Assembly: GCA_025058595.1 (NCBI GenBank)
Contig: JANXEK010000003.1
Span: 4,233-68,232 of the forward strand
DNA from: Candidatus Bathyarchaeota archaeon
GTDB taxonomy: Archaea > Thermoproteota > CALKCG01 > B24 > DRYS01
Reading direction: 5' to 3'
Length of the DNA stretch: 64,000 nt
A program made the position numbers and the translations under genes. Numbering within the stretch: position 1 is the stretch's first letter; each line of letters starts with the position of its first letter. A model generated the notes under the pieces. That model saw only the letters and a list, made by a program, of their open reading frames with translations. It made no database searches and was not told the DNA's origin. This document shows, piece by piece, positions 1 through 64,000 of the stretch.

Positions 1-813
1 GTGACTTTCTATCAAGTATATCCTGACACTATAAAGGAATACTCGTATTCCTTATGTCACCCCTTTACAGTCTTCTAAGAAGGATAGATACCTTTCACAG
101 AGGATGTATCTCTATCGATAGATACAAGGATCGACGCTATGCCTGTCAATCCTCTATAATACGTTGAAGCCATATAATCCGGATCTAACACATAATCGTT
201 AAGATCTACAATCTTTAGATCTAACCAATACTCTAAAGAATCTTACGACTAACTTTAATATCGAGGATATCATTAATTCTGTATATCTTAGATACCATGT
301 TAGTAGCTTATATATTCTTCCTACGAACCATTTCATCGAATAAGCTGAAAAGAAACTGATGTAACAATATAAATCCTTCTCACATCTTTATCAGTGAAAA
401 TCTTTATAATATACATGTTTTACTTAGATAGCTCTCATTCGTTTTCATATATTATATATCAACTCTAAGATAACTCTTATCTTAACTAGTTTTATAAACG
501 AGATTCATAAGCTTATTTAAAGTTTACTTAAGTGTAATCTAAGTTATAAAAAATTAAACTTTATACTATAACGATGTAATGTTAGATAAGTTAAATGTTA
601 TAAAATTTTATGCTTTAATCATAATCAAAATTTTATAATATTGTGAACTATGAAGTTTTCTACTTCTTAAATTATAAAGCTAGAAATATAAAGAATTATC
701 TATTAGATCATAGATATTTATATGTAAATAATGTTATCTATAGTATCACATCTAGTTAAATATACAAACAGAATAACCTATAATAAGAACTATTTAAAAA
801 CAATGCAACTAGC

Positions 814-2997
814 GTGAGTCTTCTAAAGATAGCTATAAGCATGAATAGCATATCAGATAGAAAGATTTATAACCCTTCAGAAAAAGATAATAAAACGATG
901 AAAACCTCTGAGATAGTGGTAAGACCCAGAGCTTTCATAGCCGGTGCCATCTTCGTCACCTTAGTAGTCCTATTAGTAGGCGCTATAGCTTTGTTCAGTA
1001 CAGGCGGATCCATCTGGGCGTCAAGCACCGTTGCTTGGTCTAACATGTACATGGGTCAATTTTGTATGTCCTTCCTTTGGGCTATAGTATTCTCAGCTTT
1101 GGGAGTGCTTCTAAGTAGGTTCGGTATGCTGAATAAGCAAGAGATGACCATTGTTACCATGATGATCTGGATAGCCTTTCTATTCCCAAGTCATTACGGT
1201 GTATTAGGAGTCATTACTATGATGGGTACTGCTAGGCAGATTCCTGCTTTCCATCGCTGGAATCTCGATTATCTTAAGCCTGCGCATTGGCAGTGGGGTC
1301 CCGATCCCTTCAACGATAAGCTATGGGCGTCATGGATGTATGGTGGACCGGTACCATGGGCTGAATGGATGCCAGCCCTACTATTCCATATAGCTAGACT
1401 TATACCATACTATCTTATGTTCGCGTTCTTCGCTACCCTATGGAGGAGGCAGTGGGTAGACGTAGAAGCACTACCATTCCCACACGCTATAGCTGTAGCA
1501 AAGCTTATAGATATGGCATACGAGAAGGTCGATGGAAGGACAAGGCTATTCCAGAACGTATGGCTATGGCTAGGATTACTTATAGGATTCCTAGCAACAT
1601 ATCCATACTGGGCGTGGACACTACCAGGGTTAGGATTAACTATGCCAGCTGACTTAGGATTTAATGTAGTAGGTATTAATTTATCGCCTTACCAGATTGT
1701 ACCTCTTGCCCCTCTGAACTTTACGTTCGAAGCTTTCTGGATAGGTGCCGCTCTCCTAATACCGGTTAAAACGTTATTCAGCTATATAATAGGAGCTATT
1801 GCTGTCCACTGGGTTTGGTGGCCTATGATGCATTATCTAGGATATTGGGAACTTGGAGATATAGGTCTGAATGTTTGGAGGAATACTTCCACCGGGCCTT
1901 TGATGACTGCTTGGAAGATTAGGTGGGGACCACCGGCGATGTTAGCTTTTGGAGCTATCTTCGCATTATTATTCTACCCCGTATTTGTAACCTTTAGAGG
2001 TGAGCTAGTTACCGGTATTAAAGCATTATTCGGTAAAGCTCCACCAGAGTTCGAAGCAAGAGAACCTATAAGATACCGCTATCTACTGCTATGCTATATA
2101 GCACTTCTTCTTATATCTGTAGCCTTATGGTATTATGCAAGTGTGGGTACTCTGCCCATACTATACGGTATCATCGTGTATATCATGCATAGTCTACTCT
2201 ATATGGGTAGAGCTAGAGTGGCTGCGGAATTCGGTTGTATCACAGATCTATGGATATATGGTCATGGATTCTATCATAATTGGAATGCGTTAAGGGTCTG
2301 GTGGATTGCGGATCCAGGTTCGCCACTATATATAAGGGATGTACGAGTCAGATACCTAGTTCTAAGACCAGATTATGAATTCGGGTCTGCTGCCTTTATG
2401 CCTGTGGCACCTATGGGAACTCTGCTGGAATCGTATAAGGTAGCCTCAGCTGAAGGTGTACATTCACGCTACATATTTATAGGTATGGTTATAGCTGTAA
2501 CCTTAGGTGTAGTTGTATCGTTATTCGCTTTGCTCCACATGTGGTGTAGCTTCGGAGCGTTAAACCTAGCAGCGTTCAACTACACAGGAGTACCCAACAA
2601 CTATTTGCAGAGGGGCCCAACATATGCTTGTGCGGTTGAAGTTGGGGATTATTGGCGTACAGGTTTAGGTCATCATCCAGAGCCGTTACACTGGATACAA
2701 TTCGTTGTGGGAGCAGCGATGGTATCTATCATATACGCATTACATGCTAGGTTTCCATGGTTCCCGGTGAATCCTGGAGGTATAGTTATAGGTGCCTTCG
2801 ATCTTGTCCAGAGTGTATTCTTATTGACTCCAGCGATAATCGCATATGTAGCTAAGCTTGTAATCCTTAGGATAGGTGGAACGAGAATATATGAGGATGT
2901 AGCTATGCCGTTCGCTATAGGTATGGCTGCAACTACAGGGATAATAGTTCTATTTTCGTTCCTATATAACTTATCGACGACGTTAGCTGTAATGTAA
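814..2997 (+). CDS. Large polytopic integral membrane protein of unknown function. The true start may be the internal Met near 898.
   Basis: 727-aa ORF with many hydrophobic, Trp/Tyr-rich predicted TM segments. The AT-rich 5' end continues the upstream AT-rich region. No recognisable catalytic motif, for example no WWDYG. Confidence 0.55.
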   Translation: MSLLKIAISMNSISDRKIYNPSEKDNKTMKTSEIVVRPRAFIAGAIFVTLVVLLVGAIALFSTGGSIWASSTVAWSNMYMGQFCMSFLWAIVFSALGVLLSRFGMLNKQEMTIVTMMIWIAFLFPSHYGVLGVITMMGTARQIPAFHRWNLDYLKPAHWQWGPDPFNDKLWASWMYGGPVPWAEWMPALLFHIARLIPYYLMFAFFATLWRRQWVDVEALPFPHAIAVAKLIDMAYEKVDGRTRLFQNVWLWLGLLIGFLATYPYWAWTLPGLGLTMPADLGFNVVGINLSPYQIVPLAPLNFTFEAFWIGAALLIPVKTLFSYIIGAIAVHWVWWPMMHYLGYWELGDIGLNVWRNTSTGPLMTAWKIRWGPPAMLAFGAIFALLFYPVFVTFRGELVTGIKALFGKAPPEFEAREPIRYRYLLLCYIALLLISVALWYYASVGTLPILYGIIVYIMHSLLYMGRARVAAEFGCITDLWIYGHGFYHNWNALRVWWIADPGSPLYIRDVRVRYLVLRPDYEFGSAAFMPVAPMGTLLESYKVASAEGVHSRYIFIGMVIAVTLGVVVSLFALLHMWCSFGALNLAAFNYTGVPNNYLQRGPTYACAVEVGDYWRTGLGHHPEPLHWIQFVVGAAMVSIIYALHARFPWFPVNPGGIVIGAFDLVQSVFLLTPAIIAYVAKLVILRIGGTRIYEDVAMPFAIGMAATTGIIVLFSFLYNLSTTLAVM

Positions 2998-3002
2998 CTC
3001 AA

Positions 3003-3022
3003 TCTCACATTTTATTTTTTAT
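3003..3022 (+). terminator. T-rich tract immediately after the stop of the 814-2997 CDS, a candidate archaeal terminator
   Basis: The sequence ttttattttttatt directly follows the taa stop codon. Archaeal termination commonly occurs at oligo-T tracts. Confidence 0.3.
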
Positions 3023-3089
3023 TAATGATTAATTTAAAGCTATACATGATTATTTTGGTATAGTGTATATTCTATTTGCAGTTGATTTA

Positions 3090-3755
3090 CTACTTTTCTA
3101 GTAGTTTCTTCTTCGCTATCTCGAATTCCTCCCTCGTTATAGCTCCTTTATCTAAAAGTTGTTTGAGTCTTTCTAGCTCATCTACGAGGGTTTCGCTACG
3201 TATTTTTGCTTCGGCTATCTTCTCAAGCGAAGCTGCCATCTTCTGCTGTTGAGCTACTTCACGCCACTCCGCTATCTTACCCATCAGTATTTCGCGTACC
3301 ATCTGCGGCTCAGGTATATCCCAGAATCTCCCGCCTCTCCATGTTATAAGCCTTGGAGCCGTACCTCCGATTATTACGCCTCTACCTACCCCGGCTCCTA
3401 TGTGGCCTACTTCTAAGCCGGCTGTGGTTGCGAAGGCTAGGGATCCGCATCTCATGGCTCTAGCGAGTATCCCCTGCATGATGTGGATATCTCTTATCTG
3501 ATCGAACGTTAGCTCCCTCACATAGTTTCCGAATACCCACGACTTCTCTACTCTGATAGATCTATCGGTTACATAGTATGTATATGCTCTCTTATTATAG
3601 TAGTAGACTACGAATAGCATCGATGCTAATATAAGCCAAGATGAAGCTAATAGTATGTTTATAAATAATAGGAGTGTAAAGATGATCGTAAGGATTATAG
3701 CAAACTTCACTATAGTCTTCTTAAGGAACGGTTTCCCAACCCATAGATAAGACAT
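3090..3755 (-). CDS. Membrane protein with a bacterial-type PH domain (bPH_2/DUF304-like) and a C-terminal SHOCT-like motif
   Basis: Two N-terminal TM helices are followed by a YdbT-like segment. The C-terminal sequence LKQLLDKGAITREEFEIAKKKLL resembles the SHOCT short C-terminal domain. Confidence 0.5.
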   Translation of the reverse strand: MSYLWVGKPFLKKTIVKFAIILTIIFTLLLFINILLASSWLILASMLFVVYYYNKRAYTYYVTDRSIRVEKSWVFGNYVRELTFDQIRDIHIMQGILARAMRCGSLAFATTAGLEVGHIGAGVGRGVIIGGTAPRLITWRGGRFWDIPEPQMVREILMGKIAEWREVAQQQKMAASLEKIAEAKIRSETLVDELERLKQLLDKGAITREEFEIAKKKLLEK

Positions 3756-3858
3756 AACCTATCATCATAGGATAATGCATATATACCCTAATTAATTTTT
3801 CCAACTTCGTTAATCGCTCACAATCTTCCATACCTAACCTACTTCTGATCCTAGTCTC

Positions 3859-4515
3859 CTATCTCTTCAAAAATCTAAGCGCGACCAATATAGCTATCAA
3901 CACTATTAACGCCAATAGTATCGGCGTGATTATAACGTTCAAAGCTACCCCTGCATCACCCCTACTAGTTACGATTATCTTCCCGATAATACCTCCACCG
4001 TCGTCATTGTATGGAGGTGGACCACGATACATATACCATATGTTAGCTACAGCTTCCTCCATGCCTGTCGCGTAATCTCCCCTGATCCATACATAGTATA
4101 CTCCCGGTTCACCCGGCACTTTGAATGTATATCTCCAAATCCTCGTTATACCCGGGTAGTCACCTGATATACCGAACCATAACGGTAGGTAGTGCGTCGG
4201 CGGATTCCAGCTTCGAGACCAAGAGTAGAGAAGGAATAGCTGGTTAACCCTATCCGAGCCGTATATGCTCCAACGTTGAAATTTTATCTCTGCCACTACT
4301 AGATCGTTAGCTTCTACGATGATAGACTGCTGGTAACCCTCGGATAGTAGGTCTAAATCTATGTAATAGCATGTTATACCTGAATCCCACGTGTAAGGGA
4401 GAGGTATAGGTTCGATACCCCCTTCGATTGAATAGTTATCGTACCTCGCCATAGATATGGAGAGCGAAGCTTGTATCACCGCTAGTATTGCTAAGAACGT
4501 TTTCATCGACGACAT
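3859..4515 (-). CDS. Secreted/surface-anchored hypothetical protein
   Basis: N-terminal signal-peptide-like segment MKTFLAILAVIQASLSIS and a C-terminal hydrophobic anchor followed by the basic tail RFLKR. Confidence 0.45.
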   Translation of the reverse strand: MSSMKTFLAILAVIQASLSISMARYDNYSIEGGIEPIPLPYTWDSGITCYYIDLDLLSEGYQQSIIVEANDLVVAEIKFQRWSIYGSDRVNQLFLLYSWSRSWNPPTHYLPLWFGISGDYPGITRIWRYTFKVPGEPGVYYVWIRGDYATGMEEAVANIWYMYRGPPPYNDDGGGIIGKIIVTSRGDAGVALNVIITPILLALIVLIAILVALRFLKR

Positions 4516-4615
4516 AGAGCGTAGCTTCGCTATAAACTTGTGTCCTCTAGGTTGATAAAGGTTTAGTCTACCTCCAACTGTATAGCGGTCGATCTAACGG
4601 CTGCACGATTCGGAT

Positions 4616-5401
4616 CTACTCGATAAGCTTAAGATGATACGCTATACTTTTGATATCTTCTAGAGCGCTATCAGATCTAAGCTCCTCTCCTAGTAGGCAT
4701 GACTCGATTATCTCCTCATCGAATCTTATGAATCCATCTATCCTTAAACCCGCCTCTTCAGCCTTCTCTACTAGTATATCCTTCACTCTTCCATCAACCT
4801 TATTAGCTAAAACCCAAAACCTCTTACCTAGGCTTAAACTTACATCCCTAAGTAGAGCGGCTATCTCTATAGATTCAGCCGTAGGATCTATCAAAGCTAT
4901 GATCCCATCGACGGCCTCCTCTATCCCTCTACCTATATGCTCGATCCCTGCATCGGTATCTACTATAACCTTTTCATCGTTATCCAATACGAGGTTTCTA
5001 AGTAGTATCCTCGTAAGTATGTTGAACGGGCATGCGCATCCCTCGCCATACTCTCTAACCTTACCTATAACCGTCAACCCTACTCCATCCCTAGAATACG
5101 ATATATATTCATCTGGCAATACTCTAAGCCTTACACCAGACTCTGCTCTAGATAGCATGGAAGCTATATCGAGCTCTCTACTTTCCAGTTCGGCTTCATC
5201 CCTCTTACCTCCTATATAATCTATCAGGGGCTTCGGTGGTTTTACACCTAGAAGCCTGGGTAGGAGTATATTCGATTCATCAGAATCTACTATATAGACC
5301 CTGTACCCCTCGGATAATACCTTAGCTAGAAGGATAGATACGACGGTCTTCCCAGTCCCACCTTTACCGCATACCATAATCTTCACGGCGCATCGAAACA
5401 A
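4616..5401 (-). CDS. MinD/ParA/CooC-family P-loop ATPase
   Basis: Deviant Walker A motif VCGKGGTGKT at the N-terminus. Size of about 260 aa is typical of the CooC/MinD superfamily. Confidence 0.7.
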   Translation of the reverse strand: MFRCAVKIMVCGKGGTGKTVVSILLAKVLSEGYRVYIVDSDESNILLPRLLGVKPPKPLIDYIGGKRDEAELESRELDIASMLSRAESGVRLRVLPDEYISYSRDGVGLTVIGKVREYGEGCACPFNILTRILLRNLVLDNDEKVIVDTDAGIEHIGRGIEEAVDGIIALIDPTAESIEIAALLRDVSLSLGKRFWVLANKVDGRVKDILVEKAEEAGLRIDGFIRFDEEIIESCLLGEELRSDSALEDIKSIAYHLKLIE

Positions 5402-5490
5402 AGCTTTTTAGTATCCCTCGATTTATATGTTTCCAGCCTTACATAGGTAAACGTTAAGTATAGGATAACCTATCGAGCGGCTTCTAAGCT

Positions 5491-6348
5491 ATGCTAGGAG
5501 AATCTTTAGCGCTATTTACTGCTGTACTATGGGCCTTAACGCCTGTATTCTCTAAGAAAGCCCTAGGATACGCTACCGCTGTAGAGTTGAACCTAGTACG
5601 CAGTATATCAGGTTCTTTAACCCTAATCCTTATACTACCGGTCCTACGTGGAGGGTTAATCTTCCAGCTAGATCTATACGGTTTCATCCTACTACTAGCA
5701 GCTACCATTATAGGTATAGGTATCGGGGATGCTATATTCTTCAAGAGTATCGACGCTATAGGTGTCTCACGCGGTGTAGCCGTATCATCGGTACACCCGC
5801 TACTCGTACTGCTCATCTCGATCCTCGTACTCGGTGAAGATATAACCCCGATAAACACTATCGGGGGGTCACTCGTAGTGTTAGCGTCCATAATAGTAGC
5901 GTTATCAGGAGAAGAATCGAAGGGGGGTTCGAACCGGTATATCGAGGGTGTAGCGTTATCCTTAGCTTCAGCATTCCTATGGTCTGTAGCCATAACGTTC
6001 GTATCCATAGGCGTTAGGAGCGTGGATCCGTTGATAGGTAACGCCTATAGATTCCTCATACTAGCTTTGATCATGCTAATAGCATGTAGACGTAGGCTAC
6101 ATAAACTAAAGGATAGCAGGCTATTATTATGGGGGTCACTCTCAGGGTTAACAGGTCTATCCATAGGGACGACGCTATACCTAGAGAGTATAAGGTTGAT
6201 AGGAGCAGGAAAAGCCACCGTCATAACAGGTATACAGCCTATAATCTCGACTTTAGCAGCTGGCTTATCCCTCAAGGAGAGGTTAAACGTAAGGATATTG
6301 GTGGCTGTGCTACTAGCATCGGCCGGTATGATCCTCCTAGAGCTGTAG
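5491..6348 (+). CDS. EamA/DMT-superfamily transporter
   Basis: 285 aa with about 10 TM segments, a duplicated EamA-like architecture and a glycine-rich TM pattern. Confidence 0.65.
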   Translation: MLGESLALFTAVLWALTPVFSKKALGYATAVELNLVRSISGSLTLILILPVLRGGLIFQLDLYGFILLLAATIIGIGIGDAIFFKSIDAIGVSRGVAVSSVHPLLVLLISILVLGEDITPINTIGGSLVVLASIIVALSGEESKGGSNRYIEGVALSLASAFLWSVAITFVSIGVRSVDPLIGNAYRFLILALIMLIACRRRLHKLKDSRLLLWGSLSGLTGLSIGTTLYLESIRLIGAGKATVITGIQPIISTLAAGLSLKERLNVRILVAVLLASAGMILLEL

Positions 6349-6387
6349 ATCTGCATCCATCAAACCGTCTCCAGCTAAACATACTTC

Positions 6388-8706
6388 ATGGGATATAAAC
6401 TGCTATATACCGTGTATAGAGCTATATTCCGATCGAGGTGTTCGATGGGGATGGTATCCAGAGTGAAATCCTATAGTAGGGGTTTGAGGGAAGTTACGTT
6501 CTATATGCATCCTGATGGTAGGATGAGGTTACAGATCTGTAGCGATAACGTTATACGTATAACCTATACTTTAAGTTCGAAGCATCCTATGGATTGTAGT
6601 CTATCCGTTATCGATACACGTTTGAGGGAGGTTAATTGGAGTATTAGAAGGGAGCCCTCTAAGATTACGATAGCTACTTGTAGATTAGAGGCTTCTGTAG
6701 ATTTAGATACAGGTCTCATAGAGTTCTATGACCCATCAGGCTTCCTAATCGTCAGAGAGGATTCTAGATCGTTAACACCTGTGAAACTACCGGATGGGGA
6801 AGCTTTTAGCGTAGAGCAGGTCTTCCGTATCTCCGCTGATGAAGGTCTCTATGGTCTAGGTCAGCATCCAGGTATATTCAACTATAGAGGGCGAACCGTT
6901 ACGCTTATACAGAGGAATTGGGATGTAGCTGTACCATTCTTAGTATCGAGTAGAGGTTACGGTATACTATGGGATAACTACTCTATGACTAGATTCGAAA
7001 GCTTCACTGATAACGACTACTGTAAGATCAGGTTTTGGTCTGAGGCTTCAGATGCTATAGACTACTACCTCATCTACGGTCCGGATATCGATGATGTGGT
7101 AGCATCCTATCGTAAGCTAACCGGTGATCCGCCTTTACTGCCGGTATGGGCTTACGGATTCTGGCAATCTAAGGAGAGATATAAGACGCAGGATGAGGTT
7201 ATAGAGGTTGCTAAGACGTTTAGGGATGGAGGTATACCTATCGATATTATAGTGTTGGATTGGAAGTACTGGGGTAGGTATGGATGGAATGCTTTCAAGT
7301 TTGATGAAGAAGATTTCCCGGATCCGGCTGAGATGGTTGAAGAACTACATAAGCTAGGTGTACATATACTGATCTCTATATGGCCTATATTCGGTGAGGA
7401 GACAATCATCTATAATGATATGAAGGGGAGAGGATTCATATGTCCAGGTACTAGATGCTACGATCCCTTCAACGAGGAGGCTAGGAAACTGTATTGGGAG
7501 TATATTAGGAAGGCTTTCTTCGATATAGGTATCGATGGATGGTGGCTCGACGCAACAGAACCTGAGACTGGTGTAGGATGGGCTTCGTTCTATACACCAT
7601 TCCATTCATCGACTACGGCTATGGGTTCAGGTGCTAGATATCTTAATGCATACTCCCTTATGACGACTAAAGCCGTCTATGAGGGGCAGCGTAGTATCTC
7701 GGATAAACGTGTAGTTATACTCACTAGATCAGCCTTCACAGGTCAACAGCGGTACTCAGCTATAACGTGGTCTGGGGATATATGCCACGATTGGGGTATA
7801 CTGAGGGAGCAGATACCTGCAGGGTTGAATTTCTCCATATCGGGTATACCATACTGGACAACGGATATAGGCGGATTCTTCAGCGGTAACCCTGAGACTG
7901 ACTCTTACAGAGAGGTATTCGTCAGATGGTTTCAGTGGGGTGCTTTCTGTCCCATCTTCAGGGTGCATGGGACGACGTATGCTAAGGAGCCTTGGAGATT
8001 CGGATCAGAATATGAGGGGATTCTAGTCAAATATATTAGGTTGAGGTATAGGCTACTACCATACATATACTCTCACGCTTGGAGAGTTACGAGAGAGGGG
8101 TATACTTTGATGCGCCCCTTGATCATGGATTTCAGGATGGATCCAAGGGTAATCGATATAGACGATCAATATATGTTCGGATCAGCTATTATGGTTAGCC
8201 CTGTAACTCTCCCCAAGGTTAAAGCTAGAAGGATATATCTACCTAGGAATATAGGTGGATGGTACGATTTCTGGAGTGGGAAGCATATGGACGGGGGGTT
8301 ACAGATCGAAACATCTACACCTATAGATATAATCCCGCTACATGTTAAAGCCGGATCCATAGTGCCTATGGCCCCCCTCCTAAAGTATACGAAGGAGAAG
8401 CCTTGGGATCCTATAGAGATTAGAATATACCGTGGAACTGATGCTGTCTTCACACTATACGAGGATGATGGTGAAACATATAGCTACGAGAAGGGTGAGT
8501 ATAGTTTAACTCCTATAAGATGGTTTGAAGATGATGGTAGGCTGGTCATAGATGAGAGGGAGGGGAGCTATCCTGGGATGCTGAGGGAGAGGTTATTCCG
8601 TATAGTATTCGTTAGGGATGGATATGGCATAGGGGTCGAAGAGACAGAGACACCCGATAAGATAGTTAGATATAATGGTAGAGAGGTTGAAGTAAAATTC
8701 TCTTGA
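6388..8706 (+). CDS. GH31 family alpha-glucosidase/alpha-xylosidase. The real start is likely an internal Met near 6445-6451.
   Basis: GH31-like core with GIDGWWLDATEP (nucleophile-Asp region) and WQSKERY. The 772-aa size fits archaeal MalA/XylS-type enzymes. Confidence 0.8.
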   Translation: MGYKLLYTVYRAIFRSRCSMGMVSRVKSYSRGLREVTFYMHPDGRMRLQICSDNVIRITYTLSSKHPMDCSLSVIDTRLREVNWSIRREPSKITIATCRLEASVDLDTGLIEFYDPSGFLIVREDSRSLTPVKLPDGEAFSVEQVFRISADEGLYGLGQHPGIFNYRGRTVTLIQRNWDVAVPFLVSSRGYGILWDNYSMTRFESFTDNDYCKIRFWSEASDAIDYYLIYGPDIDDVVASYRKLTGDPPLLPVWAYGFWQSKERYKTQDEVIEVAKTFRDGGIPIDIIVLDWKYWGRYGWNAFKFDEEDFPDPAEMVEELHKLGVHILISIWPIFGEETIIYNDMKGRGFICPGTRCYDPFNEEARKLYWEYIRKAFFDIGIDGWWLDATEPETGVGWASFYTPFHSSTTAMGSGARYLNAYSLMTTKAVYEGQRSISDKRVVILTRSAFTGQQRYSAITWSGDICHDWGILREQIPAGLNFSISGIPYWTTDIGGFFSGNPETDSYREVFVRWFQWGAFCPIFRVHGTTYAKEPWRFGSEYEGILVKYIRLRYRLLPYIYSHAWRVTREGYTLMRPLIMDFRMDPRVIDIDDQYMFGSAIMVSPVTLPKVKARRIYLPRNIGGWYDFWSGKHMDGGLQIETSTPIDIIPLHVKAGSIVPMAPLLKYTKEKPWDPIEIRIYRGTDAVFTLYEDDGETYSYEKGEYSLTPIRWFEDDGRLVIDEREGSYPGMLRERLFRIVFVRDGYGIGVEETETPDKIVRYNGREVEVKFS

Positions 8707-8739
8707 GCTTTAAATCGTAATAGATATATAGCTGGTTAG

Positions 8740-10266
8740 ATGGGTGGGTATACTATGGCTGATCCATACGATATACTCAAGGGTATCCCAGCTCCTACGA
8801 GCGGATCATATGAGCCTTCATGGAGCTCTCTCAGGAATTATAGGGTTCCATCATGGTTCATAGATTCTAAGCTAGGTATATTCATACATTGGGGTGTATA
8901 CTCTGTCCCGGCTTACGGTAGCGAATGGTACCCTAGACATATGTATATGCCTGGTAGACCCGAATACGATTTCCATACCAGAAATTTTGGTACGCCTAAG
9001 GATTTCGGCTATAAGGATTTCGTACCTATGTTCACAGCTGAGAATTGGGATCCAGATGATTGGGCTGAATTATTCGAGAAGGCGGGTGTTAGATTCGTAG
9101 TACCTGTAGCAGAGCATCACGATGGCTATACTCTATGGGATTCAAGATACACCAGGTGGTGCGCATCGAAGATAGGGCCTAAAAGAGATATAATAGGAGA
9201 ATTGAAGAGCGCGGTCGAAAGAAGGGGACTATTATTCGGTGTATCGTATCATAGAGCTGAGCATTGGTGGTTCTTCGAACCTGGTACACGTATAGATTCG
9301 GATGTAAACGATCCAAGGTATATGGATCTATATGGTCCTGCTAAACCTGCATCTACAGATCCTAGGGCTCCCCCCGGACCAGATAATGTACCCCCAGATG
9401 ATGGGTTTCTGAAAGATTGGCTTCTAAGGATAGTCGAAGTAGTCGAGAAGTATAGGCCTATACTCGTATACTTTGATTGGTGGATAGCTAACCCTGCGTT
9501 CGAGCCATACCTCAAAGCTTTCGCAGCATACTACTATAATAGAGCTGAGAGCTGGGGTGAAGAGCCAGTTATAATATATAAGCATGGAGCCTTCCCGGAT
9601 GGTACGGCTATACCGGATCTAGCTGAGAGAGGGACTATCGTGAAGCTTAGATCTACGCCATGGCTAGCCGATACATCTGTAGACTATAGATCATGGGGGT
9701 ATATAAGGGATGCAGAGTATAAATCTCCAGAGGATATAGTATGGCATATGGTAGATGTCGTTAGTAAGAATGGTGTATTCCTACTGAATGTAGGTCCAAG
9801 ATCTGATGGAACGATACCTGAGGAACAGAGGAAGGTATTAGCAGGTATAGGTGGATGGCTTAGAGTGTATGGGGAGGCTGTATACGGTACGAGGACTTGG
9901 AAGACATATGGAGAGGGAACGACACGTTTAGCTAAGGGAGGATTCTTCACAGAGAGAAGGGTTAAATTCGTGGAAGGGGATGTACGTTACACCGTGAGAG
10001 ACGTATACCCTGCAGGTAGCATACTATACGCTATACATCCATTGGCATCGAACGGATCTAGAACCATCACGCTTAGATCCCTAGCTAAAGTATTGAGATT
10101 GATAGATGAGGATGAAGAGGTGGTAGACGTAGATATGCTTGGATCGAAGGAGAAACCTTCATGGAGCTGTGAAGATGAAGGAGTTAAAATCCAGGTAGCC
10201 GATCAAGCCGTGAAGGGTATAACGGTATCGAGGATAGTTATTAGAAGATCTGGGGATGCTATGTAG
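8740..10266 (+). CDS. GH29 alpha-L-fucosidase
   Basis: HHDGYTLWDS (GH29 HHDGF-type motif), GIFIHWGVYSVPA and a conserved C-terminal beta-sandwich. 508 aa in a single frame. Confidence 0.8.
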   Translation: MGGYTMADPYDILKGIPAPTSGSYEPSWSSLRNYRVPSWFIDSKLGIFIHWGVYSVPAYGSEWYPRHMYMPGRPEYDFHTRNFGTPKDFGYKDFVPMFTAENWDPDDWAELFEKAGVRFVVPVAEHHDGYTLWDSRYTRWCASKIGPKRDIIGELKSAVERRGLLFGVSYHRAEHWWFFEPGTRIDSDVNDPRYMDLYGPAKPASTDPRAPPGPDNVPPDDGFLKDWLLRIVEVVEKYRPILVYFDWWIANPAFEPYLKAFAAYYYNRAESWGEEPVIIYKHGAFPDGTAIPDLAERGTIVKLRSTPWLADTSVDYRSWGYIRDAEYKSPEDIVWHMVDVVSKNGVFLLNVGPRSDGTIPEEQRKVLAGIGGWLRVYGEAVYGTRTWKTYGEGTTRLAKGGFFTERRVKFVEGDVRYTVRDVYPAGSILYAIHPLASNGSRTITLRSLAKVLRLIDEDEEVVDVDMLGSKEKPSWSCEDEGVKIQVADQAVKGITVSRIVIRRSGDAM

Positions 10267-10853
10267 GATAACATAACGAATATAAGGAGCGGCAGACCTA
10301 TATCTGATGCCATTAAGGCTAGGTTTAGAGGCGAATCATACGAGTAGATCTATCTATACGATTATATCGGTATTAGTGGTAATAACTACAACCACCTCGA
10401 ATATACGGATGACGATGATTAGGTATGAGCAGAACACTCGTTGAAATTTACAGGTTCAAGAGAGTATAATAACAATCTTGATGGATGGGAGTGCAACGTA
10501 TGCCGCTATAATAACATATCTGGCTATAGACGGTGCAGCAAGGATGGTTAGTGATGACGATGAAATTCTATCTTTCTAGTATTTTTAGCTTTCCGTCAGA
10601 GCTCCACTAGCGATCTTGATACTCTAGAGAATGATCTGGATAACTGATGAACAGAGATACTGTATCTTATCCATATTAGTTGAGATATATTTAAAGAAAT
10701 TAGACGTAAGCTAGAGTGTAATGCATCTTTAAAGGGAGACTTAGAATTTTCAGCATATCTTCTGATAGATGATTCGTCTGTTAACTTAATTTACATAGTT
10801 GCGAAGAGGATCGGATGGAGATATGCTTGATGTCTTTAGGATGACAGCTTGAA

Positions 10854-12218
10854 ATGGCTCTTGGGGGAGGGGAAGTATTTAAATTAGATAAGGGGATGTT
10901 TAATCGTGGTTGTGGAGGTGTATATCTGATGGCTAAGATAGTTTTTATCGGTGCTGGAAGTGTCGTTTTTGCTAGCCGCTTGCTTACTGATATAGTCTAT
11001 CATCCGGAGCTTAGAGATTCCACGGTATCTCTTATGGATATCGATGCTGAGCGGCTCGGTGTGATAACGAGGTTTGCGTATACGCTTGCCTCTAAGTATG
11101 CACCTAACTTGAAGATAGAATCGACTTTGAATCGTAGGGAGGCTTTAGATGGGGCGGATTACGTGGTAGTGATGATTCAGGTAGGGGGGTTAGAGGCTTT
11201 CGAGCATGATATATACATACCTCTAAAATATGGTGTAAACCAGGAGGTTGGGGATACCATAGGTCCGGGGGGTGTTTTCAGAGGGCTTAGGACTATACCA
11301 GTTCTACTAGATATATGCTACGATATGGAGGATCTATGTCCAGATGCTCTTCTGATAAACTATGCTAATCCTATGGCGATCAATTGTTGGGCTATGAATA
11401 AAGCTACCAGGATACGGAACGTCGGGTTATGCCATAGCGTCCAAGGGACGGCTAGGACCTTGGCGAGCTATATAGACGTACCATATGAGGATATCTACTA
11501 CTGGGTTGCCGGTATCAATCATCAAGCCTTCTTCCTAGAGTTCAAGTATAGGGGGAGGGATGCGTATCCTCTCCTCCGGGAGGCTATGAAAAGGAAGGAG
11601 ATCTACGAGAGGGATAAGGTTCGATTCGAGCTGATGAAGTATCTGGGATACTTCATAACCGAGTCGAGTCATCATCTAGGTGAGTATGTTCCATACTTCA
11701 GGACTACGGAGGAGAGACGTAGGAAGTATTGTGAACCTAGATGGTTCTACCTAGAGATATGTAAGACCCGTTGGAAGCCTCATTTCGAACGTATAGAGAG
11801 GCAGATAAGAGGGGAGGAGCCTATAGAGCTTAACAGATCGGATGAATATGGCGTAGATATAATCTATTCTATGGAGACAGGTAGGGTATGCCGTATAAAC
11901 GGTAACGTCGAAAATAGAGGTCTAATAACGAACCTTCCATATGGATGCTGCGTAGAGGTTCCATGTATGGTGGATAAAGGAGGCATCCATCCGTGCTATG
12001 TAGGAGATCTACCCCCTCAATGTGCAGCTCTGAATAGAACTAATATAAACGTTCAGGAGCTGGCTGTTAGAGCGGCTTTGGAGAAGGATAGAAACACTGT
12101 TATAGAGGCTATAATGTTCGATCCGCTGACATCCGCTATCTTGACACCTAGAGATATCGAAGAGATGGTTGACGAGATGTCTAAAGCCGAAGCTAAATGG
12201 ATACCTTGGCTAAGTTGA
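10854..12218 (+). CDS. GH4 family NAD(+)/Mn-dependent glycosidase (alpha-glucosidase/alpha-galactosidase-like). The probable true start is Met at 10929 (MAKIVFIGAGS).
   Basis: N-terminal Rossmann KIVFIGAGSVVFA, a GH4-type Cys/His region (GLCHSVQG) and a size near 430 aa. Confidence 0.75.
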   Translation: MALGGGEVFKLDKGMFNRGCGGVYLMAKIVFIGAGSVVFASRLLTDIVYHPELRDSTVSLMDIDAERLGVITRFAYTLASKYAPNLKIESTLNRREALDGADYVVVMIQVGGLEAFEHDIYIPLKYGVNQEVGDTIGPGGVFRGLRTIPVLLDICYDMEDLCPDALLINYANPMAINCWAMNKATRIRNVGLCHSVQGTARTLASYIDVPYEDIYYWVAGINHQAFFLEFKYRGRDAYPLLREAMKRKEIYERDKVRFELMKYLGYFITESSHHLGEYVPYFRTTEERRRKYCEPRWFYLEICKTRWKPHFERIERQIRGEEPIELNRSDEYGVDIIYSMETGRVCRINGNVENRGLITNLPYGCCVEVPCMVDKGGIHPCYVGDLPPQCAALNRTNINVQELAVRAALEKDRNTVIEAIMFDPLTSAILTPRDIEEMVDEMSKAEAKWIPWLS

Positions 12219-13120
12219 TCGGTGGTATGGGTATGAGGTTTGGTGTGCAGCCTCTCCAATTCCTAGATGTTATGCGTAACATAGCGGATGGATCATCTGT
12301 GGATGTATCGAAGTTCAGCTTCCCAGATTTCTGTATAGCATCGGTGGCTGAGGGCTTCCACCATGTAGAGGTGACGATGGATATAGAGCATATCCTCCCG
12401 GGATCCCTGACAAAGGATATCTTCAGGAAGCTTATCGATCTAGGTGAAAGTCTAGGTATCACCTATAGTGTCCACCTACCGTTATGGAGCGTGGAGCTTG
12501 CCTCCCCCAACCCATTTGTTAGGAAGGGCTCTGTAGATAGTATAGTTCATTCTATAAGTTTAGCTGAGGAGCTTAACCCTGAATGCTATGTTATCCATAT
12601 CACGGGAGCTCTCGCTTCAGAATTCACTAGGCTTAACATCCCTAGATACTTCAAGGAGATAGTCGACAGATACATGCTATCTAATTCTATACGGAGCTTA
12701 GAGGAGGTATTCTCTAAGGTTGATATTCCTCCACGGAGGATCGCCGTTGAAAACGTTGAATTCCCGTTCGATCTTACGAAGGAAGCTATAGATAGATTCG
12801 ATCTATCTATATGTCTGGATACCGGGCATCTACTAGCAGGCTTCTCAGGCGAACTATCGATCATAGATTTCATCGATAAGTATTACGATAGGATAGTCGA
12901 GATACACCTACACGATGGGTATCATAGGGTAGAACATGGCGTAACTATCCGAAGGGATCATCTACCGCTAGGTGAAGGCGATCTACCGCTGGGAGAGTTT
13001 ATGAACCGTCTACAAGCGAGAGAGTTTAGAGGACCTATAGTTTTCGAGCTTTCGCTCAGAGATTCGAAGAAATCTTTGGATGTTTTGAAGAATTTATGTC
13101 CTTGGATTACTATCGAGTAG
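12197..13120 (+). CDS. Sugar phosphate isomerase/epimerase of the xylose-isomerase-like TIM-barrel family. The start is probably an internal Met at 12227-12233.
   Basis: Metal-binding signature LDTGHLLAG ... EIHLHDG is typical of this TIM-barrel family. The annotated start overlaps the GH4 gene by 22 nt. Confidence 0.6.
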   Translation: MDTLAKLIGGMGMRFGVQPLQFLDVMRNIADGSSVDVSKFSFPDFCIASVAEGFHHVEVTMDIEHILPGSLTKDIFRKLIDLGESLGITYSVHLPLWSVELASPNPFVRKGSVDSIVHSISLAEELNPECYVIHITGALASEFTRLNIPRYFKEIVDRYMLSNSIRSLEEVFSKVDIPPRRIAVENVEFPFDLTKEAIDRFDLSICLDTGHLLAGFSGELSIIDFIDKYYDRIVEIHLHDGYHRVEHGVTIRRDHLPLGEGDLPLGEFMNRLQAREFRGPIVFELSLRDSKKSLDVLKNLCPWITIE

Positions 13121-13149
13121 ACTTTATATTCTAAGCAGAATATATACTG

Positions 13150-14643
13150 ATGCGATTTCATATGAAAATATATACTCTCTTCTTAGGTAAGGGGGAGTGG
13201 GGGCCAGGCTGGCCTTATATAGGGTACGATGAGAAAGGGCTATGTGAATCCATAGTGAGAAGGTTGAGGGATAGATTCCCTGATATAGAGTTTGTTGGGT
13301 GTAGGGTTATCTGGAGGTATAGTCGTGAAGAGAGCTGGGAAGTCAAGAGGGGGTTGAGAGAGGCTGACGGACTCCTTCTATGTATAGTGGGGAATTACGG
13401 GACGAATCCTATGATGGATAATATAGGGGTTGAAGCTATAGAGATAGGTAAGCCTACGATACTAGTTAGCTTTATGTATGGTGGAGATTGGGGGTTTATA
13501 AGGATATACGAGAGGGTTAGGGGTAGAGGTTTCCCGGTTCTCCCGATCTCTTCACCAAACTTTGAAGATATGAAGAGAGCTATAGGGGTCATGAAGAATC
13601 TCTACGATATGAGGGGGAGGAGGATTCTAGTTATCACCTTTGATAAAGCTGAGGTTTCGAGGAGCGAGGAGGATAAGAGGAGGCTGACTAGAATGTTGGA
13701 AGCCGAGGGTCTGCCGATAGAGGTTAAGAATATACTTGCCAAATACTATGTTTCACCAGATAGTTTTACGGTTGATGTCCATGGGGTGGATCAAGCTATA
13801 CAGTGGAGGAGGAATGAGGATCTTTATAGGAGTAATTTGAAGAGTATCTTCGGGTTAGAGCTTGTTAGGATCGATCCAGATGAGCTCCTAGATTACTGGG
13901 AGGATGTTAGCGTAGAGGAGGCTGGGAAGGTAGCTGATGAGTGGGTAAATGAGGCTGAGGAAATCAGGGTACCTCGAGATCCTATAGTGGGTGCGGCTAG
14001 ACTTTACCTGGCGTTGAAGAAGCTTCTTAAGGACAAGGGATGCGATGCCGTAGGTATCGAATGCTTCCCAGTACTACTATCAGGTAAGATGCCCATTCTA
14101 CCTTGCATGGCTTTCTCTAAGCTTAACGATGAAGGGATAGTAGCTGCATGCGAAGCGGATATGGATTCAGCCGTAACACTACTCCTAGGGAAGTATCTCG
14201 CCGGTCGGCCAGGTATGATCGGAAACTATTGCCTAGATCTATCAGGTAATAAAGTAACCTACCTACACTGCACATCGCCTACCAAACTTCATGGATACGG
14301 TAGATCATCCCTAAGCTACTATATAGATAGGCATGGTGAAGCTCACTTCATAGGAGCTTCACCTATAGTTAGGTTTCCGCAGGATGAACCTGTTACCACA
14401 GTTAAGGTAAGTGTCTTCCATAGATCGATTTGTATCCGTTATGGTAGGAGTCTAGGCTTACTAGAAGATGAGAAGGCTTGTAGGAATAAGCTGGTCGTAG
14501 AAGACGATGCTAATAGGATACTCGAGAAGCATGATCAGAGTGTATTCGGCTGGCATAAGGTATCCTTCCTAGGGGATTTAAGGTGGGAGTTTGAAGCTGC
14601 TGCTAGACTACTCTCGTTGAAGGTTGTAAAGGATGATAGGTAA
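13150..14643 (+). CDS. L-fucose/L-arabinose isomerase-family-like protein, assigned tentatively
   Basis: About 500 aa cytoplasmic protein in a sugar-catabolic cluster with loose FucI/AraA-like similarity. No diagnostic motif was verified. Confidence 0.4.
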   Translation: MRFHMKIYTLFLGKGEWGPGWPYIGYDEKGLCESIVRRLRDRFPDIEFVGCRVIWRYSREESWEVKRGLREADGLLLCIVGNYGTNPMMDNIGVEAIEIGKPTILVSFMYGGDWGFIRIYERVRGRGFPVLPISSPNFEDMKRAIGVMKNLYDMRGRRILVITFDKAEVSRSEEDKRRLTRMLEAEGLPIEVKNILAKYYVSPDSFTVDVHGVDQAIQWRRNEDLYRSNLKSIFGLELVRIDPDELLDYWEDVSVEEAGKVADEWVNEAEEIRVPRDPIVGAARLYLALKKLLKDKGCDAVGIECFPVLLSGKMPILPCMAFSKLNDEGIVAACEADMDSAVTLLLGKYLAGRPGMIGNYCLDLSGNKVTYLHCTSPTKLHGYGRSSLSYYIDRHGEAHFIGASPIVRFPQDEPVTTVKVSVFHRSICIRYGRSLGLLEDEKACRNKLVVEDDANRILEKHDQSVFGWHKVSFLGDLRWEFEAAARLLSLKVVKDDR

Positions 14644-14664
14644 TACTCCGGGTACAGCTAGATT

Positions 14665-15468
14665 CTACTCTGTTATCTTAAACCATTCGCCATGCTTCTT
14701 ATAAAGCTCCCAACATAGCCAGCCTAACCCTACGGTCATAGGACGCCTTATGTAGGCATCTATGTATCTACGTAGAGGAGATTCCGGTGGACCTAGATAT
14801 CTATCAGAAGAGTACGGCGTCGCTAAGAAGATATACGGAATGATGAATAGAATTACGGCGGCGATACCGGATAAGAGTATTCTCCTCCTACTCGCTATCG
14901 AAAACTCCTCATCCTTGCTTATGAATCTATGCGGGAACATAGGCTGTCTACGAATCTTCCACATATAGGCTGCCCCTCCTAAAGCTATCACTAAGCAGAC
15001 TGTTATGACTATGGTGCAGCCGATCATCTGTAGCAGGAAGCATGTAGGGAAGACCGCCCAGCCATATGTTATGATACAGCCTGGTATAGCGTAGGAGAGC
15101 ATGTGCATGATGATACCTGAAGCTATACTAGCAGGTATATTCCAAGGATATTTCACAACTCTAGCAAGCCATGCTATTATAAGCATAAAGAACGGTGTTC
15201 CAAACATGAAGCTTAGGGGGTTTATCATAAGTACACCTGGCTCTCTTATGAGGGATCTAATAAGCTGTCCTATTGCATAACCCCAATATGCCTCGAACGG
15301 ACCATAATATACCGCTGCAAAGGCTGGTATAGCGGGATCGAGGGTCATACCGGGCATAACTGGAACCGGTATAAGCGATGCAGCACCAGATAATGCTCCT
15401 ATTATCGCTGTTCTAGTTATTCTCCTTGGTGTCCAGAGTTCAACTCTTCTAGAGGTTTTTTGAGACAC
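14665..15468 (-). CDS. Integral membrane protein, possibly the substrate-specific (S) component of the adjacent ECF transporter
   Basis: 267 aa with 6-7 TM segments. Sits downstream in the same orientation as the EcfT/EcfA genes. The assignment is mainly from context. Confidence 0.35.
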   Translation of the reverse strand: MSQKTSRRVELWTPRRITRTAIIGALSGAASLIPVPVMPGMTLDPAIPAFAAVYYGPFEAYWGYAIGQLIRSLIREPGVLMINPLSFMFGTPFFMLIIAWLARVVKYPWNIPASIASGIIMHMLSYAIPGCIITYGWAVFPTCFLLQMIGCTIVITVCLVIALGGAAYMWKIRRQPMFPHRFISKDEEFSIASRRRILLSGIAAVILFIIPYIFLATPYSSDRYLGPPESPLRRYIDAYIRRPMTVGLGWLCWELYKKHGEWFKITE

Positions 15469-15501
15469 AATTTAACTTTTTCTGATAAGACCTATATAAA
15501 G

Positions 15502-16182
15502 TTATCGTCTACCAACTAAGATAAACAATATAAAAGATATTATAGTAGATATTAATAGGATTATGAATAGTATAGAATCTAGAGATAGCACATTCGTATA
15601 TTTAAGGGTGAGATTATCTACGAGAAATACATTCTTTTTCTCTGAATTGAGCGATTCAACTATTATCTCATATTCGCCTTTAGGAAGTTTAATGGATGTT
15701 TCAGCAGAGAAAACGAAAAAGCCGTAAGGAACTTTAAGTCTATCTACACTGTATATAATCCTACGCTCCTCTATATCCGAGATGGTGATTCTAGCGTTAA
15801 CTATAGGTATAACGTCTAGATAGTTAACCCTAATCGATAGAGTATATACTTCACAGGGTATCTTCAAGATATCATCATACTTGGTGGGAGGTATACTTGA
15901 ATATACAGGGCGCCCCCTCCATTTCACCTCTACGTGGTAGGTATTCCTCGGGATAGCTTCGGGGAGGAAACCTGATGAATTGGTAAACCCCATATACACG
16001 ACCATCCCCTCCTTGCTTATCGTTACGGTTGCGTTTGCTAACGGCTCACCTACCGAATCCACACATAGGATCGAGATAACCCCATCATCTGATTCGGCAT
16101 AGATCGAGCGTACTCTAACTACTGCTAGCGATAGGAGTAGTAGAACAATAATCCTCTCACAGCATTCCAAACCCGTACACAC
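15502..16182 (-). CDS. Secreted protein with CarboxypepD_reg-like (Ig-like) repeats and a C-terminal TM anchor
   Basis: Signal-peptide-like N-terminus. EPLANATVTISKEGMVVYMGFTNSSGF resembles the carboxypeptidase regulatory-like fold. C-terminal hydrophobic stretch followed by GRR. Confidence 0.45.
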   Translation of the reverse strand: MCTGLECCERIIVLLLLSLAVVRVRSIYAESDDGVISILCVDSVGEPLANATVTISKEGMVVYMGFTNSSGFLPEAIPRNTYHVEVKWRGRPVYSSIPPTKYDDILKIPCEVYTLSIRVNYLDVIPIVNARITISDIEERRIIYSVDRLKVPYGFFVFSAETSIKLPKGEYEIIVESLNSEKKNVFLVDNLTLKYTNVLSLDSILFIILLISTIISFILFILVGRR

Positions 16183-16993
16183 TCCAAGTATAGGTTAAAA
16201 CCCCTGTGAAGGATGTGACGAATATCGTGAAGAGTATATCGCTCTTATTAAAAGCTAAGCTTTTAATAGGTGTAGGTTTCTTAACGCCGAAAGCTCTAGA
16301 TTCTATCGATAGGCTCATACGTTCAGATAGGAGTATAGCCTCTCTGATAGAGGGGAAAACTATCGTATACAGAGATCGAACTCTTCTGATAGGATTCCCA
16401 TATGAGGCTTCCCACCCTCTAGATCTTGCCGCATCTATTATCCCTTGAATCCTCTCGAGGAGGACCGGGTAGAATCGAACCCCTGTCATCACTATGAAGG
16501 AGATTTTGTAGGGTAGGATCCTCCCGACTAACGATACTATATCGGATATCGGCGTGGTATATGTTAATAGACATGCGGCTGTTACGGCTAAAGCTATCTT
16601 CATAGTAACCGCTGTACCCCATAGTAAACCGGCGTAGGTGATAGCCGTATATCCTATGATAGGCGTTCCTCTAGGTGTAACCTCTAGTACGACCCTACAT
16701 CCGTACTCCGGCGGTATCCTCCAAAGCTGCTCTGGGCTTGTAATCCAGAGCGATACAGTATAACCTCCGAATAGGGAGCCTATATAAGCCCACCAAGCTC
16801 TCGAAAGCAGCTTAACCCAAGGCACCCTAGATAGATAGCCGACCACGGCTATCTGGGCTGCCAGTATTATAAGCGGCTGTGGCTCCAGGTATAATGTGAA
16901 TAGGAATGTACAGCATGCGAACCATATAGCTTTCACGGCAGGGTTCAATCTATGGATGATAGTATCCTTTGCTTCATACTCGAGTAGAACCAT
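16157..16993 (-). CDS. ecfT: ECF transporter transmembrane component EcfT (CbiQ family)
   Basis: About 280 aa with 5-6 TM segments and conserved coupling-helix motifs ARSRGW and ESRAFG. The 3' end overlaps the start of the ATPase gene. Confidence 0.65.
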   Translation of the reverse strand: MVLLEYEAKDTIIHRLNPAVKAIWFACCTFLFTLYLEPQPLIILAAQIAVVGYLSRVPWVKLLSRAWWAYIGSLFGGYTVSLWITSPEQLWRIPPEYGCRVVLEVTPRGTPIIGYTAITYAGLLWGTAVTMKIALAVTAACLLTYTTPISDIVSLVGRILPYKISFIVMTGVRFYPVLLERIQGIIDAARSRGWEASYGNPIRRVRSLYTIVFPSIREAILLSERMSLSIESRAFGVKKPTPIKSLAFNKSDILFTIFVTSFTGVLTYTWSVYGFGML

Positions 16994-18767
16994 CCACTCC
17001 TCCCCCTAAGATATGCGTGATACAGCGATGCATATCTTCGACGGATAATATATCTCCCGGGATGCCATACTCGGATAGCATCTGACTCAGCCTAGTTATC
17101 TGAGGGGGTTGAACCCATGTTACCCGTAGGATCTCCGGTTTAGAGAATACGTATCTAGGGGTACCGTCAAGGATTATCCCCCCCTCATGCATAACTATAA
17201 CTCTATCGGCGAATCTAGCGACAAGCTCCATCTCATGCGTGATCATGATTACGGTTTTCCCATCCCTCCTTCTTAAATCGTCGAGAAGCCTACACACATA
17301 TATCGAATCTATCCAATCCTGCCCTGTAGTAGGTTCATCGACCACTATAATCTTCGGATCCATAGCTATAACAGATCCTAGTACTACACGGAACTTCTTC
17401 CCCCTATCGAGGGAGGATGTAATACTATCTCCATAAGCTTCCAATCCCAGTATTCGTATGATTTCCTCTACCCTTCTCTCCACATACTCCTCAGGGAGAC
17501 CCATATTTCTAAGACCGAATCCTATCTCCTCCCTGACCGTTGCGAAGAAAAGCTGTTGTTCAGGTATCTGGAAGACGTAGCCGATCTTCCTAACTATTTC
17601 CTTCATACTAGCCTTCCTTAGATCTAAGCCATCAACGATTACTTCTATACTCTTATCTCTAGGTTTCAATAGTCCGCATAGGTATTTAGCGAGCGTAGTC
17701 TTTCCAGAACCGTTCTGCCCTATTAAAGCTACAAACTCTCCGCTATAGATATCAAGGTTTACGTCGCGGAGAGCTCTAACACCACTGGGATAGATATGCG
17801 ATAACCTCCTAATCCTGATTATAGGTTCTACAGGTTTAGTAAGCGATGTACCGATATCTTCCTTAGCTACAGAGTCTATCCTAAACGGAGGGGTACGCTT
17901 ATCCCTAAGCATATCGGCTATATGCTTAAACGCTTCATCGATATCCATAGCTAAACCCTCCCTCCAAACACCCTCCATCTTCAACATCATCGAAAGCTTT
18001 GAAACATCAGGTATACGTATACCGATACGTTCAAGCATATCTACCTCCTGCATGACCTCTCTACAGCCTCCATCTATAACCACCTCACCTCCATCCAACA
18101 CTACGATTCTATCAGCAAGACCGATAATCTCCTCTGCATCGAAGCTCGATAGAACTACCGTTATACCATACCTCCTATTCAACTCCTTGAGGACGGAGAG
18201 AACCCTCATACTACCTAGGGGGTCGAGCATAGAGGTAGGTTCATCTAGAGCTATAACGTTAGGCATCATCGAGAGAACGCCAGCTATAGCGAGACTCTGC
18301 TTCTCACCGCCAGATAGGTTGTATGGATTCCTATACCTCAAAGCTCCAAGCCTCGTCGCATCTAGAGCGAAATCAACCCTCTTCAGAATTTCATCCTTCG
18401 GTAAACCGAGGTTCGACGGTCCGAAGGCGGCATCCTCCCATACGGTGAACGAAACTATATGGGCTTCAGGATCATCCATAACCACACCTACGTGCATCGC
18501 TAGCTCGTAGAGCGGATAATCCCTGGTATCTAAACCCTCGACTAGAACGCGACCTTTAAGCTCACCTTTAACATAGTTCGGAATAACCCCGCCCATAGCG
18601 TATATCAGCGTAGTCTTACCTGCTCCAGTCCTACCGAGAACCGCTGTAATCTCACCCCTTCTAATCTTTAGATCTACATCCTTTAACGCAGGTTTCCTAG
18701 ATCCTTCGTAAGTAAAGGTAACATCCTCTAAAATCAACGGGTAATCCTCGTGCATCGATACCATCAA
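16974..18767 (-). CDS. Fused tandem ABC ATPase of an ECF transporter (EcfA-EcfA')
   Basis: Two complete ABC cassettes: Walker A GRTGAGKTT and GQNGSGKTT, signatures LSGGEKQ (twice), and Walker B ALDEPTS and VDEPTTGQD. Confidence 0.85.
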   Translation of the reverse strand: MMVSMHEDYPLILEDVTFTYEGSRKPALKDVDLKIRRGEITAVLGRTGAGKTTLIYAMGGVIPNYVKGELKGRVLVEGLDTRDYPLYELAMHVGVVMDDPEAHIVSFTVWEDAAFGPSNLGLPKDEILKRVDFALDATRLGALRYRNPYNLSGGEKQSLAIAGVLSMMPNVIALDEPTSMLDPLGSMRVLSVLKELNRRYGITVVLSSFDAEEIIGLADRIVVLDGGEVVIDGGCREVMQEVDMLERIGIRIPDVSKLSMMLKMEGVWREGLAMDIDEAFKHIADMLRDKRTPPFRIDSVAKEDIGTSLTKPVEPIIRIRRLSHIYPSGVRALRDVNLDIYSGEFVALIGQNGSGKTTLAKYLCGLLKPRDKSIEVIVDGLDLRKASMKEIVRKIGYVFQIPEQQLFFATVREEIGFGLRNMGLPEEYVERRVEEIIRILGLEAYGDSITSSLDRGKKFRVVLGSVIAMDPKIIVVDEPTTGQDWIDSIYVCRLLDDLRRRDGKTVIMITHEMELVARFADRVIVMHEGGIILDGTPRYVFSKPEILRVTWVQPPQITRLSQMLSEYGIPGDILSVEDMHRCITHILGGGVDGSTRV

Positions 18768-18975
18768 ACAACCTACGGTATACTAAACCTTGATCCCACC
18801 TAAAAAGTTTTGTATCAAGGAGTATATGGAGGCTATCAGAACCATTACAGACTCTAGATCGAGAAAACCAGCCCTTCATCACTACTTATAAACGAGAAGC
18901 TCGGAGCACCGCTCAAATATATCTCCAGATCCAATTTTGGATGCTAACCAAGATTCCTTCATGTTACTCGGTATT

Positions 18976-19312
18976 CTAAGCTATCTTAATCCAATACTTA
19001 GATGCATCCCTTAACGTTATGCTCTCCTCGAGTCTACACCGTAATTCGGTAGGTGTTAGAGGTATTAGATCTAAGCCTCGCGTTATACCAGCCTCCCATG
19101 CTATCCTGTAGAGGATCTTCATCCTATCTTTGAACAGCATACCCTCGAAATCCCTAGATACCACTACTAGATCTTATATCGCTCCTTTTAATCCATACAC
19201 CCTTAGCGTAGCTTCCGAATAGATAGACGCTATCTAATCTGAATCTTCTTGATATAGCTGAGATAAGCTTCTCTATATCTCCAGATACATCCCTCGGTAT
19301 ACCTTCTAACAT
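18976..19312 (-). pseudogene. Minimal nucleotidyltransferase (MNT, HEPN partner) interrupted by a single-nucleotide frameshift near 19172-19176
   Basis: Reading the minus strand from ATG (rc of 19310-19312, preceded by GGAGGT) gives MLEGIPRDVSGDIEKLISAISRRFRLDSVYLFGSYAKGVWIKRSDI, the GSxAKG...SDID NTase motif. It then hits a stop. The +1 frame continues VVSRDFEGMLFKDRMKILYRIAWEAGITRGLDLIPLTPTELRCRLEESITLRDA, a typical MNT C-terminus. Deleting one T in the TT at 19174-19175 restores ...SDIDLVVVSRDFEG... Confidence 0.6.
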
Positions 19313-19685
19313 AGCTTAGAACCTCCTCTGCAAGCTTTAAAGCTCTCTCAGCTTCTAATCTATCGACAGATTCGCTTGGTAAGCCGTTAGCAGCATCTGG
19401 ACACATGGTAACCGTATAGTACTTGTTCAGTATATAGAGTTGATCCTCGAGATCTCTATCTAACCTGAAGCTGGATTCTTTAAGTAAGGCGTAAAGCTCC
19501 GTAACCGTGTGAATCTTCGGTGGATCCTCCCTTCTAACTACGAAGAAAAGAGCTTTCAAAACTTTCTCGACGGCTTGATGGGCGTAGAATGCTACCCTAA
19601 AATACCTGCCTCTAACTAGAGCATCTCTCGCATCTACCAGATCATCCTCAGCCGCTCTAAGCCATAGATGAAACTCTCTCCTCAC
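19230..19685 (-). CDS. HEPN-domain protein, the toxin-like partner of the MNT
   Basis: 151 aa all-alpha protein with an Rx6H motif (RREDPPKIH) and HQAVEKVLKA. Its 3' end overlaps the MNT start by about 83 nt. Confidence 0.7.
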   Translation of the reverse strand: MRREFHLWLRAAEDDLVDARDALVRGRYFRVAFYAHQAVEKVLKALFFVVRREDPPKIHTVTELYALLKESSFRLDRDLEDQLYILNKYYTVTMCPDAANGLPSESVDRLEAERALKLAEEVLSYVRRYTEGCIWRYREAYLSYIKKIQIR

Positions 19686-20471
19686 TCCTTATACCCTAAT
19701 ATGACTTACAGATAAGTATTAGGTGGATAGGCATCTGATAACCCAAGATACCAGCAACTATATCTTGATAAGCCTCGACCTCCGAGCATATAGGTGGAGT
19801 TTATCTTTGGTAGGCTTCGCTTTCGCTACTTCGAGAATCCTCGTTAGATATCTATCGAGATTCTGAGACGCATACCTTCTATACGATGCTTCTTCGATCA
19901 GCAATCCCTACCACAATATCCATCACCCTATCGGCGACCTCCTTAGGTCCCTCCATCTCTTCTCCCATGAACTCTCTCGCGATATACCTTGAAGTTATCT
20001 ATGTATCTTCGAGTGTCGCTCCTTAGTTAATCCACCCATACTTTCATCGCCGATGATCCTTAGATTATATTATACTCTTCAAGCTTCGTGGTAACAGACC
20101 TACCACTAATATTGTCTAAGCTTAAAACTATCTAGGGATTCTATACCATGCTATCGATAACCTTAACTGAAACGTTGTCTACGCAATACTCGATACTAAC
20201 GTAGAGACGGTATATGACATGTAGTGAGGTTTCAGAGAATGGATGTTGGCCTCGATTATATCCGTAGCCGCGATGATGTTTGGGATATTAAGCAAAGCCG
20301 TAAACGGGATGAGGCGAAGGAGGATTCGAGTTCTAGGGTAGATCGAGGAATATTCATGGACCTCTACATGACCCCCGTTATTCGCTATAACTTCAGCTCA
20401 TTCAAACATAGGCTTAAACCTAGGATAGATACACTCCTCCCCTCGATTAGAACCTTCTGAAGGGATTATCT

Positions 20472-20536
20472 ATGGATTTTGAGGTGATTATTAATGGCGG
20501 AGGTATGGAAATATTCATGGTCTACCCCCGGGGGGT
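20472..20536 (+). repeat. Copy A of a ~65-nt repeat ending in a C5G6 palindrome. The inverted partner is at 36801-36867.
   Basis: atggattttgaggtgattattaatggcggaggtatggaaatattcatggtctacccccggggggt is the exact reverse complement of 36801-36867 apart from homopolymer length (C5G6 versus C7G6). A partial related segment lies at about 20346-20370. Confidence 0.7.
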
Positions 20537-20785
20537 GGACCTACTCAAATATCCTCCCCCATATAATCCTATTCAGGTAACCTATATTCTCCGTTAGATT
20601 GGATAGCATCATAGTTCCTCGCTCGAGTAAAGGAGAATATCCGGGTGAAGAGATTCAAGATATTATCCAGTCTACACTCAGCTCCGTAGATTTTAGGGGG
20701 GATGAGTTAAGTACGTGTATGTAGGCTAGAACGATTAAATGAGCCTATAAGGTTATTCGGTAGACGTGATTAGGATATGTTGGAG

Positions 20786-20860
20786 TGGACCGGGAGGGAT
20801 TTGAACCCTCGACCTCCCCCGCGCCAAGGGGGCGATCATACCGGTCTGATCTACCGGCCC
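20786..20860 (-). tRNA. tRNA-Ala (anticodon GGC), 75 nt, intron-less, with no encoded CCA
   Basis: Manual fold of the reverse complement: acceptor GGGCCGG/CCGGTCC with the G3:U70 Ala identity pair, D stem GATC/GATC, anticodon stem CCCCC/GGGGG, loop TTGGCGC, variable AGGTC, T arm GAGGG-TTCAAAT-CCCTC, discriminator A. Confidence 0.85.
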
Positions 20861-20891
20861 GTCTACGGCTAGTAGTGTTAGGCTGGGGGCT

Positions 20892-20903
20892 CATAAACTT
20901 TAA
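20892..20903 (-). promoter_or_regulatory. Candidate TATA/BRE element for tRNA-Ala
   Basis: The reverse complement ttaaagtttatg lies about 32-43 nt upstream of the tRNA 5' end at 20860. Confidence 0.3.
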
Positions 20904-20920
20904 CCGGTCCTGGCTCGATT

Positions 20921-21109
20921 CTACCTGATCCTCTCTCCGTTGATCTTCCTATTTTTCCATGAGTATCTCGCTATCTTAGATGATTCTCCGTAGTGGCATG
21001 CTGCGCATCTTTTCTTCTTAACGTTATAGGATCTTCTCCCGCATCTACGGCATCTTATATGGATGGGTTCCCCTCCATACTTCCCCATAGAGGATGTTCC
21101 TTTAACCAT
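20921..21109 (-). CDS. rpl37e: 50S ribosomal protein L37e
   Basis: 62 aa with the C4 zinc ribbon [22 protein letters not shown] and a typical L37e N-terminus (GTSSMGK). Confidence 0.9.
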
Positions 21110-21116
21110 AGGGTGT

Positions 21117-21344
21117 TCAGCCTCCTACCGGTGATATTAGGATGACGTTATCCCCTCTTATTATGACGCTTCCAAGCTTAACGCCTTCGTTTCCGTCGGT
21201 AACATCCTCTGTTTTAGATAGGACTAGGTTTAGATGTTTATCGTAGCCTTCGAGTAAGCCTCGTAGAGCTTTACCTCCTTTAAGCTTAACTAGAACTATC
21301 TTACCAAGACTCTCTTCCAATACCATGAAAGTTATTTCGCTCAT
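21117..21344 (-). CDS. Sm-like archaeal protein (LSm/SmAP)
   Basis: 75 aa with the Sm1/Sm2 fold pattern ([25 protein letters not shown] ... [10 protein letters not shown]). The L37e-Sm gene pair is conserved in archaea. Confidence 0.85.
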
Positions 21345-21463
21345 GATCCCTACTTTAGAGGGAGATTATTATCTCCTTTAAAACTTTTCCTTCTACCAGT
21401 CATACATCTGTCCCCCGGTTTCTTGTAAAACGTTAAACCGTAGAGGTGATATAGACTGTAGGT

Positions 21464-21943
21464 ATGCGGTTGAAGCGGAGGGATGTTAAGCGTAGGGAGG
21501 GTGCTCTGCTACTGGAGAGGTTGAAGGCTAGGTTTAACCTTAGGATAGATCTTAAGGTGGAGAGGTACGAGGTGGTGGAGTCTGATGGTTTATCGATATA
21601 CATCCTAGATGGGAGACCCCTCCTATTCGAGGCTGATGGTGATGTGTACCCTACTCTATTCTTCGATGAAGCTATGAGTATATTACCGCGTGTAGTAGTG
21701 GATCGGGGTGCTATCCCCCATATATGTGACGGCGCCGATGTTATGGCTCCAGGTATAGTTAGGATCGAAGGATTATTCGATGAGGGTGGATTGGTAGCGA
21801 TCTGCGATGAAAGGTATGGTAAAATAATCGCTTTAGGTATAGCTTTGAAGGATAGCGAAGCTATTAGATCGATGGATAGAGGGAGAGCCATCAGGAATAT
21901 ACACTATGTAGGCGATAGGATTTGGAGGATAGCGAGGTTATAG
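21464..21943 (+). CDS. PUA-domain RNA-binding protein
   Basis: 159 aa. The C-terminal half (ICDGADVMAPGIV...LVAICDERYGKIIALGIA) matches a PUA beta-barrel pattern. Confidence 0.55.
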   Translation: MRLKRRDVKRREGALLLERLKARFNLRIDLKVERYEVVESDGLSIYILDGRPLLFEADGDVYPTLFFDEAMSILPRVVVDRGAIPHICDGADVMAPGIVRIEGLFDEGGLVAICDERYGKIIALGIALKDSEAIRSMDRGRAIRNIHYVGDRIWRIARL

Positions 21944-21995
21944 TAGCACCGGGCTGAGGGCTACCATATATCTTAGATCTAGCGTCGAAGTAGAA

Positions 21996-23165
21996 CTAAC
22001 TCTGTATATTCTCGAGGTTGAACTTTCTAGCTATCCTATCTAGATCGTCGTCATCTAGATAACCCTTCTTATTTTCAGCTATAGTTTTAACGTACGCTAG
22101 TATCTCTCTAGCTTTATCATCGTCAGGTAGCTTGTATCCCCTCCTAGCTAATAGGTATGATAATCCATGTGTACCTGAGGTTACGCCTAGAACTATACGC
22201 CAATCCCTACCTACGAGTTTAGGTGGGTAGGGTTGATAGGTTTCAGGATCCTTCAGTATACCATCCTGATGGATGCCAGATTGCACCGAGAATACATCGT
22301 AACCGGAGACTGGTTTAAACCTGTATAAAGGTATACGGGAGGCTTCAGCTACGTATAGGCTAGCATCTACAGCTTTAGATAGGTTAAACCTATCCGCACC
22401 GTAAAGCTCGTATATCAGTAGTAGTACCTCATCTAACGCTGCGTTCCCGGCTTTATCACCTAGACCGTTCCAGGTGGCGGATATAGATGAAGCTCCTGCG
22501 AGTATAGCTGAGATGGTGTTAGCTAAAGCTAGCCCTCTATCGTTATGATAGTGTACCTCTATAGGTATACCTCTAGAATGCTCCGCTAACACCTTCATCC
22601 TATTATAGGCGGCTATAGGTACGAGTACGCTTACGGTATCGCAATCCCTAATCCTATCTACATCGACCTCGGATAGTATCTTCACCAGCCTATCGATGGA
22701 GGTCCTAGTGGAGTCTTCTAGGTGGAGCGAAACCTTCAAACTATGCTCCCTACAATAGGATATAAGCTCTATACACGAGTATAGGAGATCCTCGAAGCTA
22801 CATCTAAACTTGCTTCTGAGATGTATATCTGAGAATCCTGCGGTTATAGATATCCATTCGAAATCATACTTTAAACATAGATCTATATCGCTCCTCCTAA
22901 GCCTATTCCAAACCTGAATCTTAGCGTTCCTTAAACCAATATCTTTGATCCCCTCTAGAAACCTCCTCTCCCTATCGCCATATCCGGTGAACACCTCTAT
23001 AAAATCTAACCCTACCTCATCGTCGTAAATAGCTATACGTAGCTTCTCATCCAACGTTAACGCAACGCCAGCCGCCTGCTCCCCCTCCCTAAGCGTAGAA
23101 TCTACTACTACGATATCCCTGGGATCCAGCTCGAACCCTAGGTAATCCTTGTTAAACTCCTTCAT
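21996..23165 (-). CDS. Homocitrate/(R)-citramalate/2-isopropylmalate synthase-family enzyme with an HMGL-like TIM barrel and no LeuA regulatory domain
   Basis: 389 aa. DSTLREGEQA at the N-terminus, plus the HxH metal motif (HYHNDRGLALAN) of the HMGL-like family. Confidence 0.75.
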   Translation of the reverse strand: MKEFNKDYLGFELDPRDIVVVDSTLREGEQAAGVALTLDEKLRIAIYDDEVGLDFIEVFTGYGDRERRFLEGIKDIGLRNAKIQVWNRLRRSDIDLCLKYDFEWISITAGFSDIHLRSKFRCSFEDLLYSCIELISYCREHSLKVSLHLEDSTRTSIDRLVKILSEVDVDRIRDCDTVSVLVPIAAYNRMKVLAEHSRGIPIEVHYHNDRGLALANTISAILAGASSISATWNGLGDKAGNAALDEVLLLIYELYGADRFNLSKAVDASLYVAEASRIPLYRFKPVSGYDVFSVQSGIHQDGILKDPETYQPYPPKLVGRDWRIVLGVTSGTHGLSYLLARRGYKLPDDDKAREILAYVKTIAENKKGYLDDDDLDRIARKFNLENIQS

Positions 23166-23332
23166 AGGCTATACAAGCCCCGTGCCTATAAAAAAGACGT
23201 AGACAGGTATATAATGTTTACTGAGTAAAACTCACATATATAACGTAGAAATATATGTATACCTCAAAGTATACCGTGGAAGTTGTGAGCATCACATATT
23301 CTATGAAGCCTAATCTTAGCGGATATCTCGAT

Positions 23333-23344
23333 AAAACTTAATAC
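23333..23344 (+). promoter_or_regulatory. Candidate TATA box for tRNA-Met
   Basis: aaacttaatact is centred about 33 nt upstream of the tRNA 5' end at 23373. Confidence 0.3.
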
Positions 23345-23372
23345 TCCCTAGAACCTAGATAAGATTACGGAA

Positions 23373-23510
23373 GCCGGGCTAGCTCAGCCGGTTAGAGCGC
23401 CAGACCCTACCTATAGGGGGGTTGAGGTGAGACTCATAATCTGGAGATAGCCCCTCGTATATGGAGGATGAGGCTACCAGAAGTCGGGGGTTCGAAGCCC
23501 CTGCCCGGCA
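23373..23510 (+). tRNA. Elongator tRNA-Met (anticodon CAT) interrupted by two introns at non-canonical positions. Intron 1 is about 23405-23432 (28 nt, between nt 31/32 or 32/33). Intron 2 is about 23445-23480 (36 nt, in the variable region, about 43/44 to 44/45).
   Basis: Manual fold gives exons: acceptor GCCGGGC/GCCCGGC, D arm GCTC-AGCCGGTTA-GAGC, anticodon stem CCAGA/TCTGG with loop CTCATAA, variable AAGTC, T arm GGGGG-TTCGAAG-CCCCT, discriminator A. The mature length is 74 nt versus a 138-nt gene. Exact splice junctions are ambiguous by 1-2 nt because of repeated A/C residues. Confidence 0.7.
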
Positions 23511-23513
23511 TCG

Positions 23514-23538
23514 GCTTGGGGGTTAAACCCCCGCCCGG
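23514..23538 (+). terminator. GC-rich hairpin GGC-TT-GGGGG-TTAAA-CCCCC-GCC immediately 3' of tRNA-Met. It is a possible processing or termination signal and resembles the tRNA 3' end.
   Basis: Perfect 5-bp G/C stem with a TTAAA loop, flanked by a GGC/GCC pair. Starts 4 nt after the discriminator base. Confidence 0.3.
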
Positions 23539-23696
23539 CCCCATTCAACCTCCACATATAATCCGGGTTTAAGCAGCGGTGCATAGAAACTTATCTATTA
23601 TACAGCTAAAGCGAGCAGCTATCTACGTACTAGCTATAAATATTAATATCTAGGGTGATGTGATACAATGTTCTGAGCTGTAGCTTAAGCTAGGGT

Positions 23697-24977
23697 ATGA
23701 GCTGGCTTTTCGATGTCGATAGGATGGTTATCGATACTAGAAGATCTAGTAGGTTATGCGTTCTATGTAAGGGTGCACATCTACTCTGCGGTAAGAATAG
23801 ATGTCCTATAGTGGTTAGAGCTAGCGTTATGTATGAGGCTGTAAGGTATTTCGATAAGCTAGATGTAGAGGGGTCGTCGCCTCCAGGGGTCTTCGTAGGT
23901 AGGTTCGGCTATCCTAGGGTGTATGTCGGGCCTTTAACACCGCCTTTCAAAGGTGATACACGGATACTCGATACGCCTGAATACTGGTTTGGTATGTCTA
24001 TAGAGGATATAGTTAGGTTTCGTAGCATACTCCTTAGAGGGGAGAAGCCTTTACATGTAGATTCAGCCTCCAACCCCGATGAACTCCTACAAACCCTTCA
24101 GGAGATAGCTATGTCTCAGAAGCCGGTCGATCTAGAGGTTAAACTAGCTAGGAAGCCTAGAGTATCCTTGATACTTGATGATGAGGTTCAGCCGCTAGGT
24201 GCATCTGCACCTATATCGAAGATTAGGTTGGAGGGGAATATCTACGTAGATAGACGTATAGAGGAAGCGTATTACGATAGGGATCTTAGAGCTGTAGACG
24301 CAGTCTTCGATCTATATAGATCTGGTGTCCCTGTGAGCTCTATACAGAAAGCTTTTAGTCTAGGATTACTCGGTGTAGGATCGAACCGTAGACTGGTACC
24401 TACTAGGTGGAGTATAACAGCGGTAGATTCCATGATATCCGAGAAGCTTCTCGGAAACGTTAAACGTTATCCACCTATCCCAGTATACCTACTCTTCGAA
24501 TCGGTATACCTAGATAACAGGTTCGAGATACTGATGATACCGGGCTTCTGGAGCTACGAATCTATAGAGGCATGGTATCCTAAAACCGTGTGGAACCCAG
24601 ATGGTAGGATGCCTATCGTAGAGGGTGATTGGGAGGGGTACCATGGTAGGAGAAGCTACGCTGCTATCGGTGGATGCTACTACGCTGCTAGGCTCGCCGT
24701 CGCGGAGTATCTAGACTCTATCAGACGGCAGGCATCGGTCTTGATACTGAGGGAGGTTCATCCAGGGTATATAATGCCTGTAGGCGTGTGGCATGTAAGG
24801 GAGCATGTACGTAACGCTTTGAAGAGGAAGCCTATGGTATACCAGAGTATAGGGGAGGCTTTATCTAGGATCTCTGAAAGGCTTGAGATACCTTTAGAGA
24901 TATGGGTGGAACATAGCCGTCTACTTAGACGAGAACTCTATCAGCAGAGGATCCGAAGCTATGTATCTGGATCGTAG
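23697..24977 (+). CDS. nreA: NreA-like archaeal DNA repair protein (Nre family)
   Basis: 426 aa. N-terminal cysteine cluster LCVLCKGAHLLCGKNRCPIV recalled as the Nre N-terminal zinc motif. An archaea-specific family, usually about 420 aa. Confidence 0.5.
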   Translation: MSWLFDVDRMVIDTRRSSRLCVLCKGAHLLCGKNRCPIVVRASVMYEAVRYFDKLDVEGSSPPGVFVGRFGYPRVYVGPLTPPFKGDTRILDTPEYWFGMSIEDIVRFRSILLRGEKPLHVDSASNPDELLQTLQEIAMSQKPVDLEVKLARKPRVSLILDDEVQPLGASAPISKIRLEGNIYVDRRIEEAYYDRDLRAVDAVFDLYRSGVPVSSIQKAFSLGLLGVGSNRRLVPTRWSITAVDSMISEKLLGNVKRYPPIPVYLLFESVYLDNRFEILMIPGFWSYESIEAWYPKTVWNPDGRMPIVEGDWEGYHGRRSYAAIGGCYYAARLAVAEYLDSIRRQASVLILREVHPGYIMPVGVWHVREHVRNALKRKPMVYQSIGEALSRISERLEIPLEIWVEHSRLLRRELYQQRIRSYVSGS

Positions 24978-25043
24978 CTATTCTACGGATCGATCTTCAG
25001 ATCGGGCGATCGTACATCGCGGATGGAGCCTCTTATCGCAACG

Positions 25044-25053
25044 TTAAAATATG
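25044..25053 (+). promoter_or_regulatory. Candidate TATA box for ppsA
   Basis: ttaaaatatg lies about 46-55 nt upstream of the ATG at 25099. A purine-rich aggtggag sits 8-14 nt before the start. Confidence 0.3.
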
Positions 25054-25098
25054 ACTATACCCAGTCTAGAGTATACGTCTCTAATAGTATCGAGCTAG

Positions 25099-27540
25099 GT
25101 GGAGACTATGGGTAAGGAGACAGCTCTAACTCTATGGTTCGAGGAATTGGGTAAGAGGGATGTGGGGCTCGTAGGAGGTAAGAATGCGAATCTAGGTGAG
25201 ATGATAAACGCGGGGATACCTGTACCCCCAGGGTTCGCCGTCACGGCTTACGCATATAAGAAGTTCATAGAGGAGACGGGGATAGCCGGTAAGATCTACG
25301 ATATACTTAGGGAGACGATAAAGGATCCGAAGGATCCTACACAGTATGAGGAGGCTTCGCGTAAGGTTAGAGCTCTGATAGAATCCGTAGAGATGCCTGT
25401 AGATATACGTAGAGCTATAACCGAATACTATAGGAAGCTATGTATGAGGATAGGTACGGATTCTGTATTCGTAGCCGTCAGATCGTCTGCTACCGCCGAG
25501 GATCTACCAGATGCTAGCTTCGCAGGACAGCAGGAAACCTTCCTGAACGTTAGAGGGGAGGATGAGGTTGTTAGGTATGTACAGAGATGCTGGTCTAGCC
25601 TATTCACTCCTAGAGCTATATTCTATAGGACTCAGAAGGGTTTCGCTCATGAACGCGTATTGATAAGCGTAGCTGTTCAGAAGATGGTTAACAGTAGATC
25701 TGCAGGCGTTATATTCACGATACACCCGGTGACTGGTGATAGGGATAAGATAGTTATAGAGTCTGTGTGGGGTCTAGGAGAGGCTATAGTATCTGGAGCT
25801 GTAACACCGGACAGATTCATAGTCGATAAGAAAACCTTCGAGATACTGGAGAAGGAGATAGCTGAGAAGACTGTCGAGTATGTACGCGATCCGAGGACGG
25901 GTAAAACGGTACACTTAGAGGTGCCATCGGAGAGGAGGAATGCTCCGAGCTTAACGGATGAGGAGGCTAAGTATCTCGCTAAACTCGCTAAAAGGATAGA
26001 GGATCACTACGGTCATCCTCAGGATATAGAGTTCGCGGTAGATAGAGATCTACCTTTCCCGGAGAATATATTCATAGTTCAATCGAGACCCGAGACTGTA
26101 TGGAGCTTTAAACCTAGGGAGGAGGTTAAAGCCGAGAAGCCTGGTGCTACCGTTGAACGTAGGGTTGTCCTTAAAGGTTTACCAGCTAGCCCAGGTGTAT
26201 ACGCCGGTAGGGTTAAGATAGCTTTAACCCATGAGGAAGCTGCTAAGGTTATGGAGAAAGGCGATATACTGGTTACTAAGATGACGAACCCGGATTGGGT
26301 TCCATATATGAGGATAGCTGGAGCTATAGTAACGGATGAAGGTGGAATGACGTGTCACGCCGCTATAGTATCTAGGGAGCTTGGGATACCGTGTATAGTG
26401 GGTACGAAGAACGCTACGCAGATCCTAGCGAACGGAGGATACTATACAGTCGATGCTAAGACGGGTGTGATCTATGAAGGTATAATCGAAGAGGCGGTTA
26501 AACCTGTAGCTCCTATAACGCCTACGGCACCGGCGGTAGGAGTGTTAGCGGCTCCTACACCGATTACGGCTACTAAGATCTACGTTAACATATCTATACC
26601 GGATGTAGCTGAGAAGATAGCTACGGAGACCCAGGCTGATGGTGTAGGTCTCCTGAGAGCTGAGCATCTGATGCTTAGCGTAGGTAAGCATCCGAGGCTA
26701 CTTATCGAGGAAGGCGGGGAGCAGCGTATGGTAGATGCCTTCGCCGAAGGTATAAGGATGGTAGCTCAAGCGTTCTATCCTAAACCGGTCGTCTATAGAT
26801 TCCTAGATTTCAAGCCTGACGAGTTCCTAGCGTTACCTGGTGGGGAGAAGTATGAGAGGGAGGCTGGGCATGTAGGGCCTAACCCGTTGATAGGTTATAG
26901 AGGGGCCTTCAGATACATCAAAGAGCCGGATATATTCAGGCTTGAATGTAGAGCTATAAGGAAGGTTAGGGAGGAGTATGGGCTTAAGAATGTATGGGTT
27001 ATGATACCTTTCGTTAGAAAGGTGGAGGAGCTGCGTCTAGCTAAGAGGATTATGGAGGAGGAGGGTCTTGTTAGAGGACCAGATTTCAAGGTGTGGATAA
27101 TGGTGGAGGTGCCGAGCACGGTTCTACTGATAGATAAGTTCATAGAGGATGGTATAGATGGTGTAAGCTTCGGTACAAACGATCTTACGATGCTGATACT
27201 AGGTATAGATAGGGATGACGCCTCGGTTCAGGAGATATACGATGAGAGGAATCTAGCTGTTTTGAGAGCTTTAAGCCATGTTATAAGGATATGTAGGAGG
27301 CATGGGGTTACCACCAGTATATGCGGGCAAGCTCCATCCAACTATCCCGAGGTGGTAGAGTTTCTAGTAAGGGAGGGAGCGACAAGTATATCGGTGAACC
27401 CAGATAAAGTAGTGGAGACGAGGCTACTCGTAGCTAGCATAGAGCAGAAGATATTATTGGAGGAGCTTAGAAACCTGAGGGAGAGGAGCGAATCGGAGAA
27501 GCCGTTCTTCAAACCTGAGTGGGCTAGGGAGCTAGGTTAA
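25099..27540 (+). CDS. ppsA: Phosphoenolpyruvate synthase (pyruvate, water dikinase)
   Basis: 813 aa with an N-terminal ATP-grasp (GGKNANLGEM), a central phosphohistidine domain (GGMTCHAAIVSRELGIPCIVG) and a C-terminal PEP-utilising TIM barrel. Confidence 0.9.
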   Translation: METMGKETALTLWFEELGKRDVGLVGGKNANLGEMINAGIPVPPGFAVTAYAYKKFIEETGIAGKIYDILRETIKDPKDPTQYEEASRKVRALIESVEMPVDIRRAITEYYRKLCMRIGTDSVFVAVRSSATAEDLPDASFAGQQETFLNVRGEDEVVRYVQRCWSSLFTPRAIFYRTQKGFAHERVLISVAVQKMVNSRSAGVIFTIHPVTGDRDKIVIESVWGLGEAIVSGAVTPDRFIVDKKTFEILEKEIAEKTVEYVRDPRTGKTVHLEVPSERRNAPSLTDEEAKYLAKLAKRIEDHYGHPQDIEFAVDRDLPFPENIFIVQSRPETVWSFKPREEVKAEKPGATVERRVVLKGLPASPGVYAGRVKIALTHEEAAKVMEKGDILVTKMTNPDWVPYMRIAGAIVTDEGGMTCHAAIVSRELGIPCIVGTKNATQILANGGYYTVDAKTGVIYEGIIEEAVKPVAPITPTAPAVGVLAAPTPITATKIYVNISIPDVAEKIATETQADGVGLLRAEHLMLSVGKHPRLLIEEGGEQRMVDAFAEGIRMVAQAFYPKPVVYRFLDFKPDEFLALPGGEKYEREAGHVGPNPLIGYRGAFRYIKEPDIFRLECRAIRKVREEYGLKNVWVMIPFVRKVEELRLAKRIMEEEGLVRGPDFKVWIMVEVPSTVLLIDKFIEDGIDGVSFGTNDLTMLILGIDRDDASVQEIYDERNLAVLRALSHVIRICRRHGVTTSICGQAPSNYPEVVEFLVREGATSISVNPDKVVETRLLVASIEQKILLEELRNLRERSESEKPFFKPEWARELG

Positions 27541-27585
27541 ACATAAGTTTAAACCCTCCTACACACAATTTTTATAATCAGTTTT

Positions 27586-27990
27586 ATGAGAGGCATAGAT
27601 TACGAGAGGCTTCTAGCTCGTAGATTATCTAGGCTTGGGTTCGCTGTAGTTAGAGCTCCAAGCTCAGGTAGCGGGACTAAGATGGATAGACCAGATATCA
27701 TAGCTGGGCGTAGAGGTTTGATAGTAGCGATCGAAGTGAAGACGACGTCTAGGAGGAGGATCTATGTAGGGGAGAAGGGTGTGGAGCAGCTTGTAAGGTT
27801 CTCCGAGTGTTTCGGAGCTACACCGTACATAGCGGTTAAATTTAAAGGATCGGGTATGGATTGGCTTCTCATACATCCTAGATACCTTAAGAGAGAGGGT
27901 GGAACCTATAGTATATCTTTAGAGGAAGCTTCTAGGATAGGTATAACGCTTGAATCGCTTATACTACGTAGGCTAGGAGAGTATTCGTAA
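27586..27990 (+). CDS. hjc: Holliday junction resolvase Hjc
   Basis: 134 aa. GIDYERLLARRLSRLGFAVVRAPSSGSG ... DIIAG ... IEVKTT matches the archaeal Hjc nuclease core (E...D...EVK). Confidence 0.85.
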   Translation: MRGIDYERLLARRLSRLGFAVVRAPSSGSGTKMDRPDIIAGRRGLIVAIEVKTTSRRRIYVGEKGVEQLVRFSECFGATPYIAVKFKGSGMDWLLIHPRYLKREGGTYSISLEEASRIGITLESLILRRLGEYS

Positions 27991-28099
27991 AACTTAAGCT
28001 TATCATCGTACGTAGTAGACGGTTGGGTGTATTCGGATGCTACGTTGAACCGGAGGTTTAAGCTGAGGTAGACGGTATACTAGTAAGGTATGGTGGGGG

Positions 28100-28528
28100 A
28101 TGCTAACGGATACCTATATGATCGTCGAAGCTATAGCTAAACTGTATAGCGGTAGAGGAGCTATAGTCGAGTTTGGAGTCGGGTTCAACCCTTGGATAGC
28201 ATGTAATCTTAAGAAGCGGCTACCAGAGGCTAGGGTTATCGCGGTAGATAGGGATCTAAGGGCTTTAAACTATACTCGATCGGTATGCCCAGATCTAGAG
28301 GTTAAGCTGGATGATGTAACGAATCTTAAAGTAGATGATTATAGCGGCGTCGAGATCGTATACTCTATCAGACCGCCGCCAGAACTTATACCGTATATGG
28401 AGCTTCTAGCTCGTAGGGTCGGTGCGCTACTCATAGTAAGACCTTTAACCGAGGGTGAGTCGGGCTATGTATTCGATGAACGTAGATGGGTGAGGATCCA
28501 CCCATACCTCTATATGCTTAGGGTTTAG
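28100..28528 (+). CDS. UPF0146-family small protein, a predicted Rossmann/methyltransferase-like protein
   Basis: 142 aa. GAIVEFGVGFNPWIACNLKKRLPEARVIAVDRD resembles the archaeal UPF0146 family. The assignment is from memory of that family. Confidence 0.35.
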   Translation: MLTDTYMIVEAIAKLYSGRGAIVEFGVGFNPWIACNLKKRLPEARVIAVDRDLRALNYTRSVCPDLEVKLDDVTNLKVDDYSGVEIVYSIRPPPELIPYMELLARRVGALLIVRPLTEGESGYVFDERRWVRIHPYLYMLRV

Positions 28529-28859
28529 ATATACGGATATCGCTTCCTACGATCGTTACGGTGAGTTCATCTCCTAGATCAGGCTTAGATTGTAGCTGAT
28601 CCCATTCATCCCTCGTAAGTACGAGTGTAACCCTGGGAACTCTCACCGTAGCACGAGATATAGGTAGGGATGATAGCATCTGGCTTACCACGGGTAGAAC
28701 CTCTCTAGCTATCTCTGATTGCTCTAACCTACTGGTATCCATGATTATAGGCGGGGTGGCAGGCTTCTCCTCAGCTAGATCTATACGTACAACCTCCTCA
28801 CCGCTAGGTAGCTTCTCGAGGATCTTACCGACTACGACAGCTCTAAACGATACAGACAT
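28518..28859 (-). CDS. Hypothetical protein
   Basis: 113-aa ORF convergent with the previous gene, with the 3' ends overlapping by 11 nt. No recognisable motif. Confidence 0.35.
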   Translation of the reverse strand: MSVSFRAVVVGKILEKLPSGEEVVRIDLAEEKPATPPIIMDTSRLEQSEIAREVLPVVSQMLSSLPISRATVRVPRVTLVLTRDEWDQLQSKPDLGDELTVTIVGSDIRISKP

Positions 28860-29078
28860 GAAGTTTCCAACCTCAAACTACCAACCCATACGAGCGGTAT
28901 ATTAGCTTTCCGGTGGATATAGATAACGAATCGAACATAGATTACTCAAGGTATCGTTATCCTTCTAGGAATCTATGCATACCGAAGCAAGGTATCTACG
29001 AGGCGGAGTATACTCCGCAGCTGAAGCGATCGGTGTAAGTATAACGTTTAAGCTTCGGGAGGATAACTGATTATAGCG

Positions 29079-30020
29079 GTGTTCGAATATTTGCCTATAG
29101 TAGATGGATATGGACGTAGGCTATCCACCCTTAGGATAGCTGTTACGAGTGAATGCAACCTTAGATGTGTATACTGCCATAGGGAGGGGGAGGTTTACGA
29201 TAGCGATAGGAGAGGTGACGCTAGTATAGATGAGCTTCTATCCATAGTTGGTATCGGCGTCGAGCTTGGGTTGGATAGGGTTAAGCTTACGGGAGGCGAA
29301 CCGCTCCTAAGGAGGGATATAGTGGATCTAGTATCCTCGATACATGGATTGAAGGGTGTGGAAGAGGTTTCGATGACCACCAACGGTGTGCTGCTATCGG
29401 ATTACGCGTATAAGCTTGCGGAAGCCGGGTTGAAGCGTGTAAACGTCACGGTTAATACTTTGGATAGGGATACCTATAGGATGATCACAGGTTTCGACCT
29501 CCTACATAGGGTTCTGGATGGGGTCGAATCGGCTATCGAAGCAGGGTTAAACCCTGTTAAGATTAACATGGTTCTATTGAAGGGTATGAACGAAGATGAC
29601 ATCCTAGATATGGCTAGATACGCCGCTAAGGTTGGAGCGATACTACAGGTTATAGAGCTTGAGAGAGCAGGGGTAGCGGATGGATGGGTATACGATAGGC
29701 TCCACGTACCTCTAGATAGGGTTGAAGATCTCCTATCTAGGATATCTGTAGATATGTACTATAGAGGCATCCATAGCAGGCCTAGATACATACTGCCCGA
29801 CGGTGTGGAGGTGGAGCTTGTTAAACCTATGCATAACCCAGATTTCTGTAGATACTGCGATAGGCTAAGGGTTACTTCTAGAGGCGAGCTTAAACCATGC
29901 CTACTAAGATACGATAACCATGTAGATATATTGAAGGCTATAAGGAGCGGAGCGGATAGAGAGTACCTCAGGAAGCTTTTCCTAGAAGCTATAGCTAGGA
30001 GGAAGCCATACTTCCTATGA
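29079..30020 (+). CDS. moaA: GTP 3',8-cyclase MoaA (molybdenum cofactor biosynthesis, radical SAM)
   Basis: CNLRCVYCH radical-SAM cluster motif at the N-terminus, GGEPLLRRD, and a C-terminal second-cluster cysteine set (CRYCDRLRVTSRGELKPC). 313 aa. Confidence 0.85.
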   Translation: MFEYLPIVDGYGRRLSTLRIAVTSECNLRCVYCHREGEVYDSDRRGDASIDELLSIVGIGVELGLDRVKLTGGEPLLRRDIVDLVSSIHGLKGVEEVSMTTNGVLLSDYAYKLAEAGLKRVNVTVNTLDRDTYRMITGFDLLHRVLDGVESAIEAGLNPVKINMVLLKGMNEDDILDMARYAAKVGAILQVIELERAGVADGWVYDRLHVPLDRVEDLLSRISVDMYYRGIHSRPRYILPDGVEVELVKPMHNPDFCRYCDRLRVTSRGELKPCLLRYDNHVDILKAIRSGADREYLRKLFLEAIARRKPYFL

Positions 30021-30021
30021 G

Positions 30022-31308
30022 CTATACCCGTGAGATCTTAACTTCTAGGAAATGCGTCGCGCATGAGATGCATGGATCGTATGCTCTAACGAGCATCTCG
30101 CTTCTACGGGCTATCTCATAATCGCTTCTATCCGTATAGTCTTTAAGGTATTCTAGTAGATCGGCTTCGATATTAGCTGCGTTTTGACATGTAGGTGGAG
30201 CTATCGATGTATACGTAACCACGCCGCTATCGTTCAACCGGTAGCTATGGAAGTTTAAGCCTCTAGGAGCTTCGGTTATAGCTGAAGCTTCACCTGCTCT
30301 AAGCTTCGCTTCAACATGCGGCCTACCCTCTAGAGGCTTCTCATCTATGATCATCAAAGCTTTATCTATTAACGTTATTATCTCGGCTAGCCTAGCTATA
30401 TTGGATGCGAACGGGTTGAAGCATGGAAACCTGAACATACTAGATGAGAGTATATCCTTAGCATCATCCGAGAGGTTGCGGTAGTTTATGTTTACACGTG
30501 GAAGGGGTCCGACCATAAAGCTACTTCTACCCTTAACGTATGAATGCTTAGCGGTGGAATACCCTACCTCAACCTCGTATACCTGACGTCTATAATCGTC
30601 CTCCGTCAACTCTAACCCCTCGGTAGATTTGACGATACCATAGTTCACGGGATAATCTCCTCTATCGTAGAAGGCTATATGCTCAGATCTACGTTCGAAT
30701 CTAGGATAGTCGAGACTGGATATGAAGCTTGAATGTTTCAGAGCTAGATTCCTAGCTTCGATAAGCGTATCCTTAAACCTCTTCAACCTCTCTCTTGTAG
30801 GTATAGATGTAAACCCTCCTACGATCGTAGATACTGGATGCACGCTCCTACCACCTATGATCTCGACTAGACTATCGCCTACCTCCTTAATCTTGAAGCC
30901 GGCTTTAACTATATCAGGTTGATCCTTAGCCATAGCTATTATATCGGGGTGACCGGTATAGTCTGGTAGAGCCATAGCGAATAGGTGTAGAGCATGGCTA
31001 CTCAAGATACCGCCTATAGCTGTAAGCTCCCTAAGATACCGTATATGCTCAGGAACCTCTAAACCTAGTATCTTCTCGATAGATTTCAAAGCAGTTATCT
31101 GATGAGTGACAGGGCATACACCGCATATCCTAGAGACTATCTCATGCACCTCGTAATACCTTCTACCGATTAGGAATGCTTCGAAAAACCTGGGAGCCTC
31201 GTAGATCCTAAACTTTAGATCCTCTATAGTATCGCCTCTCATCTTTATCTCGAGAGCACTCTTCCCTTCAACCCTAGAGATATACGGTACATCTACTATC
31301 CTAGCCAA
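30022..31308 (-). CDS. [NiFe]-hydrogenase large-subunit-family protein. Its size resembles group 3 (FrhA/sulfhydrogenase-alpha-like).
   Basis: N-terminal Ni-binding motif RICGVCP, internal EAPRG, and a C-terminal DPCISCATH followed by only 9 residues. 428 aa. No small-subunit or maturation-protease gene is adjacent. Confidence 0.75.
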   Translation of the reverse strand: MARIVDVPYISRVEGKSALEIKMRGDTIEDLKFRIYEAPRFFEAFLIGRRYYEVHEIVSRICGVCPVTHQITALKSIEKILGLEVPEHIRYLRELTAIGGILSSHALHLFAMALPDYTGHPDIIAMAKDQPDIVKAGFKIKEVGDSLVEIIGGRSVHPVSTIVGGFTSIPTRERLKRFKDTLIEARNLALKHSSFISSLDYPRFERRSEHIAFYDRGDYPVNYGIVKSTEGLELTEDDYRRQVYEVEVGYSTAKHSYVKGRSSFMVGPLPRVNINYRNLSDDAKDILSSSMFRFPCFNPFASNIARLAEIITLIDKALMIIDEKPLEGRPHVEAKLRAGEASAITEAPRGLNFHSYRLNDSGVVTYTSIAPPTCQNAANIEADLLEYLKDYTDRSDYEIARRSEMLVRAYDPCISCATHFLEVKISRV

Positions 31309-31473
31309 GTCGCCGACCCCCTGACAGACGTAGCGTAGAACTCTTCCACCATACAGATGAAGGGTATCAGCTTAAGCATCTGAAAATCCTCCTACCGATA
31401 CTACGGATACCATACGTGATAGGCTACCTAGATATAACGCTACCAGATATAAAATATATAGGAGGAGCAGATC

Positions 31474-33315
31474 CTATACGTTACATACCGGTTCTAGACG
31501 ATCCGATAAAACCCTAAACCCTACAGCTAGCGAGGGGCATACCTGCACACATAGACCACACCTACTACACAATCCGCTTTCGAATACAAACCTACCTGAG
31601 AATGTTAACGCTCCCGATGGACATATATCGATGCATAAACCGCACCTCGCACAGAATAGGGATCTAACTAAAGGTTTTAAGAGATACTTCAACCCATCAC
31701 CCCTCGCTATGATGGTAGCCTCCCCCCTCTCCACGTTAACGTATATACGGGAGCTACCGGTTGAAGCTACAGCTATATGGCCCCTCGATCTGAAATCTAT
31801 ACCGTACACATAGCATGAAGCATCCATGAGATATAGATCGAACCCTCTAGGTATACTTAGCTTCACAACGCTACCGTCGCATAACCTCGTCTTCAAGCAT
31901 CTAACCCTACTATCCACATCGATCCTGATGGGCGGATAGATCCTGAAGGAACTCGATATCTTCGACGGCATACCAACCCACCTCCAGAGATGCCTCTCAA
32001 CGTATACTCGATCGTATCCAAGCTTAGAAGCCCATACATCTATATAGCTTAGCCATCTATACCATAGATCTCTATGCAGCCTTTCAACCTCCCTAAACTC
32101 GGCTACGTTACAGTATGGGCATAGATAGCATCCTATCCTATCGAATCCTTCACGATACAACGGGTTAGCACAGGTATCAAGCTTCACCCTCCTCAAGTAT
32201 AGCCATACATGCATCATACTCCAATCGTTTATAGGTGCACAGTAGATTACGTTAGTTAGAAGCCTATTACGCCCTACAGGTTTAGAGCGGCGGCGACTCC
32301 TCGATTCAAACCTCCTCTGCCCTATGAAGCTTACAGCTTCACGAAACATCCTCCTATACAATCTACTCGTAGGTGTAAGCTTACACAGCTTACAACACCA
32401 TCTATAATCCCTAGCCGGTGGACCGTAGACGTCTAGATAGCTCCAGAAAGCATCGCCTGCAGATGCTTCTAGGATATCTAGAGAGAATCTATCGGCGATC
32501 ATACGGACGTTATCTATAGTCTCAGGTAGCTCAAGACCGGTATCGTTGAATACTAGCTGTGGATCCAACCCTGCTTCTAACACTATCGATAACGTAGCTA
32601 AACTATCCTTACCGCCAGAATACGCTACCGTGAGATGAGATGAACCGAACCTCCCCCCCATCTTAACCGTAAACCTACAAGCTCTAGATCTAGCTAGCTC
32701 CACCCCCTCGATATTCGCTTTAAGAATATCATCCAAGCTTCTACGTTTAACGATAGACTCGCAGCATTCGCTTCCACCCCACGTCTTAACAACGTATATA
32801 CGCCTATCGATCGACTCAGCTAAACCTACCGGCTGCCCATCCCTATCGACGAGAGCTATATAGCCATCGCTAAAGCTACTAGAAGCTGGTAGATCTTCGA
32901 GAAATCCTTTACCCTTAGGTTTAGAGTATAGCTTGATAGCAGGTAGCAAGCCTTCTTCGAGAAGCATCCTACAAAGCCATCTAAACGGCTTCAACCTCCA
33001 CTTCAACGTATACAGATCGAAGAATGTATGCGCTACGATAACCCCGCCTACGATTACTTCGAAAGCTTCATCCATATACGGTAACCTATTAACGACTATA
33101 GGCATACCGTCTAATCCGAGACTACGGAGATCCGTATCGAACGATCCCCTCAACCCTTCATCTATACGACGTAGATCACCCTCGAAAGCAGGTCTAGGAT
33201 CTGCTAAACCTGTAAGCTCTACATCCACACCTAAGCCTCCGCATATACCGCATACCCTCTGCAGCAACGGAACACCGCAATTCAGGCACCACGATATCCG
33301 TCTCGATCTAGGCAT
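31474..33315 (-). CDS. Multidomain Fe-S protein with an N-terminal Zn-ribbon, a PAPS-reductase/PP-loop (SGGKDS) domain carrying CC...CxxC-type cysteines, and a C-terminal 2x[4Fe-4S] ferredoxin domain
   Basis: CLNCG...CGICG at the N-terminus. The PP-loop is VAYSGGKDSLATL. Cysteine clusters RWCCKLCK and CYLCPYC. The C-terminus has CARCGLCIDICP and CSRCGLCVQVCP. Confidence 0.6.
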   Translation of the reverse strand: MPRSRRISWCLNCGVPLLQRVCGICGGLGVDVELTGLADPRPAFEGDLRRIDEGLRGSFDTDLRSLGLDGMPIVVNRLPYMDEAFEVIVGGVIVAHTFFDLYTLKWRLKPFRWLCRMLLEEGLLPAIKLYSKPKGKGFLEDLPASSSFSDGYIALVDRDGQPVGLAESIDRRIYVVKTWGGSECCESIVKRRSLDDILKANIEGVELARSRACRFTVKMGGRFGSSHLTVAYSGGKDSLATLSIVLEAGLDPQLVFNDTGLELPETIDNVRMIADRFSLDILEASAGDAFWSYLDVYGPPARDYRWCCKLCKLTPTSRLYRRMFREAVSFIGQRRFESRSRRRSKPVGRNRLLTNVIYCAPINDWSMMHVWLYLRRVKLDTCANPLYREGFDRIGCYLCPYCNVAEFREVERLHRDLWYRWLSYIDVWASKLGYDRVYVERHLWRWVGMPSKISSSFRIYPPIRIDVDSRVRCLKTRLCDGSVVKLSIPRGFDLYLMDASCYVYGIDFRSRGHIAVASTGSSRIYVNVERGEATIIARGDGLKYLLKPLVRSLFCARCGLCIDICPSGALTFSGRFVFESGLCSRCGLCVQVCPSLAVGFRVLSDRLEPVCNV

Positions 33316-33395
33316 AAACCAACCGCATCCCTCTAATATAGAAGAAGTATGGAGGAGATAGGATTTTAAACTATCGAATACAGGTTTATCGTGGC

Positions 33396-34454
33396 TTGAC
33401 AGCTATACGTAGATCAGGCCAGTTCAAGGATAGAGATTTCGTAGAGACACCTGAGCGTATATTCTTCTGCGTCGTAGGAGAAGTCCACCCTGATGGATAC
33501 GTAGTAGCTTACCCGAGGTATATCGCTACAGAGAATACCTCCACCTTATGGAGAGATAGGGAGGGTTTAGCCTACGAGAGGTTGTTGAAGGTTTACAGTA
33601 TGCTATCCTTGAAGAACGCTCTCAAGATACTAGATAGGTATCCATACTATGTCAAGTATCTAGATGCATGGGGGGTTGAGATGCCGTGCATCCCTATCGA
33701 AAGGATAGTTAGGCATCTTAAACCCGAAGAGCGGCTAGAGGAGATCGTACATCGAGGACCGAAAGATACACTCGAAGATAAGCTTATAGAGCTTGTAGAT
33801 ACACTTTCAAGCATATCAGGTATACCGTGGAGATCGTTCGGTGTAACAGGCTCCATACTATTGGGGATACATAACCCTACATTCTCCGATATAGATCTCA
33901 CCGTATACGGTTTAGAGGAGTCTCTAAAGGTTAAGGAGGCTATCCTAGATCTCAAGAGGAGCGGCGTCGTCGAGGAGCTTCCACTAGATCATATCGAGAG
34001 ATCGGTTTACGAGAAGCTGAAACACTACCCTATAGGTGTAGATGATTTGAGGAGGATATACGGTAGGATGTGGCAGAGAGGAGTCTTCAAAGATACCTAC
34101 TTCTCGGTGCATCCTGAACGTCTATTCGTAGACGAACGCTACGGGGAGAAGATGTATAGATCTATCGGTATAGCGAGGGTTAAAGCCGAGATAGTAGACG
34201 ATAGGGAGGGTATATTCCTACCAGCGGTATACTCTATATCCGTTTCAGAATGGCTTGAAGGCGATCGTAGATACGATGTCGAGGAGCTTACATCTTTCGA
34301 TGGATTCCTATCGTCGGCTTTCCATATAGGAGATAGGATCGAGGTGAAAGCTAAGCTAGAGGAGGTTTACGATAGGAGGAGGGGTAGGATCTATCATAGG
34401 CTAGTTTTAGGTACGCTAGAGTATGCAGGTGTAGAGTATGCGAAGATCCTCTAA
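33396..34454 (+). CDS. Predicted nucleotidyltransferase-fold (Pol-beta superfamily) domain protein of unknown function
   Basis: 352 aa with a central hG[GS]x9-13DhD motif (VTGSILLGIHNPTFSDIDLTVYG). The flanking domains are unassigned. Confidence 0.4.
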   Translation: MTAIRRSGQFKDRDFVETPERIFFCVVGEVHPDGYVVAYPRYIATENTSTLWRDREGLAYERLLKVYSMLSLKNALKILDRYPYYVKYLDAWGVEMPCIPIERIVRHLKPEERLEEIVHRGPKDTLEDKLIELVDTLSSISGIPWRSFGVTGSILLGIHNPTFSDIDLTVYGLEESLKVKEAILDLKRSGVVEELPLDHIERSVYEKLKHYPIGVDDLRRIYGRMWQRGVFKDTYFSVHPERLFVDERYGEKMYRSIGIARVKAEIVDDREGIFLPAVYSISVSEWLEGDRRYDVEELTSFDGFLSSAFHIGDRIEVKAKLEEVYDRRRGRIYHRLVLGTLEYAGVEYAKIL

Positions 34455-34459
34455 ACCCT

Positions 34460-35260
34460 TCAGATCTGCGGTAGATACCTCTTCAAAGCTCTGAATACAG
34501 CTAAACCTATCAGTGTAGCTATAACCGTCATCGTAACCCTCTCCACAGCAGATACTGGTAGCATAAACATGAATAGGTCGCCAAGCCCTTTGAGCGGTAT
34601 ATTGGGTAGACCCATCCTCACGGCTAAGACGCCTAGAGCGTTCAACGTATCGCGGATAGTCTTCATAGGAATATACAGTCCTACACCTAGTATGAACATC
34701 AGGTTACCCCACATATGATCAGCCATAATCCCTGCGAAGAACGCTACGAGGAGAGCTACGATAGATCTATAGCTTCTACTAGATTCCTCGAGCCAGCTAT
34801 GAATCCTCCTATTGAAGATCAAAGTTAAAACTACGGCTGTAGCATGTAGGGGTAGAGGGTAGAACGGAGCTTCGAACCCTATAGGCGTAAGATACCAGCA
34901 GCCTACCAGTATAGCTAGTATAACCGCAGCTTTCATCCATCCTAGGTTAGGTCTCCTAGCTATATAGCCTGAGACGTATGCAGAGAAGCCTCCAGCAGGT
35001 ATAGTGAGGAGGCCGAAGATAGTTTGAGGAGGTATAATCCATACTATGATGTTAGCGATCACGGCCGTTAGAGATCCTAGGATCGGACCTAGAATTAAAC
35101 CCATAATCGGGTAGAGGATAACGGTGGGAGATATACTACCCTGACCTTGAGGTAAACCTACTATAGGTATATTCGGTAGAAGCTTCGCTAAAGCTATAGA
35201 TAAAGCTGTGAATACAGCTACTACGGCTACCCTTCTAGCCGATACCCTATGTACATTCAT
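34460..35260 (-). CDS. Integral membrane protein of unknown function
   Basis: 266 aa with about 7 TM segments. Downstream of the radical-SAM gene in the same orientation. Confidence 0.45.
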   Translation of the reverse strand: MNVHRVSARRVAVVAVFTALSIALAKLLPNIPIVGLPQGQGSISPTVILYPIMGLILGPILGSLTAVIANIIVWIIPPQTIFGLLTIPAGGFSAYVSGYIARRPNLGWMKAAVILAILVGCWYLTPIGFEAPFYPLPLHATAVVLTLIFNRRIHSWLEESSRSYRSIVALLVAFFAGIMADHMWGNLMFILGVGLYIPMKTIRDTLNALGVLAVRMGLPNIPLKGLGDLFMFMLPVSAVERVTMTVIATLIGLAVFRALKRYLPQI

Positions 35261-35330
35261 AGCATCCAGTGTAATCTACTACACAGCACATATAAATGTT
35301 TACATAGTAGCTTATAGATTGGATACCGGT

Positions 35331-36323
35331 TCAACCTTCGATCCTAGCTAGATATACGTTATGCTTACAGCCTATCATCCGCAGATATACTCGTCTACCT
35401 ATAAGCTCCTCACCTACACCTACCACCGTTATAACCCTACCTTTAGCTACCGCTAACAGCTCCCCTCTAAGCCAACCTGGAGCTACGATCTCAGCTTCCA
35501 CCTTCATACCGACGGTTAGAGGGGATGGTATCATAGGTCTAGGGTGAATACCGAAATCCTCAGCTCCCAGTACGAGTTTAACGTTGTAGATCCTCTCTAA
35601 TCTACGTAGCTCTCTATAGAATCTACCCCAGGAGAATGGCTTAACACCATACGGCTTCCTACCCCTCTTATGTACTTCATACTTCTGTATACCTAGGGGA
35701 GGCCACCTCTTACCAGCACCTATCCTCAAACTATACTCTATTATCTCCGGTATATCCTGATCGTTAACGCCAGGTATCCATACCGGTGCTACGAGTAGAT
35801 CTAAACCATCCATACCGGCGGCGTATTCAGCTACAGTTTTAACCCTATCCACATCGTAGGATTCATCCCCGGCTATAAACCTAGCCTTCTCCGGATCCAG
35901 AGTATCCATAGATAGGTTTAACCTAGATAGGCCTGCATCCCTTAGATCCTCAAGCTTCCCCTCATCTAGAAGGATACCGTTACTCTGCATCGATACAACC
36001 TCGACGCCATCTATAGATGAAATCTTCTGAACTAGATCGACGAGGTATGGGTAGGTCGTAGGCTCCCCGACTGTATCTATATGAAGCTCTATACCTTTAG
36101 ACCCCTTATACCTTACAACCTCTAAAACCCATTCGTACAGGTAATCCGGATCCGCTATATACTCGGTCGATCTAACCCTAGATCTAGGTCCAGCATCTGT
36201 AGAGCAATAGATACATGAAAGGTTACATATCGTCGTAGGTCTAACCTGAAGTAGATTCGTCCCCCTATCTACCACCCCGAACGCTATACACCCTATAAGC
36301 GGTATCCGACTATCTCTATCCAC
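35331..36323 (-). CDS. Radical SAM protein with a C-terminal TRAM-like OB-fold
   Basis: CNLSCIYCST CxxxCxxC motif. The C-terminal MKVEAEIVAPGWLRGELLAVAKGRVITVVG resembles a TRAM domain. There is no MTTase N-terminal domain. Confidence 0.65.
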   Translation of the reverse strand: MDRDSRIPLIGCIAFGVVDRGTNLLQVRPTTICNLSCIYCSTDAGPRSRVRSTEYIADPDYLYEWVLEVVRYKGSKGIELHIDTVGEPTTYPYLVDLVQKISSIDGVEVVSMQSNGILLDEGKLEDLRDAGLSRLNLSMDTLDPEKARFIAGDESYDVDRVKTVAEYAAGMDGLDLLVAPVWIPGVNDQDIPEIIEYSLRIGAGKRWPPLGIQKYEVHKRGRKPYGVKPFSWGRFYRELRRLERIYNVKLVLGAEDFGIHPRPMIPSPLTVGMKVEAEIVAPGWLRGELLAVAKGRVITVVGVGEELIGRRVYLRMIGCKHNVYLARIEG

Positions 36324-36800
36324 CCTTACAGTACGACGCAGCTCCCGAAACCACCTCGATATATGCTGATACTATGCTAATACAGATATAGCGTAAGATC
36401 GGATAAAACGTTACCACCTACGATACCGGTAGATGACGGAGAAACAACCTCCACGATAGTTGTAGTTTAAAACTTCAAGATATAGCGGGGCCTTCGTCGA
36501 ACAGATACCTAGGAACCTAGGTTTAGCCACACCTCCGATAAACTTTCAGAACCTATATATTCTCTATCCCTCTATCGGATCGAGCATAGCTGGAGATACA
36601 GGATGGAAAACCTCAGATACTCGAATACCCTATCCATCCCATTTAGAGGGATCGACGAGACTTTAACCGAAGCTTCACATATACTTTGCTCGATACCTAG
36701 AAGGATAAGTTAACCATCCTAGCTCCACACCCATCTAGCATAACCCCACTCCTCCAACATCCATAGAAAACCCTTAAGCTTTCGACCTATACCTTCATCT

Positions 36801-36867
36801 ACCCCCCCGGGGGGTAGACCATGAATATTTCCATACCTCCGCCATTAATAATCACCTCAAAATCCAT
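36801..36867 (-). repeat. Copy B of the ~65-nt repeat, the inverted partner of 20472-20536
   Basis: acccccccggggggtagaccatgaatatttccatacctccgccattaataatcacctcaaaatccat equals the reverse complement of copy A except for C/G homopolymer lengths. Confidence 0.7.
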
Positions 36868-37181
36868 GAATTGGTAGCGGTTTTAACCGATCCCATGCTG
36901 AAGATTTACCATCAAACCTTCGATATCTCTATAGGGTAATTCTAGGGTTTCCTTCTCCGAATACTATCGAAGCGGAGAAGAGTTGAAGCATCTATCTAGA
37001 AGCCTCCTTTACCCAAACTGTTTGGATCCTCCAACCTTCGCTCCTCGCAGCTTAAGGCTTCCTAACATAGTAGTATAGATAGACTTGTCACATTGTATTT
37101 CTATGAAGCTATCGAATACCGTATTTACTATATGCTAGAGTAAAAATCTTAATTCGCCTACTCTACAACCCTCTGTAGAGT

Positions 37182-37529
37182 ATGGCTACAGCGAAGCTGA
37201 CGTATATATCGATAGCAGGTTTAGCGCTACTAACCCTGGGAATCTCGCTATTCATAACCTTCCACCTACCTGGGACTGAGAATATCGTGGTGCCATCTAC
37301 ACTCGTAATATTCGGAGCGGTACTATCGATCCTAAGTATAGCTGATCTCCTAGTTGACGAGGCAAGGCTACCAATCCTAGGTATAGGCATACTCCTAATA
37401 AGCTTCGGCGGATTATACTTCGTAGTAGCTATCAGAAGGGAGTTAACGCCATACTTCATATCCATCCTGATAGCATCGCTAGGTTTAACCCTACTCCTCA
37501 TAGGCATTAAACGAACCTACGAATTCTGA
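37182..37529 (+). CDS. Small membrane protein with about 4 TM segments
   Basis: 115-aa hydrophobic ORF. Preferred over the overlapping antisense 114-aa ORF because of its clean TM periodicity. Confidence 0.4.
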   Translation: MATAKLTYISIAGLALLTLGISLFITFHLPGTENIVVPSTLVIFGAVLSILSIADLLVDEARLPILGIGILLISFGGLYFVVAIRRELTPYFISILIASLGLTLLLIGIKRTYEF

Positions 37530-38140
37530 GCCTCGGCTACCGCTTCAACCTCCTCAGCTTTCTCGACGAGCTTCGTTAGAACCTTAATCTTCCTAATACC
37601 TACATGCCTCAACGGAGCTATCTTCTTAGCTTCGTTGTACACATCTGATGCAAGCTTACTTAGAACAGCCTCCTGGACGAACTGTGTGAAATTCAAAGTT
37701 GAAGCCTTCTCAACCATAATCCTCCTTCCTATACTCCTAATAGCTTTAGCTTGACTACGACTTATACGCTTAGCCGTACAGCATAAGAGGAATATCCTAA
37801 GCTTATACCCATCTCTAGTCTCTACATCGAATATACTATCAACCTTACTACTCCCCCTCCTAACAAGACTTCTAAGATAGTCTCCGAGATACTCCTCACC
37901 CTTAAACTCCGTATACGCTTTCCCCCCTTCAACCCTTACTATCTGGAACCTGAGTTTGATATTGATATGGCTGTAATCCCCAGTTATATCGTATAAGGTA
38001 GCTTCGACGCCGCTACCTATAAGCTTAGAAGGATCATCGCTAACAACCGCCGGAAGCTCAACCTCTCCGAAAGCAGGGGGAGCATATACAGGATACCATG
38101 CTTCAGCTTTAACCCTCGCTTTTACTCTAGGTTTCGGCAT
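37517..38140 (-). CDS. rps3ae: 30S ribosomal protein S3Ae (eS1)
   Basis: 207 aa. KARVKAEAWYPVYAPPAFG ... LRFQIV ... matches the S3Ae family. Confidence 0.9.
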   Translation of the reverse strand: MPKPRVKARVKAEAWYPVYAPPAFGEVELPAVVSDDPSKLIGSGVEATLYDITGDYSHINIKLRFQIVRVEGGKAYTEFKGEEYLGDYLRSLVRRGSSKVDSIFDVETRDGYKLRIFLLCCTAKRISRSQAKAIRSIGRRIMVEKASTLNFTQFVQEAVLSKLASDVYNEAKKIAPLRHVGIRKIKVLTKLVEKAEEVEAVAEAQNS

Positions 38141-38170
38141 AGCCTTCTAGAAAGGGCTATACTCAGAGCC

Positions 38171-38437
38171 TTATAAACTCTTTGAAAGATCGATACCTAG
38201 CTTCGCGAACAGATTTTCGAGCATAGCTATATGCATCAATATATCGTCTAAAGCATATGCGAAAGAGCCGATATCTAAACCATACTCGATGTATACCTCC
38301 AACCCTTCACCGCTAACCTTGTAGCCTATAGACAGTCCTCGAGGTAGAAGCTTATCGTCTGGCTTTAAAGCTTCGGAGAATATCCAAGCTAGACGGAAGG
38401 GTAGATGGAAAGATAGCTTCGCCGATAGAGACATCAT
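38171..38437 (-). CDS. Small conserved protein, possibly KEOPS subunit Pcc1-like
   Basis: 88 aa. The SEALKPD ... GEGLEVYIE ... FAYALDDILMHIAML pattern loosely resembles Pcc1. Low certainty. Confidence 0.35.
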   Translation of the reverse strand: MMSLSAKLSFHLPFRLAWIFSEALKPDDKLLPRGLSIGYKVSGEGLEVYIEYGLDIGSFAYALDDILMHIAMLENLFAKLGIDLSKSL

Positions 38438-39858
38438 CCACCCATCTCCTCTATCAAAGCTGCTACGAAATCTTCTATTCTATCCTTAGCGATGTAGGCT
38501 CCAGCTGCTACCGAATGCCCCCCACCTTCGCCTCCAACCTTACTAGCCGCTCTACGCATAACGAGACCTAAATCTATAGCTTGGACTCTACCGCTTCTAG
38601 GTAGCCTAGCCGATACTTTAACCTCTCCACCGGCGGCTCCAGATATAGCTATCACGGGCATACCCCTATCTGCTAGGTAGGATTCAGTTATTATAGATGC
38701 TACTACGCTCAGAAGATCCTCTTCGACTAAATCCAAACATCTCACAAGATAGAACTTACCCATCGAGACTATCCTACCGGGTTCCGATGTAATAGTACGG
38801 ATATAACTAGATATTTTCCCGCGATACTCTCCGTAAACAGCTTCAGCTTTAGCTATCAAATCAACCCTTCTATCGCCCATAGCTATCGTTAAAGCTAAGC
38901 CATGCAGCCCCATCCTACTACAGGCGTTAAGGAGAGATGCATACTCCCTAGCATCCCTCATATAGCTAAACCTCTTCTCCCTCTGAAGGATGTAGGATAC
39001 CCCTATAAGGTTCTTAAGAGTCGATGTAGGATAGTTATTCTCAGCAAGATATCTCAGAAGCTCGTTGAAAAGCATCTGCTTCTCCTCGTTGGATAGATCG
39101 GATAGGGTCCTCCATCTGCCAGATTCCTTTAAGCTTATCCCTAGTTTAGAGAGGAAGGATACACATGCATCCTCATCGCCTGATAAGCCTGGTATAAAAG
39201 GATTAACCAAACCTGCGAGAGCTGTATGTAGAGGCCTACTCTCCCTCCCAGGTAGGAGTAGATCCCGCTGAACACCGATATAGCCATCCCTCTCGGCCTC
39301 CTCTACTATAAGCTTGTTCACACCCTTCAAACTTCGTCCCACATCTACATCCTGCATATCAGCTAAAGCTCCTACGATAGCTAGAATCGATAGATCCCTA
39401 TACTCAACCCTAGGGAAGCCTTTTAACGCTATATAAGCTACACCTGCACCGCTTATCTCCGATTCTCCATCCACACCGTATAGATACGGGTTGACATGTA
39501 TAGAGTTCGACGGCGGCTCAGCTACTTCAGGTTTATGATGATCCAGTATCGCTAAACCGCTAACCCAACTATATTTCGATAGTAGGTGTAGATAGCCGCT
39601 ACCCATATCGCATAGTATAACCATCCTACCCGAACTGGAGGCTCTCTCAAGCTCAGATGCATCGAGCCTCCTAATCACCCTAGCATGAAACTTCACACCA
39701 GCTCTATATAGAATCTTAGCGGCTATAGCGGTAGCAGATATACCGTCGGCATCATTATGCCCTAGAATCATTACAGGCTGATTCTCATAAGCTCGTTCGC
39801 AGATAGCTACCGATAGCTTTCCAGCTTCATCTACAAACCTAGTGTAATCCCTACTCAT
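38434..39858 (-). CDS. DHH-family phosphoesterase, an archaeal Cdc45/RecJ homologue (GAN-like)
   Basis: DHH motifs LGHNDADGISA and ILDHH, plus a DHHA1-like C-terminus (GGGHSVAAGA). 474 aa. Sits in the conserved S15 neighbourhood. Confidence 0.75.
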   Translation of the reverse strand: MSRDYTRFVDEAGKLSVAICERAYENQPVMILGHNDADGISATAIAAKILYRAGVKFHARVIRRLDASELERASSSGRMVILCDMGSGYLHLLSKYSWVSGLAILDHHKPEVAEPPSNSIHVNPYLYGVDGESEISGAGVAYIALKGFPRVEYRDLSILAIVGALADMQDVDVGRSLKGVNKLIVEEAERDGYIGVQRDLLLPGRESRPLHTALAGLVNPFIPGLSGDEDACVSFLSKLGISLKESGRWRTLSDLSNEEKQMLFNELLRYLAENNYPTSTLKNLIGVSYILQREKRFSYMRDAREYASLLNACSRMGLHGLALTIAMGDRRVDLIAKAEAVYGEYRGKISSYIRTITSEPGRIVSMGKFYLVRCLDLVEEDLLSVVASIITESYLADRGMPVIAISGAAGGEVKVSARLPRSGRVQAIDLGLVMRRAASKVGGEGGGHSVAAGAYIAKDRIEDFVAALIEEMGG

Positions 39859-39860
39859 AC

Positions 39861-40307
39861 CTAACCTGCCGATAGTATAGCCGCCTTATAACTCCAATCT
39901 TCAGGTAGCCTCCCTATACTCTTATAGTATTTAGCCAGTTTATGTATCTTCGATTCTATAAGCTGAAGAGCCCTCTTATTGGAGCCATCGCTCTTATAGA
40001 CATCTAAATGCTTCTTCAAACGTTCAGCTTTCTTAAGGAGGTTTGCGAGATCCTCCGGTATGCTAGACTCCAACCCATGCTCCCTTAGAATCTCGGTTAC
40101 ACTCTTACCAGTTATATTCTTAACTAGAGGTACACCGTACTGATCCCTTAGGATAACACCTATCATGCTGGGCGGTACCATCTGCCTTCCTAGTTTAACT
40201 ACTAAAGCTTCGACTTCATCAGGAGTATACGTACACCAGGAGGGAGGTCTCTTACTTATAGGTCTCTTCGAATGAGATCTCCCCCTAGCATGCGCTCTCT
40301 TCTTCAA
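39861..40307 (-). CDS. rps15: 30S ribosomal protein S15 (uS15/S13e)
   Basis: 148 aa with HARGRSHSKRP at the N-terminus and the C-terminal S15 fold KRALQLIESKIHKLAKYY. Confidence 0.9.
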   Translation of the reverse strand: MKKRAHARGRSHSKRPISKRPPSWCTYTPDEVEALVVKLGRQMVPPSMIGVILRDQYGVPLVKNITGKSVTEILREHGLESSIPEDLANLLKKAERLKKHLDVYKSDGSNKRALQLIESKIHKLAKYYKSIGRLPEDWSYKAAILSAG

Positions 40308-40360
40308 ACAACATTCCCTCCTATACCCAAGCTAGAAAAACTAGCTGGATCACCAAATAT

Positions 40361-40930
40361 TTAAACTATATTCTTCGATCTAATATACCATCTCGCAAAT
40401 TCTCGGAAGGCTTCCGCTCTATGACTAACTTCATCCTTATATACTCCTAGCTCAGCATACGTTTTACCATACCCTTCAGGTTCGAATATCGGATCGTAAC
40501 CCCATCCAGCATCACCCCTTATCTCATAGGCTATACGCCCTCTAACCTCACCTTTAAATACGATAGGTTTACCTCCAGGTTCACAGTAGGCAACCACGCA
40601 TCTGAACACAGCATCCCTATCATCGATACCTTCCATAAGCTTCAATACGCCTGTCAACCCTATCGTCCTATACACGTATGCAGAGTATGATCCGGGGAAG
40701 CCTTTAAGCGCATCTATGAATAAACCTGTATCTTCCACGATCAGAGGTTTACAGATCCTCCTAGATAGAATCCTAGCTGAAAACGCAGCTATCCTCTCGA
40801 TATTCTCATCTTGAATTTCGATCTTATGAACCTTAGCTACATCCACTTCTATACCGTAAGGTTTAAGGATCCTTCGAACCTCCTCGGCCTTCTTAGGATT
40901 ACCTGTAGCGAACGTTATCGAGCGCATCAC
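40361..40930 (-). CDS. Non-canonical purine NTP pyrophosphatase (Ham1/ITPase family)
   Basis: ITFATGNPKKAEE at the N-terminus and FEPEGYGKTYAE; about 190 aa. Confidence 0.85.
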   Translation of the reverse strand: MMRSITFATGNPKKAEEVRRILKPYGIEVDVAKVHKIEIQDENIERIAAFSARILSRRICKPLIVEDTGLFIDALKGFPGSYSAYVYRTIGLTGVLKLMEGIDDRDAVFRCVVAYCEPGGKPIVFKGEVRGRIAYEIRGDAGWGYDPIFEPEGYGKTYAELGVYKDEVSHRAEAFREFARWYIRSKNIV

Positions 40931-41094
40931 TACGATGCATATACTGTGATAGCATCGATATTAGCCTATACGTACAGTGGATCCATCAGGATGCCGCGTT
41001 TAAAGATCGATATCAGAGGATTAGGTATAAGTATCCCGTCCATCCATACAAGTATACTATACCGATCTCACGAATATAGATCGAGGGAGAGTAT

Positions 41095-41976
41095 ATGGGA
41101 TACATAGATCTATACGTTAAGCCATCTAAACTTATGCTTGGATCTAAACGTAGATTCGATGAAGCTAGATACATCATCTTAGGCGTACCTTTCGATGGGA
41201 CATCGACGTTTAGATCTGGATCGAGATTCACACCTTCAGCTATCCGTGTAGTTATCGACGGTTTAGAGACGTATAGCATAAGATCCGGTATCGACTTCGA
41301 GGATGTCATGTTCTGCGATATAGGAGATCTACATGAATCTCTCTCCGCGGAGGAAGTGGTACGTATGGTTAAACTCGTCGTCTCCGAGATAGCAGGGTAT
41401 GGTAAAATACCTGTTATCATAGGTGGGGAGCACACCCTAACTTTAGGAGCTGTAGAAGCCCTCCCGGAGATCCAGGTGGTCTTCCTAGATGCACACTTCG
41501 ATCTTAGAGACGAATATCTAGATAGTAGACTGTGCCATGCGACGGTAGCTAGAAGAGTTACCGAGCTCGGTAACGTGAAATCCACCCTTCATATAGGTGT
41601 GAGAGCCCCATCAAAAGAGGAATATATATTCGCTTCTAGTAGAGGGATACCATACGTTACTACGCTAGATTTGAAGAGAGGATCTGAAAGAGTTAAATCT
41701 ATGATAGACTCGAAGCTGGATAGGGAGAAGCCTCTATATATATCGATCGATATGGATGTACTAGATCCAGCTTACGCTCCAGGCGTAGCTAACCCTGAGC
41801 CGGATGGTATAGATACAGGTATGCTTATCGATATAATCGGATACCTAGCCTCATATAGGGTGGCAGGTTTGGATATAGTCGAAGCCACCCCCGTCTACGA
41901 TAACGGTTTAACTATAATACAGGCATCTAAAATCCTCATAGAGGCTATAGGATATATCGAGGCTGGTGGACGTTGA
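41095..41976 (+). CDS. Agmatinase/arginase-family ureohydrolase
   Basis: Mn-binding motifs GGEHTLT, FLDAHFD and SIDMDVLDPAYAPG; 293 aa. Confidence 0.8.
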   Translation: MGYIDLYVKPSKLMLGSKRRFDEARYIILGVPFDGTSTFRSGSRFTPSAIRVVIDGLETYSIRSGIDFEDVMFCDIGDLHESLSAEEVVRMVKLVVSEIAGYGKIPVIIGGEHTLTLGAVEALPEIQVVFLDAHFDLRDEYLDSRLCHATVARRVTELGNVKSTLHIGVRAPSKEEYIFASSRGIPYVTTLDLKRGSERVKSMIDSKLDREKPLYISIDMDVLDPAYAPGVANPEPDGIDTGMLIDIIGYLASYRVAGLDIVEATPVYDNGLTIIQASKILIEAIGYIEAGGR

Positions 41977-42755
41977 TCAGAGAAGCACTACTATACGTAA
42001 GAATAGCTTTCATAGCCTCGATCTACGTATATTCTACGATACTCGATTTAAAGTATCGAGAGATATCGGATGATACATGGATACTATCATACCCGGTAGG
42101 ATTATCCCTTCTAGCGTTGGATCTTGTTATAACTCCTACATACGTGATGGAAACATTACTGTTCATAGCTTTATCGATAGTACTAGCGATCACGCCGGCA
42201 TCGCTAGGATTATACGGTGGAGGAGATGCGAAAGCATTGATACTACTAGCGTTAACCCTCCCTAGATATCCGGATACGTATAAACCGATCCTAGCATATA
42301 CTACACCCATAATACCGCTTACATGCTTCAATAACGGTATACTACTAGCTTTAGCGACATCCATCTATACTTTTATAATGAATCTTAGAGCGCTATTAAG
42401 AGGTGGTAGACCGTTCTCCGAATTCGCTAACCTAAATTTACCGAAAATTATATCGCTATACTTTCTCTGTTATAAAGTTCCTTTAAGAGAATTCGCAGTT
42501 AAAGAACATCTATACCCAGCGGAGGAGATAGAAGATGTCGATGGAGCGTTTGCAAGGAAGCTGAGGATCACGTTAAACGTAGAATACGACGTTAAAGCTA
42601 GGCTTGAAGTATTAGAGAAGTATCGTAAACTAGAGATCGACGGTATATACGTATCTTTCGGTATACCGCTACTCTTCTTCTTCACGTTAGGCTTCCTAAT
42701 CGCTCCGATCGGAGATATACTACTATCACCGATACTAAGCATCATCTACGGCTAA
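41973..42755 (+). CDS. A24-family prepilin/preflagellin peptidase (PibD/FlaK-like)
   Basis: Polytopic membrane protein with a first Asp motif (ILDLKYREISDD) and GGGDAKAL matching the G-x-G-D-x-K catalytic motif of type IV prepilin peptidases. Confidence 0.55.
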   Translation: MIREALLYVRIAFIASIYVYSTILDLKYREISDDTWILSYPVGLSLLALDLVITPTYVMETLLFIALSIVLAITPASLGLYGGGDAKALILLALTLPRYPDTYKPILAYTTPIIPLTCFNNGILLALATSIYTFIMNLRALLRGGRPFSEFANLNLPKIISLYFLCYKVPLREFAVKEHLYPAEEIEDVDGAFARKLRITLNVEYDVKARLEVLEKYRKLEIDGIYVSFGIPLLFFFTLGFLIAPIGDILLSPILSIIYG

Positions 42756-43162
42756 CCTGATGATAGGCTAATTGGAATCGATCATCCTCTAATGAGGATA
42801 CATCAGGATGGAGGCCTATAATGTATAGAACCTGCCATACATCTCGATACGTATGCTACACTCATAGAGAGTCATACTTGGTGTCTAACATCATGAAGCC
42901 TTGATAGGCTTTCAGCAATACCAGCTCTAATCATCCGATATTAGGATGGAGAAGCTCTAGTTAATAAGGTTTAATCGTCAGAGTCTGCTCGCTTCGTCAT
43001 CCGGCTTAGTTAAAGCCTTCCACTACATAGACAGGATCGCTCATCATCCACGGTAAATCTACGGCTAACCAGTTAGATAAACGTTTGTATCAAAGTTAGG
43101 ATGCGTAGATGGCTACCTATAGTTTTAAATGGGGTTTAAATAGTTTTTTGTTTTGAAGTATC

Positions 43163-44032
43163 GTGAGGAGGATATACGGCTGTATAAGGCTTATCCGCCC
43201 GATCAACTGTCTCATGACAGGGCTAGCTGTATACGTAGGCTTATGTATAGCTCTACGTAGGATGCCTGAATACACGTATATCAATCACACTATACTCTCG
43301 TACATAACAGGCTTCACGCTCTGCGGAGCATCTATGGCTATTAACGATTACTTCGATCTACCTATAGATCGTATAAACGCACCATATAGACCTATCCCAT
43401 CAGGAGAAGTATCTCCACGATTAGCTTTAACGTTATCTATAGCTATGTCGGCAACAGGCCTTATCTCGGCTATACTCGTTTCGCCTATCTGCCTTCTATA
43501 CGCCATGTTCTTCGTTACGCTATCATACCTATATTCATGGAGGGTTAAAAGGTTAGGTTTCCCGGGAAATATCGTCGTAAGCTTATGCGTCTCAGCTCCA
43601 TTCATATACGGAGGGCTAGCTGCTCTATCGATAACGGATGTAGGCGGGGGATTCCTGCTGCTACTGCTGTTCTCATCGATAGCTTTCCTAGCGAATCTAG
43701 GTAGGGAGGTTACGAAGGGTATAGCCGATGTCGAAGGGGATCGTCTACACGATGTGAAATCTCTAGCAGTCAGATACGGCGTGAAACGAGCGTCTATCGT
43801 AGCATCGATATTCTACCTATCAGCCGTAGCTTTAAGCCTGATACCGCCTATACGAGGCATAGTCTCCCTATATTACTACCCGTTTATAATATTCGTGGAT
43901 CTAGGCTTCATATACTCTACGGTTAAACTTTCACGTAACCTATCCAGGGATACAGCTCTAAGGATTAAGAATATGGCCCTATTCTTGATGCTATTAGGGC
44001 TTATAGGATTTATGCTTGGAGGATTAGCTTAG
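43163..44032 (+). CDS. UbiA-family prenyltransferase, probably digeranylgeranylglyceryl phosphate synthase
   Basis: NDYFDLPIDRINAPYRPIPSG (UbiA NDxxDxxxD motif); 289 aa with about 8 TM segments. Confidence 0.7.
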   Translation: MRRIYGCIRLIRPINCLMTGLAVYVGLCIALRRMPEYTYINHTILSYITGFTLCGASMAINDYFDLPIDRINAPYRPIPSGEVSPRLALTLSIAMSATGLISAILVSPICLLYAMFFVTLSYLYSWRVKRLGFPGNIVVSLCVSAPFIYGGLAALSITDVGGGFLLLLLFSSIAFLANLGREVTKGIADVEGDRLHDVKSLAVRYGVKRASIVASIFYLSAVALSLIPPIRGIVSLYYYPFIIFVDLGFIYSTVKLSRNLSRDTALRIKNMALFLMLLGLIGFMLGGLA

Positions 44033-44061
44033 GATGAATATACTAGAAAAAGACTTAAAGC

Positions 44062-44382
44062 GTGATGCAGCGATATGTAGCGTGTAAAGCTATGTCTCTA
44101 CCCACACCTTCACCAGAATCTCTTTTGAATTTCCTATGGACGATATACCATTATCTGAGAGAAGCTATAAGATTTATAATGGTTAACACGGTGTTTAAAG
44201 CTACACCTGAAATAGCGGCGACATATAGCGACATATGTACGCTACTCGTAACGTTGACGGCCATATATCTAATCCTTGAATTCGTATCGACGGCTAAGAA
44301 GATCGTACGAGTAATACTTATAGTCTCCTGGATGCTATTTATAGTATCGCTGTTGATAAGCACGCTACCGGCGAGGGGTTAA
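44062..44382 (+). CDS. Small hypothetical membrane protein
   Basis: 106-aa ORF with 2-3 hydrophobic segments and no motif. Confidence 0.3.
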   Translation: MMQRYVACKAMSLPTPSPESLLNFLWTIYHYLREAIRFIMVNTVFKATPEIAATYSDICTLLVTLTAIYLILEFVSTAKKIVRVILIVSWMLFIVSLLISTLPARG

Positions 44383-44410
44383 TCGTACAGCAGGTGGGCT
44401 CGACTAGACC

Positions 44411-45670
44411 TTGAAGATAACGTTCCTAGGTGGTACAGACTCGGTAGGTAGATCCGCAATCCTAGTAGAATCTGAGAATACGAAACTAGTATTAGATTAT
44501 GGTGTAGCTTTAAACCATATACCCGGATTCCCAGCCCATGTTTCACCTAGAGATATAGATGGCATAATACTGACTCATGCGCATCTAGATCATACTGGTG
44601 CAGCACCCTACTTCTACGTCTCTAAAAGGACGCCGCTATACCTATCGACGCTTACCCTAGAGTATACAGATCTACTATTGAAAGATTTCCTGAGGCTTTC
44701 AGGATATTACCTTCCATACGAAACTATAGAGGTTGAGAATATGGTATCATCGGCTAAGATTATAGAGCCTGGTATGGAGTTTGAGGTAGGCGACCTCACG
44801 GTTAAATTCTTAAATTCCGGGCATATACCTGGATCCATACAAGTTGTCCTAGAGGATGGGGGCGGCTCTAGGCTACTCTACACGGGAGATATCAACGATA
44901 TAGATACGAGGCTTCTTAGCGGTGCCGATCTGAACTATGGCAAACTTGATGCAGCTATAATGGAGGCTACGTACGCTGGGGAGGAGCATCCCGAGAGATC
45001 TAAACTAGAGAAGGAGTTCGTAGCTGAGGTATACAGTATACTGGATGATAATGGCAGAGTGCTTATACCCGCATTCAGCGTAGGTAGAGCACACGAGGTC
45101 ATATGCATCCTATCGGCTTATAACTTCGATTACCCGGTATACGTCGATGGTATGGCTGTGAAAGCAGGGGAGATCCTTCTTAAATATTCGTCTAAACTTA
45201 GGGATGGAGGGTTGTTCAGGAGAGCTTGGGGTATGGTTGACTGGCCCTCAGGGTGGAGGGATAGGAAGAATCTATTGAAGAAACCATGCGTGATAGTAAG
45301 TCCGGCAGGTATGCTTAAAGGCGGCTTAGCGGTATTCTACATGGAGAGGCTTATGGGTAAACCTGAGAATGGAATATTCCTGGTTAGCTACCAGATACCT
45401 GGCACACCCGGAGATATACTTCTCAAGACAGGTAAGTTTATAGTGAGAGGGAAGGCTAAGCAGGTTAAAGCTAGGGTTAAACACTTCGATTTCTCAAGCC
45501 ATGCTGGTCATAGCGGTTTAGTTAAGATTATCGAGAAGATCGGAGTCGATGCACAGATATTCCTCATGCATGGAGAGCCGGCTAAGATGGCTAAGCTTCA
45601 AAGCTTAACTGAAGAGAGAGGCTACAGATGCATCAGAGCGGAGCTACTAAAGACCTATGAGATAGGATAG
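44411..45670 (+). CDS. Beta-CASP family MBL-fold ribonuclease (aCPSF2/RNase J-like)
   Basis: HAHLDHTG metallo-beta-lactamase motif, followed by a beta-CASP-like region with Asp/His ligands (YTGD, EATYAG, FLMHGE). Confidence 0.65.
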   Translation: MKITFLGGTDSVGRSAILVESENTKLVLDYGVALNHIPGFPAHVSPRDIDGIILTHAHLDHTGAAPYFYVSKRTPLYLSTLTLEYTDLLLKDFLRLSGYYLPYETIEVENMVSSAKIIEPGMEFEVGDLTVKFLNSGHIPGSIQVVLEDGGGSRLLYTGDINDIDTRLLSGADLNYGKLDAAIMEATYAGEEHPERSKLEKEFVAEVYSILDDNGRVLIPAFSVGRAHEVICILSAYNFDYPVYVDGMAVKAGEILLKYSSKLRDGGLFRRAWGMVDWPSGWRDRKNLLKKPCVIVSPAGMLKGGLAVFYMERLMGKPENGIFLVSYQIPGTPGDILLKTGKFIVRGKAKQVKARVKHFDFSSHAGHSGLVKIIEKIGVDAQIFLMHGEPAKMAKLQSLTEERGYRCIRAELLKTYEIG

Positions 45671-45678
45671 CGAACGGG

Positions 45679-46221
45679 ATGAAGCCTATAAAGATAATAC
45701 CTCTAGGTGAAGTGGATATCGATCTATTATCATGGCTTGGAAGAGAGCTACGCGGTATATACGATACAGATGTCTTTATATCTGTATGCGGGTTAGAACC
45801 TCCGTCTACGGCATACAATGTTCGTAGGAGACAATACCTTTCTACGCTTATCTTAGATAGCCTTAGATCAACCTGCAAGGATAGGGATACTAACGTGCTT
45901 CTAGTAACAGAGTTAGATCTATACGTACCAGGGTTAAACTTCGTATTCGGTCAAGCTGAATCTCCTGGAAACTATGCTATAGTAAGCCTACATAGATTGC
46001 GACCGGAATTCTATGGGGAGGAAACCGATTCAAACTTACTCGCGGAGAGGTTACTAAAAGAAGCTGTGCATGAACTAGGACATACGTATGGGTTGCGACA
46101 TTGTTTAAACCCTAGATGCGTAATGAGGTTCTCCAACTCGATACTCGAAGTGGATGCTAAAAGCTGTAGATTCTGTGATACGTGTAGGGCTGAGCTTTCG
46201 AAGCTAAGTCGAAAATCCTAG
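45679..46221 (+). CDS. amzA: Archaemetzincin (peptidase M54)
   Basis: HELGHTYGLRHC zinc motif HExxHxxGxxH, plus a C-terminal CPMC-like CxxC...CxxC cluster (CVMRF...CRFCDTC). Confidence 0.85.
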   Translation: MKPIKIIPLGEVDIDLLSWLGRELRGIYDTDVFISVCGLEPPSTAYNVRRRQYLSTLILDSLRSTCKDRDTNVLLVTELDLYVPGLNFVFGQAESPGNYAIVSLHRLRPEFYGEETDSNLLAERLLKEAVHELGHTYGLRHCLNPRCVMRFSNSILEVDAKSCRFCDTCRAELSKLSRKS

Positions 46222-47208
46222 AAACCTATCTTCTTCGATCCTTATAGCCTCCATCAGACGTGACAGCTTCTCTCTACTCATACGTACACTCTTCTCGTAA
46301 GCCGCTAGGAATATAGCGCCTGCAGCAGGCTGCCAACCATATATCGGACCGATAATATCGATATAGGGATAAACCGAGGTTATCATAGATTTGAACGTAT
46401 CCCACAGTAGACCCTTACACCTGAATACACCACCCGAAGCTCCTACTAGTCCATGCTCCAATTTAAGCTTCCTAAGACATGCGATAGCTAGTAGAGCCAG
46501 CTCCCTCCCAGACTCCTCCATAATCTCCATAGCAACTCTATCACCGTTAGCAGCCGCTTCAGCTATCGACGGTGCTATTTTAGCTAGCTCTATCAAGCTT
46601 AACCGCATAGTCATAACGCTGAACGAAACTTCCTCTAAACTCTTAAAACCTAGAGCTCTAGGTATGATATCTATGAGAGCCGTATATCCCCTCCTACCGT
46701 CATATGCCTTGGTAGCCTCCTGTAGAGCTCTCCTAGCTATATAGACTGCGCTACCTTCATCACCTATAAGCTGACCCCATCCACCCACCCTAACCTCGTA
46801 TAAACCGCTCCTACCATAAGCTATAGATCCTGTACCCGCTACGACTACTACCCCAGGTTCACCTAGACAAGTAGCGTAGTATGCGTTAACTACATCGTTA
46901 ACTAATACGAAGTCTATAGGAGTTATCTCGGATACGAAACTTCTAACGATCTCCGTATCCATAGGGGAATCTCCGACCGAGGATAACCCATAGCATACAC
47001 CATCTATATCGCTCCAATCGATGCCGGCGCAGCGTAGAGCCCCCTCTACAGCCGTAGATACGTTCATCTTCGCAGATTCACGTCCTACGAAGTGGTGGGA
47101 TGCCGACCCGGAGTATCCTACTCCGTATAGCTTACCGTTTTCATCAGCTACTATAGCTACGGTCTTAGTCGCACCTCCATCCACACCTAGGAAAAGCAAG
47201 TTATCCAC
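46204..47208 (-). CDS. BadF/BadG/BcrA/BcrD-type ATPase (N-acetylglucosamine-kinase-like sugar kinase)
   Basis: FLGVDGGATKT phosphate-1 motif and an ASKHA-fold length of 334 aa. Confidence 0.65.
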   Translation of the reverse strand: MDNLLFLGVDGGATKTVAIVADENGKLYGVGYSGSASHHFVGRESAKMNVSTAVEGALRCAGIDWSDIDGVCYGLSSVGDSPMDTEIVRSFVSEITPIDFVLVNDVVNAYYATCLGEPGVVVVAGTGSIAYGRSGLYEVRVGGWGQLIGDEGSAVYIARRALQEATKAYDGRRGYTALIDIIPRALGFKSLEEVSFSVMTMRLSLIELAKIAPSIAEAAANGDRVAMEIMEESGRELALLAIACLRKLKLEHGLVGASGGVFRCKGLLWDTFKSMITSVYPYIDIIGPIYGWQPAAGAIFLAAYEKSVRMSREKLSRLMEAIRIEEDRFLGFST

Positions 47209-47281
47209 CTAGATCTAACATCTAGTAGAGAATACTTATATCTGCTACCTTAAGGTAGGGTAGATAAAGAGGTAGATATTC

Positions 47282-48751
47282 ATGAGCATAGAAACTCCTA
47301 GGTATATAGGTTCTCTACCGCATCCAGCATTCGGGATAAGGATACCGGATATAGTCCTACCCGGGATTCTGAGATCGCTTAAGGAGCATAGAGTCGCAGC
47401 TGGATTCATGCTATCATTCGGTAGGGAGACCGCACCTAAGTATGTGGTGGATGCAGCTCCAGGTTTATACCATATAACTACGGGTCATACGGGTACATCT
47501 ATAACCGAGTACATAGAGAAGGCTTCATCCTACGCAGTTAGGGAGGGAGTTGTAGTCGAGGTGGAGGCTGATCACCTGATACTAGGGGCCACTACGGCGG
47601 AAGCTGTCTCTAGGATAATAGGTGCTGGCAGGATTTCTGAGAGGAGGAGTGATATAGTGGAAGCTTCGATTAAATACAATCTTAGCGAGGTGGATGAAGC
47701 TGTGGAGACATCTAGGATAAACGCCTTCACCGTAGATGCATGCTCGCTTATAGATTTCTCAGCTAACGATCTATCTGGCTATGAATTAGATCAAAGATTC
47801 GAGGAATCTATCCCAGAATCCGGCGATAGGATTAGGCTTATCGAAGAGTATACCGGCAGGAGTCTAGCTTTCCCATGGATCGATGGGCGGTGTTACCACA
47901 TTAAGTTTACCGTAGATGATGTGAAGAAGCTCGCCGTGAAATATATCGATAGCTTGAAAGCTACGTGGAGGATCTACTCCTACATAGATGAGAGGATGGA
48001 AGGTAAGCCCTTCGGGTTTGAGATAGCATTCGATGAAACTCCTACGATCACCCCTGCGAAGGATCTATACTATTATCTGATGGAATGGAGGAGGATGGGT
48101 GCTCATGCAGAGTTTATAGCACCCAACATAGGTTTCGAGAAGAGGATGGATTACAGAGGGAATCTAGATGAGCTTAGATCCAGGGTTTCGATGCTAGCCG
48201 CTGTAGCGTATTCTCTAGGAACAACTCTATCCATACACTCGACTAGCGGGTTTACACCTACATCTATGAAGGGGGCTAGGGTATACGAGACGCTACGTTT
48301 AGCTACGGGTGGTAGGATTAAAACGAAGATCTCAGGTATATATTATGAGCTATTATTGGAGATACTCTATAGCTCCCCTCCAGGATCTAGACGCCGTCGT
48401 ATCTATGAGGAGCTATTCGATACGGTAGTCAATTACCTAGAGGATGAAGTAAAGAGCAAAGGGCCTCTATACTCTGATGAACTTGTAGCGAAGCTAGATG
48501 ATTATAAACGTAGTGTAAAGGAGGGCAGGATTAGGGAGAGAGATCCGCTTTCTACATTAGCTAAATCGTACCTATTCATAGCTCTCAACATCAGGGATGA
48601 AAGGGGTAGAAGGTATATAAGGGATGCTATAATAGAACTCTACGAGGAGGATGCGGAGCTTCGTAGAATATACGATTTAGGTGTCGCATCGATAACAGAT
48701 TCCATCATCGAGAAGTTCGGCTTCCAAGATAACGTTAAATTGTTATCTTAG
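47282..48751 (+). CDS. Conserved hypothetical protein, a possible sugar-metabolism enzyme. The product is uncertain.
   Basis: 489-aa soluble protein placed between a sugar-kinase-like gene and an amidohydrolase. No motif verified. Confidence 0.35.
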   Translation: MSIETPRYIGSLPHPAFGIRIPDIVLPGILRSLKEHRVAAGFMLSFGRETAPKYVVDAAPGLYHITTGHTGTSITEYIEKASSYAVREGVVVEVEADHLILGATTAEAVSRIIGAGRISERRSDIVEASIKYNLSEVDEAVETSRINAFTVDACSLIDFSANDLSGYELDQRFEESIPESGDRIRLIEEYTGRSLAFPWIDGRCYHIKFTVDDVKKLAVKYIDSLKATWRIYSYIDERMEGKPFGFEIAFDETPTITPAKDLYYYLMEWRRMGAHAEFIAPNIGFEKRMDYRGNLDELRSRVSMLAAVAYSLGTTLSIHSTSGFTPTSMKGARVYETLRLATGGRIKTKISGIYYELLLEILYSSPPGSRRRRIYEELFDTVVNYLEDEVKSKGPLYSDELVAKLDDYKRSVKEGRIRERDPLSTLAKSYLFIALNIRDERGRRYIRDAIIELYEEDAELRRIYDLGVASITDSIIEKFGFQDNVKLLS

Positions 48752-50085
48752 CTATGAATCCTATCCAGCACACTATCCCTAGCTTTAACGGCCTCCTCTA
48801 GGAGCCATTCTACATCTACGGTAGTTATACGGCCTTCATCCACTACAAGCTTACCATCGATTAATACGTATCTGACATCTGAGCCTCTAGCAGCGTAGAT
48901 GATATGACTATACTCATCGTATAGTGGCATCAGATGTGGTTTACGGAAATCTAGGATAGCTATATCCGCATAGTATCCAGGCTTTATAGCGCCCAGCTTA
49001 TCCCACATTAAGGCTTCAGCAGCCGATATCGTAGCAGCTTTCAGGACGGAAAATGCAGGCATAACCGTCGGATCTCTACAAACCCCCTTATGAATAAGAG
49101 CGGTAAACTTCATCGTTTCGAACATATCTGAACGGTTATGCGAGCATACACTATCCGTACCTATGGTTACCTTCACACCCCTCTTCAACATAGCAGGTAT
49201 AGGTGCTATACCCGAGGATAGCTTAAGGTTGGAGACCGGGCAGTGGACTACTTTAACCCTCCGCTTGGCTAGTATAGAGATATCATCCTCCGATACGTAT
49301 ACGCAGTGTGCAGCGACGGTGTACTCATCCAATACTCCGAGATTCTCCATATAAGATACTACGCTTTTACCCGTTTCTACACCGAAAGCTTTCTTCACCT
49401 TCACAGGTTCATCTTCCGTTTCGGCTAGATGCGTATGAAATGTAACGGGGGATTCATGATTTTTATCGTTAAGTTCTAAGCATAGGTTATGTAGTTCGAC
49501 CATATAGCTGGGGTCGACTGTATAACATGCATGCGGATCTATGGAAACCCTTATACGTCCATCCTTACCATGCCATTCTCTATATAGGTGATCCGTAAGC
49601 TTTAGATCATCCTCCCTACGCCATGAGAAGCATACATGACCTACGACCCCCCTCATACCTGAATCCATTATAGCTTTAGCTTCGCTATAATCCGGGGCGT
49701 AGTGATACATAGTGTTCACGGTAGTACAGCCTGAGAGGATGGATTCGACAGCAGTGAGCAATGCACCTACATATATATCGTAACCTGTGAGCTTCGATTC
49801 AAAGGGCCAAACCCATTTCTCAAGCCATTCGGAGAGAGCTAGATCGTCTGCATACCCTCTTAGGAGCCCCATAGCTATATGATGATGACAGTTTATCAAG
49901 CCTGGGATGGCTACGCATCCGCTAGCATCGATCTTATCGTATCCAGGATATCTGGATGCGATATCTCTAGATCCTACATCGATTATCTCACCATCCTCTA
50001 CTATTATACATCCATCCCTAACGATGCCTATCTCGCTCATAGTAACTATAGATCCACCTACTATCTTAAACTCCAAGCAGGACAC
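48748..50085 (-). CDS. Amidohydrolase-family deaminase (MtaD/SsnA/chlorohydrolase-like)
   Basis: INCHHHIAMGLLRG metal-binding HxH motif with downstream His and Asp ligands (HTHLAE, DSVCSHN). Confidence 0.75.
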   Translation of the reverse strand: MSCLEFKIVGGSIVTMSEIGIVRDGCIIVEDGEIIDVGSRDIASRYPGYDKIDASGCVAIPGLINCHHHIAMGLLRGYADDLALSEWLEKWVWPFESKLTGYDIYVGALLTAVESILSGCTTVNTMYHYAPDYSEAKAIMDSGMRGVVGHVCFSWRREDDLKLTDHLYREWHGKDGRIRVSIDPHACYTVDPSYMVELHNLCLELNDKNHESPVTFHTHLAETEDEPVKVKKAFGVETGKSVVSYMENLGVLDEYTVAAHCVYVSEDDISILAKRRVKVVHCPVSNLKLSSGIAPIPAMLKRGVKVTIGTDSVCSHNRSDMFETMKFTALIHKGVCRDPTVMPAFSVLKAATISAAEALMWDKLGAIKPGYYADIAILDFRKPHLMPLYDEYSHIIYAARGSDVRYVLIDGKLVVDEGRITTVDVEWLLEEAVKARDSVLDRIHS

Positions 50086-50266
50086 CTAACATATCTTCTC
50101 TGATATACCGGTTAGATTAAATTTTGCAGAGATGATATTTCCAGAACCATCTACTTCGATGCGAAGGACATGTATGCGTTTAGATACGCCGATCCACATC
50201 GGGTATATCGCCTTCATAGGGTTAACGTAAGCGAGGAGAACCCGCTAGCCGGGAGAGATATATTCG

Positions 50267-50920
50267 TCAACCTAGATACCTGTAGATATCCGCTTGCCTC
50301 CTCATACGTATGATCGACGAGTACGTACGCCAACTTCTACGTACTATACCGTTAGCCTCTGCCTCCTCTAGAGAGTTATAGAGAAATTCTATAGTTCTCC
50401 TATCCGACGGGTAGCCTGAGCCTATCTCTCCGTAGATATTTCTATAGCTATCCATGATATCATCCCTCCTAGCCTTAGCTAGTATAGATGCAGCGGATAC
50501 CATCGGTATATCCCTATCGGCGTGGCATAACGCTACTATGTTACATCTCCACCTACAGTATGAAGATACCATAGCTGAAAACCTTCCACAACTACGTAGC
50601 GGTGAATCTATATAGGCTGTATCCGGTTTAAGCTGGTCGATGATCTCGGAGAAATATCTAGCTTCCAGATCGTTGAACTTATGTATACGTACGGCTGAAT
50701 CTATCTCGAATGGAGGAACCTCGATTATACGATGGTCCGATATGATCTTAAATATCATATCTCTAAGCTTAACCCTTTGCTTCCTAGAGAGTAGCTTAGA
50801 ATCCCTGACACCGATCTCTACGAGCCTCTTGATACAATCTTCATCTACTAGTATTCCGCATATTACGAGGGGACCGATAATAGAACCCCTACCAGCTTCA
50901 TCCAAACCCGCTAACATCAT
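50267..50920 (-). CDS. rnhB: Ribonuclease HII
   Basis: LAGLDEAGRGSIIGPLVI at the N-terminus (DEAGRG catalytic motif). Confidence 0.9.
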   Translation of the reverse strand: MMLAGLDEAGRGSIIGPLVICGILVDEDCIKRLVEIGVRDSKLLSRKQRVKLRDMIFKIISDHRIIEVPPFEIDSAVRIHKFNDLEARYFSEIIDQLKPDTAYIDSPLRSCGRFSAMVSSYCRWRCNIVALCHADRDIPMVSAASILAKARRDDIMDSYRNIYGEIGSGYPSDRRTIEFLYNSLEEAEANGIVRRSWRTYSSIIRMRRQADIYRYLG

Positions 50921-51008
50921 CTCTGACTGCCCCTCGAGGTTTAGATGATCCTAAACGCTATATATCCTTGTATTATAGTTGTAGGTTAAACCTAGTTAGA
51001 TCTAGGAT

Positions 51009-51641
51009 ATGTATACATACGATAAGCTGATCTACGATATATCTACGGTGAAAGGATGCGGGCTACCCGTCAAGCTGGTAGTCGGAGGACTACATGGACG
51101 TGAATGGACCGTATCTAAACTCTTAGAGCCGAAGATTAGATCTGTAAACTGGAGTCTAGTAGGCTGCTTTATATTCGTTCCTAGAATATCGTTTGATCAA
51201 TGCTATAGGACTACACTAAGTCTATCGTTCTATAGATCGGAAGCCGGGTTAAACCTGATATGGCTTTTAAGGAAGCTTAAACCCTCGATTTACGTCGAGA
51301 TACATGGCTATTCGAAGAATAACCTTAGGAAGCTAGTTGATCCTCTAAGGCTTCAGAAGAGGGGTGTGCCTAGCTTTTTCCAACTGAGATCGGGTCTGCT
51401 AGTGGGCTCTGTATCGCCGATAACCTTATCGCTAGTAGATATAGATGTACCGCTAGCTTTGGAGTTGCCTCTTAAACCGAAGGGTTCTGCGTTAACGGAT
51501 TGCATGAGGCTTCTACGTATTATCGCTAGATCCAAGGGTAGCACAGATCTATGGAGGTCGATCGCAGAATTCTACGATGAACCCGGGTTTAAATCGTATC
51601 TATGTAGGATGAGGATATGGATCGAACTATTCAGAAGATAG
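51009..51641 (+). CDS. Hypothetical protein with a degenerate AstE/AspA-like GGxHGxE motif
   Basis: VVGGLHGREW near the N-terminus; 210 aa; otherwise unassigned. Confidence 0.3.
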   Translation: MYTYDKLIYDISTVKGCGLPVKLVVGGLHGREWTVSKLLEPKIRSVNWSLVGCFIFVPRISFDQCYRTTLSLSFYRSEAGLNLIWLLRKLKPSIYVEIHGYSKNNLRKLVDPLRLQKRGVPSFFQLRSGLLVGSVSPITLSLVDIDVPLALELPLKPKGSALTDCMRLLRIIARSKGSTDLWRSIAEFYDEPGFKSYLCRMRIWIELFRR

Positions 51642-52470
51642 GTATCTCCATCCTCCGCTCCTTATCGAACACCGATATACACCTATATCCAGCTTTCGAG
51701 ATCTCTTTGATAGCATCTTCGAAATGGTATGCTACGTCCTCAGGTTTATGTGCATCAGAACCGAGCGTTATAGGTACATTATACCTTCTTAAAACCTCCA
51801 GGAACTCTCTAGCTGGGTAGATTTCTGCTACAGGTTTTCTTAAACCAGAGGTATTAACTTCTACGCATACACCGGCTTTAGCCAGCCTCCTAGCGGTGTC
51901 CTCGTACAACGGCTTCATATCTTCACATGGTTTGAAACCGAATATTTTAGGTAGATCTATATGAGCGATTATCTGGAACATCTTAGACGATGCCGCCTCA
52001 CATACTAGATCGAAGTATTCTTCGTACAGTTTGTATAGGTCAATCTTCATATACCTATCTTTAGATTTAGAGCTGTTAATAACCCATTCGCCTATCTTAT
52101 GGATCGAAAGCAACGTATAATCAAGGTCATCTATAGATTCCAGTATATTCGCTATAGATTCGATTTTATCGCATGAATACTCGACTTCTAATCCAAGCCT
52201 AACCCTGATCCTATCTTCGTAAAGACGTTTAGCTTCCTCCACCATATCCACGTAGAGATGTAGTTCATCGAGCGGTACAGAATCTTCCGGTATAGAGAGG
52301 CTTAGATGATCGGATACACCTATCTCAACCAGGTTAGCGGATATGGCTGCCTCGACGTAATCCACCGGTTTACCTACCGCGTGTCCGCATAGATATGTAT
52401 GCGTATGGTAGTCCACCAGGTTCACGATCTCTAAGGATGAAGCTAGGCTTCTATTAAGTCTTCCCTCCAT
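51631..52470 (-). CDS. PHP-family phosphoesterase (histidinol-phosphatase HisJ-like)
   Basis: DYHTHTYLCGHA N-terminal PHP motif plus downstream His and Asp ligands (SDH, HID, GSDAH). Confidence 0.7.
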   Translation of the reverse strand: MEGRLNRSLASSLEIVNLVDYHTHTYLCGHAVGKPVDYVEAAISANLVEIGVSDHLSLSIPEDSVPLDELHLYVDMVEEAKRLYEDRIRVRLGLEVEYSCDKIESIANILESIDDLDYTLLSIHKIGEWVINSSKSKDRYMKIDLYKLYEEYFDLVCEAASSKMFQIIAHIDLPKIFGFKPCEDMKPLYEDTARRLAKAGVCVEVNTSGLRKPVAEIYPAREFLEVLRRYNVPITLGSDAHKPEDVAYHFEDAIKEISKAGYRCISVFDKERRMEIPIF

Positions 52471-52518
52471 TAGAGGATAGGTAATAGTTTATATAGCTTT
52501 ATCCAAGCTATCGGGAGA

Positions 52519-52884
52519 TTGATGTCCTACGAGTATGTACATCTGAAAAGAGCGTTAAGCGATCTACTCAAGGAGTATGGTATAACGGTATACGATATAC
52601 TAGATGCTATGGATGAAGAGCCTACAGGTATAAAGGAGTCATTCATGCGTAGGGTTACCATATCTGAGGATGAATACGAGGAGTTAGCTAAAAACCTCTC
52701 CGCACGTCAACTGAATTTACTCCTCTTCGCTCTTCAAGTATTCTATATAGGCAATATCTCTGGACTCTATAAAGGGTATATGATAGTACCTGCAAGGGAT
52801 GAGGTCGTTAAAGGAGTTACTACGATAACCTTCGAGGGGGTTAAGAAGGTAGCTAAAGCTTTAGGCTTTGAGCTGAAGGATTAG
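52519..52884 (+). CDS. Hypothetical protein
   Basis: 121-aa ORF with no recognised motif. It is kept as a CDS because it does not overlap any other ORF. Confidence 0.35.
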   Translation: MMSYEYVHLKRALSDLLKEYGITVYDILDAMDEEPTGIKESFMRRVTISEDEYEELAKNLSARQLNLLLFALQVFYIGNISGLYKGYMIVPARDEVVKGVTTITFEGVKKVAKALGFELKD

Positions 52885-52906
52885 ATTACCTGGGGGATAT
52901 GGGTGG

Positions 52907-53248
52907 ATGGATGTAGAGCTAGCTGTGGGTAGGAAGGTAAAGATTCTCGGATTAGATTATAGGAGAAGCGAAGATGAACTTATATGGTGCTCCTCGACTA
53001 TGGAGGTATCTAAGCTTTTCTGGGTGGATGGATACCTAATATGTATGGAGATCCCTGAGAAATCCTTCGAACACGAAGTAGAAACCGGGGAATTCATCAT
53101 AAGTCAGTTATGCTTTACACGATGCTCGAAGTATGAAAGGTTTAAACCTATAGCTAGAGGAGGACAGATACCTGTAGTAGATATGTCTTCGATGAAGCTG
53201 TTCCAAGGGATCGCTAAAGTATTATCTACCCACGAACCTTCAACCTAG
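52907..53248 (+). CDS. Hypothetical protein
   Basis: 113-aa ORF with no recognised motif. It is kept as a CDS because it does not overlap any other ORF. Confidence 0.35.
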   Translation: MDVELAVGRKVKILGLDYRRSEDELIWCSSTMEVSKLFWVDGYLICMEIPEKSFEHEVETGEFIISQLCFTRCSKYERFKPIARGGQIPVVDMSSMKLFQGIAKVLSTHEPST

Positions 53249-56200
53249 CTCTCCTACCCAGTATATAGCCTATAGCTGTAAAAGCTAAACCTACTAGAAG
53301 CAATATAATCACCATGCTTCTGATAGGAGGTATAACCTCAAACTTTAAAGACCTCTCTACGTAGGCGTGTAGCTTATCCTCGACTCTAACCATCGCCTGG
53401 TATACCCCTATCGGATCGTTTATACCTGGGGTGTAAGATAGGGTGAATGTTCCGTCGGCTATATATGACCCGCTTAAGTATACGGTGGATCCGTTAGGCT
53501 TCACTATCTCAAGCGTTACGTTGAGCTTATCCATGCCGGTTTCCTCATCCCTAGCGACTACTATCACCGTATAGGATTCAAACATCTGCTCCACCCTACT
53601 ATCTAGGATGTTTAGCGATAGTATCCTTGGAGGCTTATTCGATAGCTTCGACGCTACGGAGGATAAGAGGTCTATATTCCCAGCTGTAGCATTCTCGACA
53701 GGTTCTACATAGCCTATAAGCCTGCCTTCCTCGATATCCCATCTAACGTTGTAGCTCAGCTTACACCATAGATCGTCGAAGGAGAAAACACTAGAATGTA
53801 CGAACAGCTTAACCTTACCATCTAGATCCCTATAGATTAACGATGAGTAGAAGCTACTCGATACGTTAAGGAATCCATATAGACCAACCTCGATAGCCCT
53901 GAACATAACCTGTATCGATCCACCCATGATAGGTGTGGACACGTCGAAGAGCACACCGTAGGCTACCGTTAGAATGAGAGGGGCTAATTCTTCGAAGCCA
54001 CGTAGATCGAGCTTAACGGATGAATTGCTCCATCTATAATATGGTTCTTTAACCGCTTTCAACCCGTATTCTTCGAGTACGGTTCTGTAGCCGTACTTGA
54101 GAGCGAAGATAGCTGGACCTGCTAGTATGACTGCGGAGCCATCGCTATCTAGGAAGTAGTCTAGCGTCGAACGTATATCCTGGTACCCGTAGTATGGATC
54201 CGGAAGTATCAGGAGATCGATCCTTCTAGGCTGCTTTATATGTAGGCTAGCAGGAACCATCCTTATACCTTTAAGAGCTGAAGCCTTCCATAGGTCTGTA
54301 TACCATAGGTATAGATCGTTTCTACCCGGTATGAAATCTAACCTATCATGCCATAGGATGGTAGCTATAGGTTCACGTACATCTATACTTACAGGTATGG
54401 AGGCTATGATGCCGCTACTCCCCTCGAATATTAAGCTCCCGTTATATACCGCTGGCTTTAGATTATCGGGGATGTAACCGTAGATGGATGTATATACTTG
54501 GAAGCCTATATTCTTAGTCGAGTATGCTCTAAGTATAAGCGATGCGTTTCCATCTACGTAAGCTTTAACCCAGGATATAGGAGTCGAGGATATAAGCGTT
54601 ACGTTTAGGTAATCGATATCCCCAGGATACATGAATATGAAAGGTTTCTCGACGCCATCTATCCTTGAAGGTATAGATGCTACCACCTTAGGGTATAAGC
54701 CTACATATAGGTCGAAGATGAACGTATCGTACGATCTGTGGATCTCCCATGGTAGATTCTCTAGTTCGAAGCAGACCTTATAGAAGCCTTCAGGAAGCTT
54801 TGGTAGACGGAATTCGTAGTAGTTATCCGTATAACCGTCTAGATATAGATGGTAATCCATACCGTAATCATAGGTGCCGGAGAAGCTTTTGATCCTCATA
54901 GAGATCTTCGCATCTCTACTAGGTCCAAGATTTCTAACGAAAGCTTTGAAGATACCGGACGATCCCGGTGGTACGATCCTTATAATCTCGATAGGTCTTA
55001 GGAAAGCCTCCCCTACGCTTCTACCTATCAGGGTTGGGAATAGGGATGATACCTCTCTATACGAACTAGATATAGCGATATAGATTTTGATAGGTTTATC
55101 GCTGAACCTTAAGGTTAAAGTTACGTTCTTAGGATTAACCGTATAGGCATCTCTAGATCCGCTTAGGAGATAGTTGTAGGGTCTATCGGTTGAAGCTAAA
55201 CCTATAACCGTATAGCCGTCCCATACGATGATGCCTTCGAGTCCGCCTAGATACGCGGCTTCTAGGAAGCCTAACATCCCAGATGGGGTTAAAGTGACGT
55301 TTAGAAGATCTATATCGCCGCTAATCTTCGATAGCTTAAACTCTATATACGGTTGATTGATCGGTATAGTCGTTTCTATACGGATCTTTAGCCCTCCGTA
55401 TTCGAGGTCTGCGTACCCGCTCCATAATCTATCCGTGAAGCTAGTTAGTTTGAACCCAGCTGTAGCAGTCATAGATTTCTGGGTTATCCACCTATCAGAA
55501 TCGACGGGAAGAATCGATATGTATACATCCTCCAACACCCTAGCCTTACCATAGAATAGCCATGTAAGCATAGCTTTCTCGGAAATTATTAAATGGAATA
55601 AACCGTTACCGATCAACGTATAATTTCCATATACCTTATAGTATCGAGAGCCTATTTTAGATGTTTCCTGTCTACGATCCAGCGTTATGGATCTAAGCCC
55701 GCTAGCATACTCTACAGATACTCTAACCTCTAACGGTTGAAGATTCTCCTCGAGTATCCTGAGACAGCCATATGCGTCTACAAACCCGGCTCCCTGCTCG
55801 GTATAATCTACATCTTTAAACGGTTTAGCAGAGGCGACTAGACCGGCTATCAGAGCTTGAGGTGTAAGCCAAGGCTTAGCGGATAGGATCAGAGCTGTAA
55901 CACCTACTACATGAGCTGTAGCAGGTGATGTACCGGATATCTCTATATAGCCTTCGTAGCCATCATACTTGAATCTATCGTAGAGTACACCGCTACCTGG
56001 AGCTACTATCCTAACACCCGGGGCTACTATCAGAGGTGCGTATCTCAAGCTGTATGGATCAGGCCCTTTAGATGAGAAGAATGCTATACCGTTTCTCGTA
56101 GCCGCACCTACGGATATTACCGATGGGGTAGATGAAGGCGATACTACTGTCCAATGGTAGCCTAGATTACCAGCTGCAGCTACGAACACTATCCCTCGAT

Positions 56201-57068
56201 CGGTAAGCCTCTTCACAAGTCTATTGAATGGATGATCTTCGGGTAGAGGCGGATATACACCCCATGCAGCGCATACGACATCTGGCTTAATGGATTCTAG
56301 ATATTCTAGAGCTTTGAATAGAATCTCTATGGTCGAGTATGCTTCCAACCCTTCGGTTTTAAACGCTTTAACATTCACTATCAATGCATCTGGAGCAACC
56401 CCTCTAAATCTACCGTTAGATGCTAAACCTGAACCGGCTGCTATACCTGCCATAGCCGTTCCATGCCCATGTCTATCTTCGGCATCTTCCCCTTCGACGA
56501 AAGAAATAGATTCTACTATCTTACTTGTACCGTTAGCGAAGTAGAAGTCTGGATGACTACTATCCACACCCGTATCGACGATAGCTATACGCACACCCCT
56601 ACCAGTATACCCTATACTCCATAGCATAGTAGCGTTCACCATCTCCACCGTTTCGTTTAGAGGCGTAACTCTGTAGCCTGATAGGGTGAATCTACAACCT
56701 AGTATATCTATGTCTGCGAGTTCGACTAAGCTATCCATCCACACCGATTTGACATACCGGCTCTCCATAACATAGCTTAGCTCATCCTCTGAGGCTTCGA
56801 CGAAGACTACAGGCATCGTTTTAGAGATATACCGTACCTTAAGACCGTACGAGTGGATATCTGCGAGGCCGATGATATCGGTTAACTCTATTATGAAGAT
56901 CTTACTACCATTACACCGTGCGTAAATCTCATCTATATATCCAGGGATACGGTTGATTTGATGGATCGGAGGGAGGGTTATCTGTTGGAAGCCGAGGAAC
57001 GGGGGATAGAATATTTGTAGGAGTAGGGATGCAAGTATTATCGTGATATAAACCGATCGTTTCTTCAA
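53226..57068 (-). CDS. Extracellular S8-family subtilisin-like serine protease (pyrolysin-like). It has a very long C-terminal extension and a C-terminal TM anchor.
   Basis: Signal peptide, catalytic triad motifs VDTGVD, HGHGTAMAGIAAG and GTSPATAHVVGV, 1280 aa, and a C-terminal hydrophobic helix followed by RRARLKVRG. Confidence 0.85.
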   Translation of the reverse strand: MKKRSVYITIILASLLLQIFYPPFLGFQQITLPPIHQINRIPGYIDEIYARCNGSKIFIIELTDIIGLADIHSYGLKVRYISKTMPVVFVEASEDELSYVMESRYVKSVWMDSLVELADIDILGCRFTLSGYRVTPLNETVEMVNATMLWSIGYTGRGVRIAIVDTGVDSSHPDFYFANGTSKIVESISFVEGEDAEDRHGHGTAMAGIAAGSGLASNGRFRGVAPDALIVNVKAFKTEGLEAYSTIEILFKALEYLESIKPDVVCAAWGVYPPLPEDHPFNRLVKRLTDRGIVFVAAAGNLGYHWTVVSPSSTPSVISVGAATRNGIAFFSSKGPDPYSLRYAPLIVAPGVRIVAPGSGVLYDRFKYDGYEGYIEISGTSPATAHVVGVTALILSAKPWLTPQALIAGLVASAKPFKDVDYTEQGAGFVDAYGCLRILEENLQPLEVRVSVEYASGLRSITLDRRQETSKIGSRYYKVYGNYTLIGNGLFHLIISEKAMLTWLFYGKARVLEDVYISILPVDSDRWITQKSMTATAGFKLTSFTDRLWSGYADLEYGGLKIRIETTIPINQPYIEFKLSKISGDIDLLNVTLTPSGMLGFLEAAYLGGLEGIIVWDGYTVIGLASTDRPYNYLLSGSRDAYTVNPKNVTLTLRFSDKPIKIYIAISSSYREVSSLFPTLIGRSVGEAFLRPIEIIRIVPPGSSGIFKAFVRNLGPSRDAKISMRIKSFSGTYDYGMDYHLYLDGYTDNYYEFRLPKLPEGFYKVCFELENLPWEIHRSYDTFIFDLYVGLYPKVVASIPSRIDGVEKPFIFMYPGDIDYLNVTLISSTPISWVKAYVDGNASLILRAYSTKNIGFQVYTSIYGYIPDNLKPAVYNGSLIFEGSSGIIASIPVSIDVREPIATILWHDRLDFIPGRNDLYLWYTDLWKASALKGIRMVPASLHIKQPRRIDLLILPDPYYGYQDIRSTLDYFLDSDGSAVILAGPAIFALKYGYRTVLEEYGLKAVKEPYYRWSNSSVKLDLRGFEELAPLILTVAYGVLFDVSTPIMGGSIQVMFRAIEVGLYGFLNVSSSFYSSLIYRDLDGKVKLFVHSSVFSFDDLWCKLSYNVRWDIEEGRLIGYVEPVENATAGNIDLLSSVASKLSNKPPRILSLNILDSRVEQMFESYTVIVVARDEETGMDKLNVTLEIVKPNGSTVYLSGSYIADGTFTLSYTPGINDPIGVYQAMVRVEDKLHAYVERSLKFEVIPPIRSMVIILLLVGLAFTAIGYILGRRARLKVRG

Positions 57069-57102
57069 ACCTATATTAGCCTACGTATACGTTCTATTTA
57101 AC

Positions 57103-57648
57103 TTAACCCTCGCTTTCAACATCCATCTTAATCATAAGCTCGAGAAGTTTGCTTACATCGATCTCAGCTTTACCCCTCCATCCGATCCTCATAGTATCTC
57201 CGTCTCGTTCGAGGTATCCATACCTTACGAGCCTTCTCAGGGTAGCTTCCACAAACCAGCTTGGAAATTTAACTTCGAGTAGACGTATAAGCTCCCTAGA
57301 ACTTATAGAGCCCTGCCTTGAAGCTATGTATGCTACCGAAGCTGCGAGTATAGCAAGCTCATCTATACGCCAACCTGCAGATATAGCTTCGCTCATCCGG
57401 ATACCATCCTTCACTGTAATTAGGAATCTCGCTTGATCGGGGGTTGTCTCCCCCTCTTCGTATACCATCCTAACGTGTAAACCGTAGGAATCGATAATCT
57501 CGTTCAAGTATTCGAGAACCCTAAGGTAGTTTTTACCTACAGAGCGTTTAAGCTCCCATCCCTTTACACCAGGCTTCCTATGCCTCTGTAGAAGTAGGAG
57601 TTGTAGTGCTCTCCTAGCTCGCTCCTCTAGATCCCTTCTGGACTTCAC
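57103..57648 (-). CDS. ScpB-like winged-helix protein, a putative kite subunit
   Basis: 181-aa soluble protein starting 3 nt after the kleisin-like gene. The winged-helix pattern was not rigorously verified. Confidence 0.35.
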   Translation of the reverse strand: MKSRRDLEERARRALQLLLLQRHRKPGVKGWELKRSVGKNYLRVLEYLNEIIDSYGLHVRMVYEEGETTPDQARFLITVKDGIRMSEAISAGWRIDELAILAASVAYIASRQGSISSRELIRLLEVKFPSWFVEATLRRLVRYGYLERDGDTMRIGWRGKAEIDVSKLLELMIKMDVESEG

Positions 57649-57650
57649 CC

Positions 57651-58433
57651 CTACCCACCCATCCCTATGGATATAGCGATGGATCTAGGCTGATCTGATC
57701 CGCTACATGCCGTTACGTAGAATTTATCCGTAGATGGATCGTAGATCAGACCTATACGGCCTGATGATATTAGAAAGCTTAGCAGGTAGGCTCTGGTAAC
57801 TCTTTCAACCCAATTCTCCACGCCGATTATCTCGCTATACTCGACCCTACCTTTAACCGATAGGAGCTGCTTAACATGATACTCGATATCTGATAGAATA
57901 TCATCGAACCCTTTATCGTAGAGTAGACCCAGCTTAGAGGCTTCATCGAACGATAAGCTTAGATACTCCATAGAGCTCCTCGAAAACCTACTCCATCTAC
58001 CCTTCAAAGGCTTCAACCGATTCCAATAATCTATGGCTAGATCTAATGCCGGCTGGGTTAACGTATCGATGGATGCTATAGGAGTCCAGCATGATACGAG
58101 TATACGTGCTAGTATTCTATTTGAAGTAGCTTTAACCCTGGATTCTACGAATAAGGGGTCTACGAAGAGTCTACTAGATCTAAACCGGACCCATCTATCC
58201 TGGGATTCGACTACAGCGGATAGATCGTATAAAGCTTCGCCATCTAGACGTATATCGTCTAAGCTTGAAGCCGATTCGATGAAGCTTCTAAGCTTATCTA
58301 AAGACTCCTTCATATCTATCTGGAATGGATCGGCTCCACGTTTAACCGTAAGCCTACACTGTGCTATAAGCTTCTCAACCTCCCTTCTAGCGGCTGCTAT
58401 CTTACGCTTCGACATAGGCTTCGATCTTCCCAA
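57651..58433 (-). CDS. ScpA/kleisin-like protein, assigned tentatively
   Basis: 260 aa; overlaps the 3' end of the SMC-like gene by 32 nt; basic N-terminus; size and context fit ScpA. Confidence 0.4.
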   Translation of the reverse strand: MGRSKPMSKRKIAAARREVEKLIAQCRLTVKRGADPFQIDMKESLDKLRSFIESASSLDDIRLDGEALYDLSAVVESQDRWVRFRSSRLFVDPLFVESRVKATSNRILARILVSCWTPIASIDTLTQPALDLAIDYWNRLKPLKGRWSRFSRSSMEYLSLSFDEASKLGLLYDKGFDDILSDIEYHVKQLLSVKGRVEYSEIIGVENWVERVTRAYLLSFLISSGRIGLIYDPSTDKFYVTACSGSDQPRSIAISIGMGG

Positions 58434-60297
58434 CTTTAGATCTACCCCCCACCTTCTGGACTACTATAACGTTAGCGGCTTCAGCTGCTACAGGTAGTGG
58501 ATTCGGCGTTATAACTATATACTGGATCCCCTGCTTACCGGATAGACGTTCAACGATATGCTTGAAGACAGCTTCCCTATTCGCAGGATCCATGTGTACA
58601 TCGTATTCATCTAAAGCTCTAAACGGGCTTTTCACATGCTGCTGAAGCGCTATGAGGAATGTAGATACGGCTAGACTCCTCTCACCGCCGCTTTGAGTAA
58701 GGTTATTGAGAGGTATTGGATCCATACCGGGTACCCCCATGTATATCTCAACACCGCTTCTATCGATATCGTAGGGGTTCGATAATCTAGCATACCCTAT
58801 GTAGCCGAACTCTCCGAGCATAGCTTGAAATTCTTCATTAACATTTTCTAACAGCTTCTCCAAAGCCTCCCTCCAAACCTTAACCCTTTCATCTAATTCG
58901 TGTAGGAGTAGATTTTTATTCTCTGAGAGTATCTCAAGCTTAGATTTCAGCTCATCGTATATACCCCTATACTTCTCATACATGGAAGCTACATCCTCCG
59001 AGACGGATCCTAAAGCTCTAATCCTAGCTTCTACACTTCTCAGATCATCCTCTATCTCAGCTAGACCTCTAACGGTGGATGGCTTAGACGATGGACCGCC
59101 GACCTCGGATAGCATAGATTCAATCTTGGATTTCAGCTCAGATATCCTAGACTCTATATGCTTCCTCTCCTCTAGGAGTCTAGCTATCTCAGATGAAGCT
59201 AACGCCTCCTCAACCCTTAACTCCGCATACCGTTTAAATACATCCCGCTCCCTAACCCTCAACCCGCTGTAGATCCTATACATATCCTTCAAATCTGATT
59301 CAACCCTCCTTAGGTTTGCAATCTTACCTTTAACCTCAATTTCGAGTTCAACCGGTAGCTTACCCTTGTATACATCGAGTATACGTAGATCCTCTAATAA
59401 CGTCGATAGGAGTTTCTCCGAAGATATTATTCTCTCGAATAATCGATCCTCCTCGAAAACCACGTTTTCGAAATCCCCCTCCACATCTACTATCTTAGAT
59501 CTAGCATCAGAGCTTATCTTCTCGAGCTTCGATATCCTTCGACTATAACGTTCAACCCTATTCGATAGTTTAACAAGCTTATCCTCGAGATCGAGTATCT
59601 TAGCCCATGAAAACTCTAGTTTAAGTTCCCCCTCCCTCTCCCTAAGCTTCCTATACTGTATGAGCTTCTCATATTCTCTACGCCAGTATTCTAGGGTGGA
59701 TTCAGCGTCAGCCATCCTCTCTCGGAGAAGCTTCTCCTCTGATAGAACTTTAGAAAGCTTACCCCTAGCCTCGAGTATATTCCTTCGATAATCCTCGAAG
59801 CCTACAGCCTTCTCTAGAAGCTTAAGCTTCTCCTCCGGATGCATAGCTACGAACTCTTCTATCGTACCTTGATGCATTATTATGAATGGATTATCCGGAT
59901 CTAACCCCACCCCGCTTAGAAGCTCTACAACCTCCGATTTAGATTTCTCCTCACCTAATATATAGAAGCTATACGTTCCATCCCTCCTAAGTATCCTAGA
60001 TAAAGATAGGGTGGAAGATCTAATCGAAGGAAAAGGTCTGACCCTACCTTCACCGCTGTTATCAAAGATTAAAGTTATACGCGCTATATCGCTACCCCAT
60101 CTTATAAGGTCGCTGAGCCTCTTAGCTCTCTCAGTATAAGTTTGACCTAAAGCTACGGATATACCTAGAAGTATCGACGACTTTCCAGAGCCGTTCGGTC
60201 CACATACAAGGTTTAAGCCGGATGCAAGCTTAATCCTAGCATACTCGTAGCTCATAAAATTCTCTAATACCACTTCGCGTATGAAGGGCGCTGTCAA
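58402..60297 (-). CDS. SMC-like ABC-type ATPase with a long coiled coil and no hinge or zinc hook (compact SMC/RecN/Sph-like)
   Basis: N-terminal Walker A LVCGPNGSGKSS, about 400 aa of heptad-rich coiled coil, a C-terminal signature LTQSGGERSL, Walker B/D-loop ALDEYDVHMD and H-loop QYIVITPN. 631 aa with no CxxC hook. Confidence 0.75.
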   Translation of the reverse strand: MTAPFIREVVLENFMSYEYARIKLASGLNLVCGPNGSGKSSILLGISVALGQTYTERAKRLSDLIRWGSDIARITLIFDNSGEGRVRPFPSIRSSTLSLSRILRRDGTYSFYILGEEKSKSEVVELLSGVGLDPDNPFIIMHQGTIEEFVAMHPEEKLKLLEKAVGFEDYRRNILEARGKLSKVLSEEKLLRERMADAESTLEYWRREYEKLIQYRKLREREGELKLEFSWAKILDLEDKLVKLSNRVERYSRRISKLEKISSDARSKIVDVEGDFENVVFEEDRLFERIISSEKLLSTLLEDLRILDVYKGKLPVELEIEVKGKIANLRRVESDLKDMYRIYSGLRVRERDVFKRYAELRVEEALASSEIARLLEERKHIESRISELKSKIESMLSEVGGPSSKPSTVRGLAEIEDDLRSVEARIRALGSVSEDVASMYEKYRGIYDELKSKLEILSENKNLLLHELDERVKVWREALEKLLENVNEEFQAMLGEFGYIGYARLSNPYDIDRSGVEIYMGVPGMDPIPLNNLTQSGGERSLAVSTFLIALQQHVKSPFRALDEYDVHMDPANREAVFKHIVERLSGKQGIQYIVITPNPLPVAAEAANVIVVQKVGGRSKVGKIEAYVEA

Positions 60298-60531
60298 ATC
60301 GAATCACTACTTACAGCCACACCGTATTCTATAAAGGTTTATACGACATATTCGAAGAGAATATCCCTCTACATCTGTATGGATGGACTCTACATAAAGT
60401 TGAGAGCATCATGAGGGTAGAGTAACGATATAAACTGAGAGATAGATATGCTAAGCCTACGAATCTTGAACTCTTCCGAGGCGATACTATAGCTAAATTT
60501 TATAGGAAGCTTAATTTGTTTAAAGCAGGTT

Positions 60532-61728
60532 ATGCTTCCCCTAATACTCGTAGCTATCCCGCTTATAGTCGTAGTCTTACTAGTTGCTAGACGTGTGAAC
60601 TACGGTCTCGCATTGATTACCGGGGCTATCACTATAGCTCTGGTATCCGCGATGAAGCCAACTACCTTCCTAGAGACGATTATCTCAACGATGGCAGATC
60701 TAGAAACTTTAGAGCTCGCATCGATAGTAGCTCTGATACAGATCCTAGCTATATATATGAGTGAGTCAGGTATGATCGAGCAGCTGATAGATTCTATAAG
60801 GAAGCTTCTATCGGCGAAGGTTACTCTAGCGATACTGCCAGCTATCATGGGTAGTCTACCTATGCCGGGTGGAGCCCTACTATCAGCTCCGATGATAGAA
60901 GATACAGCTGGTAAGCTAGGATTAGATAGCGACGAGAAGAGCTTCGTAAACGTATGGTTTAGACATTGGAACTTCTTCGTATACCCGCTATCATCAGCTA
61001 TCATACTAGCTTCGACGTTATCTGGTGTAAGTCTTCATGAGCTTATAGCCGTTCAGATACCCATAGTCCTACTGTATGTAGGTATAGGCTATATAGCATC
61101 TCTATATCGGATAACTAACCTGAAAGAAGGTGGTATGGATCAGCAGAGCAGGAAGCTGATACACCGTATACTATTGAATATATCGCCTATAGCTGTCGCG
61201 GTTACTTTAACAATCGTAGGGTTGAATATGGTTTTAGCTTTAGCCATAGCTATAGCTTACACTATACTTGTCACACGTATAAGTTTTGAGAGGGCGTGGA
61301 AGGCTTTGAAGAAGGTTAACATAAGCCTCCCGTTAGCTATACCTGGCGTTATGATTTTCAGGTATACGTTGAATCGTTCAGGGTTGATAGAAGCAGCTCT
61401 ACCATATCTAACATCCACGTATCTTCCGCCGGTGGCGGTAGCGTTAGCGGTAGCATGGATAGTAGGTTTAGCGACGGCTATGCCTTCAGCTGGTATAGCC
61501 CTCGTAATCCCGATAGCATCTGCTATAATAGGAGATATGTCTGCATCTACAGCTTCCTCGGTCTATATATCGATAATATTCTCCTATCTCGTCTCACCGC
61601 TACACTTATGTCTAGTACTTACCGTAGGATACTATAGATCGAATATACATTCTGTTTATAAGAAGCTAATCCCATCGGCTATAACAGCATATATCCTATC
61701 ACTCGCTACCCTCAGCTTAATCCGTTGA
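60532..61728 (+). CDS. DUF401-family polytopic membrane protein, a putative transporter
   Basis: 398 aa with about 10-12 TM segments. The glycine-rich LPMPGGALLSAPMI loop is recalled from the DUF401/AF0261 family. Confidence 0.5.
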   Translation: MLPLILVAIPLIVVVLLVARRVNYGLALITGAITIALVSAMKPTTFLETIISTMADLETLELASIVALIQILAIYMSESGMIEQLIDSIRKLLSAKVTLAILPAIMGSLPMPGGALLSAPMIEDTAGKLGLDSDEKSFVNVWFRHWNFFVYPLSSAIILASTLSGVSLHELIAVQIPIVLLYVGIGYIASLYRITNLKEGGMDQQSRKLIHRILLNISPIAVAVTLTIVGLNMVLALAIAIAYTILVTRISFERAWKALKKVNISLPLAIPGVMIFRYTLNRSGLIEAALPYLTSTYLPPVAVALAVAWIVGLATAMPSAGIALVIPIASAIIGDMSASTASSVYISIIFSYLVSPLHLCLVLTVGYYRSNIHSVYKKLIPSAITAYILSLATLSLIR

Positions 61729-61744
61729 AACATTTAGCAGAAAC

Positions 61745-62698
61745 CTACTCGAATTCTATGGTAGCCGGAGGTTTATCCGTTATATCGTAGAGAACCCTAG
61801 ACACTTCAGGTATCTCCGCTATCAGCTTATCCCTAACCTTCTCAAGCCTACTCCAATCCAGCTTCATATACCTAGCGGTCATAGCATCCTCAGATTCAAC
61901 TATCCTTAAAGCTATCATGTAGCCGTACTTCCTCCCTCCATCCCTACTGAGGCCTGTAGCCATCCCTTCTAATAGAACCGGGAATGCTTGGAAGCAATCT
62001 ATATCTGAAAGCTCCTCATCTACTATAGCCGTAGCCTTCTTTATCACAGAAAGCTTATCGCTCGTAACCTCTCCTAGTATTCTTATCGATAGACCTGGAC
62101 CTGGGAATGGTTTACGTTTAACTACTTCGTCTGGAAGCCCAAGCTCTCTAGCTACAAGCCTAACCTGATCCTTATATAGATCTTTAAGCGGCTCGATGAC
62201 TTTAAACCCGTAGCTTCTAAGCGGATCTATACCTATCTGCTCGAGGACGTTATGCTGAGTTTTTACACCACGCCTGGTTTCGACGATATCTGCCGCTATA
62301 GTCCCCTGTAAGACTACCCTAACCCCAAGTTCTCGAGCTATACGCGATAATACCCTATAGAATGTTTCACGGAAGCGTTTCCTCTTCTCCTCAGCATCCC
62401 TTACACCCCTAAGCGCTCCTAGAAATTCGTCTTCCACATCGTATACATGTACCTTGACACCTAGCTTATCGAAGATAATTCTAACCCTATCAGATTCACC
62501 TATCCTCATAAAACCGTCGTCGAGGAATATAGGTTTCAAACGAGAACCGATAGCTTTGAATCCAAGCATAGCTGTTACGGAACTATCGACACCGCCTGAG
62601 AGCGCTACTATGGCATCCTCACAGCCTATCTCGTTTCTAAGCCAAACAATCCTCTCCTCTATAAAGGATTTAGGATCGAACTTATCCATAGCGATCAT
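61745..62698 (-). CDS. guaAB: GMP synthase [glutamine-hydrolysing] subunit B (ATP pyrophosphatase subunit)
   Basis: PP-loop ALSGGVDSS, QGTIAADIVETRRGVKTQHNV and a C-terminal dimerisation domain. The 317-aa size matches the archaeal split GuaA. Confidence 0.85.
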   Translation of the reverse strand: MIAMDKFDPKSFIEERIVWLRNEIGCEDAIVALSGGVDSSVTAMLGFKAIGSRLKPIFLDDGFMRIGESDRVRIIFDKLGVKVHVYDVEDEFLGALRGVRDAEEKRKRFRETFYRVLSRIARELGVRVVLQGTIAADIVETRRGVKTQHNVLEQIGIDPLRSYGFKVIEPLKDLYKDQVRLVARELGLPDEVVKRKPFPGPGLSIRILGEVTSDKLSVIKKATAIVDEELSDIDCFQAFPVLLEGMATGLSRDGGRKYGYMIALRIVESEDAMTARYMKLDWSRLEKVRDKLIAEIPEVSRVLYDITDKPPATIEFE

Positions 62699-62816
62699 AT
62701 CCTCTACTGAAGCGGCAATATATTAAGGTAATATATTAATGTTTTAGAATCCGAACTGGGCTAACATGTATGTAACTGCAGCCTATTCTATGGTTGGGTA
62801 ATACTTATCAGTGGAG

Positions 62817-63833
62817 CTAGCTTAGATAGATTTCGCCAGATTTCTTCAGCGATTCTAGTATCGACGATATAACCGTAGTCACGGCTAAGCCATCCTCACC
62901 TCTAACCATAGGCTCTCTATCCTCTACCACACACTCTATGAAGTGGTTTACACATTCAACAGTAAAACCCGAGGGTTTACCGTATAGGTTGTAGTATACG
63001 TATGTATCTGGTATACTATACTTATCTGTAACCTTCTCTATCGATCTACCCCTAGAGTGATCCGTATATATACACCCCTTATCCCCTACAAGCTCGAGCT
63101 TAAACTCAGCTATAGTAGGGGATCCATCTGGTAGTATCCATAGATTTTCTCCGAAAGCTACTGCATCTCTGAAGTGTAGTATATAGCCATATAGATCGGG
63201 GGTATCTATACCCATACTCCTAAGCTTAACACTCCTCTGGAATCCGTAAACCTTAAAGGGTTTCTCCTCGAAGAGCCATAGTAGGAGATCTATAGTATGG
63301 CTTCCTAAGAACCATAGACTACTGGATCTAGATGCCCATGGAAGCATCTTAGTAGGTACATAGATCGTATCGTTCAACCTAGCATAAGCATATATGAGCT
63401 TACCGAGGTCGCCATTGGATACACTATGCTTTGTTTGTACGAATACAGGGTTCCATCTATTATGAAATGCAACCATAAGCTTAACGCCAGCTCTCCTACA
63501 TGCATCTATCATAGCTAGACAATCATCTACCGATGTAGCCATAGGCTTCTCTACTAGAACATGCTTACCAGCTTCAGCAGCGGCTATACATGGATCCCTA
63601 TGAAGGAAATCTGGTGTAACGATAGATACAGCTTCGATTTCATCCATCTCCAACAGCTTATGGTAATCTGTAAAGTATGCTTCAGCACCATACACCCTAG
63701 CGATATATTCAGCCCTAGATCTATCTATATCGGCTACGGCTACAAGCTTAGATAGAGGATGCTTAGCATACGCAGCTGCATGCCTTTCCCCCTGGATACC
63801 TACACCTATGACGCCGAACCCCGCTCTCTTCAT
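62817..63833 (-). CDS. Gfo/Idh/MocA-family NAD(P)-dependent oxidoreductase
   Basis: N-terminal Rossmann FGVIGVGIQGERHA and the EKP motif (VLVEKPMA). Confidence 0.8.
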   Translation of the reverse strand: MKRAGFGVIGVGIQGERHAAAYAKHPLSKLVAVADIDRSRAEYIARVYGAEAYFTDYHKLLEMDEIEAVSIVTPDFLHRDPCIAAAEAGKHVLVEKPMATSVDDCLAMIDACRRAGVKLMVAFHNRWNPVFVQTKHSVSNGDLGKLIYAYARLNDTIYVPTKMLPWASRSSSLWFLGSHTIDLLLWLFEEKPFKVYGFQRSVKLRSMGIDTPDLYGYILHFRDAVAFGENLWILPDGSPTIAEFKLELVGDKGCIYTDHSRGRSIEKVTDKYSIPDTYVYYNLYGKPSGFTVECVNHFIECVVEDREPMVRGEDGLAVTTVISSILESLKKSGEIYLS

Positions 63834-64000
63834 AGCTAGTAGATGGAATGCATCTATACAAATAAAACTCTTAGCATAGGCGAATATACGGGGAGAAATT
63901 AGAAAGATAGCTATCTTTACAGGTTATATCATCCGGCTCCATGAAATCTCTCATAGAGGAGACACGTAGAGATTAGACGTAAACCTGTAACCGATCCAAT

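Follow-up and report, generated by a model that had tools for sequence, protein, structure and literature searches.

Does a HEPN-MNT pair whose minimal nucleotidyltransferase (MNT) has been split by a single base leave behind an active HEPN toxin, or is the pair being lost as a whole? The question is raised by a minus-strand locus of the window, that is, the whole 64-kb stretch of Bathyarchaeota DNA analysed here, in which region 19685-18976 contains a HEPN-MNT pair with HEPN upstream of MNT. The original prediction recognised this pairing, its coordinates and a +1 frameshift in MNT, all of which were borne out, the lesion being a one-base insertion with the two halves of the family HMM match lying in two frames. 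It further held that the HEPN was intact and possibly an active RNase, that such a combination was unusual, and that sequencing error or programmed frameshifting might account for it; these claims fared less well. We regard the locus, with a probability of roughly 0.8, as a horizontally acquired class II HEPN/MNT module undergoing ordinary pseudogenisation as a whole. The features on which the argument draws are collected in Table 1.

Table 1. Positions of the features discussed in the text, in window coordinates
Feature	Position	Strand	Remarks
tRNA-Ala(GGC)	20785..20860	minus	ARAGORN; Rfam RF00005, 59.3 bits; borders the inserted segment
Lineage-specific segment, ~1.97 kb	18807..20778		HEPN-MNT cassette and ~1.1 kb of DNA devoid of ORFs; absent from related Bathyarchaeia
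HEPN ORF	19685..19230	minus	151 aa, GTG start; class II / PF05168 type; frame open but degenerate
R52-x6-H59 (RREDPPKIH), the 'Rx6H' string	19509..19532	minus	Loop residues 52-60 in the model
HEPN codons 94-95, ATG TGT (Met-Cys) for the family Arg-Tyr	19406-19401	minus	From the alignment of 120 homologues
Shine-Dalgarno-like GGAGGT	19326-19321	minus	8 nt upstream of the MNT ATG; read from the sequence
MNT N-terminal fragment	19154..19312	minus	52 aa plus stop; carries GS and the first Asp of GSX10DXD
Lost HEPN stop, TGG (Trp135) where L010 has TGA	19283-19281	minus	Adds a 17-aa tail, residues 135-151
Frameshift site	19174..19175		Extra A (minus), i.e. extra T (plus), in GAT ATA A GAT; the catalytic Asp codons lie on either side
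MNT C-terminal part	18976..19173	minus	Homologous coding from 19173; the listed 62-aa ORF 19164..18976 opens at GTG

The upstream ORF has PF05168 as its sole significant Pfam family (E=1.2e-25, 90.3 bits with a cut-off of 22, residues 7-128), and the start codon of MNT (ATG at 19312-19310, minus strand) lies within its 3' end, the ancestral reading frames of HEPN and MNT overlapping by 32 nt at this locus compared with 35 nt in the related locus L004. PADLOC returned no match at all for HEPN and placed MNT only among generic candidate-system nucleotidyltransferase entries. A scan for bacterial-type promoters and terminators gave the same result as shuffled sequence, its model being bacterial and unsuited to an archaeon.

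The N-terminal frame of MNT reads ...LFGSYAKGVWIKRSDI (also given as ...VYLFGSYAKGVWIKRSDI), continues out of frame through RSSSGI and ends at TAG, so that six sense codons follow the shift and not the eight that had been counted originally. The remainder of the protein, DLVVVSRDFEGM...LRDASKYWIKIA, sits in the second frame. A family HMM built from 30 homologues aligns with the first frame over positions 1-46 and with the second over 47-111, zero residues being missing between them, and because both halves align to the same family (E=2.7e-13 for the N-terminal and 2.1e-26 for the C-terminal half) the split is far beyond chance. As had been predicted for one T less at 19174-19175, in-silico removal of one A from the minus-strand GATATAAGAT yields a single 111-aa MNT containing GSYAKGVWIKRSDIDLVVVS, in which SDIDLVVVS is restored and the GSX10DXD motif runs unbroken (GS-YAKGVWIKRS-D-I-D); concomitantly, the E-value of the PF01909 match falls from 1.7e-6, over profile positions 1-34, to 2.2e-12, over positions 1-79. 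In the unrepaired locus the motif is broken between its two Asp residues, and as the insertion falls between these catalytic positions, neither fragment possesses a complete active site. Compared with the 30 homologues, the repaired protein keeps every strongly conserved residue and deviates only conservatively (I/L, M/L, D/E, T/V). The frameshift is thus the sole lesion of MNT in the window, and is probably recent, since the repaired protein is otherwise free of damaging change. The two small ORFs belong to one MNT pseudogene, each being half of it. We also considered a two-piece enzyme assembled from both fragments and rejected it, as the break parts the catalytic Asp residues and the C-terminal fragment would have to start at an internal GTG without a ribosome-binding site.

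The HEPN partner was compared with 120 archaeal homologues of 129-137 aa, 60-75% identical to it and stemming from Thermoproteota, Archaeoglobi, Nezhaarchaeota, Methanomethylicota and others. The segment NKYYT[VI][TS]RYPDAANGLPSE is nearly invariant across these homologues, and within the [TS]RYPD signature R94 is found in 117 and Y95 in 118 of the 120, whereas the window HEPN reads T-M-C-P-D and is the sole sequence among the 121 in which both residues are replaced. Its end is likewise altered: where the sister lineage L010 reads GGA TTT ATC TGA, the window has GGA TGT ATC TGG. The ancestral protein had 134 aa, and more homologues end at this point than at any other (63/120). Thus, although its frame is open, the HEPN cannot be called intact as originally proposed, because M94 and C95 replace the near-invariant R94 and Y95 and the stop codon has been lost. 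The Rx6H motif that had been taken as a sign of an intact HEPN fares in between: the string R52-x6-H59 is indeed present, as are E40 and K44, but it lies in the insert between helices 2 and 3 and not at the canonical Arg position, and with R52 in 104/120 and H59 in 103/120 homologues it is less conserved than RYPD, TM0613 having a Tyr in place of that His.

An AlphaFold model of the window HEPN (pLDDT 89.7, pTM 0.82, falling to pLDDT 54 in the last block) places helix 1 at residues 3-24, helix 2 at 28-51 with E40-x3-K44, the insert with R52 and H59 at 52-76, helix 3 at 77-94, a loop at 95-108 and helix 4 from residue 109. The best PDB matches in a fold search were the HEPN structures 1UFB, 1WOL, 3O10, 1O3U and 2HSB; TT1696 was matched with a TM of 0.88 (target-normalised), and ST0689, the sacsin HEPN, TM0613 and AF0298 were matched as well, which confirms, at the level of the model, a HEPN-T fold. 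In HEPN domains generally, the Arg of the Rx4-6H motif lies at the end of helix 3 or at the start of the helix-3/4 loop, while HEPN-T proteins have an alternative conserved His from the insert between helices 2 and 3 (Anantharaman et al., PMC3710099). Because R94 ends helix 3 in the model and this agrees with the published position of the motif, residue 94, a Met in the window, would correspond to the superfamily catalytic Arg, and H59 may represent the alternative His from the insert. A PDB profile search by which R94 might have been mapped onto HepT reached only three PF05168 structures. Class II (PF05168) HEPNs have been reported to lack the RX4H RNase motif, and a conserved Tyr has been proposed as their adenylylation site (PMC7641770); Y95, replaced by Cys in the window, is the obvious candidate for this Tyr. 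The roles of R94 and Y95 are read here from conservation and position, and on that reading the possibly active RNase of the original prediction is not supported, with R94M and Y95C falling on the putative canonical catalytic-Arg position and the stop lost.

How the pair might have arrived at this state is suggested by the sister lineage L010, a single 2.4-kb Logan contig from SRR7039830 with about 94-98% DNA identity to the window. In its HEPN, codon 94 is likewise ATG (Met), but Tyr95 (TAT) and the TGA stop are still in place, and a 1-nt deletion in codon 19 leaves only a 92-aa fragment to be called. As L010 is a single 2.4-kb contig, this 1-nt deletion could be an assembly error; M94 and the large deletion described next are less likely to be artefacts. 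In the MNT of L010, homology to the window stops after about codon 22 and resumes at window position 13653, the 5.6 kb in between (window 13654-19248) having been deleted, together with their ECF-transporter genes, at an imperfect direct repeat of 14 nt, CTCAGCT(A/T)TATCAA. Between the window and L010, HEPN codons 1-135 differ by 4 synonymous and 4 non-synonymous changes and 1 stop change, too few for dN/dS. A common R94M with different later lesions in each lineage is what is classically seen in a module that decays once it has been disarmed.

The genomic site points to an acquired element. In the related Bathyarchaeia L164-L169, which share about 80% nucleotide identity with the window, the order is Nre, isopropylmalate/homocitrate synthase, PUA, LSM, L37e, tRNA-Ala(GGC), 169 bp, ECF ATPase and CbiQ; HEPN and MNT are absent from their syntenic site, where the 169 bp stand instead. 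Their homology to the window ends at 20779, just 3' of the tRNA, and restarts at 18806. L164 and L170 both carry this tRNA at the syntenic position, and as a third group of relatives (L170-L173) carries wholly different genes downstream of it, the site is variable. On this comparison, the cassette is a lineage-specific insertion directly 3' of tRNA-Ala. The far boundary was searched for a repeated copy of the tRNA 3' end in direct orientation, which gave only a 14-nt match with 13/14 identities (20804-20817 versus 19770-19783); this is unconvincing. Within the ORF-less 1.1 kb upstream of HEPN, Pfam searches of eight small ORFs returned nothing below E=0.07, and blastn against plasmids gave no match.

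The combination seen here had also been called unusual, and a survey of the subfamily does not agree with this. Scanning one genome per species with the HEPN alignment gave 73 loci, of which 66 belonged to the same subfamily and could be classified with family HMMs and six-frame ORFs. Both partners were intact in 49 of these; HEPN was broken beside an intact MNT in 9 (two of them merely short at the N-terminus), HEPN was open beside a disrupted MNT in 3, both were broken in 2, and 3 were cut off by contig ends. Hence 14/66 loci have at least one disrupted partner, although assembly errors at low coverage may account for some of these. The three MNT-only cases comprise an N-terminal frameshift (L038), a C-terminus replaced just after SDI (L067) and a locus in which MNT is probably intact after all (L075). 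Disrupted partners are clearly common in these sequences, and loss of the toxin first predominates.

Against this background, four other explanations have to be weighed, two of which concern the MNT lesion itself. The frameshift might be a sequencing or assembly artefact, the true genome having one T fewer and an intact MNT; the assemblies are MAGs, single-base indels do occur in low-coverage MAGs, and several of the split genes among the 66 comparison loci lie on contigs at 1.5-3x coverage. However, the 710-bp HEPN-MNT core, extra base included, is base-for-base the same in the window and in three other assemblies (L001, GCA_033581435.1; L002, GCA_026414345.1; L003, the Logan assembly of SRR15826900), each of which differs from the window by 1-22 positions, so that none is simply the window itself. 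L002 has 22 mismatches over 9.3 kb of flank and therefore represents a different population, the only one that is clearly separate, as the four assemblies possibly do not all come from independent samples. The exact 151-aa HEPN is likewise present on four contigs in public assemblies, and three NCBI MAGs list a 54-aa C-terminal fragment of MNT as a hypothetical protein. In addition, the context of the frameshift, ATAAGA, is not a homopolymer, and a search of 5.8 billion proteins found no intact MNT allele above 60% identity, the best full-length MNT being 60% identical. A metagenome collection from which the window lineage is absent gave neither allele in a scan of contigs with an exact pattern allowing both, and no relative above 53% identity in a protein-guided scan; the contigs of species-representative genomes, scanned with the HEPN alignment, did not yield the lineage either (best match 73% identity). 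Throughout all searches it was encountered only in the window, in L001-L003 and in L010. Because the identical lesion recurs in the window and three other assemblies, we conclude that the frameshift is genuine and fixed, and that the sequencing error entertained originally is very unlikely. Even less credit can be given to programmed +1 ribosomal frameshifting, or other recoding, as a route to full-length MNT from two frames. The shift is a clean single-base one that costs zero residues, and the repaired MNT is otherwise perfect, as recoding would demand; but at the site, GAU AUA A GAU, an Ile tRNA that sits on AUA in the P site is unable to pair anew with UAA. Hungry codons are lacking as well, since in 35 long ORFs ATA supplies 65% of all Ile codons and AGA, which comes next in the zero frame, 33% of all Arg codons. 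Moreover, the zero-frame stop lies 6 codons downstream of the shift and not at it, and no run of identical bases offers itself for transcriptional slippage. All of the 30 nearest MNT homologues are single ORFs (86-137 aa), as is MNT in 58 of the 63 assessable subfamily loci, and the broken copies break elsewhere, none with this shift. The proposed alternative of programmed frameshifting is thus left with no slippery site, no rare codon and, across these 30 homologues and 63 loci, no orthologue having the same two-ORF structure.

The other two explanations accept the MNT lesion and differ over HEPN. It might be an active orphan toxin, a functional RNase whose antitoxin has been knocked out, tolerated through low expression or through another MNT acting in trans. 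Four assemblies show one and the same open HEPN ORF, R52-x6-H59, E40 and K44 are in place, the fold is predicted with confidence, and the low-coverage MAG loci L038 and L067 also show an open, RYPD-containing HEPN beside a disrupted MNT. Nevertheless, R94M and Y95C affect the neighbouring pair of residues that the family conserves best, at what is predicted to be the canonical catalytic-Arg position; the HEPN stop codon is lost; the sister lineage with the same M94 let its HEPN frameshift; and a search of the 64-kb window found no second HEPN or MNT of the same subfamily, all of which makes an active toxin quite unlikely. A slightly different case can be made for a domesticated solo HEPN, in which the M94/C95 protein with its 17-aa tail has been kept for RNA or nucleotide binding and MNT alone is a pseudogene, and we consider this unlikely too. 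Non-catalytic HEPN domains do exist (PMC3710099), and the frame is open in all assemblies; yet these assemblies are at least 99.75% identical, so that an open frame is expected by default, the HEPN of L010 is frameshifted, and the tail results from a simple TGA to TGG change and ends with a pLDDT of 54. A detoxified HEPN kept for a new, non-toxic role would amount to a class II toxin caught while being domesticated, an outcome to which we give only a slim chance, and less still to its variant in which MNT is made via +1 recoding at AUA-A-GAU. Some residual or altered function of HEPN is possible, because in four assemblies its frame runs uninterrupted through 151 codons and the model folds confidently. 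Taken together, the artefact, recoding, an orphan toxin and domestication retain a small minority of the overall likelihood.

We therefore favour decay of the module as a whole, for which the following course of events can be proposed. The cassette would have been acquired by this Bathyarchaeota lineage within the ~2-kb insertion directly 3' of tRNA-Ala(GGC). By analogy, the ancestral HEPN may have acted as the toxic member of the pair, with a putative site for RNA cleavage or RNA binding formed by three residues, Arg94 closing helix 3, Glu40 in the Ex3K motif of helix 2 and His59 of the insert, and MNT would have neutralised it through its GSX10DXD site, probably by nucleotidylylating a conserved Tyr. 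R94M, common to the window and L010, likely came first and would have disarmed the toxin, thereby removing selection on the antitoxin. The lineages may then have decayed separately, the window gaining Y95C, the stop loss and the +1 insertion in MNT, and L010 gaining the -1 frameshift in HEPN and the 5.6-kb deletion that removed MNT after about codon 22.

Toxin-antitoxin cassettes are commonly met in a decaying state, and the locus is of little import in itself. For annotation, it follows that the window HEPN is not to be treated as an active toxin. As a natural experiment, two lineages with a common R94M and independent decay thereafter fit a functionally critical role of the RYPD Arg and Tyr in class II HEPNs, and the common R94M points to mutants of these two residues as first candidates in class II HEPN proteins.

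Class II HEPN/MNT modules, reportedly a prediction of Makarova and Koonin, are abundant in thermophilic archaea. The locus belongs among them, though in damaged form, and is hence of a kind already known. Modules of a PF05168 HEPN and a PF01909 MNT from thermophilic archaea and bacteria constitute the 'Class II' of Yao et al. 2020, as of which they had received no biochemical characterisation or experimental toxin-antitoxin proof (PMC7641770). With this class the locus shares its Pfam families, the order of HEPN followed by MNT, the overlapping frames, a HEPN 60-75% identical to more than 100 archaeal members and, once repaired, an MNT with GSX10DXD; it departs from it by R94M, Y95C and the stop loss in HEPN and by the +1 frameshift in MNT. 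The resemblance to the type VII HepT/MntA system (Class I) is looser. Here, too, a HEPN-fold partner accompanies a minimal nucleotidyltransferase with GSX10DXD, and the window HEPN has a weak fold likeness to HepT (6M6U_D, TM 0.53-0.60). However, it belongs to PF05168 and not to DUF86/PF01934 (or PF08780), and it has no RX4HXY string. Whereas MntA is upstream in type VII (PMC7641770), the order is reversed in the window, where HEPN comes first, and against NCBIfam MntA_antitoxin (NF047752) the repaired MNT reaches 30.4 bits, under the cut-off of 60. On these four grounds a strict HepT/MntA identity was rejected. The closest solved counterparts of the window HEPN by fold and sequence profile are instead TT1696 (1UFB), TM0613 (1O3U) and ST0689 (1WOL), which have the same fold and are matched by sequence profile with E=5e-17 to 7e-10, but all three of which keep the [TS]RYPD signature that the window HEPN has lost.

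The HEPN-MNT cassette lies within a lineage-specific segment directly beside a tRNA-Ala(GGC) gene (see table below). The first 1.1 kb of this segment (window 19686-20778) contains no ORF longer than 78 aa and returned no match in either the Pfam or the plasmid search. The sole candidate for an att remnant was a 14-nt stretch of the tRNA T-arm (20804-20817) that matches 19770-19783 at 13 of 14 positions. Two groups of related Bathyarchaeia, L170-L173 and L164-L169, share L37e and tRNA-Ala(GGC) and differ wholly in the genes that follow directly downstream, which suggests that this tRNA flank is a hotspot for recombination or insertion.

Features of the cassette neighbourhood
Feature	Window position	Description
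Lineage-specific segment	18807-20778	1.97 kb; directly 3' of tRNA-Ala(GGC); missing in related Bathyarchaeia
Deletion in L010	13654-19248	5.6 kb; flanked by imperfect 14-nt direct repeats
64-nt repeat, copy 1	20472-20536	inverted relative to copy 2; 98% identity
64-nt repeat, copy 2	36803-36867	inverted relative to copy 1; 98% identity

A 64-nt repeat occurs in two copies separated by 16 kb, each residing in ORF-less intergenic DNA, with flanks that share no similarity to each other. One end of the repeat contains a GC-rich hairpin (GGTCTACCCCCGGGGGGTGGACC), and its search against Rfam gave no match. Among the fetched loci, it was confined to the window lineage, namely the assemblies L001 and L002 and, in part, the sister-lineage contig L010, being absent from all others. 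The repeat may be a small element of a mobile or regulatory kind.

In L010, the deletion removed the ECF transporter ATPase, CbiQ, neighbouring genes, and most of the MNT; beyond it, L010 1450-2398 corresponds to window 13653-12703.

At the cassette itself, TATAAGGA directly precedes the GTG start of HEPN (window 19685 region), and no archaeal TATA box was obvious at the usual distance upstream of this start, nor was a cassette promoter found. Across the subfamily, HEPN was often split by frameshifts or stop codons next to an intact MNT, in 9 of the 66 loci classified in species-representative archaeal genomes (L031, L056, L063, L066, L068, L069, L072, L073, and L074), some of which derive from very low-coverage MAGs. 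Such a broken HEPN beside an intact MNT is consistent with decay that begins with the toxin.

Follow-up and report, generated by a model that had tools for sequence, protein, structure and literature searches.

Features of the locus

The window (the whole 64-kb stretch of DNA that was analyzed) contains two copies of a short repeat in opposite orientation, here called copy A and copy B (Table 1). The host is an uncultured hot-spring archaeon. Copy A lies between an ABC-transporter gene and tRNA-Ala, 250 nt from the 3' end of the tRNA gene. Copy B lies in extra DNA upstream of a radical SAM gene. The interval contains two tRNAs, L37e, LSm, a PUA-domain gene, an HMGL-like synthase, Nre, ppsA, hjc, arcadin-1, a MoaA-like gene, a NiFe hydrogenase subunit, a PAPS-reductase-like gene, an ECF transporter component, and the radical SAM gene. 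The second tRNA contains an intron (23373-23510). tRNA-Ala, L37e, ppsA, hjc, and the MoaA-type gene, which a preliminary description of this DNA had listed for the interval, are all present.

Table 1. Features of the repeat pair and its surroundings (window coordinates)
Feature	Position	Strand	Description
Extra DNA, ABC-transporter gene to 3' end of tRNA-Ala	18768..20784	.	Lineage-specific; HEPN, MNT ORFs, and copy A region
orfX, decayed orphan ORF containing copy A	20224..20724	+	Open for 120 codons in the sister species
Copy A	20472..20541	+	58-nt core at 20472-20529; C5G6 at 20525-20535; imperfect right palindrome arm TGGACC
Core-gene interval	20542..36797	.	16.3 kb; same order and orientation in all relatives examined
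tRNA-Ala(GGC)	20785..20860	-	Border between conserved and variable DNA
Expanded spacer, hyp114/S3Ae genes to radical SAM gene	36349..37122	.	~773 nt; holds copy B
Copy B	36798..36867	-	58-nt core at 36810-36867, then perfect palindrome TCTA-C7G6-TAGA at 36798-36818; tract length uncertain

The repeat pair

An inverted-repeat search of the window retrieved two 64-nt arms (20472-20535 and 36804-36867) separated by 16,268 nt. The pair had been described as a perfect repeat of about 65 nt. The identity is perfect over a 58-nt core, ATGGATTTT...GGTCTACCCCC, which has no mismatch between the copies, and the full 64-nt arms are 98% complementary. Beyond the core, both copies run into a C/G homopolymer palindrome. 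Sub-patterns of the 58-mer gave 0 matches in 100 dinucleotide shuffles. The edges of the repeat are sharp, and the flanks of copy A are unrelated to those of copy B. With the repeat masked, flank-only profiles of one locus did not retrieve the other, and the core alone is common to both. The blastn search with the repeat returned no match other than the pair. The "partial relative" reported at 20346-20370 proved to be a chance 11-mer (blastn E=1.4), and it lies in a segment absent from the sister species.

The repeat is real and not an artifact. It was found in three independent assemblies, namely, the window and two NCBI MAGs. A Logan contig (SRR15826900) stops exactly 30 nt (k-1) into the repeat, which is expected at a real graph branch where a repeat has two contexts. 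The inverted pair of the preliminary description is thus borne out by three assemblies and a read-graph branch. Contiguous sequence runs across copy B in the window and in a MAG from a second strain (MAG2; GCA_026414345.1, contig L086). The NCBI record GCA_033581435.1 has a 99-N scaffold gap exactly at the center of the copy B palindrome. That gap and the assembly-dependent tract length are what would be expected if copy B were a chimeric join or a collapse at a palindromic homopolymer. The probability of such an artifact is close to negligible, since unique sequence lies on both sides of copy B, the same junctions occur in the second strain within flanks that carry independent SNPs and a 40-nt indel, and the Logan contig ends k-1 nt inside the repeat.

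Copy A and the tRNA-Ala side

The extra DNA next to tRNA-Ala contains HEPN (19230-19685), fragmented MNT ORFs, and a 1.1-kb ORF-poor region that carries copy A. The HEPN and MNT genes are a toxin-antitoxin remnant. The distance from the ABC gene to tRNA-Ala is only 214 nt in the relative L093, and two other relatives (L091 and L092) have other genes there. Homology to these three loci begins only at ~20772-20779.

The sequence of copy A is identical in the two NCBI MAGs. An ortholog occurs at the same place in the sister species (L012:337-396) with 81% identity. No difference separates copies A and B over 58 nt. Copy A is therefore ancestral, and copy B is a recent copy of it in derived DNA. 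The preliminary description had taken perfect identity as a sign of recent copying, and the 81% identity of the sister-species ortholog agrees with this.

The copy A region is 47 to 63% identical to the sister species, versus 86 to 94% for coding genes. Within this region, conservation between the species is highest over the 5' 45 nt of the repeat (87% versus ~63%). The conserved patch extends ~20 nt to the left of the repeat boundary in the alignment, and the left boundary therefore does not look like a natural element end. All four copies in the two strains are identical, and the copy B flanks of those strains differ by 3 to 4%. The chance of 0 differences in 58 nt at 3.5% divergence is ~0.13, which is not significant. 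The conserved 5' patch and the four identical copies together hint weakly at constraint or homogenization.

Copy A lies within orfX. In the window, in-frame TGA codons interrupt orfX at 20458 and 20485, the C/G tract is 1 nt too short to keep its frame, and 16 nt are deleted near 20572. It matched no Pfam or PHROG family and had no homologs. Mismatches between orfX and the sister species show no bias by codon position (36/113, 28/113, and 32/111). No coding constraint is detectable at copy A. The copies had been called ORF-free. This is roughly right, except that some pipelines call short orphan ORFs over the repeat, with 78 aa in the sister species and with 44 aa in MAG2. These small ORF calls are probably spurious.

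Copy A contains an SD-like sequence, GAGGTGAT (20481-20488), followed after 5 nt by an ATG (20494-20496), 11 codons, and then the C/G tract. In the sister species, a short orphan ORF starts at this ATG. The repeat could be a functional cis module, either a portable translation-start cassette with a slippery C/G tract that would phase short ORFs in and out or a promoter or protein-binding site common to the two loci. We consider such a module quite unlikely. It would account for the strong SD-like sequence and ATG inside the repeat, for the gene callers that start both the 78-aa and the 44-aa ORFs at that ATG, for the conservation of the 5' 45 nt, and for a tract of 11, 12, or 13 nt of which only 12 keeps the ORFs open. 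However, the sister species has TAGATGGT in place of the SD-like sequence, which is thus not conserved, and no codon-level constraint is detectable. The downstream peptides at copy A, at copy B, and in the sister species are unrelated or decayed, and all of the ORFs are orphans. The tract length at copy B is confounded by the assembly gap. A binding site would need far less than 58 nt of perfect identity.

Copy B and its spacer

The spacer that holds copy B is ~140 nt in three groups of relatives (L087-L090 and L171/L172), and it has ~600 extra bases here. Between the strains it differs by 3 to 4% and a 40-nt indel. The relatives do not provide a clean empty site at copy B, as the whole spacer differs, beyond the 65 nt of the repeat. 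By these alignments, the sites of both copies are lineage-specific, fast-evolving, derived, unconstrained DNA.

The palindrome and C/G tract

The palindrome at copy A is GGTCTA-C5G6-TGGACC (20519-20541), and that at copy B is TCTA-C7G6-TAGA. These are the only junctions of at least four C and at least four G in the window. The tract is 11 nt at copy A. At copy B it is 13 nt in the window (C7G6) or 12 nt in MAG2 (C6G6), and one of the length calls sits at the scaffold gap of the public record. The reported difference between C5G6 and C7G6 is thus unreliable and assembly-dependent, and annotations based on the present assemblies should not treat it as biology. The short overlapping ORFs stay open only with a 12-nt tract.

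Fold prediction places a terminal hairpin (10 bp, GC-rich) at one end of the repeat only and leaves the remainder unstructured, with no significant fold (z of ~-1 to -2.3). The sister species lacks this hairpin.

A contingency locus has a slippery tract in or upstream of a functional gene, and the tract length varies in populations. The C/G tract resembles contingency loci and the mononucleotide-run frameshifts of hyperthermophilic archaea in that it is 11 to 13 nt, differs in length between copies and strains, and sets the frame of overlapping short ORFs (PMC4471258). It differs from contingency loci in that the ORFs carry no sign of function and one length call falls in an assembly gap. Slippage by one base within mononucleotide runs accounts for a prominent class of mutations in hyperthermophilic archaea without MutS/L (PMC4471258).

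The 16-kb interval

Every relative examined (L012 and L087-L093) has the core genes of the interval in the same collinear arrangement, which agrees with the earlier view that the copies do not mark the boundaries of a transposon. The pair had also been proposed to mediate inversion of the interval. This is possible in principle, and a single orientation was found in three assemblies and all relatives. Both orientations were looked for, and the window, the two NCBI MAGs, and the eight related loci are all alike.

Invertible segments of the Hin/Gin or tyrosine invertase type have a recombinase gene adjacent or inside, and both orientations occur in populations. No recombinase, resolvase, or integrase family was found among the called genes of L001, L003, and L004. 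It is very improbable that the copies serve as crossover sites through which the core-gene segment inverts frequently or in a programmed manner. The 58 nt of perfect inverted identity suffices for homologous recombination, and the Holliday-junction resolvase gene hjc lies within the interval, which may be a coincidence. Against this, the three assemblies have one orientation only, the relatives are all collinear, the called genes within 10 kb on either side include no recombinase or invertase Pfam family, and flipping housekeeping genes has no apparent benefit.

A duplicated phase-variable functional cassette formed by the 58-mer and palindrome, or a crossover pair for a naturally flipping 16-kb segment, is taken together highly unlikely. 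If the cassette were true, slippage of the tract among 11, 12, and 13 nt would switch the short ORFs on and off as homopolymer-based phase variation. It would also be a case of de novo small-gene birth via a duplicated translation start in an uncultured thermophilic archaeon.

Comparison with known elements and RNAs

Two copies of the repeat were found in 74 kb of this genome (the 64-kb window and a further 10 kb), and there may be further copies beyond it. One 22-mer of the repeat had no exact match in genome and metagenome collections. The full 58-mer and a 27-nt degenerate consensus had no exact match in a viral collection, and blastn with the repeat and its flanks found nothing in phage or plasmid collections.

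The hallmarks of MITEs are terminal inverted repeats, a flanking target-site duplication, and many dispersed copies. The repeat lacks terminal inverted repeats: its 5' end is ATGGATTTT..., its 3' end is ...GGGGGGT(A/G)GA, and its sole inverted repeat is the palindrome at one end. The flanks contain no direct repeat that would mark a target-site duplication (copy A, ...GATTATCT / CCTACTCA...; copy B in reverse complement, ...ACCAATTC / TGAAGGTA...). PATE or REP elements derived from IS200/IS605 have subterminal hairpins at both ends or occur as clusters of REP hairpins, and they have a cognate Y1 transposase or RAYT. The repeat has a hairpin at one end only, with no hairpin pair or REP cluster. 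No Y1 transposase or RAYT was found in the Pfam labels of genes within 10 kb on either side.

The whole window was searched against Rfam 15 in gathering mode, with no match to the repeat. In E-value mode, the two loci returned tRNA-Ala and chance matches with E of at least 0.035, below the gathering scores. The Infernal/Rfam check proposed for an ncRNA thus gave no match even in permissive mode. A C/D box scan found one weak, nonconserved candidate outside the repeat.

Two other assignments were rejected. Sites for integration at tRNA genes (att) are direct repeats, one of which overlaps the tRNA 3' end, and they bracket foreign DNA and an integrase. The copies here are inverted, neither overlaps tRNA-Ala, and the interval consists of conserved collinear core genes. 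Archaeal replication origins have several ORB elements around an AT-rich unwinding region, near orc1/cdc6 or whiP. The repeat, compared with the ORB consensus, is present as a single copy per locus in DNA with a GC content of 42 to 43% versus a window mean of 44%, and no Orc1/Cdc6 family was found among the neighboring genes.

The preliminary description favored a dispersed small element (MITE-like, a regulatory site, or an ncRNA). Two copies in 74 kb, the lack of terminal inverted repeats and of a target-site duplication, and the absence of an Rfam match do not support that proposal. There is likewise no stable fold beyond the terminal hairpin, which is absent in the sister species. The repeat could instead be a low-copy, lineage-specific element (MITE-, REP-, or PATE-like) that is mobilized in trans, with copy A as the source of copy B and the GC hairpin as its recognition structure, as in IS200/IS605 derivatives, which use single-strand hairpin ends in this way. 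This is possible but unlikely. The sharp boundaries, perfect identity, small size, and terminal hairpin point to it. Both copies reside in variable DNA between genes, copy A next to a tRNA gene, and the copy count covers 74 kb of the genome. However, there are no terminal inverted repeats, the hairpin is at one end only, and the flanks (TTATCT/CCTACT at copy A and CAATTC/TGAAGG at copy B) contain no target-site duplication or common target motif. The left boundary lies within the patch conserved with the sister species, there is no clean empty site at copy B in relatives, only two copies occur in the 74 kb, and the patterns tried had no exact match in public collections.

Like the SM elements of Sulfolobus and other archaeal MITEs, the repeat is small, noncoding, sharply bounded, near-identical, and intergenic. 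Unlike these MITEs, it lacks both terminal inverted repeats and a target-site duplication, and only two copies were found. It shares with REP and PATE elements a GC-rich end hairpin on a short extragenic repeat, and those elements also lack terminal inverted repeats and target duplications. It differs from them in having one hairpin, no conserved target tetranucleotide, no sign of multiple copies, and no associated Y1 transposase identified. Should the repeat prove to be multicopy or transcribed, it would represent a new small element for a lineage in which no mobile elements have been characterized.

Proposed origin of the pair

The explanation that we prefer, with about an even chance of being right, is that the pair arose by a recent one-off nonreciprocal copy (an ectopic gene-conversion or repair-templated patch) of ~65 to 70 nt of functionless DNA. 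We infer both the copying mechanism and the lack of function. The repeat probably has no function. The source is copy A, inside a decaying orphan ORF in variable DNA beside tRNA-Ala. The copy would have been deposited inverted into an already expanded, fast-evolving spacer upstream of the radical SAM gene. One end of the patch coincides with the perfect GC-rich palindrome GGTCTA-Cn-Gn-TAGACC, which can extrude as a 10-bp hairpin or cruciform. The extent of the patch may have been set by a break, stall, or template switch at this structure, and its opposite end would be an arbitrary point 58 nt away.

Ectopic gene-conversion and templated-repair patches and quasipalindrome template switching in bacteria and yeast are alike in giving a short nonreciprocal inverted copy from a nearby locus. 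On one side the copy stops at a palindrome able to form a hairpin, and it has neither element ends nor a target duplication. Classical quasipalindrome events act inside the palindrome, whereas here 58 nt moved 16 kb with no detectable flanking homology, and the product alone is seen. We know of no demonstrated mechanism in archaea for the transfer of a 58-nt inverted patch without flanking homology, which counts against the preferred explanation.

Under a one-off copy, the remaining properties of the pair would be passive consequences. The two copies would offer a substrate on which the 16-kb segment could invert by homologous recombination, the homopolymer would slip (11, 12, or 13 nt across copies and strains), and short-read assembly would run into trouble there. 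The importance for biology is small. The pair neatly illustrates how a compact archaeal genome can have short junk patches copied from one variable spacer to another. The GC palindrome with its homopolymer core breaks short-read assemblies, and the gap in the public scaffold is exactly there.

Geometry of the repeat pair

A repeat search of the window recovered an inverted pair with 64-nt arms that are 98% complementary and 16,268 nt apart, which bears out the inverted pair of about 65 nt given in the preliminary description. The initial 58 nt (ATGGATTTTGAGGTGATTATTAATGGCGGAGGTATGGAAATATTCATGGTCTACCCCC) are identical in copies A and B, and sub-patterns of this 58-mer occurred 0 times in dinucleotide shuffles of the window. 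Identity begins abruptly at the ATG end. The opposite end passes into a palindrome centered on a C/G homopolymer. Junctions of at least four C and at least four G residues occur in the 64 kb only at copies A and B. A supposed partial relative at 20346-20370 was merely an 11-mer (blastn E=1.4) in a segment missing from the sister species, and it was dismissed as chance. No third copy was present in the window or in the following 10 kb of the contig.

Features of the repeat pair, its two neighborhoods, and the interval between them, in window coordinates
Feature	Position	Strand	Details
HEPN gene, then nucleotidyltransferase (MNT) ORF fragments	18976-19685	minus	HEPN, 151 aa; fragments, 33-62 aa
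Imperfect local palindrome	19834-19864		about 32 nt, 87.5%
Copy A	20472-20535		palindrome GGTCTA-C5G6-TGGACC
tRNA-Ala(GGC)	20785-20860	minus
Intron-containing tRNA gene	23373-23510	plus	138 nt; Rfam tRNA model, 40.2 bits, E=5e-07
Arcadin-1 family gene (PF18653)	28518-28859	minus
Radical SAM gene	35331-36323	minus
Indel relative to GCA_026414345.1	36520-36559		40 nt, in the B spacer
Copy B	36804-36867		palindrome TCTA-C7G6-TAGA
99-N gap in JAVQTF010000001.1	between 36808 and 36809		L001 19224-19322
Two antisense ORFs	37163-37529	minus and plus	114 aa (minus), 115 aa (plus)

Presence of the repeat in other assemblies

The window is 99.87-99.98% identical to scaffold JAVQTF010000001.1 (L001) of MAG GCA_033581435.1, a near-identical but separate assembly that NCBI labels 'Nitrososphaerota archaeon.' This scaffold has a 99-N gap at the exact center of the copy B palindrome. 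The contig to the left of the gap ends in ...TCTA-C6-G, and the contig to the right begins with C6G6-TAGACC.... A second MAG, GCA_026414345.1, contains a copy A identical to that of the window. It spans copy B without a break and reads C6G6 there, versus C7G6 in the window's assembly. With a gap at this point in one public record and a C6G6 reading in another, the difference between C5G6 and C7G6 noted earlier for the two copies is untrustworthy. Around copy B, the flanks in the second MAG show 3-4% divergence and a 40-nt indel relative to those of the window. The divergence of the B spacer between these two assemblies compares with about 1% in adjacent genes.

A Logan contig from SRR15826900 begins with precisely 30 nt of repeat sequence and continues into the copy A flank. 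This overlap equals k-1, as expected at a branch of a k=31 graph. The second MAG and the Logan branch show that the repeat is real and occurs in two sequence contexts. The copy B center is a scaffold gap in one assembly and is read through in another, and it is barely credible that copy B is an assembly artifact.

Copy A and its ortholog in the sister species

Copy A lies 250 nt past the 3' end of tRNA-Ala(GGC), in a region of about 2 kb between this tRNA and an ABC-transporter gene. In one relative (L093), just 214 nt separate the tRNA and the transporter gene, and two others (L091 and L092) carry different genes between them. Homology of the window with all three starts only at about 20772-20779. 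The short or different content in these relatives indicates that the copy A region is derived DNA. Within the extra DNA are a HEPN gene, fragments of MNT ORFs, and a 1.1-kb stretch with no gene annotations. The HEPN and MNT genes are a decaying toxin-antitoxin pair in tRNA-Ala-linked variable DNA, and the pair is missing from L093. The imperfect local palindrome lies in the ORF-poor part of this region.

The nearest species in the genome collection is Ca. Bathyarchaeia JZ-1_202007_bins_68 (locus L012; ppsA, 94% amino acid identity). The A region is only 47-63% identical between the window and L012, whereas coding genes reach 86-94% and other spacers 51-83%. L012 contains an ortholog of the repeat that is 81% identical overall and 87% identical across the 5' 45 nt, so copy A is the ancestral copy. 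Copy A differs from this ortholog at 12 of 64 positions and is identical to copy B. Copy B is thus a recent copy of A or the product of conversion between the two, which are two of the causes that the preliminary description had offered for their perfect identity.

A frame of 120 codons runs open across the repeat in L012, where NCBI calls a 78-aa protein starting at the ATG that occupies repeat position 23-25. In the window, this ATG is preceded by an SD-like GAGGTGAT. The window version of the frame (orfX) contains two TGA codons, requires +1 nt in the C/G tract, and carries a 16-nt deletion. Substitutions by codon position were 36/113, 28/113, and 32/111, which shows no bias. No family or homolog was found for orfX or its upstream part. 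A protein-coding repeat was rejected in this frame, which is open in the sister species yet shows neither codon-position bias nor homologs, and in the ATGGATTTT frame, which has TAG at codon 4 in that species. The sole outside match to a coding reading was to P0124, a repetitive 989-aa protein, and was spurious. We treat the orfX region as a pseudogene or junk DNA. It is improbable that the repeat is a functional SD/ATG/homopolymer module or a promoter module. Functional readings stay open through two weak hints of constraint, neither of them statistically compelling: no other patch of the A region is as well conserved as the repeat's 5' 45 nt, and the four copies found in the two strains are all identical.

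Copy B and its spacer

Copy B lies in the spacer between hyp114/S3Ae and the radical SAM gene. This spacer is about 773 nt in the window versus about 140 nt in three groups of relatives, whose radical SAM proteins are 85% (L087-L089), 83% (L090), and 78% (L171/L172) identical. The short spacers indicate that the long spacer of the window is derived; no alignment between the two was possible. Outside the repeat, the B spacer had no match in the window, any fetched locus, or the phage collection. The two antisense ORFs listed for this side of copy B overlap almost fully and are conserved in relatives. The 114-aa product, an orphan neighbor of copy B, had no homologs in a word-indexed search. NCBI annotates one strand, and JGI annotates the other.

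Relationship of the copies and origin of the pair

The flanks of copies A and B are unrelated. Profiles built from the A flanks of the window and L012, with the repeat masked, placed the B locus seventh (E=2.5), and homology beyond the repeat was rejected. An nhmmer alignment stretched past the repeat into the flanks, and Smith-Waterman comparison gave a z of about 2.6 for both the left and the right flanks. The marginal Smith-Waterman scores reflect sequence composition. When the window is aligned with L012, conservation reaches about 20 nt left of the repeat's left boundary, so this boundary does not mark the natural end of an element. On the opposite side, the repeat is bounded by the palindrome.

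The preliminary description suggested a MITE-like element, a regulatory site, or an ncRNA. The MITE-like reading is not supported: copies A and B have no terminal inverted repeats or target duplications, and the window and the next 10 kb contain just two copies. Searches for an exact 22-mer gave 0 matches in GTDB species genomes or JGI metagenomes, and an exact pattern scan of IMG/VR gave none for the patterns tried. A low-copy mobile family is unlikely. Att sites or transposon ends were rejected because the copies are inverted and their interior consists of collinear core genes, in line with the earlier view that the pair is not a transposon boundary. The ncRNA suggestion was rejected: Rfam searches in both gathering and permissive modes returned nothing, no C/D boxes were convincing, and no fold was significant except a 10-bp terminal hairpin that is missing in L012. 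A viral or plasmid origin of the spacers was rejected, with no blastn or pattern matches in the phage, plasmid, and IMG/VR collections; the plasmid collection was queried only with the copy A repeat and its flanks. A replication origin or ORB element was also rejected, with a single copy at each locus, no Orc1/Cdc6 neighbor, and no AT-rich dip.

All three assemblies show the 16.3-kb interval in one orientation, and it is collinear in L012, whose contig stops short of the copy B locus, and in L087-L093. No inversion of it is visible in any of these; the preliminary description had suggested that the inverted copies could mediate one. No recombinase genes were found among the neighbors. An inversion switch is very improbable.

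Our preferred reading, at about even confidence, is that a single, recent ectopic event copied a patch of functionless DNA and so produced the pair, with one end set by the GC palindrome. This hairpin- or cruciform-prone palindrome may have defined one end of the copied patch. The repeat would then have passive effects, as a potential recombination substrate, a slippery homopolymer, and an assembly breakpoint. The homopolymer is regarded as slippery because frameshifts in mononucleotide runs form a prominent class of mutation in hyperthermophilic archaea lacking MutS/L (PMC4471258). Though real, it is an ordinary repeat of low copy number, one more example of an event of an already known type.

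Other features of the 16-kb interval

The intron-containing tRNA gene lies in a long spacer from an HMGL-like synthase gene to Nre, which is well conserved at 83% identity with the sister species. It was not picked up by ARAGORN or the Rfam gathering-mode filters. Its putative anticodon appears to be CAU, and it is followed by a GGGGGTTAAACCCCC hairpin. The interval also contains an arcadin-1 family gene; depositors' labels for the MAG that carries it vary between Nitrososphaerota and Bathyarchaeota. The ppsA gene shares 78% identity with its counterpart in Ca. Wolframiiraptor gerlachensis.

Follow-up and report, generated by a model that had tools for sequence, protein, structure and literature searches.

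Three adjacent genes of a Candidatus Bathyarchaeota archaeon, contained in the 64-kb window (the whole stretch of DNA that was analysed), encode a short SMC-type ABC ATPase, a kleisin and a kite protein, and very probably specify a chromosomal complex of SMC, kleisin and kite that belongs to the "SMC5/6-related" type of archaea. This membership follows from the combination of SMC5/6-like heads with partners of the Nse4 and Nse1-Nse3 types. The "SMC5/6-related" aSMC was described by Yoshinaga & Inagaki in 2021 (PMC8665677), and operons joining an SMC to an Nse4-related kleisin and an Nse1/3-related kite by van Hooff et al. in 2025 (bioRxiv 10.1101/2024.01.07.573240); such operons have been published for TACK and Asgard archaea, with one Bathyarchaeota operon among the examples (PMC8665677; bioRxiv 10.1101/2024.01.07.573240). 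Whereas the operon type is already known, the unusual part is the short SMC, which lacks both a hinge and a zinc hook, and word searches of these two texts returned no mention of a short arm or of hinge loss.

The three ORFs, all on the minus strand and tightly packed, were reproduced at their coordinates by an ORF check of the window (Table 1). Sequence conservation indicates that they are real genes and not chance ORFs, since SMC homologues outside the close relatives give E-values as low as about 1e-149 and the order SMC-kleisin-kite is kept in each of the 11 related loci whose downstream sequence is available, which were drawn from Bathyarchaeia, Methanomethylicia, Thermofilales and Thaumarchaeota. 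The first-pass annotation gave a 32-nt overlap between the SMC and kleisin genes, which holds for the TTG start of the kleisin; the ATG start of the NCBI gene model shortens it to 14 nt and is the more likely of the two, as judged by the N-termini of orthologues. The gap between the kleisin and kite genes, previously given as 3 nt, is 2 nt. Because the kleisin gene overlaps the SMC stop codon, translational coupling of the two is likely. Upstream of the SMC gene, TTTATAGAA may be a promoter element, whose distance to the TTG start is about 35 nt; scans for sigma-70-type promoters and terminators are not applicable to archaea, and this putative assignment comes from reading the sequence alone.

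Table 1. Features of the SMC-kleisin-kite operon, in window coordinates
Feature	Position	Strand	Remark
Short SMC-type ABC ATPase, 631 aa	58402..60297	-	TTG start
Nse4-like kleisin, 260 aa from TTG	57651..58433	-	254 aa from ATG at 58415
Nse1/Nse3 (MAGE)-like kite, 181 aa, two tandem winged-helix domains	57103..57648	-	GTG start
Putative archaeal promoter region upstream of SMC gene	60298..60345	-	read from sequence

The 631-aa protein is a full ABC ATPase of the SMC type with intact catalytic motifs. Sequence and alignment give a Walker A motif (GPNGSGKS, residues 33-40), an arginine finger (R57), a Q-loop (Q143), a signature motif (QSGGER, residues 535-540, within the LTQSGGERSL noted earlier), a Walker B motif reading LDE in which both D563 and E564 are intact, and a D-loop reading DVHMD, and the ATPase motifs are invariant among 23 homologues. 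These readings bear out the Walker A, signature and D-loop of the first-pass annotation. The H-loop it also listed is non-canonical: the position reads QYIVITPN, with Thr-Pro in place of His. Pfam SMC_N matches the protein at 3.6e-32, and in Foldseek comparisons SMC heads were matched at E-values of 1e-27 to 1e-22. Other ATPase families fit poorly. NCBIfam models for Rad50 reach 38-71 bits where their cut-offs are 700-1087, with no zinc hook in the protein and no Mre11-like neighbour in the 64-kb window or in the 22-kb stretch around the operon on the 143-kb contig, and recN scores 40.5 bits against 407.85, in agreement with the earlier view that the protein belongs to neither family. A coalescin-like reading (ASRP, comprising ClsN and Sph1/2) does not survive, with 74.7 bits against 300 and no CxxC in a class of which a zinc hook is typical (PMC9389158); Arcadin-4 was likewise rejected (NCBIfam Rkd4, 36 against 860 bits).

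The SMC consists of an N-terminal head (residues 1 to about 165), a coiled-coil hairpin (168-495) and a C-terminal head (500-631). In the AlphaFold2 model (pLDDT 86.2), a helix spanning residues 168-309 is followed by a loop at 310-315 and return helices, predicting an antiparallel coiled coil of ~140 residues and ~21 nm with a 6-residue apex loop, and answering the question of arm length in favour of a short hairpin. The confidence of the model is moderate at the apex (residues 301-320, pLDDT 63-71), and a conserved, joint-like break interrupts the arm at 400-435. That the protein lacks a hinge, as first proposed, is supported by this hairpin, by the finding that Pfam SMC_hinge has no match in it at E<=1, and by an apex region that is unconserved and rich in indels among the 23 homologues. 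The proposed lack of a Rad50 zinc hook is borne out equally, as the only cysteine of the protein is C32 and a CxxC is absent. An assembly artefact or truncation is rejected as the cause of the short SMC: across many assemblies, 164 of 168 family members have the same short form (548 to about 720 aa).

Long relatives, of about 1030 aa and with a central CxxC, make up 3 of the 168 family members examined and were found in Bathyarchaeota, where no kleisin or kite gene accompanies them. Their existence, together with the heterodimeric nature of eukaryotic SMC5/6, lends some substance to the idea that the short SMC pairs with another SMC, either a canonical one or such a long hook-bearing paralogue, and does not form a homodimer. 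This is nevertheless most improbable, given the rarity of the long type, the failure of searches to find such a paralogue in most of the lineages that carry the operon, and the argument of van Hooff et al. against heterodimers of two archaeal SMC types (bioRxiv 10.1101/2024.01.07.573240). The 64-kb window contains no second SMC gene.

The identity of the two partners was approached through their families. Searches of Pfam, NCBIfam, PADLOC and PDB with the window's kleisin itself gave no match. Orthologues collected by synteny, from the same operon position and with 25-34% identity, were more informative: 9 of 12 match Pfam Nse4_C, three of them at or above the gathering score of 26 bits, and the family profile finds human NSE4B/EID3 (E 0.0038) and yeast Nse4 (0.0064) in the PDB, with ScpA's C-terminal winged-helix domain (WHD) at E 0.33. 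The kleisin family thus carries an Nse4-type C-terminal winged-helix domain, and orthology and operon position mark the product of the middle gene as an Nse4-like kleisin, which in the window is C-terminally shorter. The product of the last gene is, by structural modelling, a kite with tandem winged-helix domains, and it stands nearest to Nse1/Nse3: in structure comparison its best matches are Nse1 and Nse3/MAGE, with ScpB weaker and MukE below Nse1/3, and its alignment profile returned only noise from the PDB. The kite has no cysteine at all and therefore no RING finger. Neither partner matches ScpA or ScpB in Pfam or NCBIfam at E<=1. The earlier proposal that a single operon joins an SMC-type ATPase to its own kleisin and kite is consequently upheld by Pfam SMC_N, the Nse4_C orthologues and the Nse1/3 fold, but the partners are of the Nse4 and Nse1/Nse3 types and not of the ScpA and ScpB types then suggested.

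By profile score, the SMC heads resemble eukaryotic SMC5/6 more than canonical SMC. In a competition of head profiles the 631-aa protein scores 246 bits with eukaryotic SMC5/6 and 205 bits with canonical SMC, and 51 of 53 family members prefer the SMC5/6 profile; SMC5/6, unlike canonical SMC, also has Thr-Pro at the H-loop position and "MD" as the end of its D-loop. Searches against single sequences and structures are more evenly divided. The best PDB sequence matches are yeast Smc5 (118 bits), Smc6 (115 bits) and Pyrococcus Smc (116.6 bits), and across the family the raw scores of single archaeal SMC heads about equal those of SMC5/6. The matches from outside the family among 1.84 billion representatives include named insect SMC6 and SMC5, as well as 1170-aa proteins with the canonical SMC head motif, and Foldseek places 5xei, a head-coiled coil-joint construct of Pyrococcus Smc, first, followed by Smc6/Smc5. 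In a neighbour-joining tree of the heads (BLOSUM distances, midpoint rooting) the family and SMC5/6 did not form a clade; in published maximum-likelihood trees, homologues from the same TACK taxa group with SMC5/6 (PMC8665677; bioRxiv 10.1101/2024.01.07.573240).

These observations bear on the notion that the operon encodes a diverged canonical Smc-ScpAB condensin, which has lost its hinge and does the same job in loop extrusion and chromosome segregation. The Pyrococcus construct as best structural match, SMC_prok_A as the best NCBIfam model and the presence of ScpB and the ScpA C-terminal WHD among the weaker matches are all consistent with it. The notion is quite unlikely, since the SMC_prok_A score of 228 bits falls far under the cut-off of 729, the partners match Nse4_C and Nse1/3 and have no ScpA or ScpB Pfam match, and SMC5/6 is preferred by the head motifs as well as in the profile competition. 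In addition, the Bathyarchaeia rows examined in the table of van Hooff et al. list both an ScpB-like kite and Nse4/Nse1-3-related subunits (bioRxiv 10.1101/2024.01.07.573240), which implies two separate complexes. Canonical Smc-ScpAB is accordingly rejected for this 631-aa, SMC_hinge-free protein and its partners, and the half-length SMC is, as had been claimed, unlike it.

The SMC family spans much of Thermoproteota and is widespread over whole classes, so that the lineage-specific organiser originally envisaged gives way to a broadly distributed complex that matches the published operons (PMC8665677; bioRxiv 10.1101/2024.01.07.573240). Hinge-less SMCs have also been reported from marine Actinobacteria (PMC12153180), a different bacterial group that was set aside as a match. 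The neighbours of the operon are housekeeping genes, such as an RNA polymerase cluster, and neither the window nor the 11 related loci show a conserved fourth gene or effector. This setting is pertinent to a possible role in defence, in which the short-armed ATPase and its small partners would recognise foreign DNA as a Lamassu- or Wadjet-like sensor against plasmids or viruses. PADLOC models do match the ATPase (mad3 at 135.8 bits, LmuB at 77.7 over its full length, JetC at 54), LmuB likewise has about 650 aa, and its coiled coils measure about 20 nm (PMC10586767), and eukaryotic SMC5/6 itself restricts extrachromosomal DNA (PMC10586767). Such a role is very unlikely, however, as LmuA, JetD or another nuclease is neither present in the window nor conserved in the 11 loci, the neighbourhood is not a defence island, and the family is not confined to single genomes. 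For Lamassu in particular, the LmuB score is much lower than those of SMC models, and E564 is kept and a hook is lacking, whereas LmuB generally has Gln in place of the Walker B Glu and many members have a hook (PMC10586767). For Wadjet/MksBEF, the JetC match covers the coiled coil only, MukE ranks below Nse1/3 for the kite, and there is no JetD-like gene.

For the SMC5/6-related complex, a mechanism can be outlined in which the heads of two SMC subunits would come together on two ATP molecules, while one kleisin would link one head's neck to the other head's cap and a kite dimer would sit on the middle of the kleisin. With neither hinge nor zinc hook, the SMC dimer would be held at the head end by the kleisin and kite, and the short arms may perhaps zip side by side to aid it. 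The complex would then serve as an ATP-gated DNA clamp, with DNA lying atop the engaged heads and within the kleisin compartment, in contrast to the extrusion of large loops by a long-armed ring. As its likeliest function, it would clamp chromosomal DNA under ATP control, held together by the kleisin and kite in place of a hinge. The wide lineage spread and the housekeeping neighbours suggest a role in chromosome maintenance or repair, like that of eukaryotic SMC5/6. It is conceivable, if rather doubtful, that the short members constitute a distinct class of SMC-kleisin-kite complexes without hinge or hook, which dimerise at the head/kleisin end only, work as open-topped ATP-gated clamps and possibly resemble the ancestor of SMC5/6.

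SMC dimerisation, DNA entrapment and loop extrusion are usually held to require the hinge. A large natural family, found across much of Thermoproteota, in which ATPase, kleisin and kite persist without a hinge or hook offers a natural test of the head module alone. The family proteins are probably the closest prokaryotic relatives of SMC5/6, and their architecture therefore bears on the origin of the eukaryotic complex. There is also a gain for annotation, in that genes now labelled as "AAA family ATPase" (SMC), "hypothetical protein" (kleisin) and "MAGE domain-containing protein" (kite) can be named as one complex.

Compared with known systems, the SMC is similar in size and arm length to Lamassu LmuB, and with LmuB and the Rad50/ASRP proteins (ClsN, Sph1/2) it has in common a coiled-coil hairpin that lacks a globular hinge; it differs from them in having no zinc hook, in keeping the catalytic Glu and in its SMC-type heads, and its operon supplies a true kleisin and kite in place of an effector or Mre11. 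Prokaryotic Smc-ScpAB has the same SMC-kleisin-kite logic, expected 2:1:2 stoichiometry and head plus joint fold, but its SMC (about 1150-1200 aa, with a hinge) is twice as long, its ScpA/ScpB families are unmatched here, and its H-loop and D-loop motifs are unlike those of the window SMC. The eukaryotic Smc5/6-Nse1-Nse3-Nse4 core has in common with the operon the Thr-Pro at the H-loop, the D-loop ending in MD, a kleisin with an Nse4_C winged helix and a tandem winged-helix kite of the Nse1/Nse3 fold. It is, however, a heterodimer of Smc5 and Smc6, each of about 1100 aa and with a hinge, and has the Nse1 RING, whereas the operon has one hinge-less SMC gene, for which a homodimer is expected, and one RING-less kite gene; Nse2 (the SUMO ligase), Nse5 and Nse6 are without a counterpart in or adjoining it. 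For the published archaeal SMC5/6-related complex, nothing in the operon contradicts membership: the SMC-kleisin-kite order on one strand, the Nse4-type kleisin, the Nse1/3-type kite and heads nearer to SMC5/6 are the same, as are the taxa, namely Bathyarchaeota, Verstraetearchaeota/Methanomethylicia, Thaumarchaeota and Crenarchaeota.

Three minus-strand open reading frames in head-to-tail order form a conserved operon that encodes an intact SMC ATPase with a hairpin arm, a member of an Nse4-type kleisin family and an Nse1/3-type kite (table). The first-pass annotation had proposed such a three-gene SMC/kleisin/kite operon, and the frames indeed lie where it had placed them, in an order that is kept in relatives. 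The genes overlap or abut. The 32-nt overlap between the SMC and kleisin genes that it reported holds for the TTG start of the kleisin but shrinks to 14 nt with the ATG start, which is preferred by the NCBI model and by orthologue N-termini, and the spacing between kleisin and kite is 2 nt, not 3. The existing annotation reads "AAA family ATPase", "hypothetical protein" and "hypothetical / MAGE domain-containing protein". In a synteny scan of species-representative genomes, members of the same short SMC family turned up at 14 loci, and at all 11 having downstream sequence (Methanomethylicia, several Bathyarchaeia, Thermofilales and a Thaumarchaeota MAG among them) the same two genes follow the SMC gene, tightly packed.

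Positions of the operon, its neighbours and the modelled parts of the SMC ATPase
Feature	Position	Strand	Remark
SMC ATPase ORF	58402..60297	-	631 aa, TTG start
Kleisin ORF	57651..58433	-	260 aa from TTG; 254 aa from ATG at 58415
Kite ORF	57103..57648	-	181 aa, GTG start
S8 subtilase	53226-57068	-	1280 aa; begins 35 nt past kite stop codon, same strand
DUF401/CitMHS-like membrane transporter	60532-61728	+	divergent, upstream of SMC gene
Lhr-type helicase, related loci	L006:3951-6788
Lhr-type helicase, related loci	L007:10216-13071 and 3987-6818		both sides
Lhr-type helicase, related loci	L012:2398-5295
SMC N-head	residues 1-165		AlphaFold2
SMC outgoing helix	residues 168-309		single, continuous; AlphaFold2
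SMC apex loop	residues 310-315		six residues; AlphaFold2
SMC return helices	residues 316-399, 412-429, 436-495		AlphaFold2
SMC C-head	from residue 500		AlphaFold2

The ATPase is matched by Pfam SMC_N (3.6e-32). Among NCBIfam models SMC_prok_A comes first, but its 228 bits fall well short of the 729-bit cut-off. The NCBIfam models for Rad50, RecN, ASRP and arcadin-4 give 36-75 bits, where their cut-offs are 300-1087, so that a Rad50 or RecN identity, which would have told against the first reading, is rejected, as are ASRP and arcadin-4. In a PDB sequence search, the best matches were yeast Smc5 (118 bits), Pyrococcus Smc (116.6) and Smc6 (115), with Smc1-4 at 49-70 bits and Rad50 at about 38. 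Walker A (GPNG(S/A)GKS), R57, Q143, QSGGER, D563-E564 and H568/D570 are invariant in a 23-homologue alignment. Walker A, the signature and the D-loop thus stand as first described, but the H-loop does not, as its histidine is replaced by an SMC5/6-type Thr-Pro (QYIVITPN, residues 592-599; window 58510-58533, minus strand). Thr-Pro is common to insect SMC5 (QYFFLTPK) and SMC6 (QFVFLTPQ), one Asgard homologue and every family member examined, whereas ISLK is found in presumed canonical archaeal SMCs (1170-1184 aa) and ITHN in a presumed bacterial-type protein, labels that derive from length and motif and not from database names. Thr-Pro, absent from these presumed canonical archaeal and bacterial-type SMCs, is a convenient diagnostic motif.

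The heads as a whole show the same affinity. Concatenated, they reach 246 bits with a eukaryotic SMC5/6 head profile versus 205 with a canonical SMC one, and in this competition 51 of 53 family members prefer SMC5/6 by a mean margin of 48 bits; cross-scores between the two reference groups are only about 122 bits. With midpoint rooting, a simple neighbour-joining tree of the heads did not group the family with SMC5/6, and clade placement is taken from published ML trees.

The partners had been read as ScpA- and ScpB-like. That they are a kleisin and a kite is upheld, against the possibility that they are unrelated to either family, but their type is that of Nse4 and Nse1/3, as Nse4_C matches and Foldseek indicate. 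The window kleisin gave no direct match in Pfam, NCBIfam, PADLOC or PDB searches. Pfam Nse4_C is nevertheless found at the C-terminus of 9 of 12 orthologues, in three cases at or above the gathering score (26.9, 30.1 and 30.9 bits). In the PDB the family profile matches human NSE4B/EID3 (E 0.0038) and yeast Nse4 (E 0.0064), with a weaker match to the ScpA C-terminal winged helix. The window kleisin probably has no Nse4_C match of its own because it ends early: its C-terminus (57651-57700, minus strand) is about 10-20 residues shorter than in most orthologues and lacks the (E/D)W..W tail. MAGE matches of the kite are weak (0.018 for the window protein, 3.6e-4 for one orthologue). Its predicted structure (pLDDT 88.6) has two winged-helix domains, and the top four Foldseek matches are chains of the complexes 5hvq (MAGE-G1/NSE1) and 7dg2 (Nse1-Nse3-Nse4), with MukE and ScpB ranked below them. 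The JGI name of one kite orthologue (P0126), "RNase P/RNase MRP subunit POP5", looks like a mis-annotation.

In an AlphaFold2 model of the SMC based on the 23-sequence alignment (pLDDT 86.2), the arm is a hairpin of about 140 residues, or a predicted ~21 nm at ~0.15 nm per residue of coiled coil; canonical SMC arms measure about 50 nm. A break at about residues 400-435, including the almost invariant G403 and R410, is probably the SMC "joint". The top Foldseek match is 5xei, a Pyrococcus head-coiled coil-joint construct (E 2.3e-27, TM 0.70 on target), followed by Smc6 and then Smc5. The absence of a hinge and of a Rad50 zinc hook, both claimed earlier, is confirmed: Pfam SMC_hinge does not match the window SMC, the apex columns are unconserved and vary in length by 0-60 residues among the 23 homologues, and C32 is the sole cysteine. 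As 164 of 168 full-length family members (median 639 aa) span 548 to about 720 aa, the short form is the rule and an assembly artefact is rejected.

Three longer Bathyarchaeota relatives (P0230, P0237, P0244; about 1016-1047 aa) fall inside the short family in the neighbour-joining head tree. At the apex of the arm they have a central C(D/E)(K/R)CGS motif, whose sequence resembles a zinc hook of the Rad50 type, here combined with SMC5/6-like heads. One of them, P0230 (L023:6001-9087), is solitary, with no kleisin or kite genes beside it.

The operon lies among housekeeping genes, with no second SMC-superfamily gene in the 64-kb window and no conserved fourth gene across the related loci compared. 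A Lamassu- or Wadjet-type defence system might be considered, since the PADLOC mad3, LmuB and JetC models match the ATPase and eukaryotic SMC5/6 restricts episomes (PMC10586767); however, the SMC models outscore the defence models, the catalytic glutamate is kept, and no nuclease or other effector was found near the operon in the window or related loci, all of which argues against it. The ends of the S8 subtilase appear hydrophobic, and the gene is probably unrelated to the operon because it is not kept beside it in relatives. In a second assembly, GCA_026414345.1, the DUF401/CitMHS-like transporter likewise adjoins the SMC gene. In several Bathyarchaeia the neighbour is an Rpo1 - L30e - NusA RNA polymerase cluster (L002:2052-6657, with equivalents at L004, L005 and L014). 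At three Thermoproteota loci an Lhr-type helicase (DEAD, DEAD_assoc, WH_Lhr) directly flanks the operon, which hints at a DNA-repair link.

By analogy with established Smc-ScpAB and Smc5/6 structures, two SMC heads would sandwich two ATP molecules, one kleisin would bridge the two heads by binding one at its neck and the other at its cap, a kite dimer would bind the middle of the kleisin, and DNA would be clamped atop the engaged heads. With hinge and hook both missing, topological closure would be possible in the kleisin compartment alone, making an ATP-gated clamp, its short arms perhaps zipping over DNA, likelier than long-range loop extrusion, although this is speculative.

Archaeal "SMC5/6-related" SMCs were defined by Yoshinaga and Inagaki (2021; PMC8665677), mainly from TACK metagenomes (Crenarchaeota, Verstraetearchaeota, Thaumarchaeota, Bathyarchaeota), where they frequently co-occur with canonical SMC. 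Van Hooff et al. (bioRxiv 10.1101/2024.01.07.573240) described TACK and Asgard operons in which an SMC5/6-related SMC is encoded together with an Nse4-related kleisin and an Nse1/3-like kite, distinct from the condensin/cohesin-related set, and gave a Bathyarchaeota example; one family member of 647 aa (P0047) is from Bathyarchaeota B26-1, namesake of the GTDB order of that example. Neither paper, nor a wider but incomplete literature search, yielded a statement on short length or a missing hinge in these SMCs, suggesting that both are undescribed; marine Actinobacteria are the subject of the one "hinge-less SMC" report that came up (PMC12153180). The first-pass observation is thus confirmed with small corrections and its interpretation supported in part: a lineage-specific organiser gives way to a kind already described, since the published complex agrees with the window operon in taxa, gene order and subunit types, which makes the operon one more member of that kind. 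The under-described feature within this kind is an arm of ~21 nm that has neither hinge nor hook.
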